The position numbers were made by a program, and so were the translations under genes. A stretch of DNA of 64,000 bases from an uncultured Thermoleophilia bacterium (lineage in GTDB: Bacteria; Actinomycetota; Thermoleophilia; UBA2241). The notes under the pieces are model-generated. The model did not search any database. It was not told where the DNA came from and saw only the letters and a program-made list of their open reading frames with translations. Shown here piece after piece: positions 1 to 64,000 of the stretch. How positions within the stretch are numbered: the first letter of the stretch is position 1; every line of letters starts with the position of its first letter. The stretch covers positions 302,329 through 366,328 of the forward strand of contig CAVXJO010000017.1 in NCBI GenBank assembly GCA_963762125.1. The letters run 5' to 3'.

Positions 1-287
1 GCGGCACTGTGGTCCGGGTGTTCAAGTGCGTGCTGGGGCGCCCGTCGCTGCCGACGCCCAAGGGTCACTTCAAGATCTACGCCAAGGACCCGCACATGGG
101 CGGTGCCTACGGGCCGTTCCGCATGCGGTACCTCGGTCTGTACGCGATCCACGGCACCAACGAATCGTGGCTGCTGAAGCGGAGCCCGCGCAACTATTCA
201 CACGGCTGCACACGGCTGGCGAACGCCGACATCACCTGGCTGTACTCGAGGGTGCGCGTGGGCACGCCGGTATGGAATGTTCCCTGA
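1..287 (+). CDS. L,D-transpeptidase (YkuD domain), 5'-truncated by the window edge
   Basis: Motifs TPKGHFKI, YAIHGT and SHGCTRL (catalytic His/Cys), ending VGTPV. Confidence 0.85.
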   Translation, partial: GTVVRVFKCVLGRPSLPTPKGHFKIYAKDPHMGGAYGPFRMRYLGLYAIHGTNESWLLKRSPRNYSHGCTRLANADITWLYSRVRVGTPVWNVP

Positions 288-319
288 GCCGAGTCCGCGC
301 GGGATCTGACCCCGTCGGC

Positions 320-1322
320 TCAGGCGAGGTCGCCGTACTGACGGGCGTAGTAGGCGCGCCACTCACCCGATTTGATCGGTCGCCACCAGTCGGGGTGGCT
401 CGCGATACCACTCCACGGTGCGTGCGAGCCCGGCCTCGAACGGCACTTCCGGACTCCAGCCCAGCGCTCGCAGTTTGGAACAGTCGATCGCGTAGCGGCG
501 GTCGTGGCCCGGCCGGTCGGTCACGAAGCGGATCAGCTCTGTGCCCTTGCCGAGCAGTTCGAGGATGCGGTGCGTGATGGTGAGGTTCTGCACCTCGTTG
601 CCGCCGCCGATGTTGTAGACCTGACCCGGCACGCCCTCGCGCAGGACCAGATCGATGCCGGCGCAGTTGTCGTCCACGTAGAGCCAGTCGCGCACGTTGA
701 GGCCGTCGCCGTACACCGGCAGCTGGAGGTCGTCGACGGCGTTGGTGATGAAGAGCGGGACGATCTTCTCCGGGTACTGCCAAGGACCGTAGTTGTTGGA
801 GCTGCGCGTGACGAGGACCGGCGTGCCGAAGGTGCGGTGGTAGGCGAGGACGAGGAGGTCCGCGCCGGCCTTGCTCGCCGAGTAGGGGCTGGACGGATCG
901 AGGTCGGACTCCTCGGTGAAGGCGCCGGTCTCGGTGCTGCCGTAGACCTCGTCGGTGCTGATCTGCAGATACCGGGGGATCTCGAGTAAGCGCACGGCCT
1001 CGAGGAGCGTGTGCGTGCCGAGGACATCGGTGCGGATGAAGTCCTGCGGGCCGCTGATGGAGCGGTCGACGTGGGTCTCGGCGGCGAAGTTGACCACGGC
1101 GTCGGCGCCGCGGAGAGTCTCGGCGACGACGGCCGAGTCGCAGACGTCACCCCTCACGAAGCTGTAGCGGGGATCGTCCTCGACGTCGCGCAGGTTCTCG
1201 AGGTTGCCGGCGTACGTGAGCTTGTCGAGGTTCACGATCTCGACGTCGTCGTGCCGGGCGAGCATGTAGCGCACGAAGTTGGAGCCGATGAACCCGGCGC
1301 CGCCGGTGACCACGAGTCTCAC
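320..1322 (-). CDS. rfbB: dTDP-glucose 4,6-dehydratase; one extra base near 400 shifts the C-terminus
   Basis: TGGAGFIGSN, DKLTYAG, STDEVYG, YSASK, DRPGHDRRY. The typical tail HPDWWRPIKSGEWRAYYARQYGDLA* continues in another frame to TGA at 320-322. Confidence 0.93.
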
Positions 1323-1392
1323 GCCTTCCTCCTCTGGGTCCGATCAGTCTGCGGAGTCGCGATGACGCACAGCCTGCCGCAGGTCCACCACA

Positions 1393-2239
1393 CTAGCCGA
1401 GCGCGATGAGCCGGTCCACGGCCTCCGCGACGCCCTGCGCCCAGTGCGGCAGGCGCGGGATGGGCCGCTCCGTGTCGAGTGCCGAGAAGGCCGGCCGGCG
1501 CGCCGGCCGGCTTGCCTCGGCAGTGGTGATCGGCTCGACCTCCACATCGAGGCCGGCGAGATCGACGATCTCGCCGGCGAGCTCGCACCACGAGCAGTAG
1601 CCGCTACCGGCGAGGTGGTACAAGCCGGGGCTGATGCCCCGCTGCAGCGCCTCGTCGACCGCCGCGGCGAGGTGGTCGGCGTAGGTCGGCGAGCCGACCT
1701 GGTCGTCCACGACCCGCAGCGGCTCGCCCGTGCCGGCGCGATCCTGCGCCGCGGCGAGGATCGTCTTCACGAAGTTGTGGCCGGTCTCGCTGAACAGCCA
1801 CGCCGTCCTGAACACGATGCCGTGCACCCAGCCGAGCACTTCCTTCTCGCCCGCCAGCTTGGTGCGTCCGTACACGTTGAGTGGCCGCGTGCGGTCGCTC
1901 TCGACATACGGCGTGCTCTTCGTGCCGTCGAAGACGTAGTCGGTGCTGAAGTAGACGACGGCGGTGTGCGTGCCGCGCACCGCCTGGACGACGTTGCGTG
2001 TGCCCAACACGTTGACCGCTTCGGCGCGTCTCGGGATCCGCCTCGGCGCCGTCCACGTTGGTGAACGCGGCGCAGTGCAGCACGCAGTCCGGGGCGAAGG
2101 CGTGGACGGCGGCGGTCACGGCCTCGGCGTCGCGGATGTCCAGCGTCTCCTCACGGCTGAGGAAGACCTCGCCCTCGAGCACGCGGGAGAGGGCAGTGGC
2201 CAGCTGGCCTCCGGCCCCTGTGATGAACCAGCGCGACAT
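1393..2239 (-). CDS. rfbD: dTDP-4-dehydrorhamnose reductase, split by a frameshift near 2027
   Basis: N-part MSRWFITGAGGQL...HCAAFTNVDGAE; C-part STDYVFDG, YGRTK, VVDDQVGSPT, RPAFSAL. Confidence 0.9.
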
Positions 2240-2258
2240 GCAGCTTCGCCGGCCGCGC

Positions 2259-2747
2259 TTAGCGCAGCTTGACGCCCCAGTCGTACGGGATCGCGTCGCT
2301 GTCGTGCGGCAGTTCGAGCTGGTCGGGATCGTCGTACTTGTAGACCTCGGTCGGCGCGTTGACGATGTACGCCTCCTCCGGGCTGACGCACTTCCAGCCG
2401 TGCCACAGCCCGGGCGGCACCCGGACGAGAAGCGGCCGGTGCTCGCCGAGGAAGAACTCATCGATCTGACCGGCCGTCGGGGATGGGTCAAAGCCGGGCG
2501 CGGCCGCGCCGCCGGCGACTCCGCGGCCGTCGAACAGCACGAGCTTGATCATGCCCTTGACGCAGACGATATTGTCCCACTGGGCGCCGTGCAGGTGCCA
2601 GCCCTTGACGACCCCTGTGAAGGTCGTCGTCATGTAGAACTGGCCGAAGCCGACGAAGAGGTCGTCGTCGCAGCGCAGGCACTCCATGAGGCGGCCGCGC
2701 TCGTCGGGGATCACCTTCAGCTGCTTGGTCATGACGCCGTCGATCAT
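2259..2747 (-). CDS. rfbC: dTDP-4-dehydrorhamnose 3,5-epimerase
   Basis: DERG, GVVKGWHLH, VPPGLWHG cupin motifs; operon position. Confidence 0.9.
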   Translation of the reverse strand: MIDGVMTKQLKVIPDERGRLMECLRCDDDLFVGFGQFYMTTTFTGVVKGWHLHGAQWDNIVCVKGMIKLVLFDGRGVAGGAAAPGFDPSPTAGQIDEFFLGEHRPLLVRVPPGLWHGWKCVSPEEAYIVNAPTEVYKYDDPDQLELPHDSDAIPYDWGVKLR

Positions 2748-2780
2748 CTGCTTCCTCCTCCCCGCGGCGCGGGGCCGTGT

Positions 2781-3845
2781 CTACAGGATGCCGATCTGGC
2801 AGGAGTCGCCGACCAGGAAGCGGTAGGCGACCGGGCGGGCGTCGCTGTGTGCGATGACACAGTCCCGGCCGATCAGGCTGTCGGTCATGCGCGTGCCCAG
2901 CCGCGAGATGCGGCTGTTCGCGAGGACGATCGAATGCTCAAGCTCGGCGTGCTCGACGATCACGCCGTCGCTGATGGACGTATAGGGGCCGACGAAGGTG
3001 TCGCTGAGCCGGCAGCCTTCGCCGATGACCACGGGGCCGCGCACTGTGCAGCGCTCGAGCCGGCTGCCGCGGCCGATGCGCACCGGCCCCTCCAGCGTGG
3101 TCTCGTGCAGCTCGCCCTGGACGTCCCTGACGAGGGTGCTGAGCACGAGTCGGTTGGCCTCGAGCATGTCCTCGAGCTTGCCGGTGTCCTTCCACCAACC
3201 GGTGACCACGTGGGGCTCCACACGCAGGCCGCGGTCGACCATGTGCTGGATGGCGTCGGTGATCTCGAGCTCGCCGCGGGCGCTGGGCTTGATGGCTTTC
3301 ACGCTGTCGAAGACGGCCGGCGTGAACAGGTAGACGCCCACCAGGGCGAGATCGCTGCGCGGCTCGGGGGGCTTCTCCACGAGGCGCGAGACGCGCCCGT
3401 CACCGTCGAGCTCGGCGATGCCGTAGCTCTGTGGATCGGCGACCTTCTGCAGGAGGATCAGGGCGTCGGGAGCGCTGGCATCGAAGGCCTGCACGAACGG
3501 CTGGATGCCTTCCTTGAGCAGGTTGTCGCCGAGGTACATGACGAACGGCTCGTCGTGGAGGAAAGCCTCGCTGATGAGCACCGCATGCGCGAGGCCCAGC
3601 GGCGCATTCTGTTGCAGGTAGGTAACGGAGAGGCCGAACGCGCTGCCGTCGCCGACGGCGGCCTCGATCTCGGCGTGGGTGTCGCCGACCACGATGCCGA
3701 CTTCTGTGATCCCGGCCACGCGCATGGCCTCGAGGCCGTAGAAGAGCACGGGCTTGTTGGCGACCGGCACCAGCTGCTTGGCGGCGGTGTGGGTGATGGG
3801 GCGCAGGCGTGTGCCGGCGCCGCCGCTGAGGATGAGGCCTTTCAT
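2781..3845 (-). CDS. rfbA: Glucose-1-phosphate thymidylyltransferase (long form with hexapeptide C-terminus)
   Basis: LSGGAGTRLRPIT, KQLVPVANKP, SARGELEITD, WWKDTG. Confidence 0.93.
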   Translation of the reverse strand: MKGLILSGGAGTRLRPITHTAAKQLVPVANKPVLFYGLEAMRVAGITEVGIVVGDTHAEIEAAVGDGSAFGLSVTYLQQNAPLGLAHAVLISEAFLHDEPFVMYLGDNLLKEGIQPFVQAFDASAPDALILLQKVADPQSYGIAELDGDGRVSRLVEKPPEPRSDLALVGVYLFTPAVFDSVKAIKPSARGELEITDAIQHMVDRGLRVEPHVVTGWWKDTGKLEDMLEANRLVLSTLVRDVQGELHETTLEGPVRIGRGSRLERCTVRGPVVIGEGCRLSDTFVGPYTSISDGVIVEHAELEHSIVLANSRISRLGTRMTDSLIGRDCVIAHSDARPVAYRFLVGDSCQIGIL

Positions 3846-3869
3846 GGGCGTGCCCCCTGCGCCCGCAGG

Positions 3870-4145
3870 TCAGATGGTCTCGTCGCCGGCGAGCTGGTCG
3901 TCGGTCTCGGTGGAGAGGAGGTCAAGGACGTGATGTTCGTCGACCGCCTTGCCGACGAAAACGACGTTGGGCCCCGTCCAAAGAGTGACGCGGGTCCCGA
4001 CCAGCAGCCGGTAGGGGTCGCCGTTCAGCACGATGTTCGTCAGCGTCGAGCGCTCGATATCGCGCGTGACCTCGGCGCTGTCGATGCGGAACGGCTCCGC
4101 GTCGCCCAGCTGCAGCCGAGGTTCTCTGCTGTCGTCGATGATCAC
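3870..4145 (-). CDS. Small hypothetical protein (~91 aa), first gene of the rml operon, probably leaderless
   Basis: GTG at 4145 lies 7 nt downstream of TATACT (4153-4158, minus strand); coding-like codon usage; the longer listed start overlaps the divergent gene. Confidence 0.6.
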   Translation of the reverse strand: MIIDDSREPRLQLGDAEPFRIDSAEVTRDIERSTLTNIVLNGDPYRLLVGTRVTLWTGPNVVFVGKAVDEHHVLDLLSTETDDQLAGDETI

Positions 4146-4248
4146 GGCGCGGAGTATAGCACCGGTCTGCTGGCCCGGGCCTCGGGTTCGTGCTTTAGTA
4201 GGATGGATCAGCACGGTCTGTCCGTGGGGGGGAACGGAAGGAGCAAAC

Positions 4249-6093
4249 GTGGCTGGCGTAGGCACACATTCCAAGGGTCGGCTTCTGGCGGCGGTCGTCG
4301 TCGTCCTGCTGGCCATCGGCCTCTTGTGGGGCATCACCAGCGCCATGGCGTCGAGCGACAGCCCGTCGCCCGCAGCCGGCAAGACCATCCTGCGTCTCGG
4401 CTGGACCAACGACCCTGACAACCTCAACCCGTTCATCGGCTACGAGTCGTCCAGCTACGAGATCTGGGCGATCAACTACGAGCTGCTCGTCGGCTTCCGC
4501 GCCAGCGACTACGCCAACGTGCCCGGCGTCGGCCTCGCCACCGACTGGCAGACGTCCGACGACGGCAAGGTCTGGACGTTCACGATCACCGACAAGTCGA
4601 AGTGGCAGGACGGCCCGCCGCTGACCGCCAAGGACGTCGCCTTCACCTTCAACTACATCATCGACAACCAACTCGGCATGTTCACCGACTACGTCAAGTT
4701 CATCGACAAGGTCGAGGCGCCGGACGCGACGCACGTGGTGTTCACCTGTTCGAAGCCCAAGGCGAACATGCTCGGGCTCTGGATCCCCATCCTGCCCGAG
4801 CACATCTGGAGCAAGGTCTCGCCGAAGGACGTCGAGAAGAGCTTCAAGAACCCGCCGCCGATCATCGGCTCGGGCCCCTTCCAGACGGTGGAGTGGAAGA
4901 AGGGCGAGTACACGCGCATGGTGGCCAACAAGGACTACTGGCGCGGCGCCCCCAAGGTCGACGAAGTCATCTTCCAGACCTACCAGAACCAGGACACGAT
5001 GGCGCAGGACCTCAAGACCGACGCCATCCAGAGCGGCTGGAACATCCCCTCGGCGCAGTTCAGCGCGCTCAACAATGAGCCCGACCTCGAGGCCATCAAG
5101 GCCGTCACGATCGGGTTCGACGAGCTCGGCTTCAACTGCGCCGACAAGAAGATCTACCCCAAGTCGACCGGCCACCCTGTGCTGCAGGACCCGGCGTTCC
5201 GCAGCGCCCTGCAGTGGGCGGTCGACAAGGACAAGATCGTCTCCATCGGCTACAGCGGCAACGCCGCTCCGGCGGACACCATCATCACGCGCGACCTCTA
5301 CGCGGCTGAGGCCGACTACCACCTCACGCCGCCCTCTCCGTACACGTTCGACCTCGACAAGGCGCGCCAGGCTCTGGACGCCGCCGGGTACCCCGACGCG
5401 ACCGGCGACGGCATCCGCGAGTACAAGGGCAAGCCGATCAAGCTGCGCCTGTACGCGCGCTCCGAGTCTCCCGAGAGCCAGAACTGCGGCAAGCTCATCA
5501 CCGGCTGGTTCCGGGACATCGGGCTGGACATCGACTACCAGGTCATCGATGACGGCGCGCTCGGCGACAAGCAGTACAACTACGACGGTAACGACTACGC
5601 GCCGGACTTCGACCTGTTCATCTGGGGCTGGGGCGGGGACGTCGACCCGAACTTCATCCTCTCCATCCTGACTACGGACTCGATCGAGAACTGGAGTGAC
5701 TGCATCTGGTCCAACGCCGAGTACGACAAGCTGTTCCTTCAGCAGCAGACGACGATCGACGTCCAGGAGCGCATCGCGGTCGTGAAGAGGATGCAGCAGA
5801 TCGTGTACGACGAGTCTCCGTACATCCCGCTCGTCTACCCGCTCGACCTGGAGGCGGCGAACAAAGGCAAGTGGACCGGCTGGGTGCGCGCGAACGAGAA
5901 CAAGGGCGCCTGGTGGTACAACACGCAGCCGGACACCTACGTGGCCGTGCACCCCGGGTCTACGACCGTTGCCGCGAGCGGCGGCGGGTCCAGCACCGGT
6001 GCCATCGTGGGGTCCGCGGTCGCGGTGATCCTCGTGGTGATCATCGTCGTCCTGCTGCTCCGGCGCCGGAGCGGGCGCGCCGAGACGGAGTGA
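4249..6093 (+). CDS. ABC substrate-binding protein, family 5 (peptide/nickel type), with signal peptide and C-terminal TM anchor
   Basis: GAAGGAG RBS before GTG 4249; AMA cleavage site; LNPF, GLATDW, KWQDG, TAKDVAFT, IGSGPF; hydrophobic C-tail followed by RRR. Confidence 0.88.
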   Translation: MAGVGTHSKGRLLAAVVVVLLAIGLLWGITSAMASSDSPSPAAGKTILRLGWTNDPDNLNPFIGYESSSYEIWAINYELLVGFRASDYANVPGVGLATDWQTSDDGKVWTFTITDKSKWQDGPPLTAKDVAFTFNYIIDNQLGMFTDYVKFIDKVEAPDATHVVFTCSKPKANMLGLWIPILPEHIWSKVSPKDVEKSFKNPPPIIGSGPFQTVEWKKGEYTRMVANKDYWRGAPKVDEVIFQTYQNQDTMAQDLKTDAIQSGWNIPSAQFSALNNEPDLEAIKAVTIGFDELGFNCADKKIYPKSTGHPVLQDPAFRSALQWAVDKDKIVSIGYSGNAAPADTIITRDLYAAEADYHLTPPSPYTFDLDKARQALDAAGYPDATGDGIREYKGKPIKLRLYARSESPESQNCGKLITGWFRDIGLDIDYQVIDDGALGDKQYNYDGNDYAPDFDLFIWGWGGDVDPNFILSILTTDSIENWSDCIWSNAEYDKLFLQQQTTIDVQERIAVVKRMQQIVYDESPYIPLVYPLDLEAANKGKWTGWVRANENKGAWWYNTQPDTYVAVHPGSTTVAASGGGSSTGAIVGSAVAVILVVIIVVLLLRRRSGRAETE

Positions 6094-6129
6094 CCGGCGC
6101 GCCGGCGGTCCAGGCCGGCGAGAAGCTGA

Positions 6130-6168
6130 GAGACGGGAGGGGCCGGCAGCGCCGGTCCCTCCCGTCTC
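6130..6168. terminator. 18-bp GC hairpin between convergent genes (bidirectional terminator)
   Basis: GAGACGGGAGGGGCCGGC-agc-GCCGGTCCCTCCCGTCTC, one G-U pair. Confidence 0.75.
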
Positions 6169-6670
6169 AGGACGCGTAGCTCAAGTAAGGGCGCCAGCTC
6201 TCGTGGACGTGGTCCACGTGGAGCAGCACGAAGGCCGCCGGCCCGGGCGGCCGTGGCGGCCGCATGAGGCGCAGTCCCGCCAGGTGCAGCGGCCTGTCGC
6301 CCTTCTTGCGGTTGCACGGCGCGCACGATGTGACGAGGTTGTCCCACGTGTCGGCGCCGCCCTTGGAGCGCGGGACGACGTGGTCCACGGTCAGGTGACG
6401 GGCGCTGCCGCAGTACTGGCAGCGATGCTTGTCACGGGCGAAGACCGCGCGCCGCGAGATGCGTGCCGTGGCCGCGCGGCGTGGGATGTGGACGTAGGAG
6501 TTGAGGCGGATGACCAAGGGGATCTCGTGGACGCCGCGCTCGCTGTGCAGTGCGGTGCCGGACTGCTCGAGCACCTCGGCCTTGTCCTTGAACAGGAGCA
6601 CAAGAGCTCGCCGCACCGTACACACATTGAGCGGCTCATAGGTGGTGTTCAGGACCAGCACCTTGCGCAT
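6167..6670 (-). CDS. HNH endonuclease (McrA/HNH_5-like)
   Basis: MRKVLVLNTTYEPL start; RD..CQYCG, TVDHVVPRSKGG, NLVTSCAPCN. Confidence 0.88.
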   Translation of the reverse strand: MRKVLVLNTTYEPLNVCTVRRALVLLFKDKAEVLEQSGTALHSERGVHEIPLVIRLNSYVHIPRRAATARISRRAVFARDKHRCQYCGSARHLTVDHVVPRSKGGADTWDNLVTSCAPCNRKKGDRPLHLAGLRLMRPPRPPGPAAFVLLHVDHVHESWRPYLSYAS

Positions 6671-6737
6671 CGTTTGGGATAGTAGCAGATAGCCGCGCGT
6701 GTGTGACGAGCCTGAGCCCTGACGTAGACTGGGCCCC

Positions 6738-8090
6738 ATGGACGACCTCTTCTCGATGAGCGACGAGCAGGCCGCGGCGGAGGCGCCGCTCGCGGCGCGC
6801 ATGCGGCCGCGCACGTTGGCGGAGTTCGCCGGGCAGGAACACATCGTCGGGCCCGGCACGGTGCTGCGCGCGGCGGTCGAGGGCGGTCAGTTGTTCAGCA
6901 TGCTCTTCTTCGGGCCGCCCGGCAGCGGCAAGACGACGTTGGCGCGCCTGATCGCCGCCGAGACCGGCGCTCGTCTGGCGCAGCTCTCGGCGGTCAGCTC
7001 CGGCACCGCCGACGTGCGCGCCGCCATCCAGGGGGCGCGCGAGGCGCGCACCCTCTCCGCGGCGCGCACGGTCCTCTTCATCGACGAGATCCACCGCTTC
7101 AACAAGGCGCAGCAGGACGCGCTCCTGCCGGCGATCGAGGACGGGATCGTCACGCTGATCGGCGCCACTACCGAGAATCCCTACTTCGAGGTCAATTCGG
7201 CGCTCATAAGCCGTTGCCAGCTCTACCGCTTCGAGCCGCTTGCGCCCGACCTCGTGGAGCGCGTGGTGACGGCCGCGCTGCAGGACGAGGAGCGCGGCCT
7301 CGGCGGCAAGCCGGTCACCTTGGGCGACGGTGCGCTTGGCCTTCTCGCCGAGATCTCCCGCGGCGACGCGCGCGTCGCGCTCAACGCGCTCGAGACGGCG
7401 TGGCGCTCCCGCGCCGCCGGGGCTCCGGAAGCGCCCGTCACCCTCACCGTGGGCGACCTGCAGGATGCCGCTCAGAAGTCGCCGGTCATGTACGACCGCG
7501 AGGACGCCCACTACGACACCATCTCGGCGTTCATCAAGAGCATGCGCGGCAGCGATGCGGACGCCGCGGTCTACTACCTCGCCTCGATGATCGCGGGCGG
7601 CGAGGATCCCAAGTTCATCGCCCGGCGAATGATCGTGTTCGCAAGTGAGGACGTGGGCAACGCCGACCCCCAGGCGCTGCAGATCGCCGTGGCCGCCGCG
7701 CGGGCCGTGGAGTTCGTGGGCCTGCCCGAGTGCCGCATCAATCTGAGCCAGGCGGTGACGTACCTGGCGCTGGCGCCCAAGAGCAACGCCGCCTACAAGG
7801 CGGTCGACGCCGCGATGGACGACGTGCGGCGGGAGGGCAACCAGCCGCCGCCGCTCCACCTGCGCAGCGCGAACTATCGCGGCGCGAAGGAACTCGGCCA
7901 CGGCGCGGGGTACAAGTACCCGCACGCCATCGGCGGCTGGGTCCCGCAGCAGTATCTGCCGGACAAGCTCTCAGGCCGTCGCTACTATGTGCCGATACGA
8001 GGGGTCGAGAGCGAACTGGCCGCCCGCCTGGACGAGATCCGGCGGCGGGCGGCGTCGAGCGGCGACGAAGAGGAGGGCGAGGATACGTGA
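6738..8090 (+). CDS. rarA: Replication-associated recombination protein A (MgsA/RarA AAA+ ATPase)
   Basis: [65 protein letters not shown]. Confidence 0.95.
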
Positions 8091-8482
8091 GCGGCGTGTA
8101 CGTGTGGGTCCTGCTGTTCCTCGTCATCGCGCTCGCCGCGCTCGTCGTCATCTGGTATCTGGCGCGCCGGGTCAAACGCGATCTGGACGATTCGCCGGGC
8201 GCGGTCGCCGGCGCCACCGCCGCTCTGGAGTTGGCGCCCGGCAACGCCGCCCGCCTGCACGAGCTCAGTGCCGAGCCCATCCTGCTCAAGCAGAGCGAAG
8301 AGGGCGTGCGCGTGCAGATCGAGCACCGGCCGATGTTGCCGCTCATGGCGTTCGTCGGCAAAGAGGTCAGCGCCGCGCTCACAGAGGCCGCGGGCCGCGT
8401 GAGCGAGCAGTGGGGTCCCAAGTGGGTGGTTCTGCTGACCGCGCGCGAGGACGGCAGCATCTCCGTTCAGCGGCTCGCCTGA
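8087..8482 (+). CDS. Hypothetical protein with N-terminal TM helix
   Basis: GTGA overlap with the rarA stop; VYVWVLLFLVIALAALVVIWYL hydrophobic stretch. Confidence 0.65.
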   Translation: MSGVYVWVLLFLVIALAALVVIWYLARRVKRDLDDSPGAVAGATAALELAPGNAARLHELSAEPILLKQSEEGVRVQIEHRPMLPLMAFVGKEVSAALTEAAGRVSEQWGPKWVVLLTAREDGSISVQRLA

Positions 8483-8619
8483 ACGCCCGGCAGGACTGCA
8501 CCCGGGCCCCGCGTATACAGGGCTGTACACTGTAAAGTTCGGGCACGTTTCTACCGACGTACATCCCGCCGGCTTCGCGCGCCTGTGCGGCTGGTACGGC
8601 AGCGGTCAAGGAGGCAGCG

Positions 8620-10137
8620 ATGAAGGTGATGAGGTTTCTTCTCGGGCTTGCGATAGGGGCGGGCGTCGCCCTGTTGGTCGCCCCGAAGAGCGGACGTCAG
8701 CTGCGCCAGCAGCTGGCAGGCGGCGCCAGCGGCAGACTGTTGGGCGCAGGGCCCGACGAGTACCCGCAACCGGAGCCCGTCGCCGAGTGGGGCGGCGCGG
8801 TCACCGTGGTCGCCGACGAGCCACCGGTCGTCGAGCCTGAGCCGTGGACGGCAGAGCCCGTGGTCGACGAAGTGGTCGTCGCCGAGGCGGTCGCCGAAGA
8901 GGCAGCAGAGCCGCCTAAACCGTTTCCCGCCCGGGACGAGCCGGCCGAGACGCCGGCAAGCGATGATCTGCGCGCGCGTATCGTCGAGACGCGATCGGCC
9001 CTCGAGGACGAGCTTGCTCAGCCGTTCGCGGACGAGGCGGAGGAGCGCGCCGACGAGTCCGTGGCGGCGGCCGATGACGCCGTCGTCGAAGCCGCTGCCG
9101 CCGAGCTGGTGGCCGAAGAGGCCGTAGTCGAGGCAGTCGCCGCCGAGCTGGTGGCCGAAGAGGCGATCGTTGAAGCTGAGGCCGCCGAGATCGTCGCCGA
9201 CGAGGCGGTGAGCGAGGCAGTCGTCGCGGAGGAACTGGCGGAAGACGCCGTCGCCGATGCGCTCCTCGCCACCGACGAGGACGCTCCTGCGGCCGAGCTG
9301 GCCGCCGAGGCTGCGATCGATGAGGCCGACGCGGCCGCCGCCGTCGCCGAGGAGGCGGCTGCGGAGGCCGATGCCGCCGAACTGGTCGCCGAGGTAGCCG
9401 TCGTCGAGGCCGTCGCCGGCGAGATCGTCGCGGAGGAGGCCGTCGTCGAAGCTGCGGTCGATGAGGCCGTCGCCGAAGATGCCGTGGAAGAAGCAGAACT
9501 GACCGACGCCGTCGCCGAGGAGGCCCTCGCCGAGGAGACCGTCGCCGACGAGGTGGTCGCCGAGGCGCCGCTGGCCGGCGAGGAGCCGGAGCCGTTCGTC
9601 GGTCCCGCTCCACCCCAGCTGGTCCCCGAGTCGCCCGCCGAAGCGGCGCCTGTCGAGCAAGCGCCGGCGGAGCGGACGCACTCCTGGGACATCCCCTATG
9701 GCGACGAGCTCGCAGTCGCGGAGGCCGCCGCCGAAGTCACCGCGGCCGAGGCCCTCGCTGCCGAACCGGCAGAAGAGCTCACCGCCGCCGAAGAGCCGGT
9801 CGCCGCCGACGAGCCCGCCGCGGCAGAGGAGACGGTGATCGACGAGTCCGTTGCGGCTGAAGCGGCCGCCGCCGAAGAGCCGCCGGCCGAGAAGCCTGCC
9901 GCGGCCGCCGCTCCGTCTCGTGAGGGCGGCGGCATCGACCAGGCCGAGATGCGTCGCCGTATCGAGGAGACGCGCGCCCGCCTCAAGGCCAAGGCGTTCG
10001 ACGCCATGATGAGCGGCGAGGCCGCGCTGCTCTCGCGCGACAGCGGCGACAAGCCGGTGCCGTCGGCGGACGACATCAGTCTCGATGCCGAGACCGACAC
10101 GGCCATCGACGAGTCGCTCTCCCAGGAAGACTACTGA
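8620..10137 (+). CDS. YtxH-domain protein with long acidic Ala/Glu/Val repeat region
   Basis: AGGAGG RBS; FLLGLAIGAGVALLVAPKSGRQLR is the YtxH signature; low-complexity acidic middle. Confidence 0.8.
   Translation: MKVMRFLLGLAIGAGVALLVAPKSGRQLRQQLAGGASGRLLGAGPDEYPQPEPVAEWGGAVTVVADEPPVVEPEPWTAEPVVDEVVVAEAVAEEAAEPPKPFPARDEPAETPASDDLRARIVETRSALEDELAQPFADEAEERADESVAAADDAVVEAAAAELVAEEAVVEAVAAELVAEEAIVEAEAAEIVADEAVSEAVVAEELAEDAVADALLATDEDAPAAELAAEAAIDEADAAAAVAEEAAAEADAAELVAEVAVVEAVAGEIVAEEAVVEAAVDEAVAEDAVEEAELTDAVAEEALAEETVADEVVAEAPLAGEEPEPFVGPAPPQLVPESPAEAAPVEQAPAERTHSWDIPYGDELAVAEAAAEVTAAEALAAEPAEELTAAEEPVAADEPAAAEETVIDESVAAEAAAAEEPPAEKPAAAAAPSREGGGIDQAEMRRRIEETRARLKAKAFDAMMSGEAALLSRDSGDKPVPSADDISLDAETDTAIDESLSQEDY
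9079..9246 (+). repeat. Four tandem 42-nt (14-aa) coding repeats, with degenerate copies further downstream
   Basis: AVVEAAAAELVAEE / AVVEAVAAELVAEE / AIVEAEAAEIVADE / AVSEAVVAEELAED starting at 9079, 9121, 9163, 9205. Confidence 0.8.
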
Positions 10138-10189
10138 GTGACTGACGCCGAGGCCGGGGGCGCTCCCGTGGAGCGCCCCCGGCCTCTGT

Positions 10190-12007
10190 CTATCTCCTGG
10201 CGGGCCCGCGGCGCCGGCGCGAGCGCCCGCCGCGGCGGGCGCTCGCGGTGTCCACCTCCGCGACGGCCGCATAGTCCTCGTCGCTCATGCGCTGCGGGCC
10301 GCGCCGGTCCACGGCCGGCCACGTGAGCGCTCCCGGCGACAGCCCGCGCTCGTGGAGCGTGTGCGCGAGGACGCCGGCGGTCGAGAAGAAGAGCGCCGCG
10401 AGCAGCACGGCGATGGCGGGGATCGTGCGGTTCTCGAAGAGCAGGAAGAAATACCACCAGACCTTCCAGCCCAGATCCAGTTGCTGGGCGTAGTAGATGA
10501 GCGGTACCGGCACCATCAGCAGTCCGAGATAGACCGGGACGATCGAGCGCGCCCAGCCGCCGGGCCGTGCGAGCGGCCACAGGATGGCGCCCGGCAGCAC
10601 CAGCAGCACCGTGAACGGGTCGATCAGCAGCAGCAGCAGGGCGATGACCGCGAGGAGCAGGTGCGAGACGAAGATCGTGGCGCGGGCGTCCGTGGCGATG
10701 CGCCGTTCCAGGCGCCGTTCGACTGCCACGGCGTAGGCGTAGGCGAGCAGCATGAGGGCGAGGAGGATGATCACGCGCAGATAGCGCGGTGTGTCCGCGA
10801 GCCGCGAGCCCGGAGGTATCACCGCGTCGGGGCTGTGTGGCAGCAGGCCGACGAGGTTGGCGAAGTAGACGATGGCGATGAGGACGAGCCACGGGGCGAG
10901 ATGCAGGCCGGCGCGCACGAAGGCGGGGCGCAGGCGGATGCCACCGCGCCGGCAGTGGGCGAAGAGGTCCACGGTGACGGCGACGAGCGGCAGGAGCAGG
11001 GCGGCGAGGATGGCTGCGAGCGCGCCGCCCGGCAGCGTCGCCTTGTGCGTCAGGAAGATGGTGCCACCGCTCGGCGCGCCCGGCTCGTTGGTCCCGTCGA
11101 CGGCCATGACCATGTTCAGCGCGGTCGTGCCCACCTTGGCCAAGGTCTCTTTGGAGACGGCGTCGAGCGTGTCGTTGCGAGCGGGGGCAGAGGGGCCGGC
11201 GGCGGACACGGTGATGGCCGGCACGCCTTTGGCGACGAACGGTCCCTGGCCGCCGGCGCCGGTGGGAACGGCGAGACGCAGCACCTGCGCCGCCACGGTC
11301 GGCAGCATCGCGTCCAGGTTGGAATCGCGCTTGGCGGCCGGCGCCGAGAGTAGCCAGAGCCACGGTGGCGCGGTCTTGGGCTCCGGGCTCCAGCCGTTGA
11401 GGCCTATGCCGTGGCTGTCGCGCTTGGCCACATCGTGGAGGGCGATCGCCGCGTAGAGATCGTCCGTCTGGTGGACGTCGGCGAAGTCGTGCGCGCCGAG
11501 GGCGCCGAACGCATCGCCGGTGGTGCAGAGGAAGATGAGCGTATGCTCGTGGGCGGTGACGGTGAACGACTGGGCGAGGCCGAGCATCGCGGCGACGCCC
11601 GATGCGTTGTCGCCGGCGCCCTGTGTGGCCAACGGCGAGATGTCACGGTTCGCCAGGACCATGATCGTGCCCTGCTTTCGCCCCTTGGAGACGGCCCAGA
11701 CGTTCTGCAGCGCGACACCCTTGCCATTCACGGTGGCCGCGAAGCCGTCGATGTGGGTCTCCATCCCCATCGCTCGGAACTGCTGCTCGACCCAGATGCC
11801 CATACGGTTGTCCGGATCCGTTCCGGCGACGCGCTGGGGAAAGTCCTTGACGATCGTCACAAGGTCGGCGTACGCAGCGTCGCCGTCGAACGACGGAGGT
11901 TCCTGGCTGAGCTTGGGGGTGTCCGCGTTCCCGAGGGTGAACAGGGCCGCGATGACGAGTACGGCCGCGACCACCCAGGCCACTCGGTAGACCTTCAGGT
12001 TGGGCAG
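10190..12007 (-). CDS. M28 peptidase-fold extracellular domain fused to a multi-pass membrane domain; metal ligands degenerate
   Basis: FPQRVAGT, QNVWAV, GAGDNASGVAAML; many C-terminal TM helices; probable CTG start 6 nt after AGGAGG. Confidence 0.72.
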   Translation of the reverse strand: MPNLKVYRVAWVVAAVLVIAALFTLGNADTPKLSQEPPSFDGDAAYADLVTIVKDFPQRVAGTDPDNRMGIWVEQQFRAMGMETHIDGFAATVNGKGVALQNVWAVSKGRKQGTIMVLANRDISPLATQGAGDNASGVAAMLGLAQSFTVTAHEHTLIFLCTTGDAFGALGAHDFADVHQTDDLYAAIALHDVAKRDSHGIGLNGWSPEPKTAPPWLWLLSAPAAKRDSNLDAMLPTVAAQVLRLAVPTGAGGQGPFVAKGVPAITVSAAGPSAPARNDTLDAVSKETLAKVGTTALNMVMAVDGTNEPGAPSGGTIFLTHKATLPGGALAAILAALLLPLVAVTVDLFAHCRRGGIRLRPAFVRAGLHLAPWLVLIAIVYFANLVGLLPHSPDAVIPPGSRLADTPRYLRVIILLALMLLAYAYAVAVERRLERRIATDARATIFVSHLLLAVIALLLLLIDPFTVLLVLPGAILWPLARPGGWARSIVPVYLGLLMVPVPLIYYAQQLDLGWKVWWYFFLLFENRTIPAIAVLLAALFFSTAGVLAHTLHERGLSPGALTWPAVDRRGPQRMSDEDYAAVAEVDTASARRGGRSRRRRGPARR

Positions 12008-12130
12008 GGGAGACCTCCTCGGGCGTGCCCGGCATCCTATCAGATGGCACGTACCATGAGCCCCTGCAGCCGGGCGTCTGGCCCGGGCGGGCCGGGAGCC
12101 GCCACGGGTGCGGGCGGGTATGATGGCTCC

Positions 12131-12835
12131 ATGCCCGGACCCGCCCGCATCCTCGTCGTCGAAGACGAGGCCCGCATCGCCGAGGTCGTGCAGAGCTACC
12201 TCGAGGGACAGGGGCACACGGTCGACCGGGCGGCGACGGGCGAGGAGGCTCTCGCCGCTGCCGCAAGCCGCCGGCCGGACCTGGTGGTCCTGGACCTCGG
12301 CCTGCCGGGCATGTCTGGTGAGGAGGTCTGCCGCCGTCTGCGCGCCGACTCCGACGTGCCGATCATCATGCTGACGGCCAGGGACGCGGAAGAAGACCTC
12401 GTGCATGGGCTACAGCTCGGCGCCGACGACTACATCACCAAGCCGTTCAGCCCTCGGGAGTTGACGGCGCGTGTGCGGGCGCTGCTGCGGCGCGCCCGCC
12501 CGGACGAAGTGCCCCAGGCGGACGTGCTCGAGCGAGCCGGCGGCCGGCTGGTCATCGACAGCGCCCGGCGGCGCGTCACTCTGGACGGGGAGCTCGTGGA
12601 GCTGACCGAGTCGGAGTTCCGTCTGCTCCAGGCGCTCGCTCGATTCCCCGGCCGCGTGTACACGCGGTCGGAGCTGGTGGAGCGGCTGCAGGGCATGGAG
12701 TTCGAGCCGTATGAGCGCACCATCGACGCGCACATCAAGAACCTGCGCCGCAAGCTGGGCGACGATGCTCGCGCGCCGCGGCTCGTCGTCACGGTGTACG
12801 GCCGCGGCTACGCCTTCGCGGAGGACCAGCGGTGA
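12131..12835 (+). CDS. OmpR-family response regulator
   Basis: ILVVEDE, LDLGLP, MLTAR, GADDYITKPF, RTIDAHIKNLRRKL; TATGAT 6 nt before ATG. Confidence 0.93.
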   Translation: MPGPARILVVEDEARIAEVVQSYLEGQGHTVDRAATGEEALAAAASRRPDLVVLDLGLPGMSGEEVCRRLRADSDVPIIMLTARDAEEDLVHGLQLGADDYITKPFSPRELTARVRALLRRARPDEVPQADVLERAGGRLVIDSARRRVTLDGELVELTESEFRLLQALARFPGRVYTRSELVERLQGMEFEPYERTIDAHIKNLRRKLGDDARAPRLVVTVYGRGYAFAEDQR

Positions 12836-14310
12836 AGCGTGGCCTGCGCTTCCGGCTTGCGCTCACGCACCTGGCCGTCGCGGTGCTCGCCATCGTCGCC
12901 GTCGGTCTGATCGTCACCTACGCCGGCTCGCGGCGCTTCGACAGCTATCTGCAGCAGGTGCAGACCAAGCGCAATGCCGCCGTGGTCAGCTCGCTCGAGT
13001 CCACGTACAAGCCTCCAGATGGATGGGACGCCACCGCCATCTACGCGCTCAGCCAGGTGGCGATGTTCAACAACGTCGACGTGGCCGTGTACGACACGGA
13101 CGGGCAGCTTCAGTTCACCGTCCAGGGACGGCACATGGGCCCCGGGATGATGGGCGGCCAGGGCATGATGGGCGGCGGTGGGATCGGCGCCGCGAACGGC
13201 CCCGCATCCGCGTCGCCGCAGGCGACGCCGTTCAGCAGCGGCGACTTCACCGTGCAGAGTACGCCGATCGTGGTCGACGGCCAGGAGGTCGCCACGGCGG
13301 AGATCTACGCGCCCAAAGGTGCGCGCGCCGCCGCCGAGGACGCGTACCAGAGTGCGCTCACGCGCAACCTCATCATCGCCGCGGCGATCGCCGGGGTGCT
13401 GGCGCTGCTCGTCAGCCTGCTCGTGAGCCGGCGCATCACAGGCCCGCTCGAGGAGCTCACCGATGCGGCGGGCGATGTCTCGGCCGGCAACCTGGACGTA
13501 CGCGTGGCGCCGCGCGGCGACGACGAGGTCGCGGCGCTGGCGGCCGCGTTCAACTCCATGGCCGACCGGCTCGCGCGTGACGAGCAGTGGCGCCGCGACA
13601 TGACAAGTGACCTCTCACACGAGTTGCGCACTCCGCTGGCCACGATCCAGTCGAGGGTAGAGGCGCTCGAGGACGGCGTCCTGCCGGCGACCCCCGAGAA
13701 CCTGCGCGTGATCGGCGAGGAAGTCGAGCGGCTCGGGCGCCTGCTCGGTGCGCTGCGCAGCCTCAACGAGCTCGAGAGCGAGGACCTGAGCGTCCAGCAC
13801 GAGCCTGTGGACCTGGCGGACGTCGCCGCCGGCGCCGCGGACAGGCACCGTCCGGCTTTCCTGGCCAAGGGAGTCGAGCTGACCGAAGACCTGCGGCCGG
13901 CGGTGGTGCTGGGCGACCGCGACCGCTTGCTGCAGGTGGTCGCCAATCTCCTCGACAACGCGCTCAAGTTCACGCCCGCCGGCGGCCACGTGACGGTCGC
14001 GATCGGACCAAGCCCCGAGGCGAGCAAAGGTGCAGCCGGCCATGGCGGCGCCCTCGCCGGCCCGGCAGGCGCGTCGGTGCGCCTCACGGTGACCGACGAC
14101 GGCCCCGGCGTGGACCCCGTCGACCTGCCGTTCGTCTTCGATCGCTTCTACCGGGCGCAGGTCGCGCGCGGGACTTCCGGCGCCGGGCTCGGCCTCGCCA
14201 TCTGCCGTGCGCTCGTGGAGGCCCAGGGCGGATCGATCGCCGTCGGCGAGGCCCCGGGCGGCGGCGCTCGTTTCACCGTGCTGCTGCCGTCCGCCGGCAG
14301 TCGTACCTGA
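12832..14310 (+). CDS. HAMP-domain sensor histidine kinase (BaeS-like)
   Basis: Two TM helices, HAMP, SHELRTPL, NLLDNALKF, DDGPG, FDRFYR, GAGLGL. Confidence 0.93.
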   Translation: MKRGLRFRLALTHLAVAVLAIVAVGLIVTYAGSRRFDSYLQQVQTKRNAAVVSSLESTYKPPDGWDATAIYALSQVAMFNNVDVAVYDTDGQLQFTVQGRHMGPGMMGGQGMMGGGGIGAANGPASASPQATPFSSGDFTVQSTPIVVDGQEVATAEIYAPKGARAAAEDAYQSALTRNLIIAAAIAGVLALLVSLLVSRRITGPLEELTDAAGDVSAGNLDVRVAPRGDDEVAALAAAFNSMADRLARDEQWRRDMTSDLSHELRTPLATIQSRVEALEDGVLPATPENLRVIGEEVERLGRLLGALRSLNELESEDLSVQHEPVDLADVAAGAADRHRPAFLAKGVELTEDLRPAVVLGDRDRLLQVVANLLDNALKFTPAGGHVTVAIGPSPEASKGAAGHGGALAGPAGASVRLTVTDDGPGVDPVDLPFVFDRFYRAQVARGTSGAGLGLAICRALVEAQGGSIAVGEAPGGGARFTVLLPSAGSRT

Positions 14311-14318
14311 CCCGGCGG

Positions 14319-15089
14319 ATGGACGCTCGCGTCCGGCCCTCGCGCGAGCCGCTGCTGCTCGCCTGTGACCTGGATGGCACACTGCTCGACTATCAGGCCA
14401 CGCCCGTCCTCGGTGTCGGCGAGGTTCTCGGTGAGCTCATCGCTGCCGGCGCCCTGTTCGTCGTCGTCACCGGGCGGCCGATGCAGTCGGCGCGGCGGGC
14501 GACGTCCGCTCTCGGCGTGGAACCGGTCATTTTCGCCTGCTTCCACGGCGCCCTCATCGTGGAGGCGGACGGCACGCCGATCCGCCAGGTCCCCGTGCCG
14601 TCGGGCCCCGCCCGCGCCGTCGCCGCCGTCGCGCTGGCGGGCGGCGCCGGCGTCACCGTCTGGGATGTGGACGAGCCGCGGGAACTCGAGGCGGGCGCGG
14701 GTCCGGGGGACGAGCCGGGGGACGAGGTCAGCCGGCTTGTGTTTCACGGCGATCCGCTCGTCATCGCGCGGCTGCTCGAAAGGCTGCGGCCAACGTGGAC
14801 CGGGCGGCTGCGGATCGAGCAGATCCGCCCCGGCTACCTCGGCGTCTTCGCGCCTGAGGTGGACAAGGGCGAGGCCCTGCGGCTCGTCGCCGGCCGCCTC
14901 GCGGTGCCGCTGGCGCGCACGGTCGCCTGCGGCGACGGGGCGGCGGACGAGACGCTGCTCGCGGCGGCGGCGGTGCGCATCGCGGTGGGCGAGCCGCCGC
15001 ACGTGCTCGGGCATCTGCCGGAGGTCGTCGTCAGCAGCTGGGCGCGGCTTCCGGAGACTCTGCGCGCCCGGGTCCTGCCGCTGCTCTAG
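14319..15089 (+). CDS. HAD-superfamily (Cof-like) hydrolase
   Basis: DLDGTLL, VTGR, VDKG, GDGAAD motifs. Confidence 0.82.
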   Translation: MDARVRPSREPLLLACDLDGTLLDYQATPVLGVGEVLGELIAAGALFVVVTGRPMQSARRATSALGVEPVIFACFHGALIVEADGTPIRQVPVPSGPARAVAAVALAGGAGVTVWDVDEPRELEAGAGPGDEPGDEVSRLVFHGDPLVIARLLERLRPTWTGRLRIEQIRPGYLGVFAPEVDKGEALRLVAGRLAVPLARTVACGDGAADETLLAAAAVRIAVGEPPHVLGHLPEVVVSSWARLPETLRARVLPLL

Positions 15090-15143
15090 TCTCCCCCACA
15101 GCCGCGCCCTGCTGCCGCCAAGCCTCTGCTGCCACCCGTACGT

Positions 15144-15184
15144 GCGAGAGGGCGGCGGGGCCGTGCGCCCCGCCGCCCTCTCGC
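15144..15184. terminator. Perfect 18-bp hairpin between convergent genes
   Basis: GCGAGAGGGCGGCGGGGC-cgtgc-GCCCCGCCGCCCTCTCGC. Confidence 0.78.
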
Positions 15185-15208
15185 GGCTTCACCGTCGGTG
15201 CGGCGGCG

Positions 15209-16570
15209 TCACACCTGCGGCAACCTGGCGATCGAGGCGGCGATCGCCTCCTCGGGATGGTCGTAGTCTTCGAGTTCCCCGGAGAGATAGCGGTCGTAGG
15301 AACCGAGGTCGAGAAGACCGTGGCCGGTGAGGTTGAACAGGATGTTTCTGCTCACGCCCTCTTCCTTCGCCTTCAGCGCTTCGTTGATCGCGGCCAGGAT
15401 GGCATGCGCGCTCTCGGGCGCCGGCACGATGGCCTCCGTCTTGACGAAGAGCTGAGCGGCCTCGAAGACCTTGGTCTGCGGCACGGCGACCGCCTCCATG
15501 AGGCCGAGCTCATAGACGTGGCTGAGCAGCGGGGCCATGGCGTGGTAGCGCAGTCCGCCGGCGTGGATTCCGGGGGGCATGTAGTCGTGGCCGAGCGTGT
15601 ACATCTTGAACAGCGGCGTGGTCTGCGCCTCGTCGCCGAAGTCGTAGCGGAACTGACCCTTGGTGAGGGACGGGCAGGCAGTCGGCTCGACGGCGACCAG
15701 GCGTGTGTTCGTCTTGCCCGCGAGGTTCTCGCGCAGGAAGGGGAACGCCAGCCCACCGAAGCTCGAGCCGCCGCCGACGCAGCCGACCACGACGTCCGGG
15801 TAGGCCTCGGCGTCCTGGCTCTGCAGGATCGCCTCCTCACCGATGATCGTCTGGTGCAGGAGGACGTGGTTGGTCACGCTGCCCAGAGCGTACTTGGAAC
15901 CGGGATGGGTCACGGCGTCCTCGACGGCCTCACTGATGGCGATGCCGAGGCTGCCCAGCGAGTCCGGGTCTTCGGCCAGGACCGCGCGACCGGCGTTGGT
16001 CTGGTCGCTCGGGCTGGGGATCACGGTACCGCCCCACAGCTGCATCATGCTGCGCCGGTAGGGCTTCTGGTGGTAGCTGACCTTGACCATGTAGACCATG
16101 CACTCGAGGTCGAACATCTGGCAGGCCATGCTGAGGGCGCTGCCCCACTGGCCGGCGCCGGTCTCGGTGGCCAGGCGCGTGGTGCCATCGAGCTTGTTGT
16201 AGTACGCCTGCGCGACCGCCGTGTTGCTCTTGTGTGAGCCGGCCGGGCTGACGCCCTCGTGCTTGAAGAAGATCTTGGCCGGCGTGTCGAGCGCCTTCTC
16301 GAGGCCTGTCGCGCGGATGAGCGGCGTCGGCCTCCAGATGCGGTAGATCTGGTGGATCTCCTCAGGGATCTCGATGTAGCGCTCTGCAGAGACCTCCTGC
16401 GCGATGATGCTCGGCGGGAAGATCGGCGACAGATCGTCGGGGCCCGCCGGTTGCAGGGTCGCGGGGTTGAGTGGCGGCGGCGGCGGCGCGGGGAGGTCGG
16501 GCACGATGTTGTACCAGGCCTTGGGGATCCTCTCTTCGTCAAGGACGAACTTCTTCTTGTACTCGCTCAT
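15209..16570 (-). CDS. trpB2: TrpB2 (stand-alone tryptophan synthase beta-like PLP enzyme)
   Basis: [48 protein letters not shown]. Confidence 0.92.
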
Positions 16571-16720
16571 GACCTACCTCGTCTCGAATGACGCCTGGGC
16601 TGACGGCGTGGTTCTGGCCGAAGCTGCACTGATCCTGCGCTCCGTGTCCAAGGACGGGACGACCGCTGGAATGCGGTCAGGGATGCGGGCAGGGCCCGCG
16701 CGGGTGTCAGGATAGGCGCG

Positions 16721-16846
16721 CTACGCGCGCCAGGCCCAGCGACGCCGATTGGCGCAGGAGGTGCTGCCGCTGCGTTTGGTGGACGGTGCGGCTGCGCTGT
16801 CCCGTCCCGAAGCGTTCCTGCGTCGGCTTGTGTCGTGGGTCGTCAT
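16721..16846 (-). CDS. Putative Trp leader peptide (41 aa, ending RRRWAWRA*)
   Basis: Hand-translated; two TGG codons just before the stop; 150 nt upstream of trpB2; extended -10 TGaTAGCAT (hexamer at 16857-16862). Confidence 0.65.
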   Translation of the reverse strand: MTTHDTSRRRNASGRDSAAAPSTKRSGSTSCANRRRWAWRA

Positions 16847-16927
16847 CGTGCGCGGGATGCTATCACACCGGTCTGGCGGCCGCCAGGGTCCTCGGCCTCA
16901 GCGAAAAGCGCCGCGAGGTCGCTGTGC

Positions 16928-18586
16928 TCACTTGGGCGTCACCGCTTCGAGCGGCGGATAGGTCTCTCGCAGCGGCTGGTCAGAGCCCGGAAGGCCGAAG
17001 AGGAAGCCCTGCCCGTGAGGGACGCCGAGCTCCTGCAGAGTGTCGAGTTGCTTGCGCGTCTCGATGCCCTCGGCGATGAGCGTGATGGCGGCCTCGCGGC
17101 AGAAATCGCGCAGCGTGCGCACGAGACGTTGCTTGACGATCGATGTATCCACGCCGCGGATGAGGGACATGTCGAGCTTGATGAAGTCCGGCTCGATCTC
17201 GACCATGGTCTGCAGGCCGGCGTAACCGGCGCCGGCGTCGTCGATGGCCACCCGGAAGCCGTGCGCGCGCAGCTTGCGCACGATGTCGCGCATACGGTCG
17301 AAGTCGTCGATCACCGTGTTCTCCGTGATCTCGATCACCGTCAGACCGCGGAGCGACGAGGGCGTCACCTCGACGAACTCCTGCACGAAGTCGTCGCCGT
17401 GAGAGTGCAGGAACATGGTCAGCGGTTCGGTGTTCACGAAGCGCAGGCAGCCCAGAGGCAGATCTTCGCCGGCTCGCGACGCGGTGCGCCGGCAAAGCCG
17501 GTCCAGCTCGGTCACGCGGCCTTCGTTGCGCGCGATATCGAAGAGCGCGTCCGGCAGGTGGAGCTCGCTCTCTCGCGGGCCGCGTGACAGCAGCTCGAAG
17601 CCGATCGCCGCGAAGTCCCTGAGGCTGACGATCGGCTGGAACACGCAGGTCAGCTGCTCTCCCGCCATCACCGTCTCGAACTCCACGCGGAGGCGGGAGC
17701 GGATCTCGTCGCGCTCCGCCTCGATCGACTTGGTGGCGCGCGCGATGGCGTCCAGCAGCGCGCGCCGGAAGCGGATCTTGGGCGATTGCGTCAGCCGTGA
17801 CGAGCCGACGAACAGGTCGATACTGGCGAGCAGGCGGCTCTCCAGCTCGGTCTCGAGCCGTGAGAGCAGGTCCTTCTCGAGGCGCTGCTTGACCATGAGC
17901 AGGTCCTCCTCGGCGATGAAGCCGGTGTGCCGGGAGGGCGAAAGGACGACGAGAAACGCGTCACCGAGGCTGGAGACGGAGACGAAGTCCTCGCCACGGA
18001 TCAGGTCACCGCGCGCCTGCTCCAATCCCTGACCGACGACGCGATAGACGTCGTCGACGACCTCGAACCCCTGCAGTTGCTCGAGTGCTTGCACGCCGGC
18101 GACGTTCACGTAGATCACGCCCAGCTGGCCGTGGTCCGACAGCATGCGCTGCAACTCGACCTGGACGTTCGCCAGCGTCGGCAGTCCGGTGATGTCGTCG
18201 CGGTACACGCGCGCGTCGCGCAGGACGTCCGAGATCGTGCGCAGCAGGTGATCGGATCGGAAGGGCTTGGTCACGTAGGCAGAGGCACCGGAGCGGTTGG
18301 CCTCCATCATGTGGGCGAGCTCCGTCCTTGCGGTGAGGAACACGACCGGGATGTCTTTGGTGTAGCCGAACTGAAGCTCGCGACACACCTGGTGGCCGTC
18401 CATGCCCGGCATGGTCACGTCGAGGAGGATGAGGTGCGGGTGAGTGGTGAAGGCGATCTCGAGGCCCTGCTCGCCGCTGGTCGCGGTGGACACCTCGTAG
18501 CCGTTCGCGGAGAGGACGGCGGCGACGGACGTCGTCAAGTCGTCATCGTCGTCGATCACCAGTATGCGGAGTCTCTCGTCCGGCAT
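16928..18586 (-). CDS. REC - degenerate GGDEF - EAL c-di-GMP phosphodiesterase (start uncertain, 18586-18637)
   Basis: ILVIDDD, LDVTMP, YVTKPF; DDITGLP but no GGDEF; FQPIV, ELLSR, IEITE, DDAGAGY, IKLD, AEGIE, QGF. Confidence 0.87.
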   Translation of the reverse strand: MPDERLRILVIDDDDDLTTSVAAVLSANGYEVSTATSGEQGLEIAFTTHPHLILLDVTMPGMDGHQVCRELQFGYTKDIPVVFLTARTELAHMMEANRSGASAYVTKPFRSDHLLRTISDVLRDARVYRDDITGLPTLANVQVELQRMLSDHGQLGVIYVNVAGVQALEQLQGFEVVDDVYRVVGQGLEQARGDLIRGEDFVSVSSLGDAFLVVLSPSRHTGFIAEEDLLMVKQRLEKDLLSRLETELESRLLASIDLFVGSSRLTQSPKIRFRRALLDAIARATKSIEAERDEIRSRLRVEFETVMAGEQLTCVFQPIVSLRDFAAIGFELLSRGPRESELHLPDALFDIARNEGRVTELDRLCRRTASRAGEDLPLGCLRFVNTEPLTMFLHSHGDDFVQEFVEVTPSSLRGLTVIEITENTVIDDFDRMRDIVRKLRAHGFRVAIDDAGAGYAGLQTMVEIEPDFIKLDMSLIRGVDTSIVKQRLVRTLRDFCREAAITLIAEGIETRKQLDTLQELGVPHGQGFLFGLPGSDQPLRETYPPLEAVTPK

Positions 18587-18754
18587 GCCCATCCCCCAGG
18601 GCCGGTCAACGTGGGTCACGGCAGGATGTTCGTGCACCCGCGCACGAATCCTATCGGCACGCGGCGCTTAAGGGATTAGGCGGACACTGCGCGGGCGCGG
18701 GCCCGGGCGCGATAGACTTGTCAGAGAGCCGAGTGACGAGGCGAGGAGACGATC

Positions 18755-19705
18755 ATGAAAGGCTACGGCCCTGACGGCGGGACGCGCTCGCCGCGCATCG
18801 CCGGCGTGACCACGTTCCTGCGCCTGCCGCACGTGACGCAGTTCGACGGTGCGGACGTCGCGATCGTCGGTCTTCCCTTCGAGTCGGGCCTCGCCGTACG
18901 CACAGGCGCCCGCCTTGGGCCCCGTGCGGTCCGCGAGGCCTCGCTCACCATTCATCCCGCCTACAATCCGGCGCAGCGCGTGGCCGTCTTCGAGCGGCTC
19001 TCCGTGGTCGACGCCGGTGATGTGCGCGTGGTCGCCGGCTTCACCGACCGCAGCCTCGCCGCCATGGAGGACACGCTCGCCCAGGTGCACGCCGCGGGTG
19101 GCGTGCCTCTGGGCTTCGGCGGCGACCACACGGTCACGCTCGCCGAGCTGCGGGCTGCCGCCCGGCGGTTCGGTCCCCTTGCGCTGCTGCACTTCGGCGC
19201 TCACACCGACTGCCTGGATGAGAGCGCCGGGCAGCGGCACATCCACAGCACGGTGGTCCGCCGCGCAGTGGAGGAGGGCGTCGTGGATCCCTCGTGCTCG
19301 GCCCTCCTCGGCATGCGCGGCGGCCTCGATACACCGGACGAGTACGACCAGGCGCGTGAGCTCGGCTTCACCGTGGTGCCCTGGGACGATCTGGCCCAGC
19401 TCGGCACCGGCGTGGTCGCCGCGGCGGTCGAAAAGATCGGCGAGCGGAAGGCGTTCATCACCGTCGACGCCGACTTCGTCGATCCCGGCTTCGCCCCGGC
19501 CGTCGGCACGCCGGAGGTCGGCGGCCCCAGCTCGGGACAGGCGCTCGCCCTCATCCGCGGCTGTCGCGGCCTCGACCTCGCCGGCGCCGACATCGTCGAG
19601 GTCGTGCCCGAGCTCGACAGCAGCAGCCTCACGGCGACCGTGGCGGCGACCATCGCCTACGAGCTGCTGTCGCTGATGGCCTGCTCGGGAGGGACCTGCG
19701 AGTGA
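18755..19705 (+). CDS. Agmatinase-like ureohydrolase
   Basis: TFLRLP, GARLGPRAVR, GGDH, GAHTD, DADFVDP, PAVGTPEVGG, DIVEVVP. Confidence 0.82.
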   Translation: MKGYGPDGGTRSPRIAGVTTFLRLPHVTQFDGADVAIVGLPFESGLAVRTGARLGPRAVREASLTIHPAYNPAQRVAVFERLSVVDAGDVRVVAGFTDRSLAAMEDTLAQVHAAGGVPLGFGGDHTVTLAELRAAARRFGPLALLHFGAHTDCLDESAGQRHIHSTVVRRAVEEGVVDPSCSALLGMRGGLDTPDEYDQARELGFTVVPWDDLAQLGTGVVAAAVEKIGERKAFITVDADFVDPGFAPAVGTPEVGGPSSGQALALIRGCRGLDLAGADIVEVVPELDSSSLTATVAATIAYELLSLMACSGGTCE

Positions 19706-20571
19706 GCGGCGCGCCGGAGGAGGCCGGCGGCGCGCCGGCCGCCGGCGTCCTGCGCGCCGCCTGCATCCAGCTCAACACGCGCGACGACGTGGCCGCCAAC
19801 GTGCGTGCCGCGGTCGAGCTGGTGGAGGCGGCGGCCGACCAGGGAGCCCGCCTGATCGCCCTTCCCGAGACGTGGGCCTTCAAGGGCCGCCGGGAGGGCA
19901 TCGTGGCCACCGCGGAGGCGCCCGATGGGCCGTCCAACCGCGCCCTCGCCGCCGTCGCGGCGCGGCGCGGCGTCTGGCTGCTCGCCGGGTCCATCTACGA
20001 GCCGGTGCCCGGCGGGCTCGTCGCCAACGTCTCGGCGCTCTTCGACCCCGCCGGCGTCCTGCGCGCCGTCTACCGCAAGATCCACCTCTTCGACGTCACG
20101 TCCGGGACGGTGCGCTACGAGGAATCCGAGGAAGTGGCGCCGGGCCAGGAGATCGTCACCGCCGACGTCGACACCGCGGACGGGACGCCCGTGCGGCTCG
20201 GCCTCTCGATCTGCTACGACCTGCGGTTCCCCGGCCTCTACAGCTCACTTGCGCTGCGCGGCGCGCGCATCCTCTGCGTCCCTTCGGCGTTCACCGCGCA
20301 CACCGGCGCGGCGCACTGGGAGGTGCTGCTGCGCGCCCGGGCCATCGAGAACGGCTGCTTCGTCCTCGCCCCGGACCAGGTGGGCGAGCACCTGCCGGGG
20401 CGTGACTGCTTCGGCCACAGCATGATCGTCGACCCGTGGGGCGTCGTACTGGCGCAGGTCGAGAGCGGCGTCGGGATCTGCGTCGCCGATCTGGACCTCG
20501 CGCGGCTCGACGCGGTGCGCGCGCAGATCCCGTCGCTGGAGCATCGTCGGCCGGACGTCTACGACCGCTGA
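19702..20571 (+). CDS. Carbon-nitrogen hydrolase (Nit1-like)
   Basis: [43 protein letters not shown]. Confidence 0.9.
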
Positions 20572-20627
20572 CGCGCGGCGCGCCGGCTGCGTACACCGAT
20601 CAGTCCGGAAGGACGCGGCCGGCGCGG

Positions 20628-21515
20628 TCAGGCCGCGGCGGTCTTGCCGGCGCGGCGATCGGCCAGCGCGCGCCGCGCGAACGCGACGATGATGCCGATG
20701 ACCAGGCCGGCGAGGGCGCCGACGGCCACGTTCATCGTCATGCTCGGTCCGCTGGGCGAGTCGGGGATGCCGGCCTCGTGGAGGATGCGCGGCTGCTCGA
20801 CCTGCTTGGCGGTGAGCAGCAGCAGCTCGGTCTTCTGGTTGGACGACGAGAGCGATTCCTTCTCGGTGGCCGCGGCCTGGACGATGGTCAGGTAGGGCGC
20901 GGCGGCGGCGGCCTTCTCGGCGGAGGAGCCGCCGCCCTTGGCGATGCTGGCGATGTTCTTCTCGGCGGTGATGGCGCGCGCTGTGGCGGCCGCGTACTCC
21001 GCCTTTCCCTGCGCCAGCTGCGCCTCGAGCAGCGTGATCTTCGCGCTCGTGCCGGTGTCCAGACGCTCGAGCAGAATGTCGGCGAGCGCGTTGGCGGCCG
21101 CGGCCGCGCGCGCCTTCTTGGTGTCGGTCACGCTGATGACGATGATGTTGACGACGGACGTCGATACCTTGACCGTGGACGAGGGAGTCTCCACGGTGGT
21201 CTCTTTGCGCAGCAGGCTGGTGGAGATGTCCATGCCGATCCGTCCCGCCGCCTCCTCGAGGACGACCTGGGAGGCGAGCAGCTGCACCGCGGCCTTGGCG
21301 TTGGAGTTGAGGCCGGCCATGGGGTTGCCGTTGGCGTCGGTGGTCTGCCCGATGTAGACGGAGGCCGTGGCGGTGTACTCGTTGGGCTGCGCCTTGGCAG
21401 CGACGGCGCCCACGACGACGCCGATGACGATCAGGCCGACGATCACCCACCAGTTGCGGGCGAGCGTGGCGAACCAAGACCCGATGTCGATGGTCGTGCT
21501 CTCGTCGCTGCTCAT
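20628..21515 (-). CDS. Wzz-like polysaccharide chain-length determinant
   Basis: Two TM helices flanking a coiled periplasmic region; YTATASVYIG; Pro-rich PDSPSGP before TM2. Confidence 0.75.
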   Translation of the reverse strand: MSSDESTTIDIGSWFATLARNWWVIVGLIVIGVVVGAVAAKAQPNEYTATASVYIGQTTDANGNPMAGLNSNAKAAVQLLASQVVLEEAAGRIGMDISTSLLRKETTVETPSSTVKVSTSVVNIIVISVTDTKKARAAAAANALADILLERLDTGTSAKITLLEAQLAQGKAEYAAATARAITAEKNIASIAKGGGSSAEKAAAAAPYLTIVQAAATEKESLSSSNQKTELLLLTAKQVEQPRILHEAGIPDSPSGPSMTMNVAVGALAGLVIGIIVAFARRALADRRAGKTAAA

Positions 21516-21602
21516 GCGCTCCTCCGGGGGCGGTGGCTGCTCGCCGTCATCCTACAGCAGGCGGAGGGGGGCGGCGCCCGGCGGCGAAGCCGGCCCGGGC
21601 GC

Positions 21603-22860
21603 TCAACGGCGGCCCCGCCTGTGGTCGGCGCGCACGCGCTCGAGGACCTCGAGGTAGCCGTGCGCGAGCCTGCGGCGGTCGAAGTGCTCCAGGACGTAGC
21701 GGCGGCCGTTCTCGCCCAGCCGCCGTCGCTCGTCGTCGGGGGCGGCGGCGAGGCGCTCGGCCGCCGCCGCCAGCTCCTCGTCGTTGGACGGCTCGAAGGC
21801 GATGCCGCAGTCGGCCTCATCCAGCATCGCCCTGGCGTCTCCTTCGAAGCCGAGCAGGATGGGGCGCTCCATGGCGGCGTCCTCGAAGAACTTGCTCGGC
21901 AGGATCGTGCCGAAAAGGTCGTCCTTGCGGAAGTGCACGAGGCAGGCGTCGCTGCTCGCGAGGTAGGCGGGCAGCTCGGCGCGCGGGACCAGGCCGGTGA
22001 AGACGACGTTCGTGAGGCCCTGCGCGCGCGCCTGCTCCTCGAGCTCTGCGCGCACGGCGCCGTCGCCGACCAGGAGGAAGGCGATGTCGTCACGACCCCT
22101 CTCTTTCAGCCGGCGGGCCGCGCCGAGCGCTACTTCGAGGCCGCTGGCCATGCCGATCGTCCCCGCGAACGTGACGACGAACGCCTCCGGCTGAGAAGCC
22201 GAGCCGCGAGCGGAGCTCCTGGTCGGGCTCGCGCGGCTCAAACAGATCGACGTCGACGCCGTTCGTGATGACCGAGATCTTCGATGGGCCGATGCCCTTG
22301 CGGATCATGTTCATGCGGTAGCCGTCGCCGACGGCGACGATGTGGTCGGCGCCGGCGTAGAGCGCCTGCTCGAGCCTGCCGAGAGCGCGGATGACGTGGC
22401 CCTGCTCGAGCGCTCCGACGGCGACGATGGAGTCCGGCCAGATGTCGCGGATCTCGAGCACGAACGGCGCCCCGTGGGCGCGCGCGACGGGCCAGCCCGC
22501 CCAGCCGGCGAAGAACTGCGGGCTCGTCGCGATGACGACGTCGGCGCGCGGCCGCAGCAGCGGGCCGGCTGCGCCGGCCGCGGCCAAGTAGGAGAGATAG
22601 TTGAGGCCGCGGCGTACACGGCCGCGGTTGGCCGCCAGCCAGGTCCAGACGCGGACGGTGCGCACGCCGTCGATCCATTCCTCCTGGTAGAGCTTGTTCC
22701 TGTAGCCCTCGAAGACGATCCCGGCCGGGACGTTGGGCGCGCAGGTGAGCACCGTGACCCGGTGGCCGAGCCGCGCCCACTCCTTCGCCAGGCCGTGCAC
22801 GCGCGCGGCGGGGGCGTTGTTCTCGGGGGTGAAGTAGTGCGTCAGGAAGAGGATGTGCAC
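21603..22860 (-). CDS. GT4 glycosyltransferase (WbuB-like), frameshift near 22190
   Basis: HYFTPE, IATSPQFF, EIRDIWPDS, TNGVD in one frame; FAGTIG, VGDGA, LPSKFFE in the next. Confidence 0.85.
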
Positions 22861-22909
22861 GCGGCGCGCGCCTCCTTGTCGTCGGGCCGGGGCCGGCTCA
22901 CGCCGGGCA

Positions 22910-23953
22910 TCACTCGTCCCAGAAGACTTGGTCGTAGTAGCGCACCGAGCGCCGGCTGGTGCGCACCCGCGCCTGGATCCCGGCGACGTCGTCCTTCGTC
23001 AGCTCGCCGAGCGTGTACTTGATCCCGAGGTACGGGATGATGAAATCCTCCTGGTACACGAACGTACTGACGCGCGGGTTGATCTCGAGCAGTCTGCCGC
23101 CGATCCACTGCACGCTCTGGTAGTAGTCCAGGTCCAGGTGGCGGACGACCTCGCGCGTGAGCTGCACGAGCTCCGGACGGTCGATGGTCTTGAACGCCAT
23201 GGCGAGGCCGGTGAGGAACTCCTCGCGCGTGCGTGTCTGGTGGAAGACGACCTCGCCCTTGTCGGCGAAAAGGTCGACGGTGATCTCGGGTGCGTCGACG
23301 TACTCCATGAGCATGAGGTCCGGAAAGGGCTCGTAGCCGGTGAAGAGGTCGACGAAGTCGTCGAGCGTCAGGTAGCGGTTGATCGGCTTCTCGTAGAGCA
23401 GCTCGTGGACGCGGTCGACGTGTGCGGAGAGGATGCGGAAGCCGCGCGAGCCCTTGGCGACCGGAGGCTTGAAGCACACGGGCACGTCCGGGTAGCCCAG
23501 CTCGCGGGCGCCGGCGACGAACTCCTCGAGGCTCGCCGGCCGCAGCAGCTCCGGCTGCGGCACGGGGATCTCGCTGCAGGCGGCGTGCATGACGGCCTTG
23601 TCGCTGGCGATCTCGATGCCGCGCACGCCGTCGGCGAGCACGCGTGTGCCCAGCGCCTCGAACACAGCGCGGTGGCGCGCGACCGTCTCGATCTCGTGCG
23701 AGGACTGGATGAAGAGCAGGTCCGGGCGCTCGCGCTCGACCACGTCCGCGAGCGCCGGGATGTACTCCGGCGAGGCGCCGGCCGGCACGAGGCTGAACTC
23801 GTCGCACAGGAAGCGCCCGACTGCGTCCGGCCGCATGTCCACGCCGTGGATGACGATCTCGCGCTCGCCGTTGGCCTTGAGTTGGCGGATGAGCGTGCTG
23901 GCTCCGGGGCAGCCGGCGGCGGTGAGCACGAGTTTGAGCGGCGGGAGCGTCAT
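22910..23953 (-). CDS. ATP-grasp protein (carbamoyl-phosphate-synthase/PylC-like)
   Basis: LTAAGCPGA, ASDK, CFKPPVAKGSRGF, MEYV, LLEINPR. Confidence 0.82.
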   Translation of the reverse strand: MTLPPLKLVLTAAGCPGASTLIRQLKANGEREIVIHGVDMRPDAVGRFLCDEFSLVPAGASPEYIPALADVVERERPDLLFIQSSHEIETVARHRAVFEALGTRVLADGVRGIEIASDKAVMHAACSEIPVPQPELLRPASLEEFVAGARELGYPDVPVCFKPPVAKGSRGFRILSAHVDRVHELLYEKPINRYLTLDDFVDLFTGYEPFPDLMLMEYVDAPEITVDLFADKGEVVFHQTRTREEFLTGLAMAFKTIDRPELVQLTREVVRHLDLDYYQSVQWIGGRLLEINPRVSTFVYQEDFIIPYLGIKYTLGELTKDDVAGIQARVRTSRRSVRYYDQVFWDE

Positions 23954-23996
23954 GCGGTCTCTCTGCAGTCGAGGTGGAGCCGGCGGGGACGGGGCG

Positions 23997-24635
23997 CTAG
24001 AGGATCCAGCGGTAGACCTCGAACACCTCGGCGTACTCGCAGCCGATGTTGATGCCACGCGTGAGGGCGACGTTGCGGATGTAGTCCTCGTTCAGGTAGT
24101 TGCGGTGGCCCTGGCTGGCGTAGCAGGCCAGGGCCTGCACCTTCTTCTCGATGTGCCGATCCTCGAGTCGCACGTAGGCCTGCTGCGAGAAGTTGAGGTT
24201 GTTCCACGGGATCTCGTAGGCCATCACCGTAGTGCGCTTGAAGGCGCGTAGGCCCTCCTCGGCGATGGTCTTGTGGTCCTGGTGCAGGTCGATGAGCGCC
24301 GGGAGCAGCACGCAGTCCGGGTCGAGCTCGCGCTGCAGGACGATCATCTCTTCGAGGATGTCCTGGCGCATCGTCGGGAAGGTGCGGACCTCGAAGTCGT
24401 ACACCTTGAGGTCCGCCTCGGCGATGCCGAGCACACCGGTGGCCGCTCGCACCTCGTGTTTGAGCACGTCCTTGGGGAAGCCCTCCGGGACGCTCTTGGC
24501 GGCCGTGCTGAAGGCGGCGTAGGTGACCTTGACGCCATTCTCGATGAGGCGCGCCATGGTGCCGCCACAGCCGAACTCGCCATCGTCGGTGTGCGGCGCC
24601 AGAACGAGCACGTTGTCGAAGCGCTCGATGCTCAC
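23997..24635 (-). CDS. PIG-L/LmbE family N-deacetylase
   Basis: APHTDDGEFGCGG, DLHQDH, YEIPWN. Confidence 0.88.
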   Translation of the reverse strand: MSIERFDNVLVLAPHTDDGEFGCGGTMARLIENGVKVTYAAFSTAAKSVPEGFPKDVLKHEVRAATGVLGIAEADLKVYDFEVRTFPTMRQDILEEMIVLQRELDPDCVLLPALIDLHQDHKTIAEEGLRAFKRTTVMAYEIPWNNLNFSQQAYVRLEDRHIEKKVQALACYASQGHRNYLNEDYIRNVALTRGINIGCEYAEVFEVYRWIL

Positions 24636-25771
24636 GAAAGGTCCTCCCCTGCGGTGAGGCGGTCGTAGAAGTCTACCAAATCGCCCTGCACGGCCTCCCA
24701 GGAGTAACGGCGCTCGACCGCGCGGCGGCCACGAGCGCCCATGCCGGGGAGCGCGGAGCGCTCGGCGAGGAGGCGCCGCAGCCCGCGCAGGTGGCCTTCG
24801 GCGCCCGGCTCTACGGCGAGACCGCACTTCTCGAGGCGCACCAGCTCGCCGCGCCCGGGCATGTCGCTGACCAGCGACGCGAGCCCGACGGTCATGCCTT
24901 CGAGGAGCTTGGTCGGGACCGTCGGGTGGCTGTACTGGCGGTCCGGCTGCGAGGGCACCCAGACTACGTCGGCCGCCGCAAGGTAACGCGGCAGCTGCGG
25001 CGGCGGGATGCGGCCGAGCAGTCTGACGCGGTCGGCGAGGCCACCGGCGAGGCGCTCGCGGACCTCCGTCTCGAGCGCCGGATCGTTGAAGGTGCCCCCG
25101 AGGTACAGGACTGCCTCGTGCGGCTGGACCTGCTCCATGACGTCGAGCATGAGCGTGCAGCCGCGCGCGCGGGAGAGGCTGCCGACGTAGATGAGCTTGA
25201 GGCGCGGGTCGGCGGCGAGCTCGGGCACCGGCTCGGCGCCCTCGAAGCGCTCTACGCGAGGGTAGTTGGGCAGCACGAGGCGGAGCTTGGGCGTGCTGCC
25301 CAGCGCCGCCAGCTGGTCCTCGGTGACGACCACGACTCCGGAGCCCAGCGCCGCGAGGCTCCTCTGGGCGATAGCGGTGGTCTGCGACGCGACCGGTCTG
25401 ACCGCGGGCGGGATGTACGGCTTGCCGGCCACGGCCTCAGGCACGTACTCGTGCATGTCGTACACGAGCTTCGGCACGATCGCCTTGGCCGCGGGGAACA
25501 GCGTCAGCAGTTCGGGGTCGTGCACGTGCAGGACGTCCGGCTTGAGCGTGCGCAGCGCCTTGGCGATCTGGACGGAGCTCAGGAAGCGTGTGCTGCGGCC
25601 ACGCTCCGGCAGCGGCGCCAGGATCACGCCGGCGTCGTCGCGGCCCGGATCTGCGCCGGGGACCATGTACATGACCTCGTAGCCGGCCTCCGCCAGCGTG
25701 CGACACTCGCGCTCGTGGATGCGCGGATCGTCGGGCTTGTGGACGACGCTGAGGTGAAGGACCCGGGTCAT
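24632..25771 (-). CDS. GT4 glycosyltransferase
   Basis: HKPDDPRIHEREC, HVHDPEL, YDMHE, YVGSLSRARG, PTKLLEGM. Confidence 0.87.
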   Translation of the reverse strand: MTRVLHLSVVHKPDDPRIHERECRTLAEAGYEVMYMVPGADPGRDDAGVILAPLPERGRSTRFLSSVQIAKALRTLKPDVLHVHDPELLTLFPAAKAIVPKLVYDMHEYVPEAVAGKPYIPPAVRPVASQTTAIAQRSLAALGSGVVVVTEDQLAALGSTPKLRLVLPNYPRVERFEGAEPVPELAADPRLKLIYVGSLSRARGCTLMLDVMEQVQPHEAVLYLGGTFNDPALETEVRERLAGGLADRVRLLGRIPPPQLPRYLAAADVVWVPSQPDRQYSHPTVPTKLLEGMTVGLASLVSDMPGRGELVRLEKCGLAVEPGAEGHLRGLRRLLAERSALPGMGARGRRAVERRYSWEAVQGDLVDFYDRLTAGEDLS

Positions 25772-27237
25772 GCCGTCGCTTCCTTCCAGCGGGCGACGAC
25801 GTCTGCGGCGCTGCTGCACCAGGCGCCGTGCGCCAGCGCCTGGTCGAGCAGGCGCCAGTAGACCTTGTCGTAGCCGCGCGAGACGCGCTTGTCGAAGCGG
25901 TTGTTGTGCCAGAGCAGGCTGACCGCGCCGCCGCTGCGCAGGGCGCGGGCGAGCACGGCGGCGGCGGCGCGCTCCGCCCCTGCCGCCTGGAGGCCGCGGT
26001 AGTGCGGCTCCTGCAACGTGCCGTCCATCACGGCGAGCGGCAGTTCGACGAGCTCGAGCGGCCGCTCCTCGTCGAGGGAGTAGGGCCGGAACGGGAACGA
26101 GCAGCCGCAGCGGAAGCCCTCGTGTTCGGCGAATGCCAGGGTCGTGTCGTAGGTGAACCCGGCCTGCTCCAGCATGGGCAGCGTCTCGTGGTAGAGCGCC
26201 CGCAGGTAGTGATAGCGGACGCCGCTCACGGGGCGGCCGGCGCGCGCGGCGAGGTCGTCCCGGTCGAGGGTCACCTCGGCGAGGGCGAGCCGATCGGCGT
26301 CGTTGCCGTGCAGGCCGATCTCGCGCCCCGCTGCGCTGACGAGCTCGAGCGCCTCCGGGACCTTGCGCCGGTACGTCTCCGGCTGGTTGCCGTCCTGCTT
26401 GTGCGTGTGCCGGGCGATCACGTAGAAGGTCGAGGAGACGCCGCGCACGTCCTCGCCGCTCAAGAGCTGCGGGAAAGTCCAGAAGGGGTCGCTGCGCCGC
26501 GGGAGGTGGCGGACGAGCCAGTCGGCGCCGTCGCCCAGCTCGCGGCTCACGCCACGAGCGTCCAGGTGCCGGGCGGCGCGCAGCGTGCGGTAGCCCGAAG
26601 CGGCGAACCCGCGCCGCGTCCAGCGCCAGAGGTTGTCGAGATCGTGGGTGAGCGCGATCGCGAAGCGGCCGCGCGCTCCCCAGAGGCTCCCGGCGGCCGG
26701 GAGCGGGTCGAGGCCGAGCTCGGCGAGGCGCGGCGCCAGGGCGCCGCGCAGGAGCTCGGCGTAGCGGTCCACGGCCGGCTCGTCGATCTTCAGCTCGGGG
26801 TTCGCGGCGAAGACGCTCGCCGCGAAGGGCAGCCGACCGTACTTGTCGCGCTCGGCGGTCGTGCGCTCGTCCCAGCAGGCGAGCAGAGCGAACGCCGAGG
26901 CGACGAGGTCGAAGGGGACGGCGAAGCCGGCGCCGGGGTCGGCGGGCCAAGCGGCGACGACGGCGCCGTCGCCGCTCTCGTGCGCCGCGAAGGCGCCGGC
27001 CGGCAGCGGTCGCCCCGCGGCGATGAGCTCCATGGCGCCGACGTCGCAGGGGATCGTCGGTACGCCTGCGACCGGCTCGGCGGAGTACGCCAGTGCGGCT
27101 TCGCTCGCTTGGGCCGGGTCGCGGGTCGCGGCCGCCCGGCGGCCGAGCGGCGCCAGCAGCGTCTGCAGCACCCAGTCGGCGCGCGGCGCGAACGCGTGCG
27201 GCGCACCGATGAAGACAGTCAGCTCGGGTGTCGTCAC
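25768..27237 (-). CDS. CE4-type polysaccharide deacetylase with N-terminal extra domain
   Basis: LTHDLD, STFYVI, EIGLHG, RYHYLR, YDTT, GFRCG, ELPLAVMD, LWHN. Confidence 0.82.
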   Translation of the reverse strand: MTTPELTVFIGAPHAFAPRADWVLQTLLAPLGRRAAATRDPAQASEAALAYSAEPVAGVPTIPCDVGAMELIAAGRPLPAGAFAAHESGDGAVVAAWPADPGAGFAVPFDLVASAFALLACWDERTTAERDKYGRLPFAASVFAANPELKIDEPAVDRYAELLRGALAPRLAELGLDPLPAAGSLWGARGRFAIALTHDLDNLWRWTRRGFAASGYRTLRAARHLDARGVSRELGDGADWLVRHLPRRSDPFWTFPQLLSGEDVRGVSSTFYVIARHTHKQDGNQPETYRRKVPEALELVSAAGREIGLHGNDADRLALAEVTLDRDDLAARAGRPVSGVRYHYLRALYHETLPMLEQAGFTYDTTLAFAEHEGFRCGCSFPFRPYSLDEERPLELVELPLAVMDGTLQEPHYRGLQAAGAERAAAAVLARALRSGGAVSLLWHNNRFDKRVSRGYDKVYWRLLDQALAHGAWCSSAADVVARWKEATA

Positions 27238-28448
27238 ACTTCGGCCCTCGCCCGCGGCGCCCGCGTCAGGACCTGCCGGGCGACCGTGCCGGCGTTCAGC
27301 AGGCCGGGCAGCGGGTCGTCGAGCGCGTGCAGGCCGTCCATGCGCGTGCCGCGCAGCGAGCGCAGGTACTCGAGCGCGCTGCGCCGGCGCTGGGCGATCT
27401 CGAACAGCGCCAGCGGCACGTCCTTGTTGGCCACGATCCACTTGACGCCGTCCTGCTGGCGGCGCGCGATGTAGGGGTCGCCGATGGCGTCGCGATAGGC
27501 GGCGAAGGAAAGGTTGACCCCGCAGCGCGCGGCCAGCCCGTGCCACTTCCAGTGGCGGGCATTGACCTCCATGAGGCAGAAGCGCCCGTCGCGCGGGTCG
27601 CGCTTGAACTCCACCTGGCTGACGCCGTGGAAGCGCAGCTCCTGCAGCAGCCGCAGGGCCGCGTCCGCGAGCCTGTCGTCCCAGTGGCTCACGCCGGCGA
27701 GGCAGCTGCCGCCGGCGTGCGGGTACTGACGCAGCTTGTGGCCGGTGAAGACGGCCAGCGGCCGCGACTCGGCATCGAGGTAGGAACCGACGGTCCAGAG
27801 TTCGTCCTCTCCGCCCGGGATGCGCTCCTGCAACATGAGCAGGCCGAGGTCGTCGACCTTGTCGTAGATGCGCCGCAGTTCGGCCGGGGTCTCGACGTCG
27901 AGGATGTGGCGGTGGAAGCGGAGCTTGAACGCCAGCGACTCGACCGGCTTGAGCACAGCCGGGAAGCGGATCTCGCCGGCGGCGGCCTCGAGCTCCGCGC
28001 CGGAGCTGACGAACATGGTCTTCGGCGTGTCGACCCCGGCGCTCCAGGCTGCCTCCATCTGGGCGCGCTTGTCGTGCACCTTGGCCATCACGTCCCAGCG
28101 GGCGAAAGGTACGATGAACCACGGTTCGAGCCGTTCCGCGTGGCGCGACAGCGGCCAGATGAACTCGTCGTGGCTGGGGAAGACGACGGCGCGCTGCGGC
28201 AGCCGGGCGCCGAGGGTCTCGAGCGAGGTGAGGAACGCCTCCTCGTCGGCGAGCGGACTGGGGCAGACGCGTCCGGCGGCGTAGCGCGAGCGTAGCCCGA
28301 TCGCCGCCGGGTCCGGGTCGAGCGCGAGCATCGGGACGCCGTGCCGCCCGAGGTCGCGCAGGACGTCGAGGCCGCAGGCGTAGCTGACCTGGAAGACGGC
28401 GGCGGGAGGCTTGGACGCCGCCGCCGTCAGGAACCGTCCGAGCTTCAC
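27234..28448 (-). CDS. ATP-grasp carboxylate-amine ligase (D-aspartate-ligase-like), copy 2
   Basis: DKRAQM, VLKP, LQERIPG, GHKLRQYP, SQVEFKRDPRDG, MEVNAR. Confidence 0.85.
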   Translation of the reverse strand: MKLGRFLTAAASKPPAAVFQVSYACGLDVLRDLGRHGVPMLALDPDPAAIGLRSRYAAGRVCPSPLADEEAFLTSLETLGARLPQRAVVFPSHDEFIWPLSRHAERLEPWFIVPFARWDVMAKVHDKRAQMEAAWSAGVDTPKTMFVSSGAELEAAAGEIRFPAVLKPVESLAFKLRFHRHILDVETPAELRRIYDKVDDLGLLMLQERIPGGEDELWTVGSYLDAESRPLAVFTGHKLRQYPHAGGSCLAGVSHWDDRLADAALRLLQELRFHGVSQVEFKRDPRDGRFCLMEVNARHWKWHGLAARCGVNLSFAAYRDAIGDPYIARRQQDGVKWIVANKDVPLALFEIAQRRRSALEYLRSLRGTRMDGLHALDDPLPGLLNAGTVARQVLTRAPRARAEV

Positions 28449-29665
28449 AGAGTCTCCCCCTCGGCCGCCTTGCCGCCGCGCGTGACGATGTTCCGCAGCT
28501 GACGCGCGGTGAGCAGCGCGCCGGGGAACGGGTCGCGCAAGGAGTACAGGCCGTCGACACGCACGCCGCGGTAGCTCTTGAGCCACGGCCAGAGCCTCTC
28601 GTCGCCCCTGCGCCAGCGCGAGAACGCGTCGCGCGCGTCGGTGAGCGCGACCACCCATTTGAGGTCGTCGACCTGGCGAGCCGAGAGGTACGGATCGCCG
28701 ATGGCGTCGCGATAGGCGGCGAGCGAGAGGTTGACGCCGCAGGCGGTGGCGAGCGAGTGCCACATCCAGTGGCGCGCGTTGACCTCCATGAGGCGGTAGG
28801 CGCCGTCGCGCGGGTCGCGCTTGAACTCCACCTGGCTGACCCCGTGGTAGCTGAGCTCGTGGAGCAGGCGGAGTCCCGCCTCCGCGAGCTCGGGCACCCA
28901 CTTGCTCACGGCCATGCTGACGTGGCCGAAGCGCGGCGGGTGCTGGCGCAGCTTGTGGCCGGTGAACTGCGCCAGTGGCCGGCTCCGCGCGTCCAGGTAC
29001 GAGCCCAGCGTGTAGAGTTCCTCGTCGCCGCCCGGCACGATGTCCTGCAGCATCAGCGTGCCGCAGTCGTCCACCTTGGCGTAGACCTCGCGCAGTTCCT
29101 CCGCGGAGCCGATCTCGAGCACGTGCCGGCGGAAGCGCGTCTTGAACGCCAGGGATTCGACCGGCTTGAAGATGCAGGGGAAGCCGACCTCTTCCACGCC
29201 GCGCTCGAGGTCCTGGGCGGAGTCGACGAAGACCGTCTTCGGCGTGTCCACGCCCACGCGCCAGGCCGCCTCCATCTGGGCGCGCTTGTCGTGCAGTCGC
29301 CGCATCGTCTCCCAGCGCGAGAACGGGATGAAGTAGTAGGGCTCGAGACGGGCGGCGTGCCGGGAGATCGGCCAGATGTACTGGTCGTGGGTCGGGAAGA
29401 GGACGCCCTTGCGCGGCAGGCGCCGGCCGAGGTCCTCGAGGAACGAGACGAAGGCCTCCTCGTCCTGTCGCGGGTCGGGGCACACCATGCCGGCGGCGAG
29501 CCGGGATCGCAGCCCGAGGGCGCGACTGTTCGAGTCCAGCGCGAGCAGCGGCACGCCCTCGGCCGAGAGGTCGCGGATGATGTCGAGGCCGTTCGCCCAG
29601 GAGACCTGGAAGACGAGCGCCGGGTGGCGCCGGCCGGCTAGCGTGAAGAACGTGTCGAGGCGCAT
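28445..29665 (-). CDS. ATP-grasp carboxylate-amine ligase (D-aspartate-ligase-like), copy 1
   Basis: Same motifs as the adjacent gene: IFKP, LQDIVPG, GHKLRQHP, QVEFKRDPRDG, MEVNAR. Confidence 0.85.
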   Translation of the reverse strand: MRLDTFFTLAGRRHPALVFQVSWANGLDIIRDLSAEGVPLLALDSNSRALGLRSRLAAGMVCPDPRQDEEAFVSFLEDLGRRLPRKGVLFPTHDQYIWPISRHAARLEPYYFIPFSRWETMRRLHDKRAQMEAAWRVGVDTPKTVFVDSAQDLERGVEEVGFPCIFKPVESLAFKTRFRRHVLEIGSAEELREVYAKVDDCGTLMLQDIVPGGDEELYTLGSYLDARSRPLAQFTGHKLRQHPPRFGHVSMAVSKWVPELAEAGLRLLHELSYHGVSQVEFKRDPRDGAYRLMEVNARHWMWHSLATACGVNLSLAAYRDAIGDPYLSARQVDDLKWVVALTDARDAFSRWRRGDERLWPWLKSYRGVRVDGLYSLRDPFPGALLTARQLRNIVTRGGKAAEGETL

Positions 29666-29674
29666 GGCGTCCTT

Positions 29675-30851
29675 TCAGGGTGCGGCGGCGAGGACCCGCT
29701 CGTACACGCCGAGTGTGAGCCTCGCGTTGCGCTCCCAGCTCAGCTCGAGGGCGGCGCCGCGGCCGGCTTCGCCGATCGCCGCCGCCTTCGGAGGATCGTC
29801 CAGCACCCCCGCGATGATACTAGCCAGGGCGTCGGGCGAGCGAACCGGGACGAGGTACCCGCTTACGCCGTCCTCGATGAAGTCCTCGGGTCCCTCGCCC
29901 TTGCCGGCGACGACCGGGGTACCCTGCGCCATCGCCTCGGTGTAGACGAGCCCGAACGCCTCGTCCCAGCTGGGGAGGGCGACCAGCTGCGCGCGCGCCA
30001 TGAGCCCGAGCACGCGTGCGTGCGGCACGCGGCCGAGGAAGTGGACCGTCCCGGCGACGCCCTCCTCCGCGGCCTGCGCCTCGAGGGCGCCGCGGAGTGG
30101 GCCATCGCCGGCCACCGCGAGGTGGACTGTGCGGCCCTCGCGACGCAGCCGTCCGAGGGCCGCTATCAGGTCGCGGATGCCCTTGCGCTCGATCAGGTAG
30201 CCGACGGTCAGGACGAGCGGCTCGCCGGGCAGGTACTCGTCCGCCGGATCCACCATCTCGCCGAGTCCGGTGGTGCCGTTGAGCACGACCGTGAGCTTGT
30301 CCGGCGTCACGACGCCGTCCAGCAGGGCGGCGACGGCGCTTGAGTTGGCCATCACGGCGCCGGCGGCTCCGAGTACCTCCCTGGTCCGGCGTTCCACGGC
30401 GCCCGCCCATGCGGAAGTGCTGGTAGACGTCGGCGCCGTGCACCGTCACCACCCAGGGCACGCGCAGGTCGGCGGCCAGACGCTGCGCGAGCGCGCCGTC
30501 CGGCAGCGCCTGGTGAGCGTGGATGAGGTCCCACTGACCGGCGGTCACGGACGGCAGTGAGCAGACCTTGCGGTATGCGAGGTCGCCGAGGCGGTCGAAG
30601 AGAAGGCGCCTCGGCGGCTGCAGCACGCGCGGGTACTCGGCGCTGATACCGTCGCGGGTCGCCTGCTTGGGCTTCTCGCCGCGGCGGCGCTGGCGCTCGT
30701 TGCGCCAGAGCACCCGCGGCGCCCACGGCGTCGGCGAGATCACGTGCGCCTCAACGCCGAGCTCCCGGAGCGCCAGCAGCTGCTCGTGCACGAAGAGGTG
30801 GCGCTCAACGCCCGGCGAGGGGTACAGGTGCGAGATCACGAGGAGCTTCAC
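29675..30851 (-). CDS. GT4 glycosyltransferase (TuaC-like), frameshift near 30403
   Basis: ISHLYP, FVHEQ, IHAHQALPDG, TVHGAD; then TVGYLIERKG, PSWDEAFGLVYTEAMA. Confidence 0.85.
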
Positions 30852-32434
30852 GAGCGGGTCTCCGCGGGCGCGCCCGTTCGCCGGCGCTCGCCGGCGGGAG
30901 CGGCTCCGTCGCCCGCCCCACTCTCCTTAGCCCGCTCCCTCGCCGCCAGCCGCGAGCGCGAGACGATGGCGAGCGCCAGCCCGTAGAGGATCCACATCGG
31001 CGCGAAGCTGACCGAGCTGCTCGGCCCCACAGAGCCTATCGACCAGCCGAGCAGAGCCAGCCAGGTCCCGCAGGCCAGGTACCGCGTGAGGGGGTCCGGG
31101 TCGTGCCGGGCGATCGGCCAGAGGGCGATCACCAGCAGCAGGAAGAAGACCAGGTGCAGCGCGAAGCCGACCAGTCCGCCGTCGGCGTAGGTCTCCAACC
31201 ACCAGTTGTGGAGGTTCGTGATCCCCAGGGCGTCGGTGCCGGCGCCGATGATGCCTTCGGCCTGGCCCGGTCCGGCGCCGACGAAGAACGTGCTGCCGGC
31301 GATCTGCAGGCCGCGTTCCGTGAGGCTGGAGCGGATCGCGCCCGAGCCCTTGTTGGCCTGGGCCTGGCTGAGCAGCGACTCCAGGCGGAACTGTCGCAGC
31401 ATGTCGTTGGAGCTGTTGTTGAAGAGCAGCCAGCCGGCGACCACGACGAGGCCGACGATGACGAACCCCATGGCGATCCTGCCGGTCCGGCTGGTGAGCT
31501 TGGGGCCCAGGTGCCAGAAGAGCACGACGGCGGCCAGCGACGAGATGCCGGCGGCGACCAGACTCGAGCGCGAGCCCGTGCGCACGAACGCCGCCGCACC
31601 GATGGCCATGAAGAGCAGGGTCAGCGCCAGCCAGCGCGGCTTCCGCGTGAAGAAGAACGCACAGAGCATGAAGGGCCAGCACATGACGATGTAGGTCGCC
31701 AGGTCGTTCTGGTTGTGGAAGACGCTGGTCACGGCGTAGGTCTGGGAGGTGACGGTCGTGAGGAGCCGCGAGGTCGGGAGGCGGATGCCAAGACGCGCCT
31801 CGAGGACGGTGAAGCCGACCACGAAGGCGTAGCCGAAAAGCATCGTGTAGCCGAACCAGAGGAGCCGCCGGCGGGTGCCGCCGGCCGCCGCCGTCGCCAG
31901 CAGGACGGCGGCCATCGTCACCACGATGGCGATGTAGTTGAACGCCGCCGGCTTGTCCGGCGACCACAGCGTGCCCAGCAGCAGCCAGGCGAACCACAGC
32001 ACCGCCGGCAGGGCGAGGTCCTTGGCGGCGAACGGCATCGGGTCGCGGCGCAGCAGCAAGTAGCCGATCCCCGCGTAGATCACGATGGCGAGGACGATGC
32101 GGAAGAGGAACGCCTGGGGCACGGCCGGCAGGGCGAAGGAGGGGCCGAGGAGGGCGAGCACCGGCAACGACACCAGCAGTGCGGTGAGCAGCGTGCCGAC
32201 GCGGGCGCGTGCGAGGCGCTCGCGGCCGAGGAGCACGGCCGCCGCGAGCGCCAGCACCACGAGCACGCCCGCGGCGGCGGCGGGCTGCCTGGTCGCCGCC
32301 GCGGCGACCACCGCGGTGAGGACGGCGCCGCCACCGAGCAATGCGGCGTCGCCGGCGGAGAAGTCGCCGCGCGCGGCCGGAACAGGCGGCCTCGCGGGCG
32401 CGCGTCCGGAGTCAGACGGGGAGCCGACGGTCAT
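30848..32434 (-). CDS. O-antigen ligase/Wzy-type polymerase (TuaE-like)
   Basis: Many TM helices; FHNQNDLATY, TGSRS, GAGPG, HNWWLE. Confidence 0.82.
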   Translation of the reverse strand: MTVGSPSDSGRAPARPPVPAARGDFSAGDAALLGGGAVLTAVVAAAATRQPAAAAGVLVVLALAAAVLLGRERLARARVGTLLTALLVSLPVLALLGPSFALPAVPQAFLFRIVLAIVIYAGIGYLLLRRDPMPFAAKDLALPAVLWFAWLLLGTLWSPDKPAAFNYIAIVVTMAAVLLATAAAGGTRRRLLWFGYTMLFGYAFVVGFTVLEARLGIRLPTSRLLTTVTSQTYAVTSVFHNQNDLATYIVMCWPFMLCAFFFTRKPRWLALTLLFMAIGAAAFVRTGSRSSLVAAGISSLAAVVLFWHLGPKLTSRTGRIAMGFVIVGLVVVAGWLLFNNSSNDMLRQFRLESLLSQAQANKGSGAIRSSLTERGLQIAGSTFFVGAGPGQAEGIIGAGTDALGITNLHNWWLETYADGGLVGFALHLVFFLLLVIALWPIARHDPDPLTRYLACGTWLALLGWSIGSVGPSSSVSFAPMWILYGLALAIVSRSRLAARERAKESGAGDGAAPAGERRRTGAPAETRS

Positions 32435-33651
32435 GCCGGCATCCTACCAGCGGGGTCCCAAGGGCCGGCGGCGTCGGGCCGGCCGGCCAGGCCGTCGAGA
32501 ATGGCGGCGAGCTCGGCGGTGAGGTGGCTGAGCTCGTAGCGTGAGAGCGCGGATGCGTCGGCCACCGGCGCCGTCCCTGCGCGCACGGCAGCCACGAAGG
32601 CTGCGAGCGGCTCGGCCATCGGGGCGTCGGGCAGCACGCAGGTGCCGCCTCCGGTCGCGGCGAAGAGCCCGCGCGCGGCGGACCCGGTCGGCGAGATGGC
32701 GAAGATCGGCCGGCCGGCCGGCAGGTACTCGAACACCTTGCTCGACATGCTCTCCGGCCGGCGCCCGTTGACCAGCAGCAGCGCGTGGGCGGCGCGCTGG
32801 TAGCCGAGCGCGACGGGCAACGGCACGAACGGCTCGACACGCACGCGGTCGCCGAGCCCGAGCCGGTCGACGTCGGGACGCACACGGCTCTCGTCGACGC
32901 CGACGAAGAGCGCCTTGACGTCCGCCGGCAGCGTCGCGAGCGCCTCGAGGAAGGCGGCCACCTGCTGCTCGCGGCCGTAAAGCCGGCCGGTGTGGACGAT
33001 CCAGAAGCCGTCGCCGAGGGAGACGTCGGCCGGCTGCTCGGCCCGGTCGAATCCGTTGGGGAGCACGTGCGCGCGGTCCGCCAGCCACGGGTGGCGCGCG
33101 ACGAGGTCGTCGACGATCGGCTGGTTGACCGCCGTCACGGCGGCGGCCCGGCCGAGCGCCCAGGCCTCGAGCTTCTCGTGCGAGGCTTTGTGCGCCGAGG
33201 TCGGATAGTGCCGGAACTGGTACGTCGACCACGGGTCCCTGTAGTCGGCAAGCCAGGGCACGTGGGCGTGGTCGGTGAGGACGGCGGCGACGAGGTGCGC
33301 GCTCGCCCGCGGCGAGCTGCTGAAGATGACGTCGAAGCGCTCGTGCTTGAAGATCTCGCGGCCTTTGAGGACGGCCGGCCCGACCCAGGCGAAGTAGGGG
33401 TCGGGCACCGCCACCCAGCGGTTCACGCGGGTGCTCCGGCGGCCGCCGCCGAGCAGTTGCCTCGGGTACGGCACGGCGGCTCGTGCGACGCGCACGCCCG
33501 CCGGCACCGCCGCCGATCCCGTCGCTGTCGCCGTCAGCACCGACGGCTCCCAGCCCTCATCCGGCAGGTGCCGCAGGAAGCGCACCACCCGGGTGGTGCC
33601 CGCGCTCGCCATGGGCGGGTACGGGTTGGCGACCACGAGCAGCTTCTTCAT
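32431..33651 (-). CDS. GT4 glycosyltransferase
   Basis: MKKLLVVANPYPP, PDPYFAW, ADYRDPW, PNGFD, HTGRLY, SKVFEY. Confidence 0.85.
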   Translation of the reverse strand: MKKLLVVANPYPPMASAGTTRVVRFLRHLPDEGWEPSVLTATATGSAAVPAGVRVARAAVPYPRQLLGGGRRSTRVNRWVAVPDPYFAWVGPAVLKGREIFKHERFDVIFSSSPRASAHLVAAVLTDHAHVPWLADYRDPWSTYQFRHYPTSAHKASHEKLEAWALGRAAAVTAVNQPIVDDLVARHPWLADRAHVLPNGFDRAEQPADVSLGDGFWIVHTGRLYGREQQVAAFLEALATLPADVKALFVGVDESRVRPDVDRLGLGDRVRVEPFVPLPVALGYQRAAHALLLVNGRRPESMSSKVFEYLPAGRPIFAISPTGSAARGLFAATGGGTCVLPDAPMAEPLAAFVAAVRAGTAPVADASALSRYELSHLTAELAAILDGLAGRPDAAGPWDPAGRMPA

Positions 33652-35363
33652 GTCTGTGTGCTCCCACCCTCGGCGATGTCGACCTCGAGCTCGATCTCGG
33701 TCTCTTCCAGCTCGGCCTCGATCTCGTCTTCTGAGAGTCCGGCGGCGACCGCTTCGCCGGCGCCGATCGTTCCGCCGGCTGCGCCGACGACTGCGGCCGC
33801 AGGGACGGCCGGGGCGACCGTCGCCACGGCCGGCTCCTTCCGGCGTCCCGTCAGCCGCCGCCCCAGTCTGCCGATCATCTTGCGTTCCTCGGGCGTCAAG
33901 AACCGCGCCGCCCAAAGGACGAGCGGGAAGACCAGGAGCGCCGGCGTCATCGCCAGCTGCCCGAGCAGCAGATCCCAGAGCGGCTCGTGCACTTCGACGC
34001 CGGCCGCCAGCCCGATCGCCCAGGCGGCGCCGAGCGTGAGGGCCGCCGCCACGCCGAGCGTGATCAGCCGCCGCCATTCGTACGGGATCGGATACCACTT
34101 GTTCGAGATGAAGAAGACGAGCACCGCGAGGATGCCGAAGCCGATCACCGTCGTCCACGCCGCCGCCCACATGCCGTACACGGGCACCAGCACGAAGTTG
34201 AGGCTGATGTTCACGGCCGAGGCGATCAGCGTGATCACCGGGACCAGACGGTTCTTCTTGGCCACGTTGCAGCCGATCCAGAAGATGAAGTACAGGTTGT
34301 AGAGGGCCACCGAGAGTGTGAGCACGAACGTCGTGGGCCCGATGGACCAGAAGTCCTCGGCGAGCAGCACGTGCACCACGGAGGGCAGATAGACGCCGAC
34401 CAGCACCAGCAGGACCGCGTTGATGGCCATGAAGTAGGTGGACGAGCGCGAGACCATGCGCTTGTGCAGTTCGGGCTCGTTCAGCTTTGCGTAGTGCCAC
34501 TGCGGCCAAGCCATGCGGAACGCCATGCCGACGATGTAGAGCGGCTGCGCCAGCGAGTTGGCGAGGGTGTAGAGGCCGACCTCGGCCTTGCCCTGGTAGT
34601 GCAGCAGAAAGAACCGGTCGCTCAGCTTGAGGAAGAAGAAGGAGACCGCGGTGAACATCGCCGGGATGGCGAACGCCAGCATGTCCCGCATGAGTTCCCG
34701 GTCCCACAGCCAGCGCAGCTTGGGGACGTAGATCGGCAGCGCTGCGAGGTTCAGCAGGATCGCGGTGAGCAGGTTGGCGCCCAGGTAGCCCTCCGGCCCG
34801 AGGTGGAACACGGCGAGGAAGACGACCGCCATCGGCACCTGGATGATGACGCGCGCGAGGGTGAACGAGGTGAAGGTCCAGGGCCGGTGTTCGAGACGCA
34901 GGAGCGTGAACGGGAGGTCGCTGAGGTTGGTGAAGAAGAGCGTCGCGACCCCGATGTCGAAGTAGATCGTGTAGCCGGGGCCGCCCATGATGAGCTCTGA
35001 GATCTGGGGCATGAAGGCGATGAGCGTGCCGAGCAGGATCGCCGGATAGAAGAAGTCGACGAAGAAGACATGGGTGATGACCTTGCCGCGGTTCTTCGGG
35101 TCCTTGTCGTCGAAGTAGAAGCGCGTGAAGGCGACGTCGAAGCCGAGGGTGACGAAGACGTCGAGAAAGGTCGTGACCGTCACGACCATACCGATGACGC
35201 CATAGTCGCTCTTGCTGAGGAACACCGTGAAGAGCGGCAGCATCAGCGCCGTGAGGAACTTCTGCATGGCGCGCCCGGCGCCGTAGATCACGGAATCCTT
35301 GAGAAGCAGCGAGTAGGCGTGGCTCTTGGGCTTGGCAGCCGAGCCCGTGCGTCGACGCGCCAG
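33648..35363 (-). CDS. Wzx-type oligosaccharide flippase (true start probably upstream of GTG 35291)
   Basis: LLKDSVIYG, LPLFT..LSKSDYG, SDRFFL, VGLYTLA, LVPVYGMWAAA; many TM helices. Confidence 0.85.
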   Translation of the reverse strand: MARRRTGSAAKPKSHAYSLLLKDSVIYGAGRAMQKFLTALMLPLFTVFLSKSDYGVIGMVVTVTTFLDVFVTLGFDVAFTRFYFDDKDPKNRGKVITHVFFVDFFYPAILLGTLIAFMPQISELIMGGPGYTIYFDIGVATLFFTNLSDLPFTLLRLEHRPWTFTSFTLARVIIQVPMAVVFLAVFHLGPEGYLGANLLTAILLNLAALPIYVPKLRWLWDRELMRDMLAFAIPAMFTAVSFFFLKLSDRFFLLHYQGKAEVGLYTLANSLAQPLYIVGMAFRMAWPQWHYAKLNEPELHKRMVSRSSTYFMAINAVLLVLVGVYLPSVVHVLLAEDFWSIGPTTFVLTLSVALYNLYFIFWIGCNVAKKNRLVPVITLIASAVNISLNFVLVPVYGMWAAAWTTVIGFGILAVLVFFISNKWYPIPYEWRRLITLGVAAALTLGAAWAIGLAAGVEVHEPLWDLLLGQLAMTPALLVFPLVLWAARFLTPEERKMIGRLGRRLTGRRKEPAVATVAPAVPAAAVVGAAGGTIGAGEAVAAGLSEDEIEAELEETEIELEVDIAEGGSTQT

Positions 35364-35558
35364 TAGCTTCGTGGTGCCTCCGGAGACTGGTGGTGCGGCC
35401 GGCCGCGAGGACGGCCGCCGGCCGTCGTTGCCGTGGTCCGCCGGATTCTACCATTCAGGCTCGGGAGCGACCCCCGGACGGGCGTACGGGTGCCGGAAGC
35501 GGACGCCCGGAGCGGGGTGTGCTCCGCCGAGCCGCTTGCGCCGGCTCGTCGGCGCCGC

Positions 35559-36680
35559 TCAGAGCCGGGCGGCGGAGAGGTCCTTGGGCAGTAGCTCGGC
35601 GTGCGCCTCGACGGCGGCCAGCTGCTCCGCCGCCAGCGGTGAGGAGCCGCGCCGCCGCGCCCGGGTCATCACCTCGGCGACCTTGAGGCCGGCGGCGTGG
35701 CGCGCGACCACGGCCTGCGGCAGCAGGTCGAAGACGCCGCCGGGGCCGCCGGCAGGCCGGCAGCGCAGGCCGGCGGCGCCGAGCGCGCGCAGGTCGCTCT
35801 CGGCGTCCACGCCTACCACGGCGAGGTGCGGCGCGGCCGCCGAGAGGCGCGCCGCGTCGGTGGGCGCGCCTGGTCCGATGCGGCGCTCGTCTGCATCGGC
35901 CGGGCAGAGCACGAGGGCGTCCGCCTCGGGCAGGCGCCCGGCGACGGCGTCGTCGCCCAGGGCGTCGCCGGCCTTCTCGCCGCCGTACAGCGCGATGCGC
36001 CCGGCCGTCTCCGGCGCCGCGACGAGCACGCGCGCACCCAGCCGGGCGAGCGCCTGCACGACGTAGGCGCAGGCCGGACCGTCGCCGGCGACGACGATGG
36101 TGCGCCCGGCGACCTCGACGCCGAGGTCGAGCAGCGCGGCCAGCACCGCGAGCGGGGCGTAGCGATGCAGCCCGACGGCCTCCTCGTCCAGCCCGGCCAC
36201 GGCGACGCCGTGTCGCCGGCAGGTGGCCACGTCCACGTCGCCGCCACGCCAGTGCGCCGCCCCGTGCATGAGCGCGACGGCGGCGGTATCGGCGACGTTG
36301 CGCGCGATCGACTCGTCGATGGGCCGCACGCCGGGCAGGTCGGTGACGACGTCCACAGCCGCGAGCGGCGCCTGCAGCCGCGTCGAGAGCAGCTGCACAC
36401 GCGCGCCGACGCGCGCCAGTTCGGCGAAGTACGCCGTCTGCTCCTCGGCCTCCTTGCGCGAGGCCGCGACCGTGTCGCGCCCGACGGCGAAGACCTCGTC
36501 GGCGCCGGCCAGCGCGGCGAGCACCGGCGTGATGCGGCGGTACCCGACGGAGGCCTCGGTGAGCACGCGCAGGCCCTTGAGGTCGAGGCGCGTGCTGTCG
36601 ATCGCGCGACGGATGAGGCGCACGATCTGCAGGCCGGGGAAGCGGTCGTCGCAGGCGAAGCGGTCGAGGTCGGCGGTCAT
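35559..36680 (-). CDS. Uncharacterised Rossmann-like protein (2-hydroxyacid dehydrogenase/SAH-hydrolase-like layout)
   Basis: RPIDE, VDVATCRRHGVAVAG and a degenerate TIVVAGDG nucleotide-binding strand; TAGGAT 6 nt before ATG. Confidence 0.6.
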   Translation of the reverse strand: MTADLDRFACDDRFPGLQIVRLIRRAIDSTRLDLKGLRVLTEASVGYRRITPVLAALAGADEVFAVGRDTVAASRKEAEEQTAYFAELARVGARVQLLSTRLQAPLAAVDVVTDLPGVRPIDESIARNVADTAAVALMHGAAHWRGGDVDVATCRRHGVAVAGLDEEAVGLHRYAPLAVLAALLDLGVEVAGRTIVVAGDGPACAYVVQALARLGARVLVAAPETAGRIALYGGEKAGDALGDDAVAGRLPEADALVLCPADADERRIGPGAPTDAARLSAAAPHLAVVGVDAESDLRALGAAGLRCRPAGGPGGVFDLLPQAVVARHAAGLKVAEVMTRARRRGSSPLAAEQLAAVEAHAELLPKDLSAARL

Positions 36681-36879
36681 GCCTCCATCCTACCTGCTGG
36701 AAGTGGCGTCGGAACCCGCCGGTCGTAGGCGGATGTCCCGGTCGGGCGCCCCCACGGACCCGCCGATGCGCGCCCGTCTCGTTCTGGGGCGCCACGCGGG
36801 ACGGCGCCCGACGCCGGGTCGGCGCAGGGCGCCCGTCCCGGCTATACTTGAGCTCCATGCCGGACGGTAGGAGAACCTC

Positions 36880-37857
36880 GTGATGGAGCGGGTCCACAGC
36901 AAGCCAGCCCAGGTCGTTCTCGCGGCTGCCTTTGTCGTGCTGCTGGCCGCCGCTCTTGCCGGCGCGTTCGCGCCGGCCGCCGCCGCGGCCCCGGACGCCG
37001 CACAGCTCGACGCCTTTCTCGCCCAGCACGGCTCGCCCATGACCGGCACCGGCGCCACCTTCATCGCCGAAGGCCAGATGTACGGGGTCGACCCTGTCTT
37101 CCTCGTCGCCATCGCCGGCGCCGAGACCAGCTTCGGCAGGCTCCTCTACTCGGAGAACGGCGACCAGTGCACGTACAACGCTTTCAACTGGTTCTACGGC
37201 CCCACGTGGCCGACCAGCGACTTCACCTCCTGGGGCGAGGGCATCGCCCGCGTCGCCGAGGGGCTCGGCGGCCCCCTCTACCACGGCGTCGGTCTCATCT
37301 CCGTGGACGCCATCGCGCCCAAGTACTGCCCCGACGGCACCGCGGAGTGGGTGGCCAACGTCAAGGCGTTCATGACCGCGCTCGGCGGCGACCCTTCGGA
37401 GACGCGCGTCGCGGTCGCGGGCGCGGTGCCCAGTCCGGCGCCTCCGTCGCCGTCCGCGGAACCGGGGCTGGTCGCGCTAAGCGGCTCCGTCAAGCTTGAC
37501 CACGGTGACCGCGAGGTCGGCCAGCGCATCTACGCCTGGTTCACGCTGAGCAACACCGGAGGGCAGTCGCTCGACCTGGAGGGCATCCGCCTCGCCATCC
37601 GCGGCCCCGGGCGGGTGGTGCGCGACCTGGTCTCCGACAAGCCGCTCACGCTTGCCCCCGGTCAGTCGATCGAGGTGTCGTCGTCGTGGCCACTCGACCT
37701 GGCCGGCCGCTGGCGCGGCTGGATCGAGGTCACGCGAGGCGGCACAGCGAGCCTCGTCGGCGACGAGCAGGCGTTCGGTTTCTGGGTCCACCTGCCGCGC
37801 GACTTCGAGCTGCGCCGCTGGGAGCAGCGCGACTCGACGATCAACCAGGCGCTCTGA
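36880..37857 (+). CDS. Secreted glucosaminidase/lysozyme-like protein with C-terminal Ig-like domain
   Basis: Signal peptide; LDAFL..HGSPM, YGVDPVFLVAIAGAETSFG, NAFNW, IAPKYCP; Pro/Ser linker; beta-rich tail. Confidence 0.72.
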   Translation: MMERVHSKPAQVVLAAAFVVLLAAALAGAFAPAAAAAPDAAQLDAFLAQHGSPMTGTGATFIAEGQMYGVDPVFLVAIAGAETSFGRLLYSENGDQCTYNAFNWFYGPTWPTSDFTSWGEGIARVAEGLGGPLYHGVGLISVDAIAPKYCPDGTAEWVANVKAFMTALGGDPSETRVAVAGAVPSPAPPSPSAEPGLVALSGSVKLDHGDREVGQRIYAWFTLSNTGGQSLDLEGIRLAIRGPGRVVRDLVSDKPLTLAPGQSIEVSSSWPLDLAGRWRGWIEVTRGGTASLVGDEQAFGFWVHLPRDFELRRWEQRDSTINQAL

Positions 37858-37905
37858 CGCCGGCGACCGGGCCGCGGCCCGGCCTCGTGGCCTTCTCCGC
37901 CTTCG

Positions 37906-39525
37906 TTACGGGGCGGCCTGCGGTGTGATCGCGTAGATCTCCACCATCCCGTTCGTGCCGACCAGCGTGACCTCGTGCGCGCGGCGCAGGTTGGTGAGGA
38001 TGCGGTTGCGGCGCCAGCGCAGGCCGCCGCTGCGCAGGATGCTCACGTAGTACGCCTTGTCTCCCAGCGCCGCGTTGCGCCAGGCGTCCTTGTCCGCGAG
38101 GAGTTGCTCCTGCTCGCCGGCGAAGACCTTGGCTTCCCTCGGCACGAACCACAGGAACCGCGGGAGCTCGCCCACGCCGACGTTGTCGACGATCACGGCG
38201 TCCGCGTCGGCGAGCCGCTGGAGCGGCATCCGGTCGGCGCCGCCGTAGAGCAGCGGCGCCGCGATTGTGGCGGGGATGAGCACCAGCAGGCAGAGGGCTG
38301 CGGTGAGCGCGTAGCGCAGCCGCGGCCAGATGCCGAAGAACAGCAGCGGCAGGAAGGCAAGGAACGGCCACGCCATGGCGAGGTACCGCGCGCTGATGCG
38401 CGGCGGCATGCTGAGGAAGAGCAGGTTCTGCAGGATGATCCCGCCGGCCGTGACCAGGGCGAAGAAGAAGATCGTCCACCAGCCTGGCCGGGCCGTCCGG
38501 ATGCGGCGCACGAGGATGCGGCGAGTGCGCGGGACCACGAACAACACCACGACGACGGCGATCGCCGCCCCCATGGCGATTCCAGGAACGGCGACGAACC
38601 GGCCGAGCGTCTGTGCGATGGCTCCAAGCTTCTCGAAGAACACCGTCATCGAGAAGCCATCGAGTTTGGAGCGCTCGCGGCCGAAGGCGCCACTCCAGCC
38701 CGGCGCGAGCAGGGCGGCGACGAGCGCGCCGGCGGCCAGGCCGAGCAGCGGCGGCCACCAGGGTCGCCGCCTGGTGTCCTGGCCGGGTAGGAGGACGCGG
38801 GCGAGGCCGTAGACGGCGCCGCCGGCGACCAGTAGCACCGCCTGGTAGTGCGTGAGCAACGCGGCGGCGGTGGCGGCGGCCAGCCAAAGGGCGTCGAGCC
38901 ACGGCCAGGCGCCGGGGCGCCGCCCGCGGCCACTTGGCTCGGGCTGCGGCGTGACCGTGCGTACCAGTCCCCAGACGAGGAGGACCGTCGTCAGAGCGAC
39001 GAGGTCGTACTGGCGGGTCAGCGACGAGATGCCGACCACCGCCGGACTCACCGCCCAGACGAGCGCTGCCAAAGCGCCCTCGAGCCGTTCGAATCCGAGG
39101 GCGCGGGCAAACCCGAATACGCCGAGGATGGTGAGCGCCGCGAAGACCAGATTGAGCGCTCGTCCCTTCCAGACGCTCTCGCCGGTGATGGCCAGCCAGC
39201 CGTGCAGCAGGCCGAAGTAGAGCGGCGGGTGGACGTCGTAGGCGGCGAGGTCCGGAGCGATCCGGCTCACGCCGCTGAGGCCGTCCGACTGCCAGAAGTA
39301 CCGCCACTCGCTCGCCGGCACCCAGCGTCCGGTGAGGCCGCCGTCCATCGCGGCCAGGAACGGGCCGAGCCGGCCGGCGGCACTCGCGTACGACCACGCC
39401 TCGTCGTGCTGCACGTTGGGGTTCGCCCGCTGGGCGTGGATGCGGAGACCGGCCCCGGCCGTGAGAGCAATCACGAGCACCACGAACGCGATGAGGTTCA
39501 GGCGGCGGGAGTGAGCGTGACCCAC
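37906..39525 (-). CDS. GT-C (PMT/ArnT-like) membrane glycosyltransferase
   Basis: HDEAWSY (DE motif), DVHPPLYF, RQY, LTHY; many TM helices. Confidence 0.8.
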   Translation of the reverse strand: MGHAHSRRLNLIAFVVLVIALTAGAGLRIHAQRANPNVQHDEAWSYASAAGRLGPFLAAMDGGLTGRWVPASEWRYFWQSDGLSGVSRIAPDLAAYDVHPPLYFGLLHGWLAITGESVWKGRALNLVFAALTILGVFGFARALGFERLEGALAALVWAVSPAVVGISSLTRQYDLVALTTVLLVWGLVRTVTPQPEPSGRGRRPGAWPWLDALWLAAATAAALLTHYQAVLLVAGGAVYGLARVLLPGQDTRRRPWWPPLLGLAAGALVAALLAPGWSGAFGRERSKLDGFSMTVFFEKLGAIAQTLGRFVAVPGIAMGAAIAVVVVLFVVPRTRRILVRRIRTARPGWWTIFFFALVTAGGIILQNLLFLSMPPRISARYLAMAWPFLAFLPLLFFGIWPRLRYALTAALCLLVLIPATIAAPLLYGGADRMPLQRLADADAVIVDNVGVGELPRFLWFVPREAKVFAGEQEQLLADKDAWRNAALGDKAYYVSILRSGGLRWRRNRILTNLRRAHEVTLVGTNGMVEIYAITPQAAP

Positions 39526-39534
39526 CTCAGCCTC

Positions 39535-40938
39535 CTAGAACTGGACGTAGAGGAACGGGCTCGGTTTGCTCAGGGCCAGCAGCGACGCCGCGAGGACGAT
39601 CCCGAGCAGCAGAGCGTAGCGGAGCCTCGGACGGGGCTGGATCTGCCAACTGTTGGGCAGCAGGTTCACCCAGAGAAGGCCGCCGACGATGAACGCGGCG
39701 AGCAGAGGCGCGACGCGCAGGATGCCCTCGCCGCTCACGCCCCTGAGCCCGGCCATCGCGAGCAGCACGTCGGCGGCGGCGCGCATCGACGAGGCGCGGA
39801 AGAACACCCACGCCACGGTGGCGGCGAGGAAGGTGAGGATCCGATTGAGCCAGACCCACTTCGGCGTCAGGCCGTACTTCCTGGCCACCACGTGCACCGA
39901 CTGGTAGGTGCCCCAGAGCAAGCCCCAGAAGACGAACGTCCAGGCGGGCCCGTGCCACAGGCCACCGAGCAGGAAGGTGATGAGCAGGTTGCGCACCGTG
40001 AGCAGGGTGGTCCCGCGGGAACCGCCGAGCGGGATGAAGAGGTAGTCGCGCAGCCAGCCGGAGAGGGTCATGTGCCAGCGGCGCCAGAAGTCAGACGGGT
40101 TGACCGCCTTGTACGGCGAGTCAAAGTTCTGGGGGAAGCGCAGGCCGATCATGATGGCCACGCCGACGGCCATGTCGCTGTAGCCCGAGAAGTCGAAGTA
40201 GAGCTGCAGCGTGTAGCCGAGGGCTGCGGCCCAGCCGGACAGCAGACCGAGGTGGGCGTGGTGGGAGAAGAGGTGGTTCACGTAGGGCGCCATCATGTCG
40301 GCGACCAGGACCTTCTTGGCGAGGCCCATGATGAGGAAGAAGAGGCCGGTGCCGATGAGCGCCCAACGGAAGCGCTGCTGCGAGCGCTCGAGCTGCACGC
40401 CGACGTGGCCGTAGCGGATGATCGGCCCGGCGAGGATGTACGGGAAGAGCGTGACCCAGGCCAGGTAGTGGATCACGCTCTTGGCCGGCTTGATCATGCC
40501 GCGGTAGACGTCGACGGCGTACGAGATGCCGGCGAACGTGTAGAAGGAGATACCGATCGGCAGCAGCAGCTTGATGGCCGAAAGCGGCTCGCCGGCGCCG
40601 AGGAGACGGAAGACCCCGTCCAACGAGTTGACGAAGAAGCCGCGGTACTTGAAGTAGCCGAGGAAGGCGAGGTTGACGGCGATGGCCGCCGCCAGGAGAA
40701 GCTTGCGGCGGCGGCTCGTCCCCTCAGCCTCGCTCTTCCCCAGGTAGTGCCCGGCGACCCAGTCGACGAGCGTTGTCGCCAGGAGCAACGGCACGTAGCG
40801 CCAGTCCCACAGCCCGTAGAAGAGGAGCGACGCGGCGATCAGGACCAGGAGTCGCGGGTACCCGCGCGGGATCGCCCAATAGAGGACGACGACGACCGGG
40901 AGGAAGATCAGAAGGAACGTGTAGCTGTTGAGGAGCAC
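39535..40938 (-). CDS. MBOAT O-acyltransferase (AlgI/DltB-like)
   Basis: LPIGISFYTF, AGPIIRY, QLYFDFSGYSDMA, NFDSPY, FWRRWHMTLS, GLWHG. Confidence 0.93.
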   Translation of the reverse strand: MLLNSYTFLLIFLPVVVVLYWAIPRGYPRLLVLIAASLLFYGLWDWRYVPLLLATTLVDWVAGHYLGKSEAEGTSRRRKLLLAAAIAVNLAFLGYFKYRGFFVNSLDGVFRLLGAGEPLSAIKLLLPIGISFYTFAGISYAVDVYRGMIKPAKSVIHYLAWVTLFPYILAGPIIRYGHVGVQLERSQQRFRWALIGTGLFFLIMGLAKKVLVADMMAPYVNHLFSHHAHLGLLSGWAAALGYTLQLYFDFSGYSDMAVGVAIMIGLRFPQNFDSPYKAVNPSDFWRRWHMTLSGWLRDYLFIPLGGSRGTTLLTVRNLLITFLLGGLWHGPAWTFVFWGLLWGTYQSVHVVARKYGLTPKWVWLNRILTFLAATVAWVFFRASSMRAAADVLLAMAGLRGVSGEGILRVAPLLAAFIVGGLLWVNLLPNSWQIQPRPRLRYALLLGIVLAASLLALSKPSPFLYVQF

Positions 40939-40948
40939 GCCGCCGGGC

Positions 40949-42196
40949 CTACTTGTCGCCGCCCGGCGGCTTGACCGGCGGCACGCCGCCGGTCGTCTTG
41001 AGGATGTAGTCGATCGCCTTCTCGGTGTTGACCGTCGTCATGTGCATGCCGTCGTAGAACTGCTTGGGGTCGAAGCCGAACAGGGACGGGTCGGTGAGGT
41101 CGAGGAACTTGAAGTCGTAGGTGCTCTGCAGCGAGTCGATGTACTGGACGACCTGCTCGTGGCGCGCGTCCCAGCCGAGCGGTCCGAGGACCGTGCGCAG
41201 CTTGGGGTTGATGGGCGTCAGGACGAGGAGCGGCGTGGCGCCCTGCTCGTTCATGAACGCGAGCGTCTTCTCGAAGTAGGCCTCGGACGCTGGGTCGGGC
41301 CGGCGGTAGACGTTCTTGTAGAGGTCGCTGTAGCGCTTGACCGAGTTGGGGAAGCGCCGGTCCCACTCCTTCGCGCTCCACAGGCGCTGCTTGAGCACGC
41401 CGTCGGCGAGGATCTGCTTCTGGTACTTGCTCTGGCTGTTCTTCGCCTTCTCGCGGTAGAGGATCAGCCGAACAGAGTCTTTGGCGGTGTCGAGCGAGAG
41501 CAGCGTGGTGCGGTTCTGCCAGATGGCCCGGGCCAGCTCGACGGGGCCCTGGCCCGCGGTGGCCGCGCCCACGAACTTGGCGAGGCGTCGCTCGTTGGCG
41601 GTGCGCGCCTGGACCTCGAACGGCACGAACGATTCCACGTCGACCATCCACAGGTAGGCGGGATGGGAGTCGGGCCACACCTCATGGATGAACTGCGTCA
41701 TCGCCCACGCGTCGGCGGTGCCGCCGATGCCGTTGACGCCGGCGTTGAAGGTCTTGAGGCCGGTCTTCTCCTCCAGATACGAGGGCTCGTAGCGCATCGA
41801 GCGCGAGCTGCCGAGGACGACGAGGTCCGGCGGCTGCTTGAGCGCCTCGACACGGTCGGCCTTGACCGTGCGGTCAGAGGTGGTCACGGTCGGGAACAGG
41901 TGCGTGCCCACCGAACCGTAGGGATCGGCGACGACGTTGAGCGCGAGGACGGCGCCCATGACGAGCGCTGTCACGAGCACCAGGATGAGCACGAAGAAGA
42001 ACGGCCGACGGCCGTTCTTCTGGTCCATCTCCGGCGGATCGGGGATGAGCCGCTGCTTGAGCTTGCCGGGCGCCGGAGCGGCCGTCTCGATCGCCGGCGC
42101 CTCCGCGGAGCCCGTCGGATAGCCGGGCTCACCGGGCAACGGGGGCTGCGCAAAACCGTCCGGCGGCGTCGGTGTGGGGTCGTCGGGTGGAGTCAT
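40949..42196 (-). CDS. Membrane-anchored SGNH-like protein (AlgJ/DltD-like MBOAT partner)
   Basis: TM helix plus ADPYG; VLGSSRS, FNAGVNG, FYDGMH (DxxH). Confidence 0.72.
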   Translation of the reverse strand: MTPPDDPTPTPPDGFAQPPLPGEPGYPTGSAEAPAIETAAPAPGKLKQRLIPDPPEMDQKNGRRPFFFVLILVLVTALVMGAVLALNVVADPYGSVGTHLFPTVTTSDRTVKADRVEALKQPPDLVVLGSSRSMRYEPSYLEEKTGLKTFNAGVNGIGGTADAWAMTQFIHEVWPDSHPAYLWMVDVESFVPFEVQARTANERRLAKFVGAATAGQGPVELARAIWQNRTTLLSLDTAKDSVRLILYREKAKNSQSKYQKQILADGVLKQRLWSAKEWDRRFPNSVKRYSDLYKNVYRRPDPASEAYFEKTLAFMNEQGATPLLVLTPINPKLRTVLGPLGWDARHEQVVQYIDSLQSTYDFKFLDLTDPSLFGFDPKQFYDGMHMTTVNTEKAIDYILKTTGGVPPVKPPGGDK

Positions 42197-42547
42197 AGCC
42201 TCTGTGAGCAACGAGAACAGTGAGCGGTCAGCACGGGGCTCAAGAATAGCACAGGGACGTCTGGAGGCCCGGCGGGGTTCGCTCGGCCTCCGCCGGGGAG
42301 CGGGTCACGCGCGGCCGCCCCCGGGCTTCTTGAAACGCTGCTGCATCCTCCACAGACCGAGGAGGCCATCGACGATCGCTCAGCCGTAGCTGGTGCAGGC
42401 GGGGTCGCGGGTCGGGCGAGAGGCGCCGGCCGCCGCCGGTCCGCCCGCCGGGGCCAGGCGCGGCTGCGCCCCGGGCGCCTCGGGGACGGGCTCCTCGGGG
42501 GGCTTGGCTGCGCCCGGTCCCGGTGCTTCGTCGTGCGGCGCCACCGG

Positions 42548-43147
42548 TCAGCCCGCCAGGCCCAGGTAGGCGGCGATGCGCCCGTCGAGGCCGTCGGTCG
42601 AGATCTCGTCGACGCCGCCGTTGGCGGTCCTGGTGGTGTGGAACGCGTCGATGCCGTGTCCCTCGAGGAAGCAGCGCGTGAGGCGGAGGCTGCCGCCATG
42701 CGTCACCAGCAGCGCCGTGCGCCCGTCCAGCGCGCAGTCACGCAGGCAGGCCAGCACGCGTCGCTGCTGCGCCTCGAGGCTCTCCCCGCCCGGGAAGCGG
42801 AATCTCTCGGGGTGTTCACGGTAGAGCCGCCACGTATCTGGTTCCTCGCGCATGATCGCGGTGAATCGGCGCGTCTCCCACTCACCGCGGTGCGTCTCCG
42901 CGAGTCTGGGGTCGACGATGAAGGGCAGCTCGCCGCCGAGCTCTTCGCGGAGCAGCTCGGCGGTCTCACGCGCACGCACCAGGTGGCTGGTGACGATGAG
43001 CTCAACGCCGCGCCCGTCGAGCGCGCGACCGAGGTCGCGCGCCTGGGCGCGGCCTTCCTCGTTCAACTCCACCTCGGCCCAGCCCGAGCAGCGTGTCGGC
43101 TCGCGGTTCCAGTCGGTCTGGCCGTGGCGGACGAGAAAGAGCGTCAT
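42548..43147 (-). CDS. Histidine phosphatase family protein
   Basis: LVRHGQTDWN, SHLVRARETA, PGGES, VTHGG. Confidence 0.9.
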   Translation of the reverse strand: MTLFLVRHGQTDWNREPTRCSGWAEVELNEEGRAQARDLGRALDGRGVELIVTSHLVRARETAELLREELGGELPFIVDPRLAETHRGEWETRRFTAIMREEPDTWRLYREHPERFRFPGGESLEAQQRRVLACLRDCALDGRTALLVTHGGSLRLTRCFLEGHGIDAFHTTRTANGGVDEISTDGLDGRIAAYLGLAG

Positions 43148-43190
43148 GAGTGGGTCCGGCCGATGAGCGGGGCGCGTCCTGGCGCGGCGC

Positions 43191-43943
43191 TCAGTGGAAG
43201 TGCAGCAGCGTGTCCCCGCGCACGCCCACGCGCAGCGTCTCGACGGAGATGACCTCGTCGGGCGCGATGTTGCCCAGGTTCACGTTGCTGCCGAACTCCG
43301 TGATGAACCAGGCCTGCTGCTTCTTGATCGGCGCCTCGAAGAGGAGCTGAGAGGTGTCGAACGACTCGCGGATCTCCTCCAGCAGGCCGTCCTTGACGTC
43401 GCCGCTCGGCCGGTAGATGCCAACGGTGCCACTCTCGCGGCCCTCGGTGATGACCTTCCAGGCGCCGGCCTCGAGCTCGCGCTTGATCGAGTCGATCCAC
43501 GTGGACGGCGTGATCACCACGGAGTCGTCCTTGCTGCCGACCTCGCTGAGGACCCTGTAGCGCTTGCTGAGCCTGCGCAGGATGGCGAGCTTGTCCTCCT
43601 CTTCCATGGCGACGGTGCCGTCCGAGATCTCGATGCAGTCCATGCCGCACTCGTCGACGAGCGCTAGGTACTCGTCGAACTTACCCTGGCGCAGGCAGAC
43701 CTCGAAGAACGTGCCGCCGAAGCACACGGGGATGCCGAAGCTCTGGTAGAGGGAGATCTTCTCCCTGACGTTGGGAGTCACCACGGCGGTACCCCAGCCG
43801 AGCTTGACGATGTCCACGTAGTCGCTGGCGACCTCGAGGAACTGACGCACCTGCTCGAGGCTGTAGCCCTTGTCGAGCACGTGCGTCAGACCGCTCTCCC
43901 GCGGCTTGCTCGTGCGCTCGGGGAGCGTCAGGAACTCGAACAT
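43191..43943 (-). CDS. comA: (2R)-phospho-3-sulfolactate synthase
   Basis: KPRESGLTHVLDKG, VKLGWGT, GGTFFE, IEISDG, LSEVGSK, ITEGRESG, LFEAP, NVNLGNI, ETLRVGVRGDT. Confidence 0.92.
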   Translation of the reverse strand: MFEFLTLPERTSKPRESGLTHVLDKGYSLEQVRQFLEVASDYVDIVKLGWGTAVVTPNVREKISLYQSFGIPVCFGGTFFEVCLRQGKFDEYLALVDECGMDCIEISDGTVAMEEEDKLAILRRLSKRYRVLSEVGSKDDSVVITPSTWIDSIKRELEAGAWKVITEGRESGTVGIYRPSGDVKDGLLEEIRESFDTSQLLFEAPIKKQQAWFITEFGSNVNLGNIAPDEVISVETLRVGVRGDTLLHFH

Positions 43944-44029
43944 CGGTCATCCTCCCGTGGAAGGCCGCAGGGCGTCGCGGCGCTCGCTAGATGGTACCAG
44001 ACGCCTCGTCGGCGGTCGCGCTCCCCTGC

Positions 44030-44785
44030 TCACACGGCAGTGACGCCGCCGTCCGCGACCAGAGCCGTGCCGACGACGAACGAGCTGTCGTCGCCGGCGA
44101 GGAAGACTATCGCGCGGGCGATCTCATCGGCGCGCCCGAGGCGCCCGAGCAGAGTCGACTCCACGATCTCGCGACGCTCCGTCCCGGGGTCGCGAGCGGT
44201 GGCGATGAGGTCGCTCAGGAGCGGCGTGTCGACGGGTCCCGGACACACGGCGTTGACGCGGATGCCCTCGCGCGTGTGATCGGCGGCCATGGCGCGGGTG
44301 AGCTGGAGCACGCCGCCCTTGGTGGCCGCGTAGGCTGCGCTCTCGGGAGCACCGACCAGGGCCAGCTCAGAGGCGACGTTGACGATTACTCCGCTCCCCT
44401 GGTCGCGCATCACGCGCACAGCCTCGCGGCAGCAGCGATAGACGCCGCCGAGATTGACATCGACAAGACGCTGCCACTGGTCGGGGTCGGTGTCGGCGAT
44501 CGTGCACGACAGACCGACGCCCGCGGCGTTGACCAGCACGTCGATTCGCCCGTGGCGCTCGCGGGTGACCGCAAAGAGGCGCTCGACGTCGGCCTCGCGA
44601 CTCACGTCGCAGACCGCCGCGTGGGCGTCCGCGTCCGTGTGCGCGAGTGTCGTCGCCTCGGGTCGGCAATCGCGGACGTCGGCCAGGATCACCGCCGCCC
44701 CCTCCGCGGCGAAGAGACGCGCTGTGGCGAGGCCGATGCCGGAGGCCGCCCCCGTGACGATCGCCACACGGCCGGCGAGTCTCAC
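44030..44785 (-). CDS. Short-chain dehydrogenase/reductase
   Basis: TGAASGIG, NAAG, YAATK, VNAVCPG, DGG. Confidence 0.9.
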   Translation of the reverse strand: MRLAGRVAIVTGAASGIGLATARLFAAEGAAVILADVRDCRPEATTLAHTDADAHAAVCDVSREADVERLFAVTRERHGRIDVLVNAAGVGLSCTIADTDPDQWQRLVDVNLGGVYRCCREAVRVMRDQGSGVIVNVASELALVGAPESAAYAATKGGVLQLTRAMAADHTREGIRVNAVCPGPVDTPLLSDLIATARDPGTERREIVESTLLGRLGRADEIARAIVFLAGDDSSFVVGTALVADGGVTAV

Positions 44786-45870
44786 GGCCGCGTCCGGCCG
44801 CCGGCCGGCACCTGTTGCGTGATGCAGTGGATGCCGCCGCCACCGTAGCCGACGACGGGCGCGGGCACGCCCACGACCTCCCGTCCCGCGAGAATCTCGC
44901 CCAGGTGCTCGAGGGCCGCAAGGTCGTCGGCGTTTCCCGCCGTCGGCACGATCACGGCGCCGTTCGCCTGGTAGAAGTTGACGTACGTCTCGACGATGTC
45001 CCGGCCTCCCACGGACACCGGCGCGGCGCGCAGGTCGAGCTCGACGACCTCCAACGGCCTGCCGAGAGCGTCGGTCGTCTCGAGCCGTCGCCGGTTCTCC
45101 GTGAGGTTGGCGAAGTCGGGGTGTTCGCGGTCTCTGACCATGTGCAGCAGGACTCTCCCCGGACCGATGAAGGCCGCGACGCCGTCTACGTGTCCGTCGG
45201 TGTCAGGGTCGTCATCCAGGCCGAGGCCGGACACGAGCCAGATCACCTTCTGCACTCCGAGGTAGTCTTTGAGCCGCTGTTCGATGCCCCCTTTCGTCAG
45301 TCCCGGGTTGCGCGAGGGGTGCAAGAGACAGCTCTCGGTGGTGATCAGTGTGCCCTCACCGTCCACCGTGATCGATCCGCCTTCGAGGACCATCGGCGTC
45401 GCGTAGCGCCGCACGCCGAAGTGGTCGGCTATCCGCTCGCCGATCAGGGCGTCCTGATCGTAGGGCAGGTATCTCTCGCCCCAAGAGTTGAACGCGAAGT
45501 CGGCGATCGCGATCTCCCCGCCCCGGCCGCACACGAAGATCGGGCCGCTGTCGCGGATCCACGAATCGTCCAGGGGCAACTCGAGAACCTCGATGCCGTC
45601 CGACCCGCAGTAGCTCCGCGCCTCGGCGCCCTCACCGGGGCGTGCGAGCATGAGGACAGGTTCGAAGCGGGCGATTGCCCGGGCGACCGCAGCGTAAGTG
45701 TGCTGCGCGAGCATGTAGAACTCGCCCCAGTAGTCGCGCGTGCGCGTCGGCCAGGCGATCAGGCAGCGCTCGTGCGGGGCGAACTCGGCCGGCATGCGGA
45801 ATCCGTCCGAGCGGGGGGTCGTCGGGAGCGCTTCGTGTCCCTCGCAGGCGTCTGTTGAAGTGCCGACCAT
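44782..45870 (-). CDS. Agmatine deiminase family protein 1
   Basis: RMPAEF, DDSWIRDSGP, LEGG, TDGHVD, GGGGIHCITQQ; AAGGAG RBS before ATG 45870. Confidence 0.9.
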   Translation of the reverse strand: MVGTSTDACEGHEALPTTPRSDGFRMPAEFAPHERCLIAWPTRTRDYWGEFYMLAQHTYAAVARAIARFEPVLMLARPGEGAEARSYCGSDGIEVLELPLDDSWIRDSGPIFVCGRGGEIAIADFAFNSWGERYLPYDQDALIGERIADHFGVRRYATPMVLEGGSITVDGEGTLITTESCLLHPSRNPGLTKGGIEQRLKDYLGVQKVIWLVSGLGLDDDPDTDGHVDGVAAFIGPGRVLLHMVRDREHPDFANLTENRRRLETTDALGRPLEVVELDLRAAPVSVGGRDIVETYVNFYQANGAVIVPTAGNADDLAALEHLGEILAGREVVGVPAPVVGYGGGGIHCITQQVPAGGRTRP

Positions 45871-45901
45871 GCCCCTCTCCTTCGTGTAGAACGCCGTCGA
45901 C

Positions 45902-45950
45902 CTTGACCCGGCCACGACCATAATATCTAATTGGTCAAGCAGTCAAAAGT
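45902..45950. promoter_or_regulatory. AT-rich divergent promoter/operator region of the deiminase cluster
   Basis: CTTGACC (45902-45908) and GGTCAAG (45933-45939) form an inverted repeat around CATAATATCTAAT; an extra GTCAA follows. Confidence 0.55.
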
Positions 45951-46054
45951 TGAGGCTGGGCGCGCTCGGGGGCGCCAGGCCGGACCGGCGCGGCGCGACT
46001 GTCGGCAACGACGACGCACCCGGCGGCCGAGACTCGGGAGCAGAGGGGGACGAC

Positions 46055-47668
46055 ATGGGTACGTCACGCAAGCGTGTGAACCGCGGAGGCCGCGGTGCCA
46101 TTCTGGCGGCGGTGCTGATCGCGACGCTTCTGACTATCGGCGCGCTCTCCGCTGGCTGCGGCAGCTCGAGCACGACCGCTGCGACCACCGATGCCGGGAT
46201 CCTCAGGCTCGCCTCCGATCTGCAAGTGACCACCTGGGATCCGCGGACGGCCGCCAACAGCGAGCCGCTGTATCTCGCAAACGTCTACGAGCCGCTGCTC
46301 TACGCGAACCCGCCCGGCAGCGCCGAGCCGTTCACGCCCTGCCTCGCCACCTCGTGGGAAGTCTCGAAGGACGGCATGACCTGGACCTTCCACCTGCGCG
46401 AGGGCGTGACCTTCCACGACGGCACCCCGTTCAACGCCGCAGCCGTCAAGTACTCGATTGAGGCGACGCAGAAGATCGACCTCGGGGCCGCGTACATCTG
46501 GTACCCGGTGGAGAAGATCAAGGTCGTCGACGATTACACCGTCGAGATGCAGTGCAGCTACCCGGCAGCGCTCGACCGCGTGGCGACCTCGATGTATGGC
46601 GCCTGGATGTTCTCCCCCTCGACCAAGGGTAAGGATGCCGACTGGTGGAACCTGCCCAACGAGGTCGGCACCGGCCCGTACCAGCTGGTCTCCTACGCGC
46701 CGAACGAACAGGCGGTCTTCAAACGCTACCCGGACTACTGGGGCGGCTGGTCAGGGAGCAAGCCGGAGAAGGTCGTCATCAAGTACGTCGACGAGCCGGC
46801 GACCAAGCGCCAGATGCTGGAGGCCGGCGAGGTCGACTTCGCCGACGACCTCTCGCGCGACGCCATCCCCGCCCTGCAGAAGAACCAGGACCTGAAGATC
46901 ATCGATATCCCCAGCGTGCAGAACACCCTGGTGATGCTCAACACCCAGAGCAAGCCGCTAAGTGACGTCAAGGTCCGTCAGGCACTCAGTTACGCGGTCA
47001 ACTACCAGGACGTCTTGGCCGTGGCCACCAATGGCTTCGGCAAGATCTCCCGCGGGCCGCTCCCCAGCGGTCTCTACCCCCACGACCCGAACACGCCACA
47101 GTACAGCTACGACCCGGCCAGGGCCAAGCAGCTGCTGGCGGAGGCTGGCTTCCCGGGCGGTGGCTTCGCGGTGACGATGACCTACGCCTCGGACGACGCC
47201 TTCGGCTCGAAGCTGGCGCCGGTGCTCAAGGAGAACTTCGCCGACGTCGGCGTGACCCTCGACCTGCAGCCGCTGCTCTGGGAACAGAGCTGGGCGAAGG
47301 CCAAGGGGCCGGCCAAGGGTCGCCAGGACCTCTTCGAAGTCGTCTGGTGGCCAGGCTACCCGGATGGCTATGACACCCTCTATTCGCTGTTCCACTCGGA
47401 GAAGCAGCCGCTCTGGAACATGGCCTACTGGTCGAACCAGACCTATGACGACACCATCGACACGGCGTTCAGCGAGGAGCCCGTCGACCCAGCCAAGGCA
47501 CAGGAGCTCTACAACGAAGCCCAGAAGATGGTCGTCGACGAGGCTCTGGCGCTCTATCTGTTCGACCAGGACAGCCTCTATGGCACGTTGGCGACTCTTA
47601 AGCTCGAGGACACGGCGCTCAACCCCAACTACACGTCGGTCCTCTACTTCTACCGGACGTCGAAGTGA
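46055..47668 (+). CDS. ABC substrate-binding lipoprotein, family 5
   Basis: Lipobox LSAGC; TWDP, LATSW, FHLREGVTFHDGTPF, GTGPY, VRQAL. Confidence 0.9.
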   Translation: MGTSRKRVNRGGRGAILAAVLIATLLTIGALSAGCGSSSTTAATTDAGILRLASDLQVTTWDPRTAANSEPLYLANVYEPLLYANPPGSAEPFTPCLATSWEVSKDGMTWTFHLREGVTFHDGTPFNAAAVKYSIEATQKIDLGAAYIWYPVEKIKVVDDYTVEMQCSYPAALDRVATSMYGAWMFSPSTKGKDADWWNLPNEVGTGPYQLVSYAPNEQAVFKRYPDYWGGWSGSKPEKVVIKYVDEPATKRQMLEAGEVDFADDLSRDAIPALQKNQDLKIIDIPSVQNTLVMLNTQSKPLSDVKVRQALSYAVNYQDVLAVATNGFGKISRGPLPSGLYPHDPNTPQYSYDPARAKQLLAEAGFPGGGFAVTMTYASDDAFGSKLAPVLKENFADVGVTLDLQPLLWEQSWAKAKGPAKGRQDLFEVVWWPGYPDGYDTLYSLFHSEKQPLWNMAYWSNQTYDDTIDTAFSEEPVDPAKAQELYNEAQKMVVDEALALYLFDQDSLYGTLATLKLEDTALNPNYTSVLYFYRTSK

Positions 47669-47766
47669 CCGCCACGGCGGCAGCGGGCGGCGAGCCCTCC
47701 GGCCCGCCGCCCGCGGCCTCAGCGGCATTCGCAGGCCACTCGGCGGATCTGAGCCGGCGGTAGGGG

Positions 47767-48789
47767 TTGAGCGTACGCACGTATCTTCTGCGCCGCGTCG
47801 TGCTCATGGCGTTCGTCCTTCTCGGGGTCACCGTGGTCACGTTCTTGCTGGTGCGGGTGGTGCCCTCTGACGCGGCCGCGATCTACGCCGGGCCGCGCGC
47901 CCGACCAGAGCAGATCGAGGAGGCTCGCCATATCCTTGGTCTCGACCGTCCGCTGTACGTGCAGTACGGCATCTACGTTCGCGACCTGGTCCAGGGCGAC
48001 TGGGGTACGTCGTTGCGTACGCGGCGGCCGGTCCTGGGCGACATCCTCAACTTCTTGCCCTATTCCTTGCAGCTCGTCTTCCTGTCGCTGCTTCTCTCCA
48101 TCGTGGTCGGGGTGAGCCTCGGCGCACTCACGGCCCACAGGAGGGGCAGCTGGGTAGACAACTCAACCCGAGTGCTCGCCATCGGTGGCGTCTCCATGCC
48201 GTCGTTCGTCCTGGCCGTCCTGCTTCAGATCCTCTTCTTCCGAATACTCGGCCTGTTGCCGGTCTCCAACGAGCTCGACATCACCGTCGCGCAGGCGCAC
48301 CCGATCACTCAGATCACAGGTATGACCGCCGTCGACGCCCTCGTCACCGGCAACTTCGTGGCCTTCTTCAACGCCATGGAACACCTGGTGCTACCGGTCC
48401 TGACGCTGGCGGCGTTTTCCGCCGGAGTGATCACGCGGATGACGCGCTCCGCGATGCTCGAGTCGCTGGGTCAGGACTACATCCGCATGGCAAAGGCGAT
48501 GGGCGTGCCCACACGCACGATCGTGCTGCGCTACGCGCTCAAGAACGCGATGGCGCCCGTGCTCACGGTCATCGGCCTGGAGTTCGCCTACCTGCTCGTT
48601 GGCACATTCTTCGTCGAGCGGATCTTCGCGCTCCCGGGTCTCGGGACGTACGCGACCACGTCGATGCTCAGCCTCGACTATCCGGCGATCATGGGCATCA
48701 CCGTGCTGCTGGCGCTCGTCTATGTCTTCGTCAACCTGATCATCGACCTGGTCATCGCCAGGCTCGATCCGCGCGTGGTGCTGAGCTAG
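47767..48789 (+). CDS. DppB/OppB-type ABC permease
   Basis: LGLDRPL..QY, GDWGTS, QDYIRMAKAMG (EAA loop), LDPRV. Confidence 0.92.
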   Translation: MSVRTYLLRRVVLMAFVLLGVTVVTFLLVRVVPSDAAAIYAGPRARPEQIEEARHILGLDRPLYVQYGIYVRDLVQGDWGTSLRTRRPVLGDILNFLPYSLQLVFLSLLLSIVVGVSLGALTAHRRGSWVDNSTRVLAIGGVSMPSFVLAVLLQILFFRILGLLPVSNELDITVAQAHPITQITGMTAVDALVTGNFVAFFNAMEHLVLPVLTLAAFSAGVITRMTRSAMLESLGQDYIRMAKAMGVPTRTIVLRYALKNAMAPVLTVIGLEFAYLLVGTFFVERIFALPGLGTYATTSMLSLDYPAIMGITVLLALVYVFVNLIIDLVIARLDPRVVLS

Positions 48790-48798
48790 GGGACGCCG

Positions 48799-49716
48799 AT
48801 GGAAGCATCGACAGAGAGCGCGTCGATCGGCCTTCTCGCTGACTGGCGCGTGCGCCACTCTTCGACGCTCACGGAGACGCGTCACAACCTGCGCGTCTTT
48901 CTGCGCGACAAGCTGGCCGTCGTCGGTGTCGCCTGGATCCTTTTCATGGTGTTCGTCGCCTTCGGCGCCCCGTGGATCGCCCCGTACCCGGAGGAGGGCC
49001 GCGGCAGGTCGAACCTCAGCCAGCGTTTCGAGGCGCCCAGCTCCGCCCATCCCTTCGGCACCGACAACCTCGGCCGCGACGTGCTCTCCCGCGTCATCTT
49101 CGGGGCGCGGATCCCCCTCATGATCTCGGCCCTCGTCGCGGTCGCGGTGCTGATCATCGGCCCCGTGCTGGGTGGCCTGGCCGGGTACTACGGCGGCCTG
49201 CTGGACGAAGTGATCATGCGCATCACCGACATCTTCCTGGCGTTTCCGGCGCTGATCCTGGCGATGGCGTTCGTCGCGATCCTCGGGCCGAGCCTTCAGA
49301 ACCTTGCGTTCGCGATCATCATCACCTGGTGGCCCTGGTACACGCGCCTGGTGCGCGGCCAAGCCATCTCGTTGCGCCAGCGCCCCTACGTAGAAGCGGC
49401 CAAGACGATGGGCGTTTCCAACCGCACCATCGTACTGCGTCACATCCTGCCCAACGCCTTCGGCCCGGTCATCGTGGGGATCACGCTCGACCTCGGTACG
49501 GTGATCCTCGAGGTCGCCGGGCTCTCCTTCCTCGGCCTGGGCGTCAGGCCGCCGACGCCGGAGTGGGGGCTCATGGTCTCCGAGGGGGTGGAGTACGTCC
49601 TCGAGCAGTGGTGGATCAGCATCTTCCCAGGTATCGCCATCTTTCTGCTGGTGCTCGCGTTCAACGTCGTCGGTGACGGCCTGCGCGATGTCCTCGACCC
49701 GCGGATGAAGAGGTAG
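48799..49716 (+). CDS. DppC/OppC-type ABC permease
   Basis: HPFGTDNLGRDV, YVEAAKTMG, HILPN, LSFLGLG, GDGLRDVLDP. Confidence 0.92.
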   Translation: MEASTESASIGLLADWRVRHSSTLTETRHNLRVFLRDKLAVVGVAWILFMVFVAFGAPWIAPYPEEGRGRSNLSQRFEAPSSAHPFGTDNLGRDVLSRVIFGARIPLMISALVAVAVLIIGPVLGGLAGYYGGLLDEVIMRITDIFLAFPALILAMAFVAILGPSLQNLAFAIIITWWPWYTRLVRGQAISLRQRPYVEAAKTMGVSNRTIVLRHILPNAFGPVIVGITLDLGTVILEVAGLSFLGLGVRPPTPEWGLMVSEGVEYVLEQWWISIFPGIAIFLLVLAFNVVGDGLRDVLDPRMKR

Positions 49717-49721
49717 CGGCG

Positions 49722-50723
49722 ATGCAGGAGCTGCTCCAGATCCGCGACCTCAAAGTGCAGTTCAACAGTCTGCGCGGGACGGTGAAGGCGCTCGACGGCG
49801 TCAATCTCACGGTGCGCGAGCGAGAGATCATCGGTCTTGTGGGCGAATCGGGCTGCGGCAAGACCATCACCGGCTTGTCGGTCCTGCAGCTGCTGCCCCG
49901 ACCGCAGACGGAGTACACGAGCGGCGAGATCCTGTTCCGCGGCGACGATCTGCTCAAGAAGAGCGAGACCGAGATGCGGCGCATCCGCGGCGGGCGGGTC
50001 TCGATGGTCTTCCAGGACCCGCTGGCCTCGCTCAACCCCGTGTTCACGATCGGCGCGCAGATCGAGCGGGTCGTACATCTGCACCGCGACGTCTCCGGCA
50101 AGGAGGCGGCCGAGGCCGCTCGCGCGGCGCTGGTCTCGGTCGGCCTGCCGGGAAGCAAAGACATTCTGGGGAGCTACCCCCACCAGCTCAGCGGCGGCAT
50201 GCGTCAGCGGGCCTGCATGGCCATGGCGCTGTCGTGCGACTCCCCGCTGCTGATCGCCGACGAGCCGACCACGGCCCTCGATGTGACGATCCAGGCGCAG
50301 ATCCTGCGGCTGCTTCTCGAGTTGCGCGAGCGTCTGGGCATCGCCCAGATCCTTATCACTCACAACGTCGGTGTCGCCGCCCAGACCTGCGACCGGGTGG
50401 CGGTGATGTACGCCGGCTCCGTGGTCGAGCAAGGCCTGACGAAGGAGGTCCTGAAACACTCCAGACATCCCTACACCATCGCGCTCTACGAGTGCCTTCC
50501 CCAAGGCAAGAAGGCGGGAGAGCTCCATACCATCCCCGGCTCCGTGCCCGACCTCATCGACCCGCCGAGCGGGTGCCGCTTTCACCCGCGCTGCGAGCAC
50601 GCCATGGAGGTCTGCGCGACCGTCAAGCCGGAACCGACGCACCTGACAGCCGAGCACTGGGCGGCCTGCCATTGGGTGGCCGAGCAGGAGCGCTCGGCGC
50701 GCGCGGCCGGAGGCGTGTCGTGA
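49722..50723 (+). CDS. DppD-type ABC ATPase
   Basis: GESGCGKT, YPHQLSGGMRQR, ADEPTTALD, HPYT, GCRFHPRC. Confidence 0.93.
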   Translation: MQELLQIRDLKVQFNSLRGTVKALDGVNLTVREREIIGLVGESGCGKTITGLSVLQLLPRPQTEYTSGEILFRGDDLLKKSETEMRRIRGGRVSMVFQDPLASLNPVFTIGAQIERVVHLHRDVSGKEAAEAARAALVSVGLPGSKDILGSYPHQLSGGMRQRACMAMALSCDSPLLIADEPTTALDVTIQAQILRLLLELRERLGIAQILITHNVGVAAQTCDRVAVMYAGSVVEQGLTKEVLKHSRHPYTIALYECLPQGKKAGELHTIPGSVPDLIDPPSGCRFHPRCEHAMEVCATVKPEPTHLTAEHWAACHWVAEQERSARAAGGVS

Positions 50724-51890
50724 CCGCGCTCCTGGCCGTCGAGGACCTCACCGTCCACTTCAAGATCCGCCGCGGCCTCAGCAGGAAGTCGACCGACGTC
50801 GTTCACGCCGCCGACGGCGTCAGCCTGAGCATCGAATCCGGTCAGACGATGGCCCTGGTCGGCGAATCGGGGTCCGGCAAGACGACCGTCGCCCGGGCGA
50901 TCCTGCAGCTCGCGGAGCCGACCGGGGGACGCATCGTCTTCCAGGGGCTGGACATCGGCTCGCTCAAACGCGCCGAGAAACGGGCCGCGATGAGCGATGC
51001 CCAGGTCGTCTTCCAGGACCCCTACTCGTCCCTGAGCCCGCGCTTGACGGTCCACGACATCATCGCCGAGCCGCTACGGGCTCAGCGGCGACTGAGCGGG
51101 AGCGGAGCTCAACGAGCGGATCCTGGGCCTGCTCGAGATGGTCGGGCTGGGCACCCAGCACCTCTGGCGCCGCCCGCACGAGTTCTCCGGCGGGCAGTGT
51201 CAGCGGATCGCCATTGCCCGGGCGCTGGCTCTTGACCCCAAGCTCGTCGTGCTGGACGAACCGACCTCCGCCCTCGATGTGTCGGTCCAGGCTCGCATCC
51301 TCGTCCTGCTCGAAGAGCTCCAGACCCGGCTCGGCCTTACCTACCTGTTCATCGCTCATGACCTGGCCGTCGTCGAGTCGGTCTCCGACAGGGTCGCGGT
51401 GATGTATCTCGGCCACATCATGGAGACGGGGCCGACCGACGCAGTCCTACACGATGCTCGGCACCCCTACACCCGCGCCCTGCTGGCCAGCGTGCCTTCG
51501 CCGGACCCCGGTCTCCGCAGCGAGCTTGGGCTCATCTCCGGGGAGGTCCCCGACGCCGTGAGACCGCCGTCGGGGTGCCGCTTCCATCCCCGCTGCCCGT
51601 TCGTCATGGACATCTGTCCGGCCGAGCGACCCCCTCTACGCGACATCGGCGGCGGGAGACGCGTGGCCTGCCACCTGGCCGACGACTTCGAGTTCCCAGC
51701 GGTGGCGCGCCCGACGGGCGGCGAGCGGACGTCGGCTCGGCCGTCGGGCGACGTCGACGGACCGGCCGACCGACGCGGCGTCACGGACGCCGAGGCGCCG
51801 ACGCTCGGTCGCACGATGAAGGCAGCCCTGTTCGGGACCCGCAGAAGAGCCAGGCTGGTGCCCGGCGCGATGGTCGACAAGCGGCTGTGA
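50720..51890 (+). CDS. DppF-type ABC ATPase, frameshift near 51102
   Basis: GESGSGKTT, VFQDPYSSL in one frame; PHEFSGGQCQR, LDEPTSALD, GCRFHPRC in the next. Confidence 0.88.
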
Positions 51891-52681
51891 TGGAGATGGG
51901 GTTCGGGCATCCAGACGAAAGCGAGGGTCGGGCGAACGGGCGGCTCGACGACACCGTCGCCGTGGTGACCGGCGGTGCGCAGGGAATCGGCGAGTGCATC
52001 GCGGCCCGGTTCGCTCGCGAAGGCGCGCGCGTGCTTGTCGGTGACATCCAAGAGACGAAGGCGGGGCGCGTGGCGTCCGCCTTGCGCGACGAGGGGCTCG
52101 ACGTCGAGTCCGCGCCGCTCGACATCCGGGAGCCCGATTCCGCGGTCTCCCTCATGGCCCGCGCCGTGGAACGCTGGGGACGCATCGACGTGCTCGTCAA
52201 CAACGCCGGCCTCGACGCGCCGCCCGGGCCGGCGTGGGAGATCGGCGAGGAGGAGTGGCGCGACGTCATCGAGACCGATCTCTCCGGCCCGTGGTGGTGC
52301 ACCCGGGCGGTGCTCCCTCACATGATGGCTGGCCGCCACGGTCGCGTCATCTTCATCAGCTCGGGGAGCGCGCGGATCGGCGCCGCCGAGATCTCGGTCG
52401 CCTACAACGCCGCGAAGGCGGGGCTGGTCGGCCTGACGGTAGGCCTGGCCGTTCACCTCGAGCCGTACGGGATCCTCGTCAACGCCGTCGCGCCCGGCCC
52501 GACGGGCACGGGGATGCCGATGACGCCCGAGGAGAGGACCACGCACGAGCGCGACTTCCCTCTCGGGATCGTCGGTCCGGAGCCGGTGGCGCAGGCCTGT
52601 CTCTACCTGGCCGCGGAGAGCGGCGACTGGGTGAGCGGCAGCGTGCTCAACGTCAGCGGCGGCTGGTGGAGGGGGTTCTGA
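51890..52681 (+). CDS. Short-chain dehydrogenase/reductase
   Basis: TGGAQGIG, NNAG, YNAAK, VNAVAPG. Confidence 0.88.
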   Translation: MEMGFGHPDESEGRANGRLDDTVAVVTGGAQGIGECIAARFAREGARVLVGDIQETKAGRVASALRDEGLDVESAPLDIREPDSAVSLMARAVERWGRIDVLVNNAGLDAPPGPAWEIGEEEWRDVIETDLSGPWWCTRAVLPHMMAGRHGRVIFISSGSARIGAAEISVAYNAAKAGLVGLTVGLAVHLEPYGILVNAVAPGPTGTGMPMTPEERTTHERDFPLGIVGPEPVAQACLYLAAESGDWVSGSVLNVSGGWWRGF

Positions 52682-53634
52682 TGTCCGACCGCCGGGCGCC
52701 GACGACGGAAGCGCGGATCGCGTGGCCAGGGAACGCGGCGGCGGCCGTGGTCCTTACGTTCGACGTCGACGCCGAGAGCGGGGTGCTGTGGGAGTTTCCC
52801 GAGACCGTGCGCCGTCTCGGCATCATGAGCCATCAGGCGTACGGACCGCGCGTCGGCTTGCCGCGCCTGCTTCGCGTCCTCGCACGGCATCGGGCGCGCG
52901 CCACGTTCTTTGTGCCCGGCTTCACCGCCGAGGTGCATCCGGATGCCGTGCGCAGCATCATCGCCGCCGGGCATGAGGTGGGTCACCACGGCTACCTTCA
53001 CGAGATGGTCACGGAGTTGTCCCCGGCCGACGAGGCGGCGGTCCTCGAGCGGGGCAGCGACGTACTGGAGCGCCTGACCGGAATCAGGCCGCGTGGCTGG
53101 CGGGCGCCGATGTGGGAGATGAACTACAGCACGCCCGCTCTTCTCGCGGCGCACGGCTTCGCCTACGACTCGAGCCTCATGGATGCCGACCTGCCGTACC
53201 GCATGCGCACCGGCCCGACGCCCGACGCCGCCACGCTGGTCGAACTGCCGCCCCACTGGAGCCTCGACGACGGCGAGCAGTATGCCTGGCTGCCGGGGAT
53301 CTGGGACACGGCCGTGATCGAAGGTCCTGACAAGTTGCTGCGGATGTGGGAAATGGAGTTCGACGCGACCCTCGCCGAAGGGGGATGCCTCGTGCTCACG
53401 ATGCATCCATTCCTCTCCGGCCGGCCGGGGCGAGCGGCGGCGTTCGAGAGCCTTCTCGAGCGGATCGTGGGCACCCCCCGAATCTGGATGGCGACGGCGT
53501 CTGAGGTCGCGGACCACATGGACGCCCTGGCGTCAGAGGCGGTCTACCACCAGCCGCCGCCCGTCGATCCATCCCAACTCGCACGCAGGGTCCGGCCTGC
53601 GCACGACCGTATGGACACCGAGGAGGAGACATGA
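52681..53634 (+). CDS. CE4 hydrolase (HpPgdA/PuuE-like polysaccharide deacetylase family)
   Basis: TFDVDAES, YGPRVGLPR, ATFFVPG, HEVGHHGYLHE, YDSSLM, TMHPFLSGRP. Confidence 0.87.
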   Translation: MSDRRAPTTEARIAWPGNAAAAVVLTFDVDAESGVLWEFPETVRRLGIMSHQAYGPRVGLPRLLRVLARHRARATFFVPGFTAEVHPDAVRSIIAAGHEVGHHGYLHEMVTELSPADEAAVLERGSDVLERLTGIRPRGWRAPMWEMNYSTPALLAAHGFAYDSSLMDADLPYRMRTGPTPDAATLVELPPHWSLDDGEQYAWLPGIWDTAVIEGPDKLLRMWEMEFDATLAEGGCLVLTMHPFLSGRPGRAAAFESLLERIVGTPRIWMATASEVADHMDALASEAVYHQPPPVDPSQLARRVRPAHDRMDTEEET

Positions 53635-54710
53635 ACGAGACGGCCTCGCCAGGCAGCGACGGACATGACCGGGAGGGCGTGCCGCCGTGGGCCTCCGGCT
53701 ACCGCATGCCGGCGGAGTGGTGGCCGCACGAGCGCTGTCTCATCGCCTGGCCGACCGCCTCGCGTGCATACTGGGGTGAGCTCTACCTGCTCGCTCAGGC
53801 GACGCATGCGGCGGTGGCGCGCGCCGTGGCGCGCTTCGAGCCGGTGCTGGTCATCGCCAGGCCTGGGGAGGGTGGCAACGCCAGGAGCTACTGCGGCTCT
53901 GACATCGAGGTCATCGAACTTCCCATCGACGACTCCTGGATCCGGGACAACGGGCCGTACTTCCTGCTCGACCCGGATGGTCAGCGGGCGGTCGCCGACT
54001 TCGCCTTCAACTCGTGGGGGGAGAAGTACTTCCCGTATGACAAGGACGCTCAGGTCACCCGACTGCTCTGCGAGGAGTTCGGCTGGGAACGGTTGCCCGC
54101 GCCGATGGTCCTCGAGGGCGGAGCCTTCACCGTCGACGGAGAAGGCACACTCGTCACGACCGAGAGCTGCCTGCTGCACCCGACGCGCAATCCGCACCTC
54201 TCGCGCGAGCGGCAGGAGGAGATCCTGCGCGACTACCTCGGCGCCGAGAAGGTCGTGTGGCTCAAGGCCGGGCGTACAGAGGCGACCGACACGGACGGCC
54301 ACGTCGACGGCGTCTGCCACTTCGTCGCGCCGGGCCGCGTCATCCTTCACATGGTCCGCGAGCCCAGCCACGTCGACTTCGAGAACTTCCGCGAGAACCG
54401 CAGGGTGCTCGACGAGACGACCGATGCGCGGGGGCGGTCGCTGGAGGTTCTCGAGATGGACCGGCGCACCACGACCGATATCGGCGGCAAGCACCTCACA
54501 GTGACGTACATCAACTCCTACCAGGCCAACGGCGGGCTTGTCGTGCCCACGGCGGGGAGCGACTACGACGCGCACGCACTGGAGCGCCTCCGCGAGGTCT
54601 TCCCCGAGAGGGAGATCATCGGCGTGCCGACCCCGGTTCTGGCCTACGGTGGCGGGGGCATCCACTGCATCACCCAACAGGTACCGGCCTCGACTGGAGG
54701 CGCGCGGTGA
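53631..54710 (+). CDS. Agmatine deiminase family protein 2
   Basis: RMPAEW, DDSWIRDNGP, LEGG, TDGHVD, GGGGIHCITQQ. Confidence 0.9.
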   Translation: MNETASPGSDGHDREGVPPWASGYRMPAEWWPHERCLIAWPTASRAYWGELYLLAQATHAAVARAVARFEPVLVIARPGEGGNARSYCGSDIEVIELPIDDSWIRDNGPYFLLDPDGQRAVADFAFNSWGEKYFPYDKDAQVTRLLCEEFGWERLPAPMVLEGGAFTVDGEGTLVTTESCLLHPTRNPHLSRERQEEILRDYLGAEKVVWLKAGRTEATDTDGHVDGVCHFVAPGRVILHMVREPSHVDFENFRENRRVLDETTDARGRSLEVLEMDRRTTTDIGGKHLTVTYINSYQANGGLVVPTAGSDYDAHALERLREVFPEREIIGVPTPVLAYGGGGIHCITQQVPASTGGAR

Positions 54711-55348
54711 CTCGGACGGCCGGACGCGCGACACCAGCTCCGCCCGAGGGGCGGGCGAGGAGGGACTTCCCCCCGACGGCGCGCAAGCTCCTCATCGCCG
54801 CGCGGCGCGTCCTGGTGCGCAACGGATACCCTGGCCTGACGATGCAGGCGATCGAGCGCGAGTCGGGCATCAATCGGGCCCTGATCCACTACTACTTCGG
54901 GAGCAAGGCCGGACTCCTGGAAGCCCTCGTCGACACGCTGTTCGAGGACCCGGCCTTCGGTTACAGCGATGCCGTGGCCCGGGCGCCCGCCGGTCCGGCG
55001 CGCAGGGAGGCACTGCTCGAGTGGCTCGCTCGCATCTCCGCGAACCGGCGCTCGGGGCGCCTCCTCTACGAGTTGCTGCCGCACATCGTGCGCTCCAGTA
55101 CGTTGAGGAACCGGGCCGCCGAACTCTATGGAGCCTATCGGCAGTTCGACGGCGAGGTCCTGGCGCCGCGCGCAAGCCCGGATCTGCGTGAGGACCTCGG
55201 AGCATTGAGCGTCGCGATCGTCGACGGTCTGAGCCTCCAGACGGCCATCGACCCCCGCGGCTTCGCCCGCGACCGTGCGTTCACGCTCTGGACCCAGGTC
55301 CTCACGCACTATCTGCACGACACGATCGACGACAAGGAGGCGGAGTGA
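54707..55348 (+). CDS. TetR-family transcriptional regulator
   Basis: GTGA overlap; GLTMQAIERESGINRALIHYYFGSK HTH. Confidence 0.88.
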   Translation: MTRTAGRATPAPPEGRARRDFPPTARKLLIAARRVLVRNGYPGLTMQAIERESGINRALIHYYFGSKAGLLEALVDTLFEDPAFGYSDAVARAPAGPARREALLEWLARISANRRSGRLLYELLPHIVRSSTLRNRAAELYGAYRQFDGEVLAPRASPDLREDLGALSVAIVDGLSLQTAIDPRGFARDRAFTLWTQVLTHYLHDTIDDKEAE

Positions 55349-56385
55349 TGAACCAGGCCGCCGGCGACTCGCCCGGGCAGCTGAGCGGCTACGCGAAGTT
55401 GCGCGGACGCCACTACCTCACCGATCAGGACTACAGTCGCGAGGAGCTGCTCGAATTACTGCAACTCGCGGCACGGCTCAAGGCCCTCTCCGTCCGCAAG
55501 ACGCTGACTCCCTTCCTGCCCGGCAAGACGCTGGCGATGATCTTTGAGCATCCGTCCACGCGCACGCGAGTCAGCTTCGAGGCCGGCATGACGGAGCTGG
55601 GTGGACACGCGCAGTACCTGCGCCCCGGGGAGATCCACCTGCCGGGACGTGAGAGCATCAAGGATACCGTCATCGTGCTCTCGCGCCTGTGCCACGCGAT
55701 CATGGCGCGCACGGCGTTCCATACCTCTCTCGTCGAGATGGCTCGCTGGGCCACCGTACCGGTCGTCAACGGCCTCACCGACGACTACGACCATCCGATC
55801 CAGTCACTCACCGATGCGCTCACCATCTGGGAGACCGCGGGCCGCTTCGAGGGTGTCAAGCTGGCGTTTCTCGGCAAAATCAGCGACGCGATGGCGAGCT
55901 CGGTCGCGCTCACCTGCAGCAAGCTCGGCGTCGACGTCGTGTTGGCCGGACCCGCCGAGCACCAGATGGCGCCCGAGATGCAGGCGCTGGTGCGAGCCAA
56001 CTGCGAGCAGAGCGGCGCTTCGCTGACCCTGACCGACGACCCAGAGGAGGCGGTCGCCGACGCCGACTTCATCTACACGGTGCTCTGGTGGTGGCTCGAG
56101 GAGGGAGAAGCCAGGGAGGCGTTGCGGCGCACCTATCAGCCGTATCAGGTGAACGAGGAGCTGTGGGCGAAGACCAAGCCCGGAGCCCGGTTCATGGACT
56201 GCCTGCCGGCCGTGCGCAACGAGGAGGCCACCGACGCCATCATGGACGGCCCCATGGCGCTGTGCTTCGACCAGGCCGAGAACCGCAAGCATCTGCAGAA
56301 AGCGATTCTGCTCGCCCTGATCGGGATCGACGATCTGCCGGCCGACCCCGACCTCCGGGAAGTGGGCCGGGCTCTGCTCTCGTAG
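55345..56385 (+). CDS. Ornithine/putrescine carbamoyltransferase-family enzyme with atypical amine-binding motifs
   Basis: STRTRVSFE, HPIQ, DQAENR; YTVLWWW and DCLP replace the usual motifs. Confidence 0.85.
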   Translation: MMNQAAGDSPGQLSGYAKLRGRHYLTDQDYSREELLELLQLAARLKALSVRKTLTPFLPGKTLAMIFEHPSTRTRVSFEAGMTELGGHAQYLRPGEIHLPGRESIKDTVIVLSRLCHAIMARTAFHTSLVEMARWATVPVVNGLTDDYDHPIQSLTDALTIWETAGRFEGVKLAFLGKISDAMASSVALTCSKLGVDVVLAGPAEHQMAPEMQALVRANCEQSGASLTLTDDPEEAVADADFIYTVLWWWLEEGEAREALRRTYQPYQVNEELWAKTKPGARFMDCLPAVRNEEATDAIMDGPMALCFDQAENRKHLQKAILLALIGIDDLPADPDLREVGRALLS

Positions 56386-56451
56386 GTTCGCGGTACGACT
56401 ACGGCGCCACTCGCTTCAGGGCGATTCCGCCAACGACCAGGAGACATAGCG

Positions 56452-57546
56452 ATGAACGACGGCAATCAGGCACCGGCAGTCGCAACAACACCGCACGCGG
56501 ACGGGCTGCGTCTGCCGGCGCGGTTCGGCGACCATGCGCGCACCCTACTCTCGTGGCCCTGCCGACACGAGGTCTTCGGGCCACTCGAAGAGGCCGCCAA
56601 GGAGGAGTGGGCAGAGGTCGCCCGTGCGATCGCGCGGTTTGAACCGGTCACGGTGGTGGCTCGTCCCGAGGACGCAGACGACGCGCAGGCAAGGTGTGGC
56701 GATGGAGTCGACGTGCTCGCCCTCCCGCTCGACGACTCCTGGATCCGCGACAACGGCCCTATCTTCGTGCGCGACGAAGACCAGGCGGTAGCGCTGGTCG
56801 GATTCGGCTTTGACGGCTGGAACCGGCAGTACGAGCCCTTCGATGCGGACGCGCTGGTACCAGGGCGGATCGCGGAGACTTGGGCGGTGCGCTCTTACCA
56901 GGCGCCGTTCGTCCTCGAGGGCGGCGCCTTCAACACCGACGGCGAGGGTACACTGCTGACCACCGAACAGTGCCTCCTGCACAACCGCAACCTTGGCATG
57001 GCGAGGCGCGACTACGAGCAGGCGCTGCACGAGTGGCTTGGTATCGAGAAGGTGATCTGGCTGCCGTTCGGGTTGGTCGAGGACTCCGGCCCGCTCTCGA
57101 CGGCCGGGCACGTCGATGACGTCGCCCAGTTCGTGGGTCCGGGTGTCGTCCTCGCCCAAACGGCGCCGGCGGACAATCCGAATCACGCCCGGCTGCAGGA
57201 GAACCTCGAGCTCCTCAAGGAATCGACCGACGCCGCCGGCCGCAGACTAACCGTCGTCGAGATGGACCTGCTGCCGTACGTGAAGGGCGTCGGCGCCGGG
57301 CTCGACCTGCGGATCCCCGGCGCCACCAAGCTCATGCCGGCGCCGTACGTGAACCTCGTCTTCGTGAATGGCGGCGTGTTGCTGCCGCGACTGGGCGTTG
57401 AGGATGAGGACGCCGCCTACGCGCGCATCGGCGAGTTGCTTCCCGGACGCGAGGTCGTCGGTCTTCCGGTCGAGATGTCCGCATTCGGCGGCGGCGGGCT
57501 GGGCTGTATCACCCAGCAGGTGCCTGCCGGCCAATTTCTCAGCTGA
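56452..57546 (+). CDS. Agmatine deiminase family protein 3 (divergent)
   Basis: DDSWIRDNGP, LEGG, TAGHVDD, GGGGLGCITQQ. Confidence 0.87.
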   Translation: MNDGNQAPAVATTPHADGLRLPARFGDHARTLLSWPCRHEVFGPLEEAAKEEWAEVARAIARFEPVTVVARPEDADDAQARCGDGVDVLALPLDDSWIRDNGPIFVRDEDQAVALVGFGFDGWNRQYEPFDADALVPGRIAETWAVRSYQAPFVLEGGAFNTDGEGTLLTTEQCLLHNRNLGMARRDYEQALHEWLGIEKVIWLPFGLVEDSGPLSTAGHVDDVAQFVGPGVVLAQTAPADNPNHARLQENLELLKESTDAAGRRLTVVEMDLLPYVKGVGAGLDLRIPGATKLMPAPYVNLVFVNGGVLLPRLGVEDEDAAYARIGELLPGREVVGLPVEMSAFGGGGLGCITQQVPAGQFLS

Positions 57547-57591
57547 GGCGACGAGGGCGAGGGCAAGAAGACCGATCGAGCAGGAGGCACG

Positions 57592-57873
57592 GTGACCAGG
57601 CTCCTCGACAGCACGCCCCGCGAGGACGGCTATCGCATGCCGGGCGAGTACGAGCCGCACGCGGGGACCTGGCTGCTTTGGCCGCAGCGCCCCGACGTAT
57701 GGCGGCTCGGCGGCAAGCCGGCGCAACGCGCGTTCGTTGCGCTCGCCACGGCGATCGCCCGATTCGAGTTCCCCGCCAGGGAGGTCGTTCCGTTGTCCAG
57801 CCGCGAGATCATCCTTGCGGGAGGCAACGTGCACTGCGTCACGCAACAGCAGCCCCTCGGGGAGAGGAGATGA
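57592..57873 (+). pseudogene. aguA: Agmatine deiminase (canonical AguA type) with a large in-frame internal deletion
   Basis: N-terminus ([27 protein letters not shown]) joined directly to the C-terminus ([19 protein letters not shown]); 93 aa against ~360 aa for the neighbouring paralogues. Confidence 0.8.
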
Positions 57874-57874
57874 C

Positions 57875-58774
57875 ATGGCTCGGACCCTGACGATCGCGGC
57901 CACACAGATGGCCTGCTCGTGGGAGATCGGCGAGAACATCGACCGGGCCGAGGGCCTGGTGCGCGAGGCGGCGGCACTCGGCGCCCAGGTGGTGCTCCTG
58001 CAGGAGCTGTTCGAGACCCCGTACTTCTGCATCGACCAGGACGCGCGTCACTTCGAGCTGGCGCGACCCGTCGACGGTCATCCGACCGTCACGCGTTTCC
58101 AGCGCCTCGCCGCCGAACTCGGCGTCGTCCTTCCCGTGAGCGTGTTCGAGCGCGCCGGGCAGGCCTTCTTCAATTCCGTGGCGATGATCGACGCCGACGG
58201 GACAGCTCTCGGCGTCTATCGCAAGACGCACATCCCCGACGCGGCCGGCTACCAGGAGAAGTACTACTTCTCGCCGGGCGACACCGGTTTCAGAGTGTGG
58301 CGCACGAGACACGGCGTGTTCGGCGTGGGGATCTGCTGGGACCAGTGGTTCCCGGAGAGCGCCCGCAGCATGGCACTCATGGGGGCGGAGGTGCTGCTCT
58401 ATCCCACGGCCATCGGCTCCGACCCGCCCGCCCCGGAGGAAGACTCGAGTGGTGCCTGGCGACGTGTCCAGCAGGGGCACGCGGCCGCGAATCTCATGCC
58501 GCTCCTGGCCTCCAACCGGATCGGCGTCGAGGAGGGAGCCTCCGCGAGCATGCGCTTCTACGGGTCTTCGTTCGTCGCCGATCACACAGGCGCGATCGTG
58601 GCGCAAGCATCGCAGGACCGGCAGGAGGTCATCACCGCCACGTTCGACCTGGACGACGTGCGCAGCTATCGCGAGCGCTGGACGATGTTCAGGGACCGGC
58701 GCCCGGAGCATTATGGGCGGCTCCTGACGCTGGACGGAGAGACGGACGGCCACATGCCGAGCGGTGGGAGGTGA
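57875..58774 (+). CDS. aguB: N-carbamoylputrescine amidase
   Basis: QELFETPYFC, YRKTHIPD..GYQEKYYFSPGDTGF, ICWDQWFPE, YPTAIGS, GHAAAN, SNRIG, FRDRRPE. Confidence 0.92.
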   Translation: MARTLTIAATQMACSWEIGENIDRAEGLVREAAALGAQVVLLQELFETPYFCIDQDARHFELARPVDGHPTVTRFQRLAAELGVVLPVSVFERAGQAFFNSVAMIDADGTALGVYRKTHIPDAAGYQEKYYFSPGDTGFRVWRTRHGVFGVGICWDQWFPESARSMALMGAEVLLYPTAIGSDPPAPEEDSSGAWRRVQQGHAAANLMPLLASNRIGVEEGASASMRFYGSSFVADHTGAIVAQASQDRQEVITATFDLDDVRSYRERWTMFRDRRPEHYGRLLTLDGETDGHMPSGGR

Positions 58775-58778
58775 CTGC

Positions 58779-59195
58779 ATGACCGGCGACGCGGTCGGCG
58801 AGGAGCAGGTGAAGAGCGCCGCGAACGCACTCATCTCGGCGTTCGGCGCGCATCACACCGAGGAGTACTTCCGGGCGTTCAGCCCCGACGCCACCTTCCT
58901 GTTCTACAGCTCTCCACAGCGGTTCGAGTCCAAGGCGGCCTACCGCGCGGAGTGGGAGCGCTGGGAGCGAGAGGATGGCTTTCGTATCTTGGCGTGCACC
59001 TCGACGGGCCAGAAGGTGCAAGTGGTGGGCGACGCCGCCATCTTCACCCACGACCTGGTCACGCGCGTCGGTCTCGATGCCGGCGAGGAGACCGTCCATG
59101 AGCGGGAGACCATCGTCTTCGCGCGTCGGCGCGGGGGTTCATGGCTCGCGATACACGAACACTTGTCTCCCGACCCCGGTCAGAGTGCGGGGTGA
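58779..59195 (+). CDS. SnoaL/NTF2-like small protein
   Basis: YF.AFSPDATF, ERETIVF, W..IHEHLS. Confidence 0.78.
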   Translation: MTGDAVGEEQVKSAANALISAFGAHHTEEYFRAFSPDATFLFYSSPQRFESKAAYRAEWERWEREDGFRILACTSTGQKVQVVGDAAIFTHDLVTRVGLDAGEETVHERETIVFARRRGGSWLAIHEHLSPDPGQSAG

Positions 59196-59229
59196 GCGCG
59201 CCGGGTAGTGCCGGCCGCCGCGCTTCGCG

Positions 59230-60264
59230 CTACGCTTTCAAGAGCAGCGCCAGCCCGCTCAGGAAGAGCACGGCCGCGAGGATGCTGCGCAGCACGCGGG
59301 TGGGCGCCTTGACCGTGAGCTGCGAGCCGAGCAGGACGCCGGGGATGGAGCCCATGAGGAGCGAGGCCACCATCCAGAGGTTCACGTTGCCTACGCCGAT
59401 CTGGGCAAGCCCGGTGACGAGCAGCAGGATCATGGCGTGGAAGATGTCCGTGCCGACGATCCTGTCGGTGGTCAAGGGATAGAAGAGGATGAGGAAGACG
59501 GCGAGGAAGGTGCCGCTGCCCACGGACGTGAACCCGATGATGAACCCGGTGCACAGGCCGAGCGTGACGGTGAGGAGCTTGAGCCGTCGCGTCATCTTGA
59601 TGTTCTCGCGGCGGTGTGCTTTGTCCACGTGCAGGACGACCTTCACGATCAGCAGCACGCCGACCATCATGAGGGCGGATCCGATGGCCCGATAGAGGAT
59701 GTTGTCTATGACGTCGCCGTACGTGTTCTTGGCGTAGGCGACGGTCGCGACGCCGACGAGCGAGGCCGGGATGCTGCCGAGCGCCAGCCAGAGCGCCAGG
59801 GGGATGTCCACCGAGCCCTGGCGCCAGTGCTTCCACGAGCCGGCGATCTTGGTGACGGCGGCGTAGGTGATGTCGGTACCGATGGCCATCGTCGGCTGGA
59901 AGCCGAAGAAGAAGATGAGTACCGGCGTCATGAGCGCCCCGCCACCCATGCCGGTGAGACCGACGAGAAAGCCGACCAGGAGGCCGGCGAGGCTGAGGTA
60001 CGCGTTGAGGTGTACGCCGGCCGTCAGGTAGACCACGAGGACGAAGACACCCCAGCCGGCGAGCCCGACGCCCCAGCGCCTGAACCAGGCCCCGGCCGAC
60101 AGCCCCGAGGGCTCGGGGCCGGGGCGGAACGGCGGAATCGTCTCGTCGATCTCGGGGTCGAAGATCTCTTCGTCGGCCGGCGCCGCGAGTGCCCCGGCGG
60201 TCGCGGCGGCGGCCGACGTGCCGGCGGCGGGCACCGCGCACGCGTTGCTCTCGGTCTCAGTCAT
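59230..60264 (-). CDS. TauE/SafE (TSUP) family sulfite exporter-like permease
   Basis: GLTGMGGGALMTP, AIGTD, TSVGSG, IVGTD, GSIPG. Confidence 0.88.
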   Translation of the reverse strand: MTETESNACAVPAAGTSAAAATAGALAAPADEEIFDPEIDETIPPFRPGPEPSGLSAGAWFRRWGVGLAGWGVFVLVVYLTAGVHLNAYLSLAGLLVGFLVGLTGMGGGALMTPVLIFFFGFQPTMAIGTDITYAAVTKIAGSWKHWRQGSVDIPLALWLALGSIPASLVGVATVAYAKNTYGDVIDNILYRAIGSALMMVGVLLIVKVVLHVDKAHRRENIKMTRRLKLLTVTLGLCTGFIIGFTSVGSGTFLAVFLILFYPLTTDRIVGTDIFHAMILLLVTGLAQIGVGNVNLWMVASLLMGSIPGVLLGSQLTVKAPTRVLRSILAAVLFLSGLALLLKA

Positions 60265-60318
60265 GACTTCCCTGTCGGCGGCTTCCGGCGAGTGCTGGCC
60301 CGCTCCGGATTGGGCGCG

Positions 60319-60354
60319 AGTATGGGAGCCCCACTCTTATCTGTCAAATAAGAG
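60319..60354 (-). promoter_or_regulatory. Sigma-70-type promoter of tauE with a palindromic operator over the -35
   Basis: TTGACA (60342-60347), 17 nt, CATACT (60319-60324) on the minus strand; CTCTTAT-N7-ATAAGAG at 60334-60354. Confidence 0.75.
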
Positions 60355-60566
60355 GAAGAAATCCTTCGAAGAGCCGCGACGGCGTGTGTGCCGGCTCACG
60401 CTCAGGGCAGAAGCAGGGCTTATCCGCGTCTAGCGACGTATACGAAATCACAATGGGACGGCGGCGTCGACGGACGGCTGGAGGGCCGGCGCCCGGCGCG
60501 ATCGCTGGGCAATCGGCGCCGCACGGGACGAGCCGGCGCCCGCCGAGACCGGCCGCCTTCGCCGGC

Positions 60567-61469
60567 TCAGCCGGCCGCCGCGTACTGCTCGCGGAAGTAC
60601 GCGAGCAGTGCCTCGGCGGCCCGGCTCAGCACCCGGGTCTTGGAGCGCACGGTGTAGAAGTCGCGCAGCACGCGGAAACCCTCGATCGGCACCACAGCCA
60701 GCCTGTCGTGCTCGACCTCGGGGCCGATCGCCCACCGGCTGAGGAAGGTCACGCCGCCACCGGCGATCGCCGCCTGCTTGGCCGACTCCATGAGGCCCAT
60801 CTCCATGACCACGTTGAGACGCCCCGGGCGCACGCCGGCGCGGCGCAGATGGTCCTCGACGACGATGCGGACGCCGGCGCCCTGCTGCTGCACGAGCTGC
60901 GGCTCCGCGACCACGTCGTCGAGGGTGACCTGGTCGCGCGACGTCCACGCGTGCGAAGGCGCGCACACGAGCACGATCTCGTCGCGCGCCAGCGGCTCGG
61001 CGACGAGCTCCGGTCGCGGCGTGACGGCGCCGACGGCGCCGATCTCGAACTCGCGTGCCAGCACGCGCTCGATGACCGCGTGCGTGTCGTCCACGTGCAG
61101 GGAGATGGTCACGCCGGGAAAGTCGCTCTTGAACTGGGTGAGCATGGCCGGCAGCACGTGCTCGCCCGGGCCGGTGGACGCGCCGACGACGACGCGGCCG
61201 GCGACCAGCTCGCCGAGGTCGAGGATGTCGGTGCGCGCGCGCTCGTCCAGGTCCAGGATCTCGCGGGCGTAGCGGTAGAGGACCTGGCCGGCATCGGTGG
61301 GGACGACCGTGCGGCGCGAACGGTCCAGCAGCGTCGTCTTCAGCTCGCGCTCGAGGCTGCGGACCTGCTGGCTGGCGGCCGGCTGGGTGATGTGCATCTC
61401 GTCGGCCGCCAGCGAGAAGCTCTTGCGGTCGACGATACGGCAGAACAGGCGCAGTTGGCGGATGTCCAT
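60567..61469 (-). CDS. LysR-family regulator (CysL-like)
   Basis: SFSLAA..MHITQPAASQQV..LE, GASTGPGEHVLP, MEMG.MESAKQA. Confidence 0.9.
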   Translation of the reverse strand: MDIRQLRLFCRIVDRKSFSLAADEMHITQPAASQQVRSLERELKTTLLDRSRRTVVPTDAGQVLYRYAREILDLDERARTDILDLGELVAGRVVVGASTGPGEHVLPAMLTQFKSDFPGVTISLHVDDTHAVIERVLAREFEIGAVGAVTPRPELVAEPLARDEIVLVCAPSHAWTSRDQVTLDDVVAEPQLVQQQGAGVRIVVEDHLRRAGVRPGRLNVVMEMGLMESAKQAAIAGGGVTFLSRWAIGPEVEHDRLAVVPIEGFRVLRDFYTVRSKTRVLSRAAEALLAYFREQYAAAG

Positions 61470-61482
61470 AAGCGAAGCTTAT
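61468..61482. promoter_or_regulatory. LysR box (T-N11-A) overlapping the lysR start codon
   Basis: ATAAGC-GAA-GCTTAT perfect palindrome. Confidence 0.65.
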
Positions 61483-61534
61483 CCTGCGAAGTCAGCCGGG
61501 GCCAGCGGGCGGCGCCGTCTGACGCGCCGACCCG

Positions 61535-62632
61535 TCAGACGATCCGCGGCGGCTGCTGGTGGTCGGCTGCATCCTGGACGAAGCGGCCGAGGCGCGCCCG
61601 CCGGGAGCGGCGGCGCGCCAGCTCGACCAGACGCTCGGCGAACAGCCAGGGGTCGCGCGGCAGAGCCGTCGACGTCCTCGTCTCCTTCTTGCGCAGCGCG
61701 ATGTCTTCCGGTCCGGCGATTCGCGTCAGTCGGCCGTCGCCGAGCAGCGACGCCTCGACGGGGCCGGTCGACGCCGAGAGCGTGTAGGCCGGCGTGCCCA
61801 GGGCGGCGGCCTCCCGCAGCATCACGCCGCCGAGTCCGACGGCGAAGTCCGCGGCGGCCAGCAGCCCGACGCCGTCCGCCGGGCCGTCCGGCACGATGAC
61901 GCCCGGCAGCCCGAGGGCCAGCACCCGTTGCCGCTGGCTCTCGTCACGGGCGACCACGATCAGTGTCAGGTTGCGCCGGCCGGCCAGGCCGGCGAGCAGC
62001 TCGAAGAGGTCCGCCTCGTCTGCCGGCGCCGTGCCTTCGTCGCCGAGGCGCGACCGCGGCGCTGCCGGCCGCACGACCCCCGTGATGTGGCGGCGCTCGA
62101 CGCCGAGCCGGGCCAGCGCCGCCGGGTCCGGCTGCGCGTCGTGGAGGTAGTACTCCTCCTTGAATCCTGGATAGCGGAAGAGCTTGTCCCTGGTCGCGCC
62201 GAGGGAGGTGAGGCCGGCGACCGGCACCGCCTCGGGGACCGCGACCTCGTCCACCAGGCGCACGTTAACGAGGTTGCTGCGCCCGAGGCGCTCCGGGCCG
62301 AGGAACGTCATCTGGGGGATCGCCAGAGTCCAGGCGGTGAGCACGAAGTCGCTGGCATGGCTGCCCGCGGCGACGTCGAAGCGGCCGCTTGAGGCGGAGC
62401 CGAGCAGCTGCGCCGTCCTGTTGACCAGGCCGACGGCTCGCGTCCCGAGGCCGCCGCCCCGGTGCTGGGTGGTGAGCACGCCGCCGAGGCCGTAGCGCCG
62501 CAGCACGAGGTCGGCGCCGGCGAAGCGGCGTGCCGTGAGGGTGACGGTGTGGCCGGCGTCTTCGAGCCGCCGCACGATGGGCGCGAAGAAGACGACGGCA
62601 GTCGCGTCGGTGATGTCGACCCAGACCCTCAC
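61535..62632 (-). CDS. DUF354-like GT-B fold protein
   Basis: MRVWVDI..., FFAPIV, TARRF, YPGFKE..YL, GVMLREAAALGTP. Confidence 0.78.
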   Translation of the reverse strand: MRVWVDITDATAVVFFAPIVRRLEDAGHTVTLTARRFAGADLVLRRYGLGGVLTTQHRGGGLGTRAVGLVNRTAQLLGSASSGRFDVAAGSHASDFVLTAWTLAIPQMTFLGPERLGRSNLVNVRLVDEVAVPEAVPVAGLTSLGATRDKLFRYPGFKEEYYLHDAQPDPAALARLGVERRHITGVVRPAAPRSRLGDEGTAPADEADLFELLAGLAGRRNLTLIVVARDESQRQRVLALGLPGVIVPDGPADGVGLLAAADFAVGLGGVMLREAAALGTPAYTLSASTGPVEASLLGDGRLTRIAGPEDIALRKKETRTSTALPRDPWLFAERLVELARRRSRRARLGRFVQDAADHQQPPRIV

Positions 62633-62697
62633 TGCGCGCGGGCCGGAGCGGAAGGCCGAGGTCAGCAGGGCCGGAACGCAGTCGGGCCGGGCCGCCG

Positions 62698-63795
62698 TCA
62701 GGCCAGCCCGGCCTCCACCGCCGCGGCCACTTCTTTCACCTGCTCCTCGGTGAGGTTGGGGTGCATCGGGAGGGCGAGGTTGGTCGCCGCGGCGTCATCG
62801 GTATGGGGGAAGTCGCCGAGCTTGTGGCCCTGGTCGGCGAACGCGGGCTGCAGTTGCAGCGGTGTCGTGTAGTACGCGGCGCAGTCGACCTGGCGCTCCT
62901 TGCACGCGGCGGCGATGTCGTCACGGCGCGCATGGCGGACGACATAGAGGTGATAGACGTGCGTGTGACCGTCGGGGACGGCGGGCCGCACGACCTCGTC
63001 CGGCAGGTGCTCGTCGTACCACTCGGCTACCAGCGCGCGGCGGCCGTTCCAGTCGTCGATGACGCCGAGCTCGATGCGCAGGATCGCCGCCTGAAGCTCG
63101 TCCAGACGGGAGTTGAAACCGATGTCGGTGAACGTCTTCTTGTCCTTGCTGCCGTGGAAGCGGAGCTCGCGGGCACGAGCCACGAGGACCTCACTGTGGC
63201 CGGTCACCAGACCGCCGTCGCCGTAGCCGCCGAGGTTCTTGGTCGGGAAGAAGCTGAAGACGCCCATGTCGCCGAGGCTGCCGGCGCGACGGCCGTCGTA
63301 GGTCGCGCCCCACGCCTGGCAGGCGTCCTCGACCACGGCGAGGCCGTGCGCCTCGGCGACCTTGCGTACGGCGTCCGCATCGGCGGGGAGGCCGAACAGG
63401 TCGACCGGCATGATCGCTCTGGTGCGCGGCGTGATCGCCGCCTTGATCGCGTCAGGGTCGATGCAGAGCGTGTCGGGACGGATGTCGACGAAGACGGGCT
63501 TGGCGCCGGATTGGGCGATGGCCTCGGGAGTCGCGTAGAAGGTGAACGGGACGGTGATGACCTCGTCCCCGGCGCCGATGCCCAAGGCGCGGAGCGCGAT
63601 CGTGAGGCCGTCGGTGCCGTTGGCGACGCCTACGGAACCGGTGGTCCCCATGTACGCGGAGGCCTCTTCCTCGAACCCCTTGACGTTCGGCCCCAGGATC
63701 ACCCGCCCGCTGCGCAGCACCGACAGCACGGCGTCCTCGATGCGGTCCTGCAGCTCGGCGTACTGTCCCTTGATGTCCATGAGTCCGACGGCCAT
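62698..63795 (-). CDS. DegT/DnrJ/EryC1/StrS aminotransferase
   Basis: ILGPNV, ANGTD, EDACQ, SFFPTKNLGGYGDGG, NSRLDELQAA; GGAGG RBS before ATG 63795. Confidence 0.92.
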   Translation of the reverse strand: MAVGLMDIKGQYAELQDRIEDAVLSVLRSGRVILGPNVKGFEEEASAYMGTTGSVGVANGTDGLTIALRALGIGAGDEVITVPFTFYATPEAIAQSGAKPVFVDIRPDTLCIDPDAIKAAITPRTRAIMPVDLFGLPADADAVRKVAEAHGLAVVEDACQAWGATYDGRRAGSLGDMGVFSFFPTKNLGGYGDGGLVTGHSEVLVARARELRFHGSKDKKTFTDIGFNSRLDELQAAILRIELGVIDDWNGRRALVAEWYDEHLPDEVVRPAVPDGHTHVYHLYVVRHARRDDIAAACKERQVDCAAYYTTPLQLQPAFADQGHKLGDFPHTDDAAATNLALPMHPNLTEEQVKEVAAAVEAGLA

Positions 63796-64000
63796 TGCTA
63801 CGCCTCCTTGAGGGCGGGAGAAGTCGAGCCTGGAACCTACCACAGGGGCCCTGGAGGGGGCTACCGGCGAACGGGCCCGGCGGTCGCCGTCGGCCTGGGT
63901 GCAGCGACCGCTGCTGTTCGCCCGCACGGCGCCCGGTGCGGTACGCTGTCGCGCATGATGCAATCCGTCATCGACGCCGTGGTCCAGTGGGCGACCGCCC

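Follow-up and report, generated by a model that had tools for sequence, protein, structure and literature searches.

A conserved operon of an uncultured soil actinobacterium probably serves to feed on guanidine compounds beyond plain agmatine. Within the window (the whole stretch of 64,000 nucleotides that was analysed), positions 44030-59195 hold three intact PAD_porph genes and a fourth that is shortened by an in-frame deletion. They are accompanied by a putrescine-transcarbamylase-like gene (TCase), an AguB amidase, a family-5 ABC importer, two short-chain dehydrogenases (SDRs), a CE4 hydrolase, a TetR regulator and a SnoaL protein (Pfam and NCBIfam; Table 1). Since one operon combines a peptide-type importer with unusual agmatine-deiminase relatives and a pair of carbamoyl-removing enzymes, the diet is probably a non-agmatine guanidine. 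On balance, and with some reserve, we favour the view that this is a locus of soil Thermoleophilia, modular in build and controlled by TetR, for importing and degrading at least one guanidino compound other than, or in addition to, free agmatine. We read it as an operon of exchangeable modules that would break down guanidines other than agmatine.

Table 1. Features of the locus, with positions in the window.
Feature	Position	Strand	Profile matches and remarks
SDR1, short-chain dehydrogenase, 251 aa	44030..44785	-	adh_short_C2 2e-66; dN/dS 0.16
PAD1, non-canonical agmatine-deiminase-family enzyme	44782..45870	-	PAD_porph 6e-106
Divergent intergenic region	45871..46054		AT-rich centre; two back-to-back promoter-like sites
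Solute-binding protein (SBP), family 5 (Dpp/Opp/Nik type)	46055..47668	+	SBP_bac_5 2.5e-92; dN/dS 0.18
Two ABC permeases	47767-48789 (DppB-like); 48799-49716 (DppC-like)	+	BPD_transp_1 with OppC_N; dN/dS ~0.10
ABC ATPase, DppD-like	49722..50723	+	ABC_tran with oligo_HPY
ABC ATPase, DppF-like, two-frame split	50720..51890	+	ABC domain over ORFs 50234-51235 and 51138-51890
SDR2, short-chain dehydrogenase	51890..52681	+	adh_short 7e-53
CE4 / NodB-fold hydrolase, PuuE/3RXZ subgroup	52681..53634	+	Polysacc_deac_1
PAD2, non-canonical agmatine-deiminase-family enzyme	53631..54710	+	PAD_porph 2.5e-105
TetR-family regulator, BetI-type C-terminal domain	54707..55348	+	TetR_N, TetR_C_6; 4-nt overlap with both neighbours
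TCase, putrescine-transcarbamylase-like carbamoyltransferase	55345..56385	+	PTC and OTC models; dN/dS 0.15
PAD3, most divergent deiminase	56452..57546	+	PAD_porph 2e-89
PAD4 remnant, canonical AguA type	57592..57873	+	93 aa; profile positions 1-46 and 293-321 only
AguB, N-carbamoylputrescine amidase equivalog	57875..58774	+	CN_hydrolase; TIGR03381 448 bits vs cut-off 410
SnoaL/NTF2-like small protein	58764..59195	+	SnoaL_3 3e-10

Packing, integrity and conservation of the locus

All genes listed in the first-pass annotation were recovered by Pfam and NCBIfam profile matches, and the two divergent arms that it described are evident from the gene layout. A consensus scan of the region between the arms predicted promoter-like sites on the plus strand (45897-45924) and the minus strand (45946-45917). 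From the SBP to SnoaL, 13 plus-strand genes follow one another with intergenic gaps of at most 98 nt and seven overlapping junctions; the importer, SDR2, CE4, PAD2, TetR and TCase genes are joined by overlapping start and stop codons. A 10-nt inverted repeat (59195-59224) follows SnoaL. On the minus strand, the PAD1 reading frame reaches 45921, its likely start being the ATG at 45870 behind GGAGAGG. SDR1 shares 4 nt with the stop end of PAD1 and is co-oriented with the genes for a histidine phosphatase (42548-43147) and ComA (43191-43943). An SDR1 ortholog is present in G006, a genome without PAD1, and SDR1 may go with these neighbours instead of with the cluster.

The five-gene importer of family 5 proposed earlier is present in full at 46055-51890, with the qualification that its second ATPase gene is frameshifted in the assembly. 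The DppF split results from one extra base near 51101 (a 1-nt gap relative to the locus L022), a site not covered by public contigs, and the G006 ortholog is a single frame; the frame was either broken recently or misassembled. The best NCBIfam and PDB matches of the SBP are generic (GsiB, NikA, DppA), all far under cut-offs, and give no clue to its ligand.

The neighbourhood, for which the first-pass annotation had proposed a synteny search, is kept in several other species: G006 carries the full cluster and G021 part of it. About eight Thermoleophilia species have a common core of importer, TetR, TCase, PAD3 and AguB, while PAD1, PAD2, CE4, SDR2, PAD4 and SnoaL are variable modules; SnoaL, for example, was found by tblastn in three of eight cluster-type loci (L022, L023 and L024). 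Seven of the 22 PAD3-clade loci have TCase upstream and AguB downstream (six of these seven also with ABC genes), and 14 of the 22 PAD3-clade genes lie beyond any such cluster. Among 80 genomes of the family, 8 (with that of the window included) have a TCase at least 81% identical, which adjoins PAD3 in six of these eight short loci. In the comparison with G006, dN/dS was 0.08-0.33 for each of the 17 genes or gene halves, and the locus genes are under purifying selection.

That the cluster is a decaying accessory island on its way out of the genome, its pathway no longer working, is very improbable. An 810-bp deletion in PAD4, the DppF frameshift and the differences in gene content between species would all be consistent with decay. 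However, the deletion preserves the reading frame, the canonical function lost with it is duplicated on another contig (C9), the DppF frameshift concerns a single base that could be an assembly error, and all other genes are intact and constrained, as are the two DppF halves themselves (dN/dS 0.19 and 0.08).

Deiminases apart from canonical AguA

PAD1, PAD2 and PAD3 all score below the AguA equivalog cut-off of 381.8 bits (328, 322 and 274 bits, respectively), which is exceeded both by the intact PAD4 of G006 (486 bits) and by the AguA encoded on contig C9 (555 bits). PAD2 is 62% identical to PAD1 and 43% identical to the C9 AguA. In a 99-row tree that was sampled by similarity to PAD3 and contains no experimentally characterised enzyme, PAD4 and the C9 AguA formed one clade, PAD3 belonged to a 17-row clade, and PAD1, PAD2 and C11_PAD belonged to a 10-row clade, each at 100. 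Such a comparison with AguA had been proposed in the first-pass annotation, and it places PAD1-3 in separate lineage-specific clades apart from the canonical enzymes, with PAD3 founding a Thermoleophilia-restricted clade. Relative to G006, dN/dS is 0.17 for PAD2 and 0.11 for PAD3.

The catalytic residues are kept in all PADs (D/H/D/C in PAD1). The PAD3 clade as a whole differs beside the catalytic His and Cys: GC stands in place of HC ahead of the catalytic Cys, T-x-G-H is preceded by an insertion, and FDGW is found. The residue-level arguments are drawn from sequence alignment only, which for PAD3 runs across an insertion of four residues; PAD4, of the canonical type, likewise has no acid at PAD3's exact aligned position. 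PAD1 and PAD2 have a short gate loop in common with Firmicute enzymes that are encoded beside AguB and score above the AguA cut-off, so this loop is not diagnostic; an AguB-adjacent Heliobacterium enzyme scores 401 bits.

An unlikely, though credible, alternative is plain agmatine catabolism by redundant isozymes. All deiminases would then take agmatine and both carbamoyl-removing enzymes N-carbamoylputrescine, the two known agmatine routes having been fused next to importer, SDR and CE4 genes of unrelated function. For each PAD, the closest solved structures are those of agmatine deiminases, which would suit such isozymes, but the sub-threshold scores and separate clades of PAD1-3 argue against it. 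So does contig C9, which already has a complete canonical agmatine deiminase operon consisting of a TCase, an APC antiporter (one 494-codon frame), a carbamate kinase (407 bits vs cut-off 358) and the AguA, which matches the E. faecalis agmatine deiminase structure 2JER with 474 bits. Furthermore, in sister species a canonical AguA shares one operon with PAD2 and PAD3, all under purifying selection, and the overlapping start and stop codons tie the allegedly unrelated importer, SDR2 and CE4 genes to PAD2, TetR and TCase.

Carbamoyl-removing enzymes and the SDR-CE4 pair

The PAD4 remnant consists of 59 N-terminal and 34 C-terminal residues fused in frame, the junction lying near 57768 as judged from the G006 and L022 ortholog. 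In sister species an intact canonical PAD4 directly precedes AguB, which in our genome is the sole gene above the TIGR03381 cut-off; in most species AguB comes after the divergent PAD3. From their sequences, PAD4 and AguB appear to be an ordinary aguA-aguB pair in sister species, and TetR-TCase-PAD3 a second module. The co-occurrence of TCase and AguB, which had been singled out earlier, is real but partly explained by this modularity. The canonical pair and the equivalog score of AguB would also fit plain agmatine catabolism.

TCase is an atypical enzyme, nearest to the putrescine transcarbamylases. It scores 352 bits with the PTC model (cut-off 500), 314 bits with the OTC model (cut-off 281) and ~247 bits against E. 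faecalis putrescine transcarbamylase (PDB 4A8H, 3TXX and others). The PTC sequence signature, as described in PMC3282769, comprises the absence of a Lys two residues before STRT, a loop replacing SMG and a C-terminal extension. TCase has no Lys at this position, has WWL for SMG and carries an extension of ~20 aa. Both this signature and the database names of TCase homologs (putrescine or ornithine carbamoyltransferase) favour the agmatine alternative. Against it, the alignment places a Val where E. faecalis PTC has D227, a putrescine-site residue (PMC4581275), and DCLP replaces the family-wide HxLP motif (HCLP). This Asp is found in 14 of the 120 best database homologs, all at least 81% identical to the query; the other 106 have His.

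The score over the generic OTC cut-off, together with the peptide-type importer, could also point to the use of arginine peptides, which we regard as quite improbable. The Dpp-type importer would take Arg di- or oligopeptides, such as beta-Asp-Arg from cyanophycin, PAD-family enzymes would deiminate peptidyl or free arginine, and TCase would cleave the resulting citrulline-type ureide. The Pfam family is named for a peptidyl-arginine deiminase, and in three of 14 solo PAD3-type loci (L033, L035 and L045) family F6, whose one scanned member (L033) is a cyanophycin synthetase, lies one or two genes from PAD3. These adjacencies, however, come from closely related genomes only, with other genes intervening. 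The PADs match the Porphyromonas enzyme with ~30 bits over part of the protein, as against 180-220 bits for agmatine deiminases, and AguB is an N-carbamoylputrescine amidase equivalog. TCase, moreover, is without the Lys and SMG loop that bind the carboxylate and alpha-amino group of ornithine according to PMC3282769.

The CE4 hydrolase matches PDB 3RXZ with 274 bits, the depositor's name for which is function-neutral. Among 17 loci with CE4 homologs in 13 other Actinomycetota genomes, six have an adjacent SDR and four an adjacent arginase-family ureohydrolase; ureohydrolases and APC permeases were confirmed by Pfam in G508 and G656. As ureohydrolases adjoin CE4 homologs there, a non-homologous guanidine-removing enzyme occupies the place of PAD2. 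The SDR-CE4 module is hence linked to guanidine metabolism in other actinobacteria, which also speaks against plain agmatine catabolism beside unrelated genes.

Proposed pathway and comparison with known systems

Gene content, packing, conservation, purifying selection, clade separation and motif changes are established for the locus. For the favoured catabolism of non-agmatine guanidines, the enzymatic steps that we infer, like the nature of the substrate, would be as follows. The substrate would enter via the family-5 importer, and PAD1, PAD2 and PAD3 would each turn a guanidino group into a ureido group and ammonia. The PTC-like TCase might then split the ureido group with phosphate to give carbamoyl phosphate, which the carbamate kinases encoded on other contigs could convert to ATP; alternatively, AguB would hydrolyse the ureido group. 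For one substrate, the SDR2-CE4 pair upstream of PAD2 might process a hydroxyl together with an amide or acyl group. With the canonical PAD4 lost, agmatine would be handled by the separate operon on C9. The absence of a carbamate kinase, noted earlier for the window, extends to its whole contig in a profile search of contigs but not to the genome, which has two (on C9 and C5). As the substrate we would first guess a bis-guanidine or an agmatine derivative that is N-substituted or hydroxylated. Canonical AIH enzymes are described as promiscuous, the P. aeruginosa enzyme also accepting the bis-guanidine G44G (PMC13625781). The end product could still be putrescine from agmatine, because AguB passes its equivalog cut-off and TCase is nearest to the PTCs. 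The case for a pathway beyond plain agmatine is upheld by the separation of PAD1-3 and the conserved neighbourhood. The framing of the locus as matching nothing known is weakened by its modularity, the carbamate kinases elsewhere in the genome and the non-agmatine AguA homologues published in 2026.

The AgDI operon of Enterococcus faecalis and Streptococcus mutans consists of AguA, putrescine transcarbamylase, carbamate kinase and an agmatine/putrescine antiporter. Our locus shares with it the deiminase-then-transcarbamylase chemistry, a TCase with the PTC signature and a plausible energy yield via carbamate kinase, and a true AgDI copy lies elsewhere in the window's own genome, on contig C9. 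It differs in its three non-canonical deiminases and in the additional AguB, SDR2, CE4 and SnoaL; it contains no carbamate kinase, and its importer is a family-5 ABC system where the AgDI operon has an APC antiporter. The TCase itself resembles E. faecalis PTC in STRT without the OTC lysine, an aromatic 230-loop for SMG and a C-terminal extension of helix length, but departs from it at D227 (Val), at HCLP (DCLP) and in its score under the curated cut-off.

In the hydrolytic aguA-aguB route, as in Pseudomonas aeruginosa aguBA, agmatine is converted via N-carbamoylputrescine to putrescine; aguBA reportedly has a TetR-family repressor, AguR. The AguB equivalog, the TetR regulator and the sister-species PAD4 directly before AguB agree with this arrangement, whereas the canonical aguA partner is deleted in our genome and AguB mostly follows PAD3. 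With Porphyromonas gingivalis PPAD the PADs share Pfam PF04371 and the catalytic Cys/His/Asp chemistry, but the similarity is weak and partial, and Pfam scans of the window PADs revealed no secretion or Ig-like domains.

The comparison with neofunctionalised AguA homologs, which was made by description only, concerns members of the same enzyme family that have moved from agmatine to larger or doubly guanidinylated polyamines, with an AguB-type amidase next in the pathway. A Rhizorhabdus wittichii homolog is described as a diagmatine (G44G) iminohydrolase, strict for the bis-guanidine and without detectable agmatine activity, and probable N1-aminopropylagmatine iminohydrolases have been proposed among AguA homologs (PMC13625781, 2026). 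Those systems are described as biosynthetic and as accompanied by arginine decarboxylase and by SpeY, a homolog of deoxyhypusine synthase (DHS); a DHS homolog was not found in our 92%-complete genome. Our locus differs from them in containing an importer and a regulator, which indicates catabolism.

Organisation of the divergent deiminase locus

The gene list that the first-pass annotation had given for 44030-59195 was confirmed when genes were chosen by third-position GC in this ~69% GC DNA, named with Pfam and NCBIfam profiles, and checked for their start sites. Three of them are intact members of the agmatine-deiminase family (PAD_porph; PAD1 to PAD3), and a fourth, PAD4, is present as a remnant of the canonical AguA type. 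Because the largest gap between the gene for the family-5 solute-binding protein (SBP) and that for SnoaL is 98 nt, and because genes overlap at seven junctions, we read this arm as a single 13-gene operon opposite PAD1-SDR1. Between the two divergent arms lie 184 bp of AT-rich DNA containing two promoter-like sites (consensus matches only); no inverted repeat was found there as a candidate TetR operator. An Rfam scan of 42000-61000 at E-values up to 0.1 returned no RNA family, guanidine riboswitches included.

Genes of the deiminase locus, with the profile sources used for naming
Gene	Position	Strand	Profile source
SDR1 (short-chain dehydrogenase)	44030-44785	-	Pfam/NCBIfam
PAD1	44782-45870 (ORF extends to 45921)	-	Pfam/NCBIfam
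Family-5 SBP	46055-47668	+	Pfam
Two permeases	between SBP and ATPases	+	
ABC ATPase 1	49722-50723	+	
ABC ATPase 2 (DppF-like, two frames)	50720-51890	+	
SDR2 (short-chain dehydrogenase)	51890-52681	+	
CE4 (NodB-fold) hydrolase	52681-53634	+	
PAD2	53631-54710	+	
TetR	54707-55348	+	
Transcarbamylase	55345-56385	+	
PAD3	56452-57546	+	
PAD remnant (93 aa)	57592-57873	+	
AguB	57875-58774	+	
SnoaL	58764-59195	+	

Two defects were seen. Relative to its ortholog, the split second ATPase gene carries one extra base near 51101, and it is a single frame in the sister species genome G006. The PAD remnant retains profile positions 1-46 and 293-321 only; compared with its ortholog it has an in-frame loss of 810 bp, and the junction, near 57768, shows an overlap of 1 nt. 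When public contigs of four runs were compared over 50900-58000, no near-identical contig was found across ~51101 or ~57768. The single-base change near 51101 may be an assembly error.

The ten NCBIfam matches of the SBP all fell far under their cut-offs; the best was GsiB, with 183 bits where 594 are required. The importer is assigned to the family-5 fold alone, and to none of the equivalogs DppA, OppA, GsiB or NikA. Ligand assignment through solved relatives was abandoned since the matches were generic (DppA, GsiB, NikA and opine binders, at most 188 bits). AguB scored 448.2 bits on TIGR03381 (cut-off 410.25) as the sole gene above this cut-off in the genome, and by this profile it is a predicted N-carbamoylputrescine amidase.

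The locus is flanked by ComA (phosphosulfolactate synthase) and a histidine phosphatase at 42548-43943 (-), and by a TauE/SafE permease at 59230-60264 (-). These genes also border a smaller version of the locus (L043), as if the deiminase genes had been inserted between sulfonate-related genes. A role in taurocyamine or sulfonate use, which these flanks had raised, was rejected because the best sulfoacetaldehyde acetyltransferase match genome-wide reached 303 bits against a cut-off of 676; in G006 and L043 the flanks are likewise conserved, simply as part of the genomic background. Further upstream, a polysaccharide biosynthesis region at ~20600-42200 (Wzz-like protein, flippase, MBOAT acyltransferase, PMT_2 glycosyltransferase) appears unrelated to the deiminase locus. 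At 18755-20571 (+), an arginase-family ureohydrolase gene (316 aa) overlaps by 4 nt the gene directly downstream, which encodes a second CN-hydrolase (289 aa; under the AguB cut-off at 97 bits), and the two could be one more pair in the window that acts on a guanidine or ureide.

Deiminases, transcarbamylase and a separate canonical agmatine operon

Besides the remnant, the genome assembly (3.7 Mb, 17 contigs, 92% complete; the window lies on contig C17) holds five PAD_porph genes that are intact, and five arginase-family genes. Carbamate kinase, noted earlier as missing, is indeed absent from the window, but two copies above the cut-off lie elsewhere in the genome, on contigs C9 and C5. A complete agmatine deiminase operon of the canonical type lies on contig C9. 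It consists of a transcarbamylase resembling putrescine transcarbamylase (PTC), an APC antiporter encoded in a single frame of 494 codons, carbamate kinase and an AguA with a 474-bit match to E. faecalis 2JER. Agmatine therefore already has a dedicated pathway. A biosynthetic homospermidine or diagmatine route was rejected as the role of the locus, the 92%-complete genome having yielded no homolog of deoxyhypusine synthase (DHS/SpeY).

On the AguA equivalog model NCBIfam TIGR03380, with a whole-protein cut-off of 381.8 bits, PAD1 (328.3), PAD2 (322.4) and PAD3 (273.7) all scored below the cut-off, and the controls scored above it: 555.4 for the C9 AguA, 486.3 for the intact PAD4 of G006 and 401.1 for an AguB-adjacent Heliobacterium enzyme. 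Identity to the C9 AguA is 47% for PAD1, 42% for PAD2, 43% for PAD3 and 64% for PAD4, while PAD2 shares 62% identity with PAD1 and 45% with PAD3. A tree was built from 99 rows, namely 93 PAD proteins from loci recruited with PAD3 and six references (PAD1 to PAD3 of the window, the genes on C9 and C11, and G006 PAD4). The C9 AguA and the PAD4 orthologs formed one clade (100*), with PAD1-3 outside it; the PAD3 clade (17 rows, 100*) consisted solely of Thermoleophilia and Actinomycetes MAG records, and PAD1, PAD2 and the C11 paralog made up a 10-row clade (100*). Separation of the three intact enzymes from canonical AguA, on which the first-pass reading had also been made to depend, is supported by two other starred clades and by sub-cut-off scores, in a tree that was sampled around PAD3 from sequences other than experimentally characterised ones and in which "canonical" means the NCBIfam cut-off plus a PDB match.

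The fifth PAD_porph gene, the C11 member of the PAD1/PAD2 clade (49700-50860, or 5701-6861 of fetched locus L004), scores 315 bits on the AguA model. It lies between an FMN-reductase-like gene and one for an FrhB/4Fe-4S protein, near an MttB-family methyltransferase gene that reaches 464 bits on the trimethylamine model, below its cut-off.

The available text of PMC6447857 gives Cys366, His224, Asp226 and Asp94 as the catalytic set of MtAIH, a plant agmatine iminohydrolase (AIH). PAD1, PAD2 and PAD3 all carry DDSWIRD, GHVD(D/G) and (H/G)CITQQ, and the catalytic Asp/His/Asp/Cys are kept in all PADs. Members of the PAD3 clade have Gly for the His preceding the catalytic Cys, FDGW for FNxWG, a 4-residue insertion ahead of the T-x-G-H motif and a gate loop of intermediate length. 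A Ser of PAD3 aligns with the plant-AIH acid that binds the agmatine amine, an equivalence made uncertain by the 4-residue insertion, and PAD4 also has no acid at exactly this position. Gate-loop length was dropped as a specificity marker because AguB-adjacent Firmicute enzymes above the AguA cut-off share the short loop of PAD1 and PAD2.

The PTC signature, according to the available text of PMC3282769, comprises STRT without a Lys two residues upstream, a (Y/W)(G/W)(V/L/I)X 230-loop where ornithine transcarbamylases have XSMG, and a C-terminal extension of ~20 residues (helix 13). The window transcarbamylase reads FEHPSTRT, with no Lys, and its 230-loop reads YTVLWWWLEE, in which W-W-L-E aligns with Y-G-L-Y of E. 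faecalis; the corresponding stretches of the genome's ornithine transcarbamylase (OTC) are FMKTSTRT and DTFTSMGQ. Both the window and C9 transcarbamylases extend ~20 residues further C-terminally than the genome's OTCs, with the weak helix-13 motif not clearly matched. By these motifs the window enzyme is a putative PTC-type transcarbamylase. It passes the generic model TIGR00658 (314 against 281 bits) and lacks both the Lys before STRT and the DxxxSMG loop of OTCs. The use of Arg peptides, against which this absence of ornithine-binding motifs argues, is improbable. On the PTC model TIGR04384 the enzyme scored 352 bits against a cut-off of 500; its C9 counterpart, a member of the canonical operon, also stayed below at 318 bits, so this cut-off may be narrow for the phylum. 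The likeness to PTC, together with the AguB equivalog score, favours plain agmatine catabolism by redundant enzymes, which we consider unlikely overall.

PMC4581275, in its available part, describes D227 in the 230-loop of the E. faecalis enzyme as shaping the putrescine site, and HCLP as invariant (HxLP family-wide). The window enzyme has Val at the position of D227 and DCLP for HxLP; the C9 transcarbamylase retains both Asp and His. Among 80 genomes of the family, 8 (the window's own included) encode a transcarbamylase at least 81% identical to the window enzyme, and DCLP is present in all of these. Of the best 120 homologs in a collection of 5.8 billion proteins, 14 have DCLP, each at least 81% identical, and the other 106 have His. 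In a tier of 63-69% identity (20 loci), HCLP is kept and the Asp is replaced by Val (in one case Ile), with Ser in two further loci. Nineteen of these 20 loci have no PAD gene within their 1.5-kb flanks, the exception (L109) being cluster-type; TetR-like genes were found in 13/20 and APC-permease-like genes in 5/20. The widespread Thermoleophilia members of this tier (L110-L128, 63-67% identical to the window enzyme) have the TetR-like gene in 12/19 loci and the APC-permease-like gene in 5/19, a neighbourhood that suggests import of a ready-made ureide.

Conservation and modularity

The neighbourhood is conserved elsewhere, a point on which the first-pass reading had been made to depend. The entire locus recurs in G006, where the proteins are 80-97% identical, PAD4 is intact and PAD1 is missing, and a second sister species genome (G021) has the part TetR-TCase-PAD3-PAD4-AguB-SnoaL, TCase being the transcarbamylase. 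Judged by identity (at least 64%), the PAD3 clade accounts for 22 of the 79 loci recruited with PAD3. PAD3 is flanked by the transcarbamylase upstream and AguB downstream in seven of these 22, six of which also have ABC genes; one locus has AguB and PAD1 without transcarbamylase or importer, and 14 lie in unrelated contexts. Importer, TetR, transcarbamylase, PAD3 and AguB form a constant core, to which PAD1, SDR2-CE4-PAD2, PAD4 and SnoaL are variable additions. PAD4 was found in three species only, besides the remnant in the window, and AguB therefore directly follows PAD3 in most species.

A homolog of one TetR-like family lies directly upstream of PAD3 in four of the 14 solo loci and in the outlying L044 (the L028 member was confirmed as TetR with Pfam), and two of the 14 have a downstream homolog of one APC-permease family (L026 member confirmed). 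Homologs of a further family, F6, occur one or two genes away from solo PAD3-type genes in L033, L035 and L045; the only member scanned, that of L033, is a cyanophycin synthetase, and an alpha/beta hydrolase family lies between PAD3 and F6 in L035 (BD-FAE type) and L045. A link to cyanophycin was judged too weak, as F6 is near 3/14 solo loci, all from related genomes and with intervening genes, and one member was scanned.

That the locus is decaying is highly improbable, as selection argues against it: in the comparison with G006, the 17 genes or gene halves all have dN/dS values of 0.08-0.33. Separately, dS relative to G006 is lower for the transcarbamylase (0.10) and PAD3 (0.25) than for most neighbours (~0.3-0.5), and 55345-57546 may reflect a recent segment exchange between species.

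Other multi-PAD loci occur in the cultured actinomycetes Kribbella, Nocardioides and Kineosporia (L090, L092, L083, L065), where a PAD of the wider PAD1/PAD2 group stands beside further PAD_porph genes. By Pfam, the two Kribbella loci (L090, L092) encode urease-like alpha and fused gamma-beta subunits, a Pot-type ABC importer and a BetI-type TetR, and the same neighbourhood contains two long (~470-530 aa), divergent PAD_porph paralogs. Several Thermoplasmata loci have a PAD adjoining a Dpp-type ABC operon. Loci with several PADs, and links between a PAD and an importer, are therefore not peculiar to this lineage. In two further MAG records of Actinomycetota (L046, L047), genes for a TauE-family permease, a protein of 138 aa and a wider PAD1/PAD2-group PAD share one strand, with an additional 331-aa ORF ahead of the PAD in L047; this arrangement hints at an association of TauE with PADs.

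With 274 bits the CE4 protein matches PDB 3RXZ, which its depositors named simply "polysaccharide deacetylase", and it matches the PuuE allantoinase more distantly. Of 401 Actinomycetota genomes, 14 contain CE4 homologs (E-value at most 1e-50), that of the window among them. At 17 CE4 loci in the 13 other genomes (1.5-kb flanks), one or two SDR genes are adjacent in 6/17 and an arginase-family ureohydrolase gene in 4/17. Wider regions of two distant Actinomycetota genomes, G508 (L150) and G656 (L149), combine an APC permease, two SDRs, a ureohydrolase and CE4, with a PucR-type regulator added in G508; these clusters look like an uncharacterised guanidine pathway. A non-homologous guanidine-removing enzyme therefore occupies the place of PAD2 there. 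In our reading SDR2, CE4 and PAD2 would act on one decorated guanidine, with this substitution as the best indirect evidence.

Proposed role and relation to known systems

Taken together, the locus is somewhat more probably than otherwise a modular catabolic operon for imported non-agmatine guanidines, which would be deiminated and then relieved of the carbamoyl group by phosphorolysis or hydrolysis. A bis-guanidine substrate would explain why both carbamoyl-removing enzymes are retained with PAD3, and also why the transcarbamylase no longer has the residue for holding a free distal amine. A more specific proposal, which we put forward tentatively and regard as doubtful, is an undescribed energy-yielding "deiminase pathway" for a non-agmatine guanidine, with two new AguA subfamilies (PAD3; PAD1/PAD2) and a new transcarbamylase subfamily. 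Its substrate could be an imported bis-guanidino polyamine of the arcaine/diagmatine type, or a hydroxylated or acylated agmatine. The changed HxLP and the lost putrescine-site Asp would fit a ureide without a free distal amine, such as N,N'-dicarbamoylputrescine, and AguB would finish the mono-carbamoyl product.

Soils commonly contain guanidino compounds, which are rich in nitrogen, but few routes for their breakdown are known beyond those for arginine, agmatine and guanidino acids. Here, an abundant uncultured soil lineage multiplies and recombines deiminases, PTC-like transcarbamylases and importers. Three concrete enzyme clades, the PAD3 deiminases, the PAD1/PAD2 deiminases and the DCLP transcarbamylases, could through their substrates extend the agmatine deiminase pathway to new compounds, and the recurring SDR-CE4 pair beside a deiminase or ureohydrolase points to a further class of guanidine substrates. 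If the transcarbamylase does act on a new ureide, this would be a new way of making ATP from carbamoyl phosphate.

Full-text literature on arcaine deiminases, Thermoleophilia agmatine and actinobacterial agmatine deiminase with ABC transporter described no such catabolic locus, the last topic being judged from the titles and abstract openings of the papers listed. Neofunctionalised AguA homologs have been published, in the available text of PMC13625781 solely in biosynthetic SpeY clusters. Those homologs are biosynthetic, whereas the window locus is read as catabolic.
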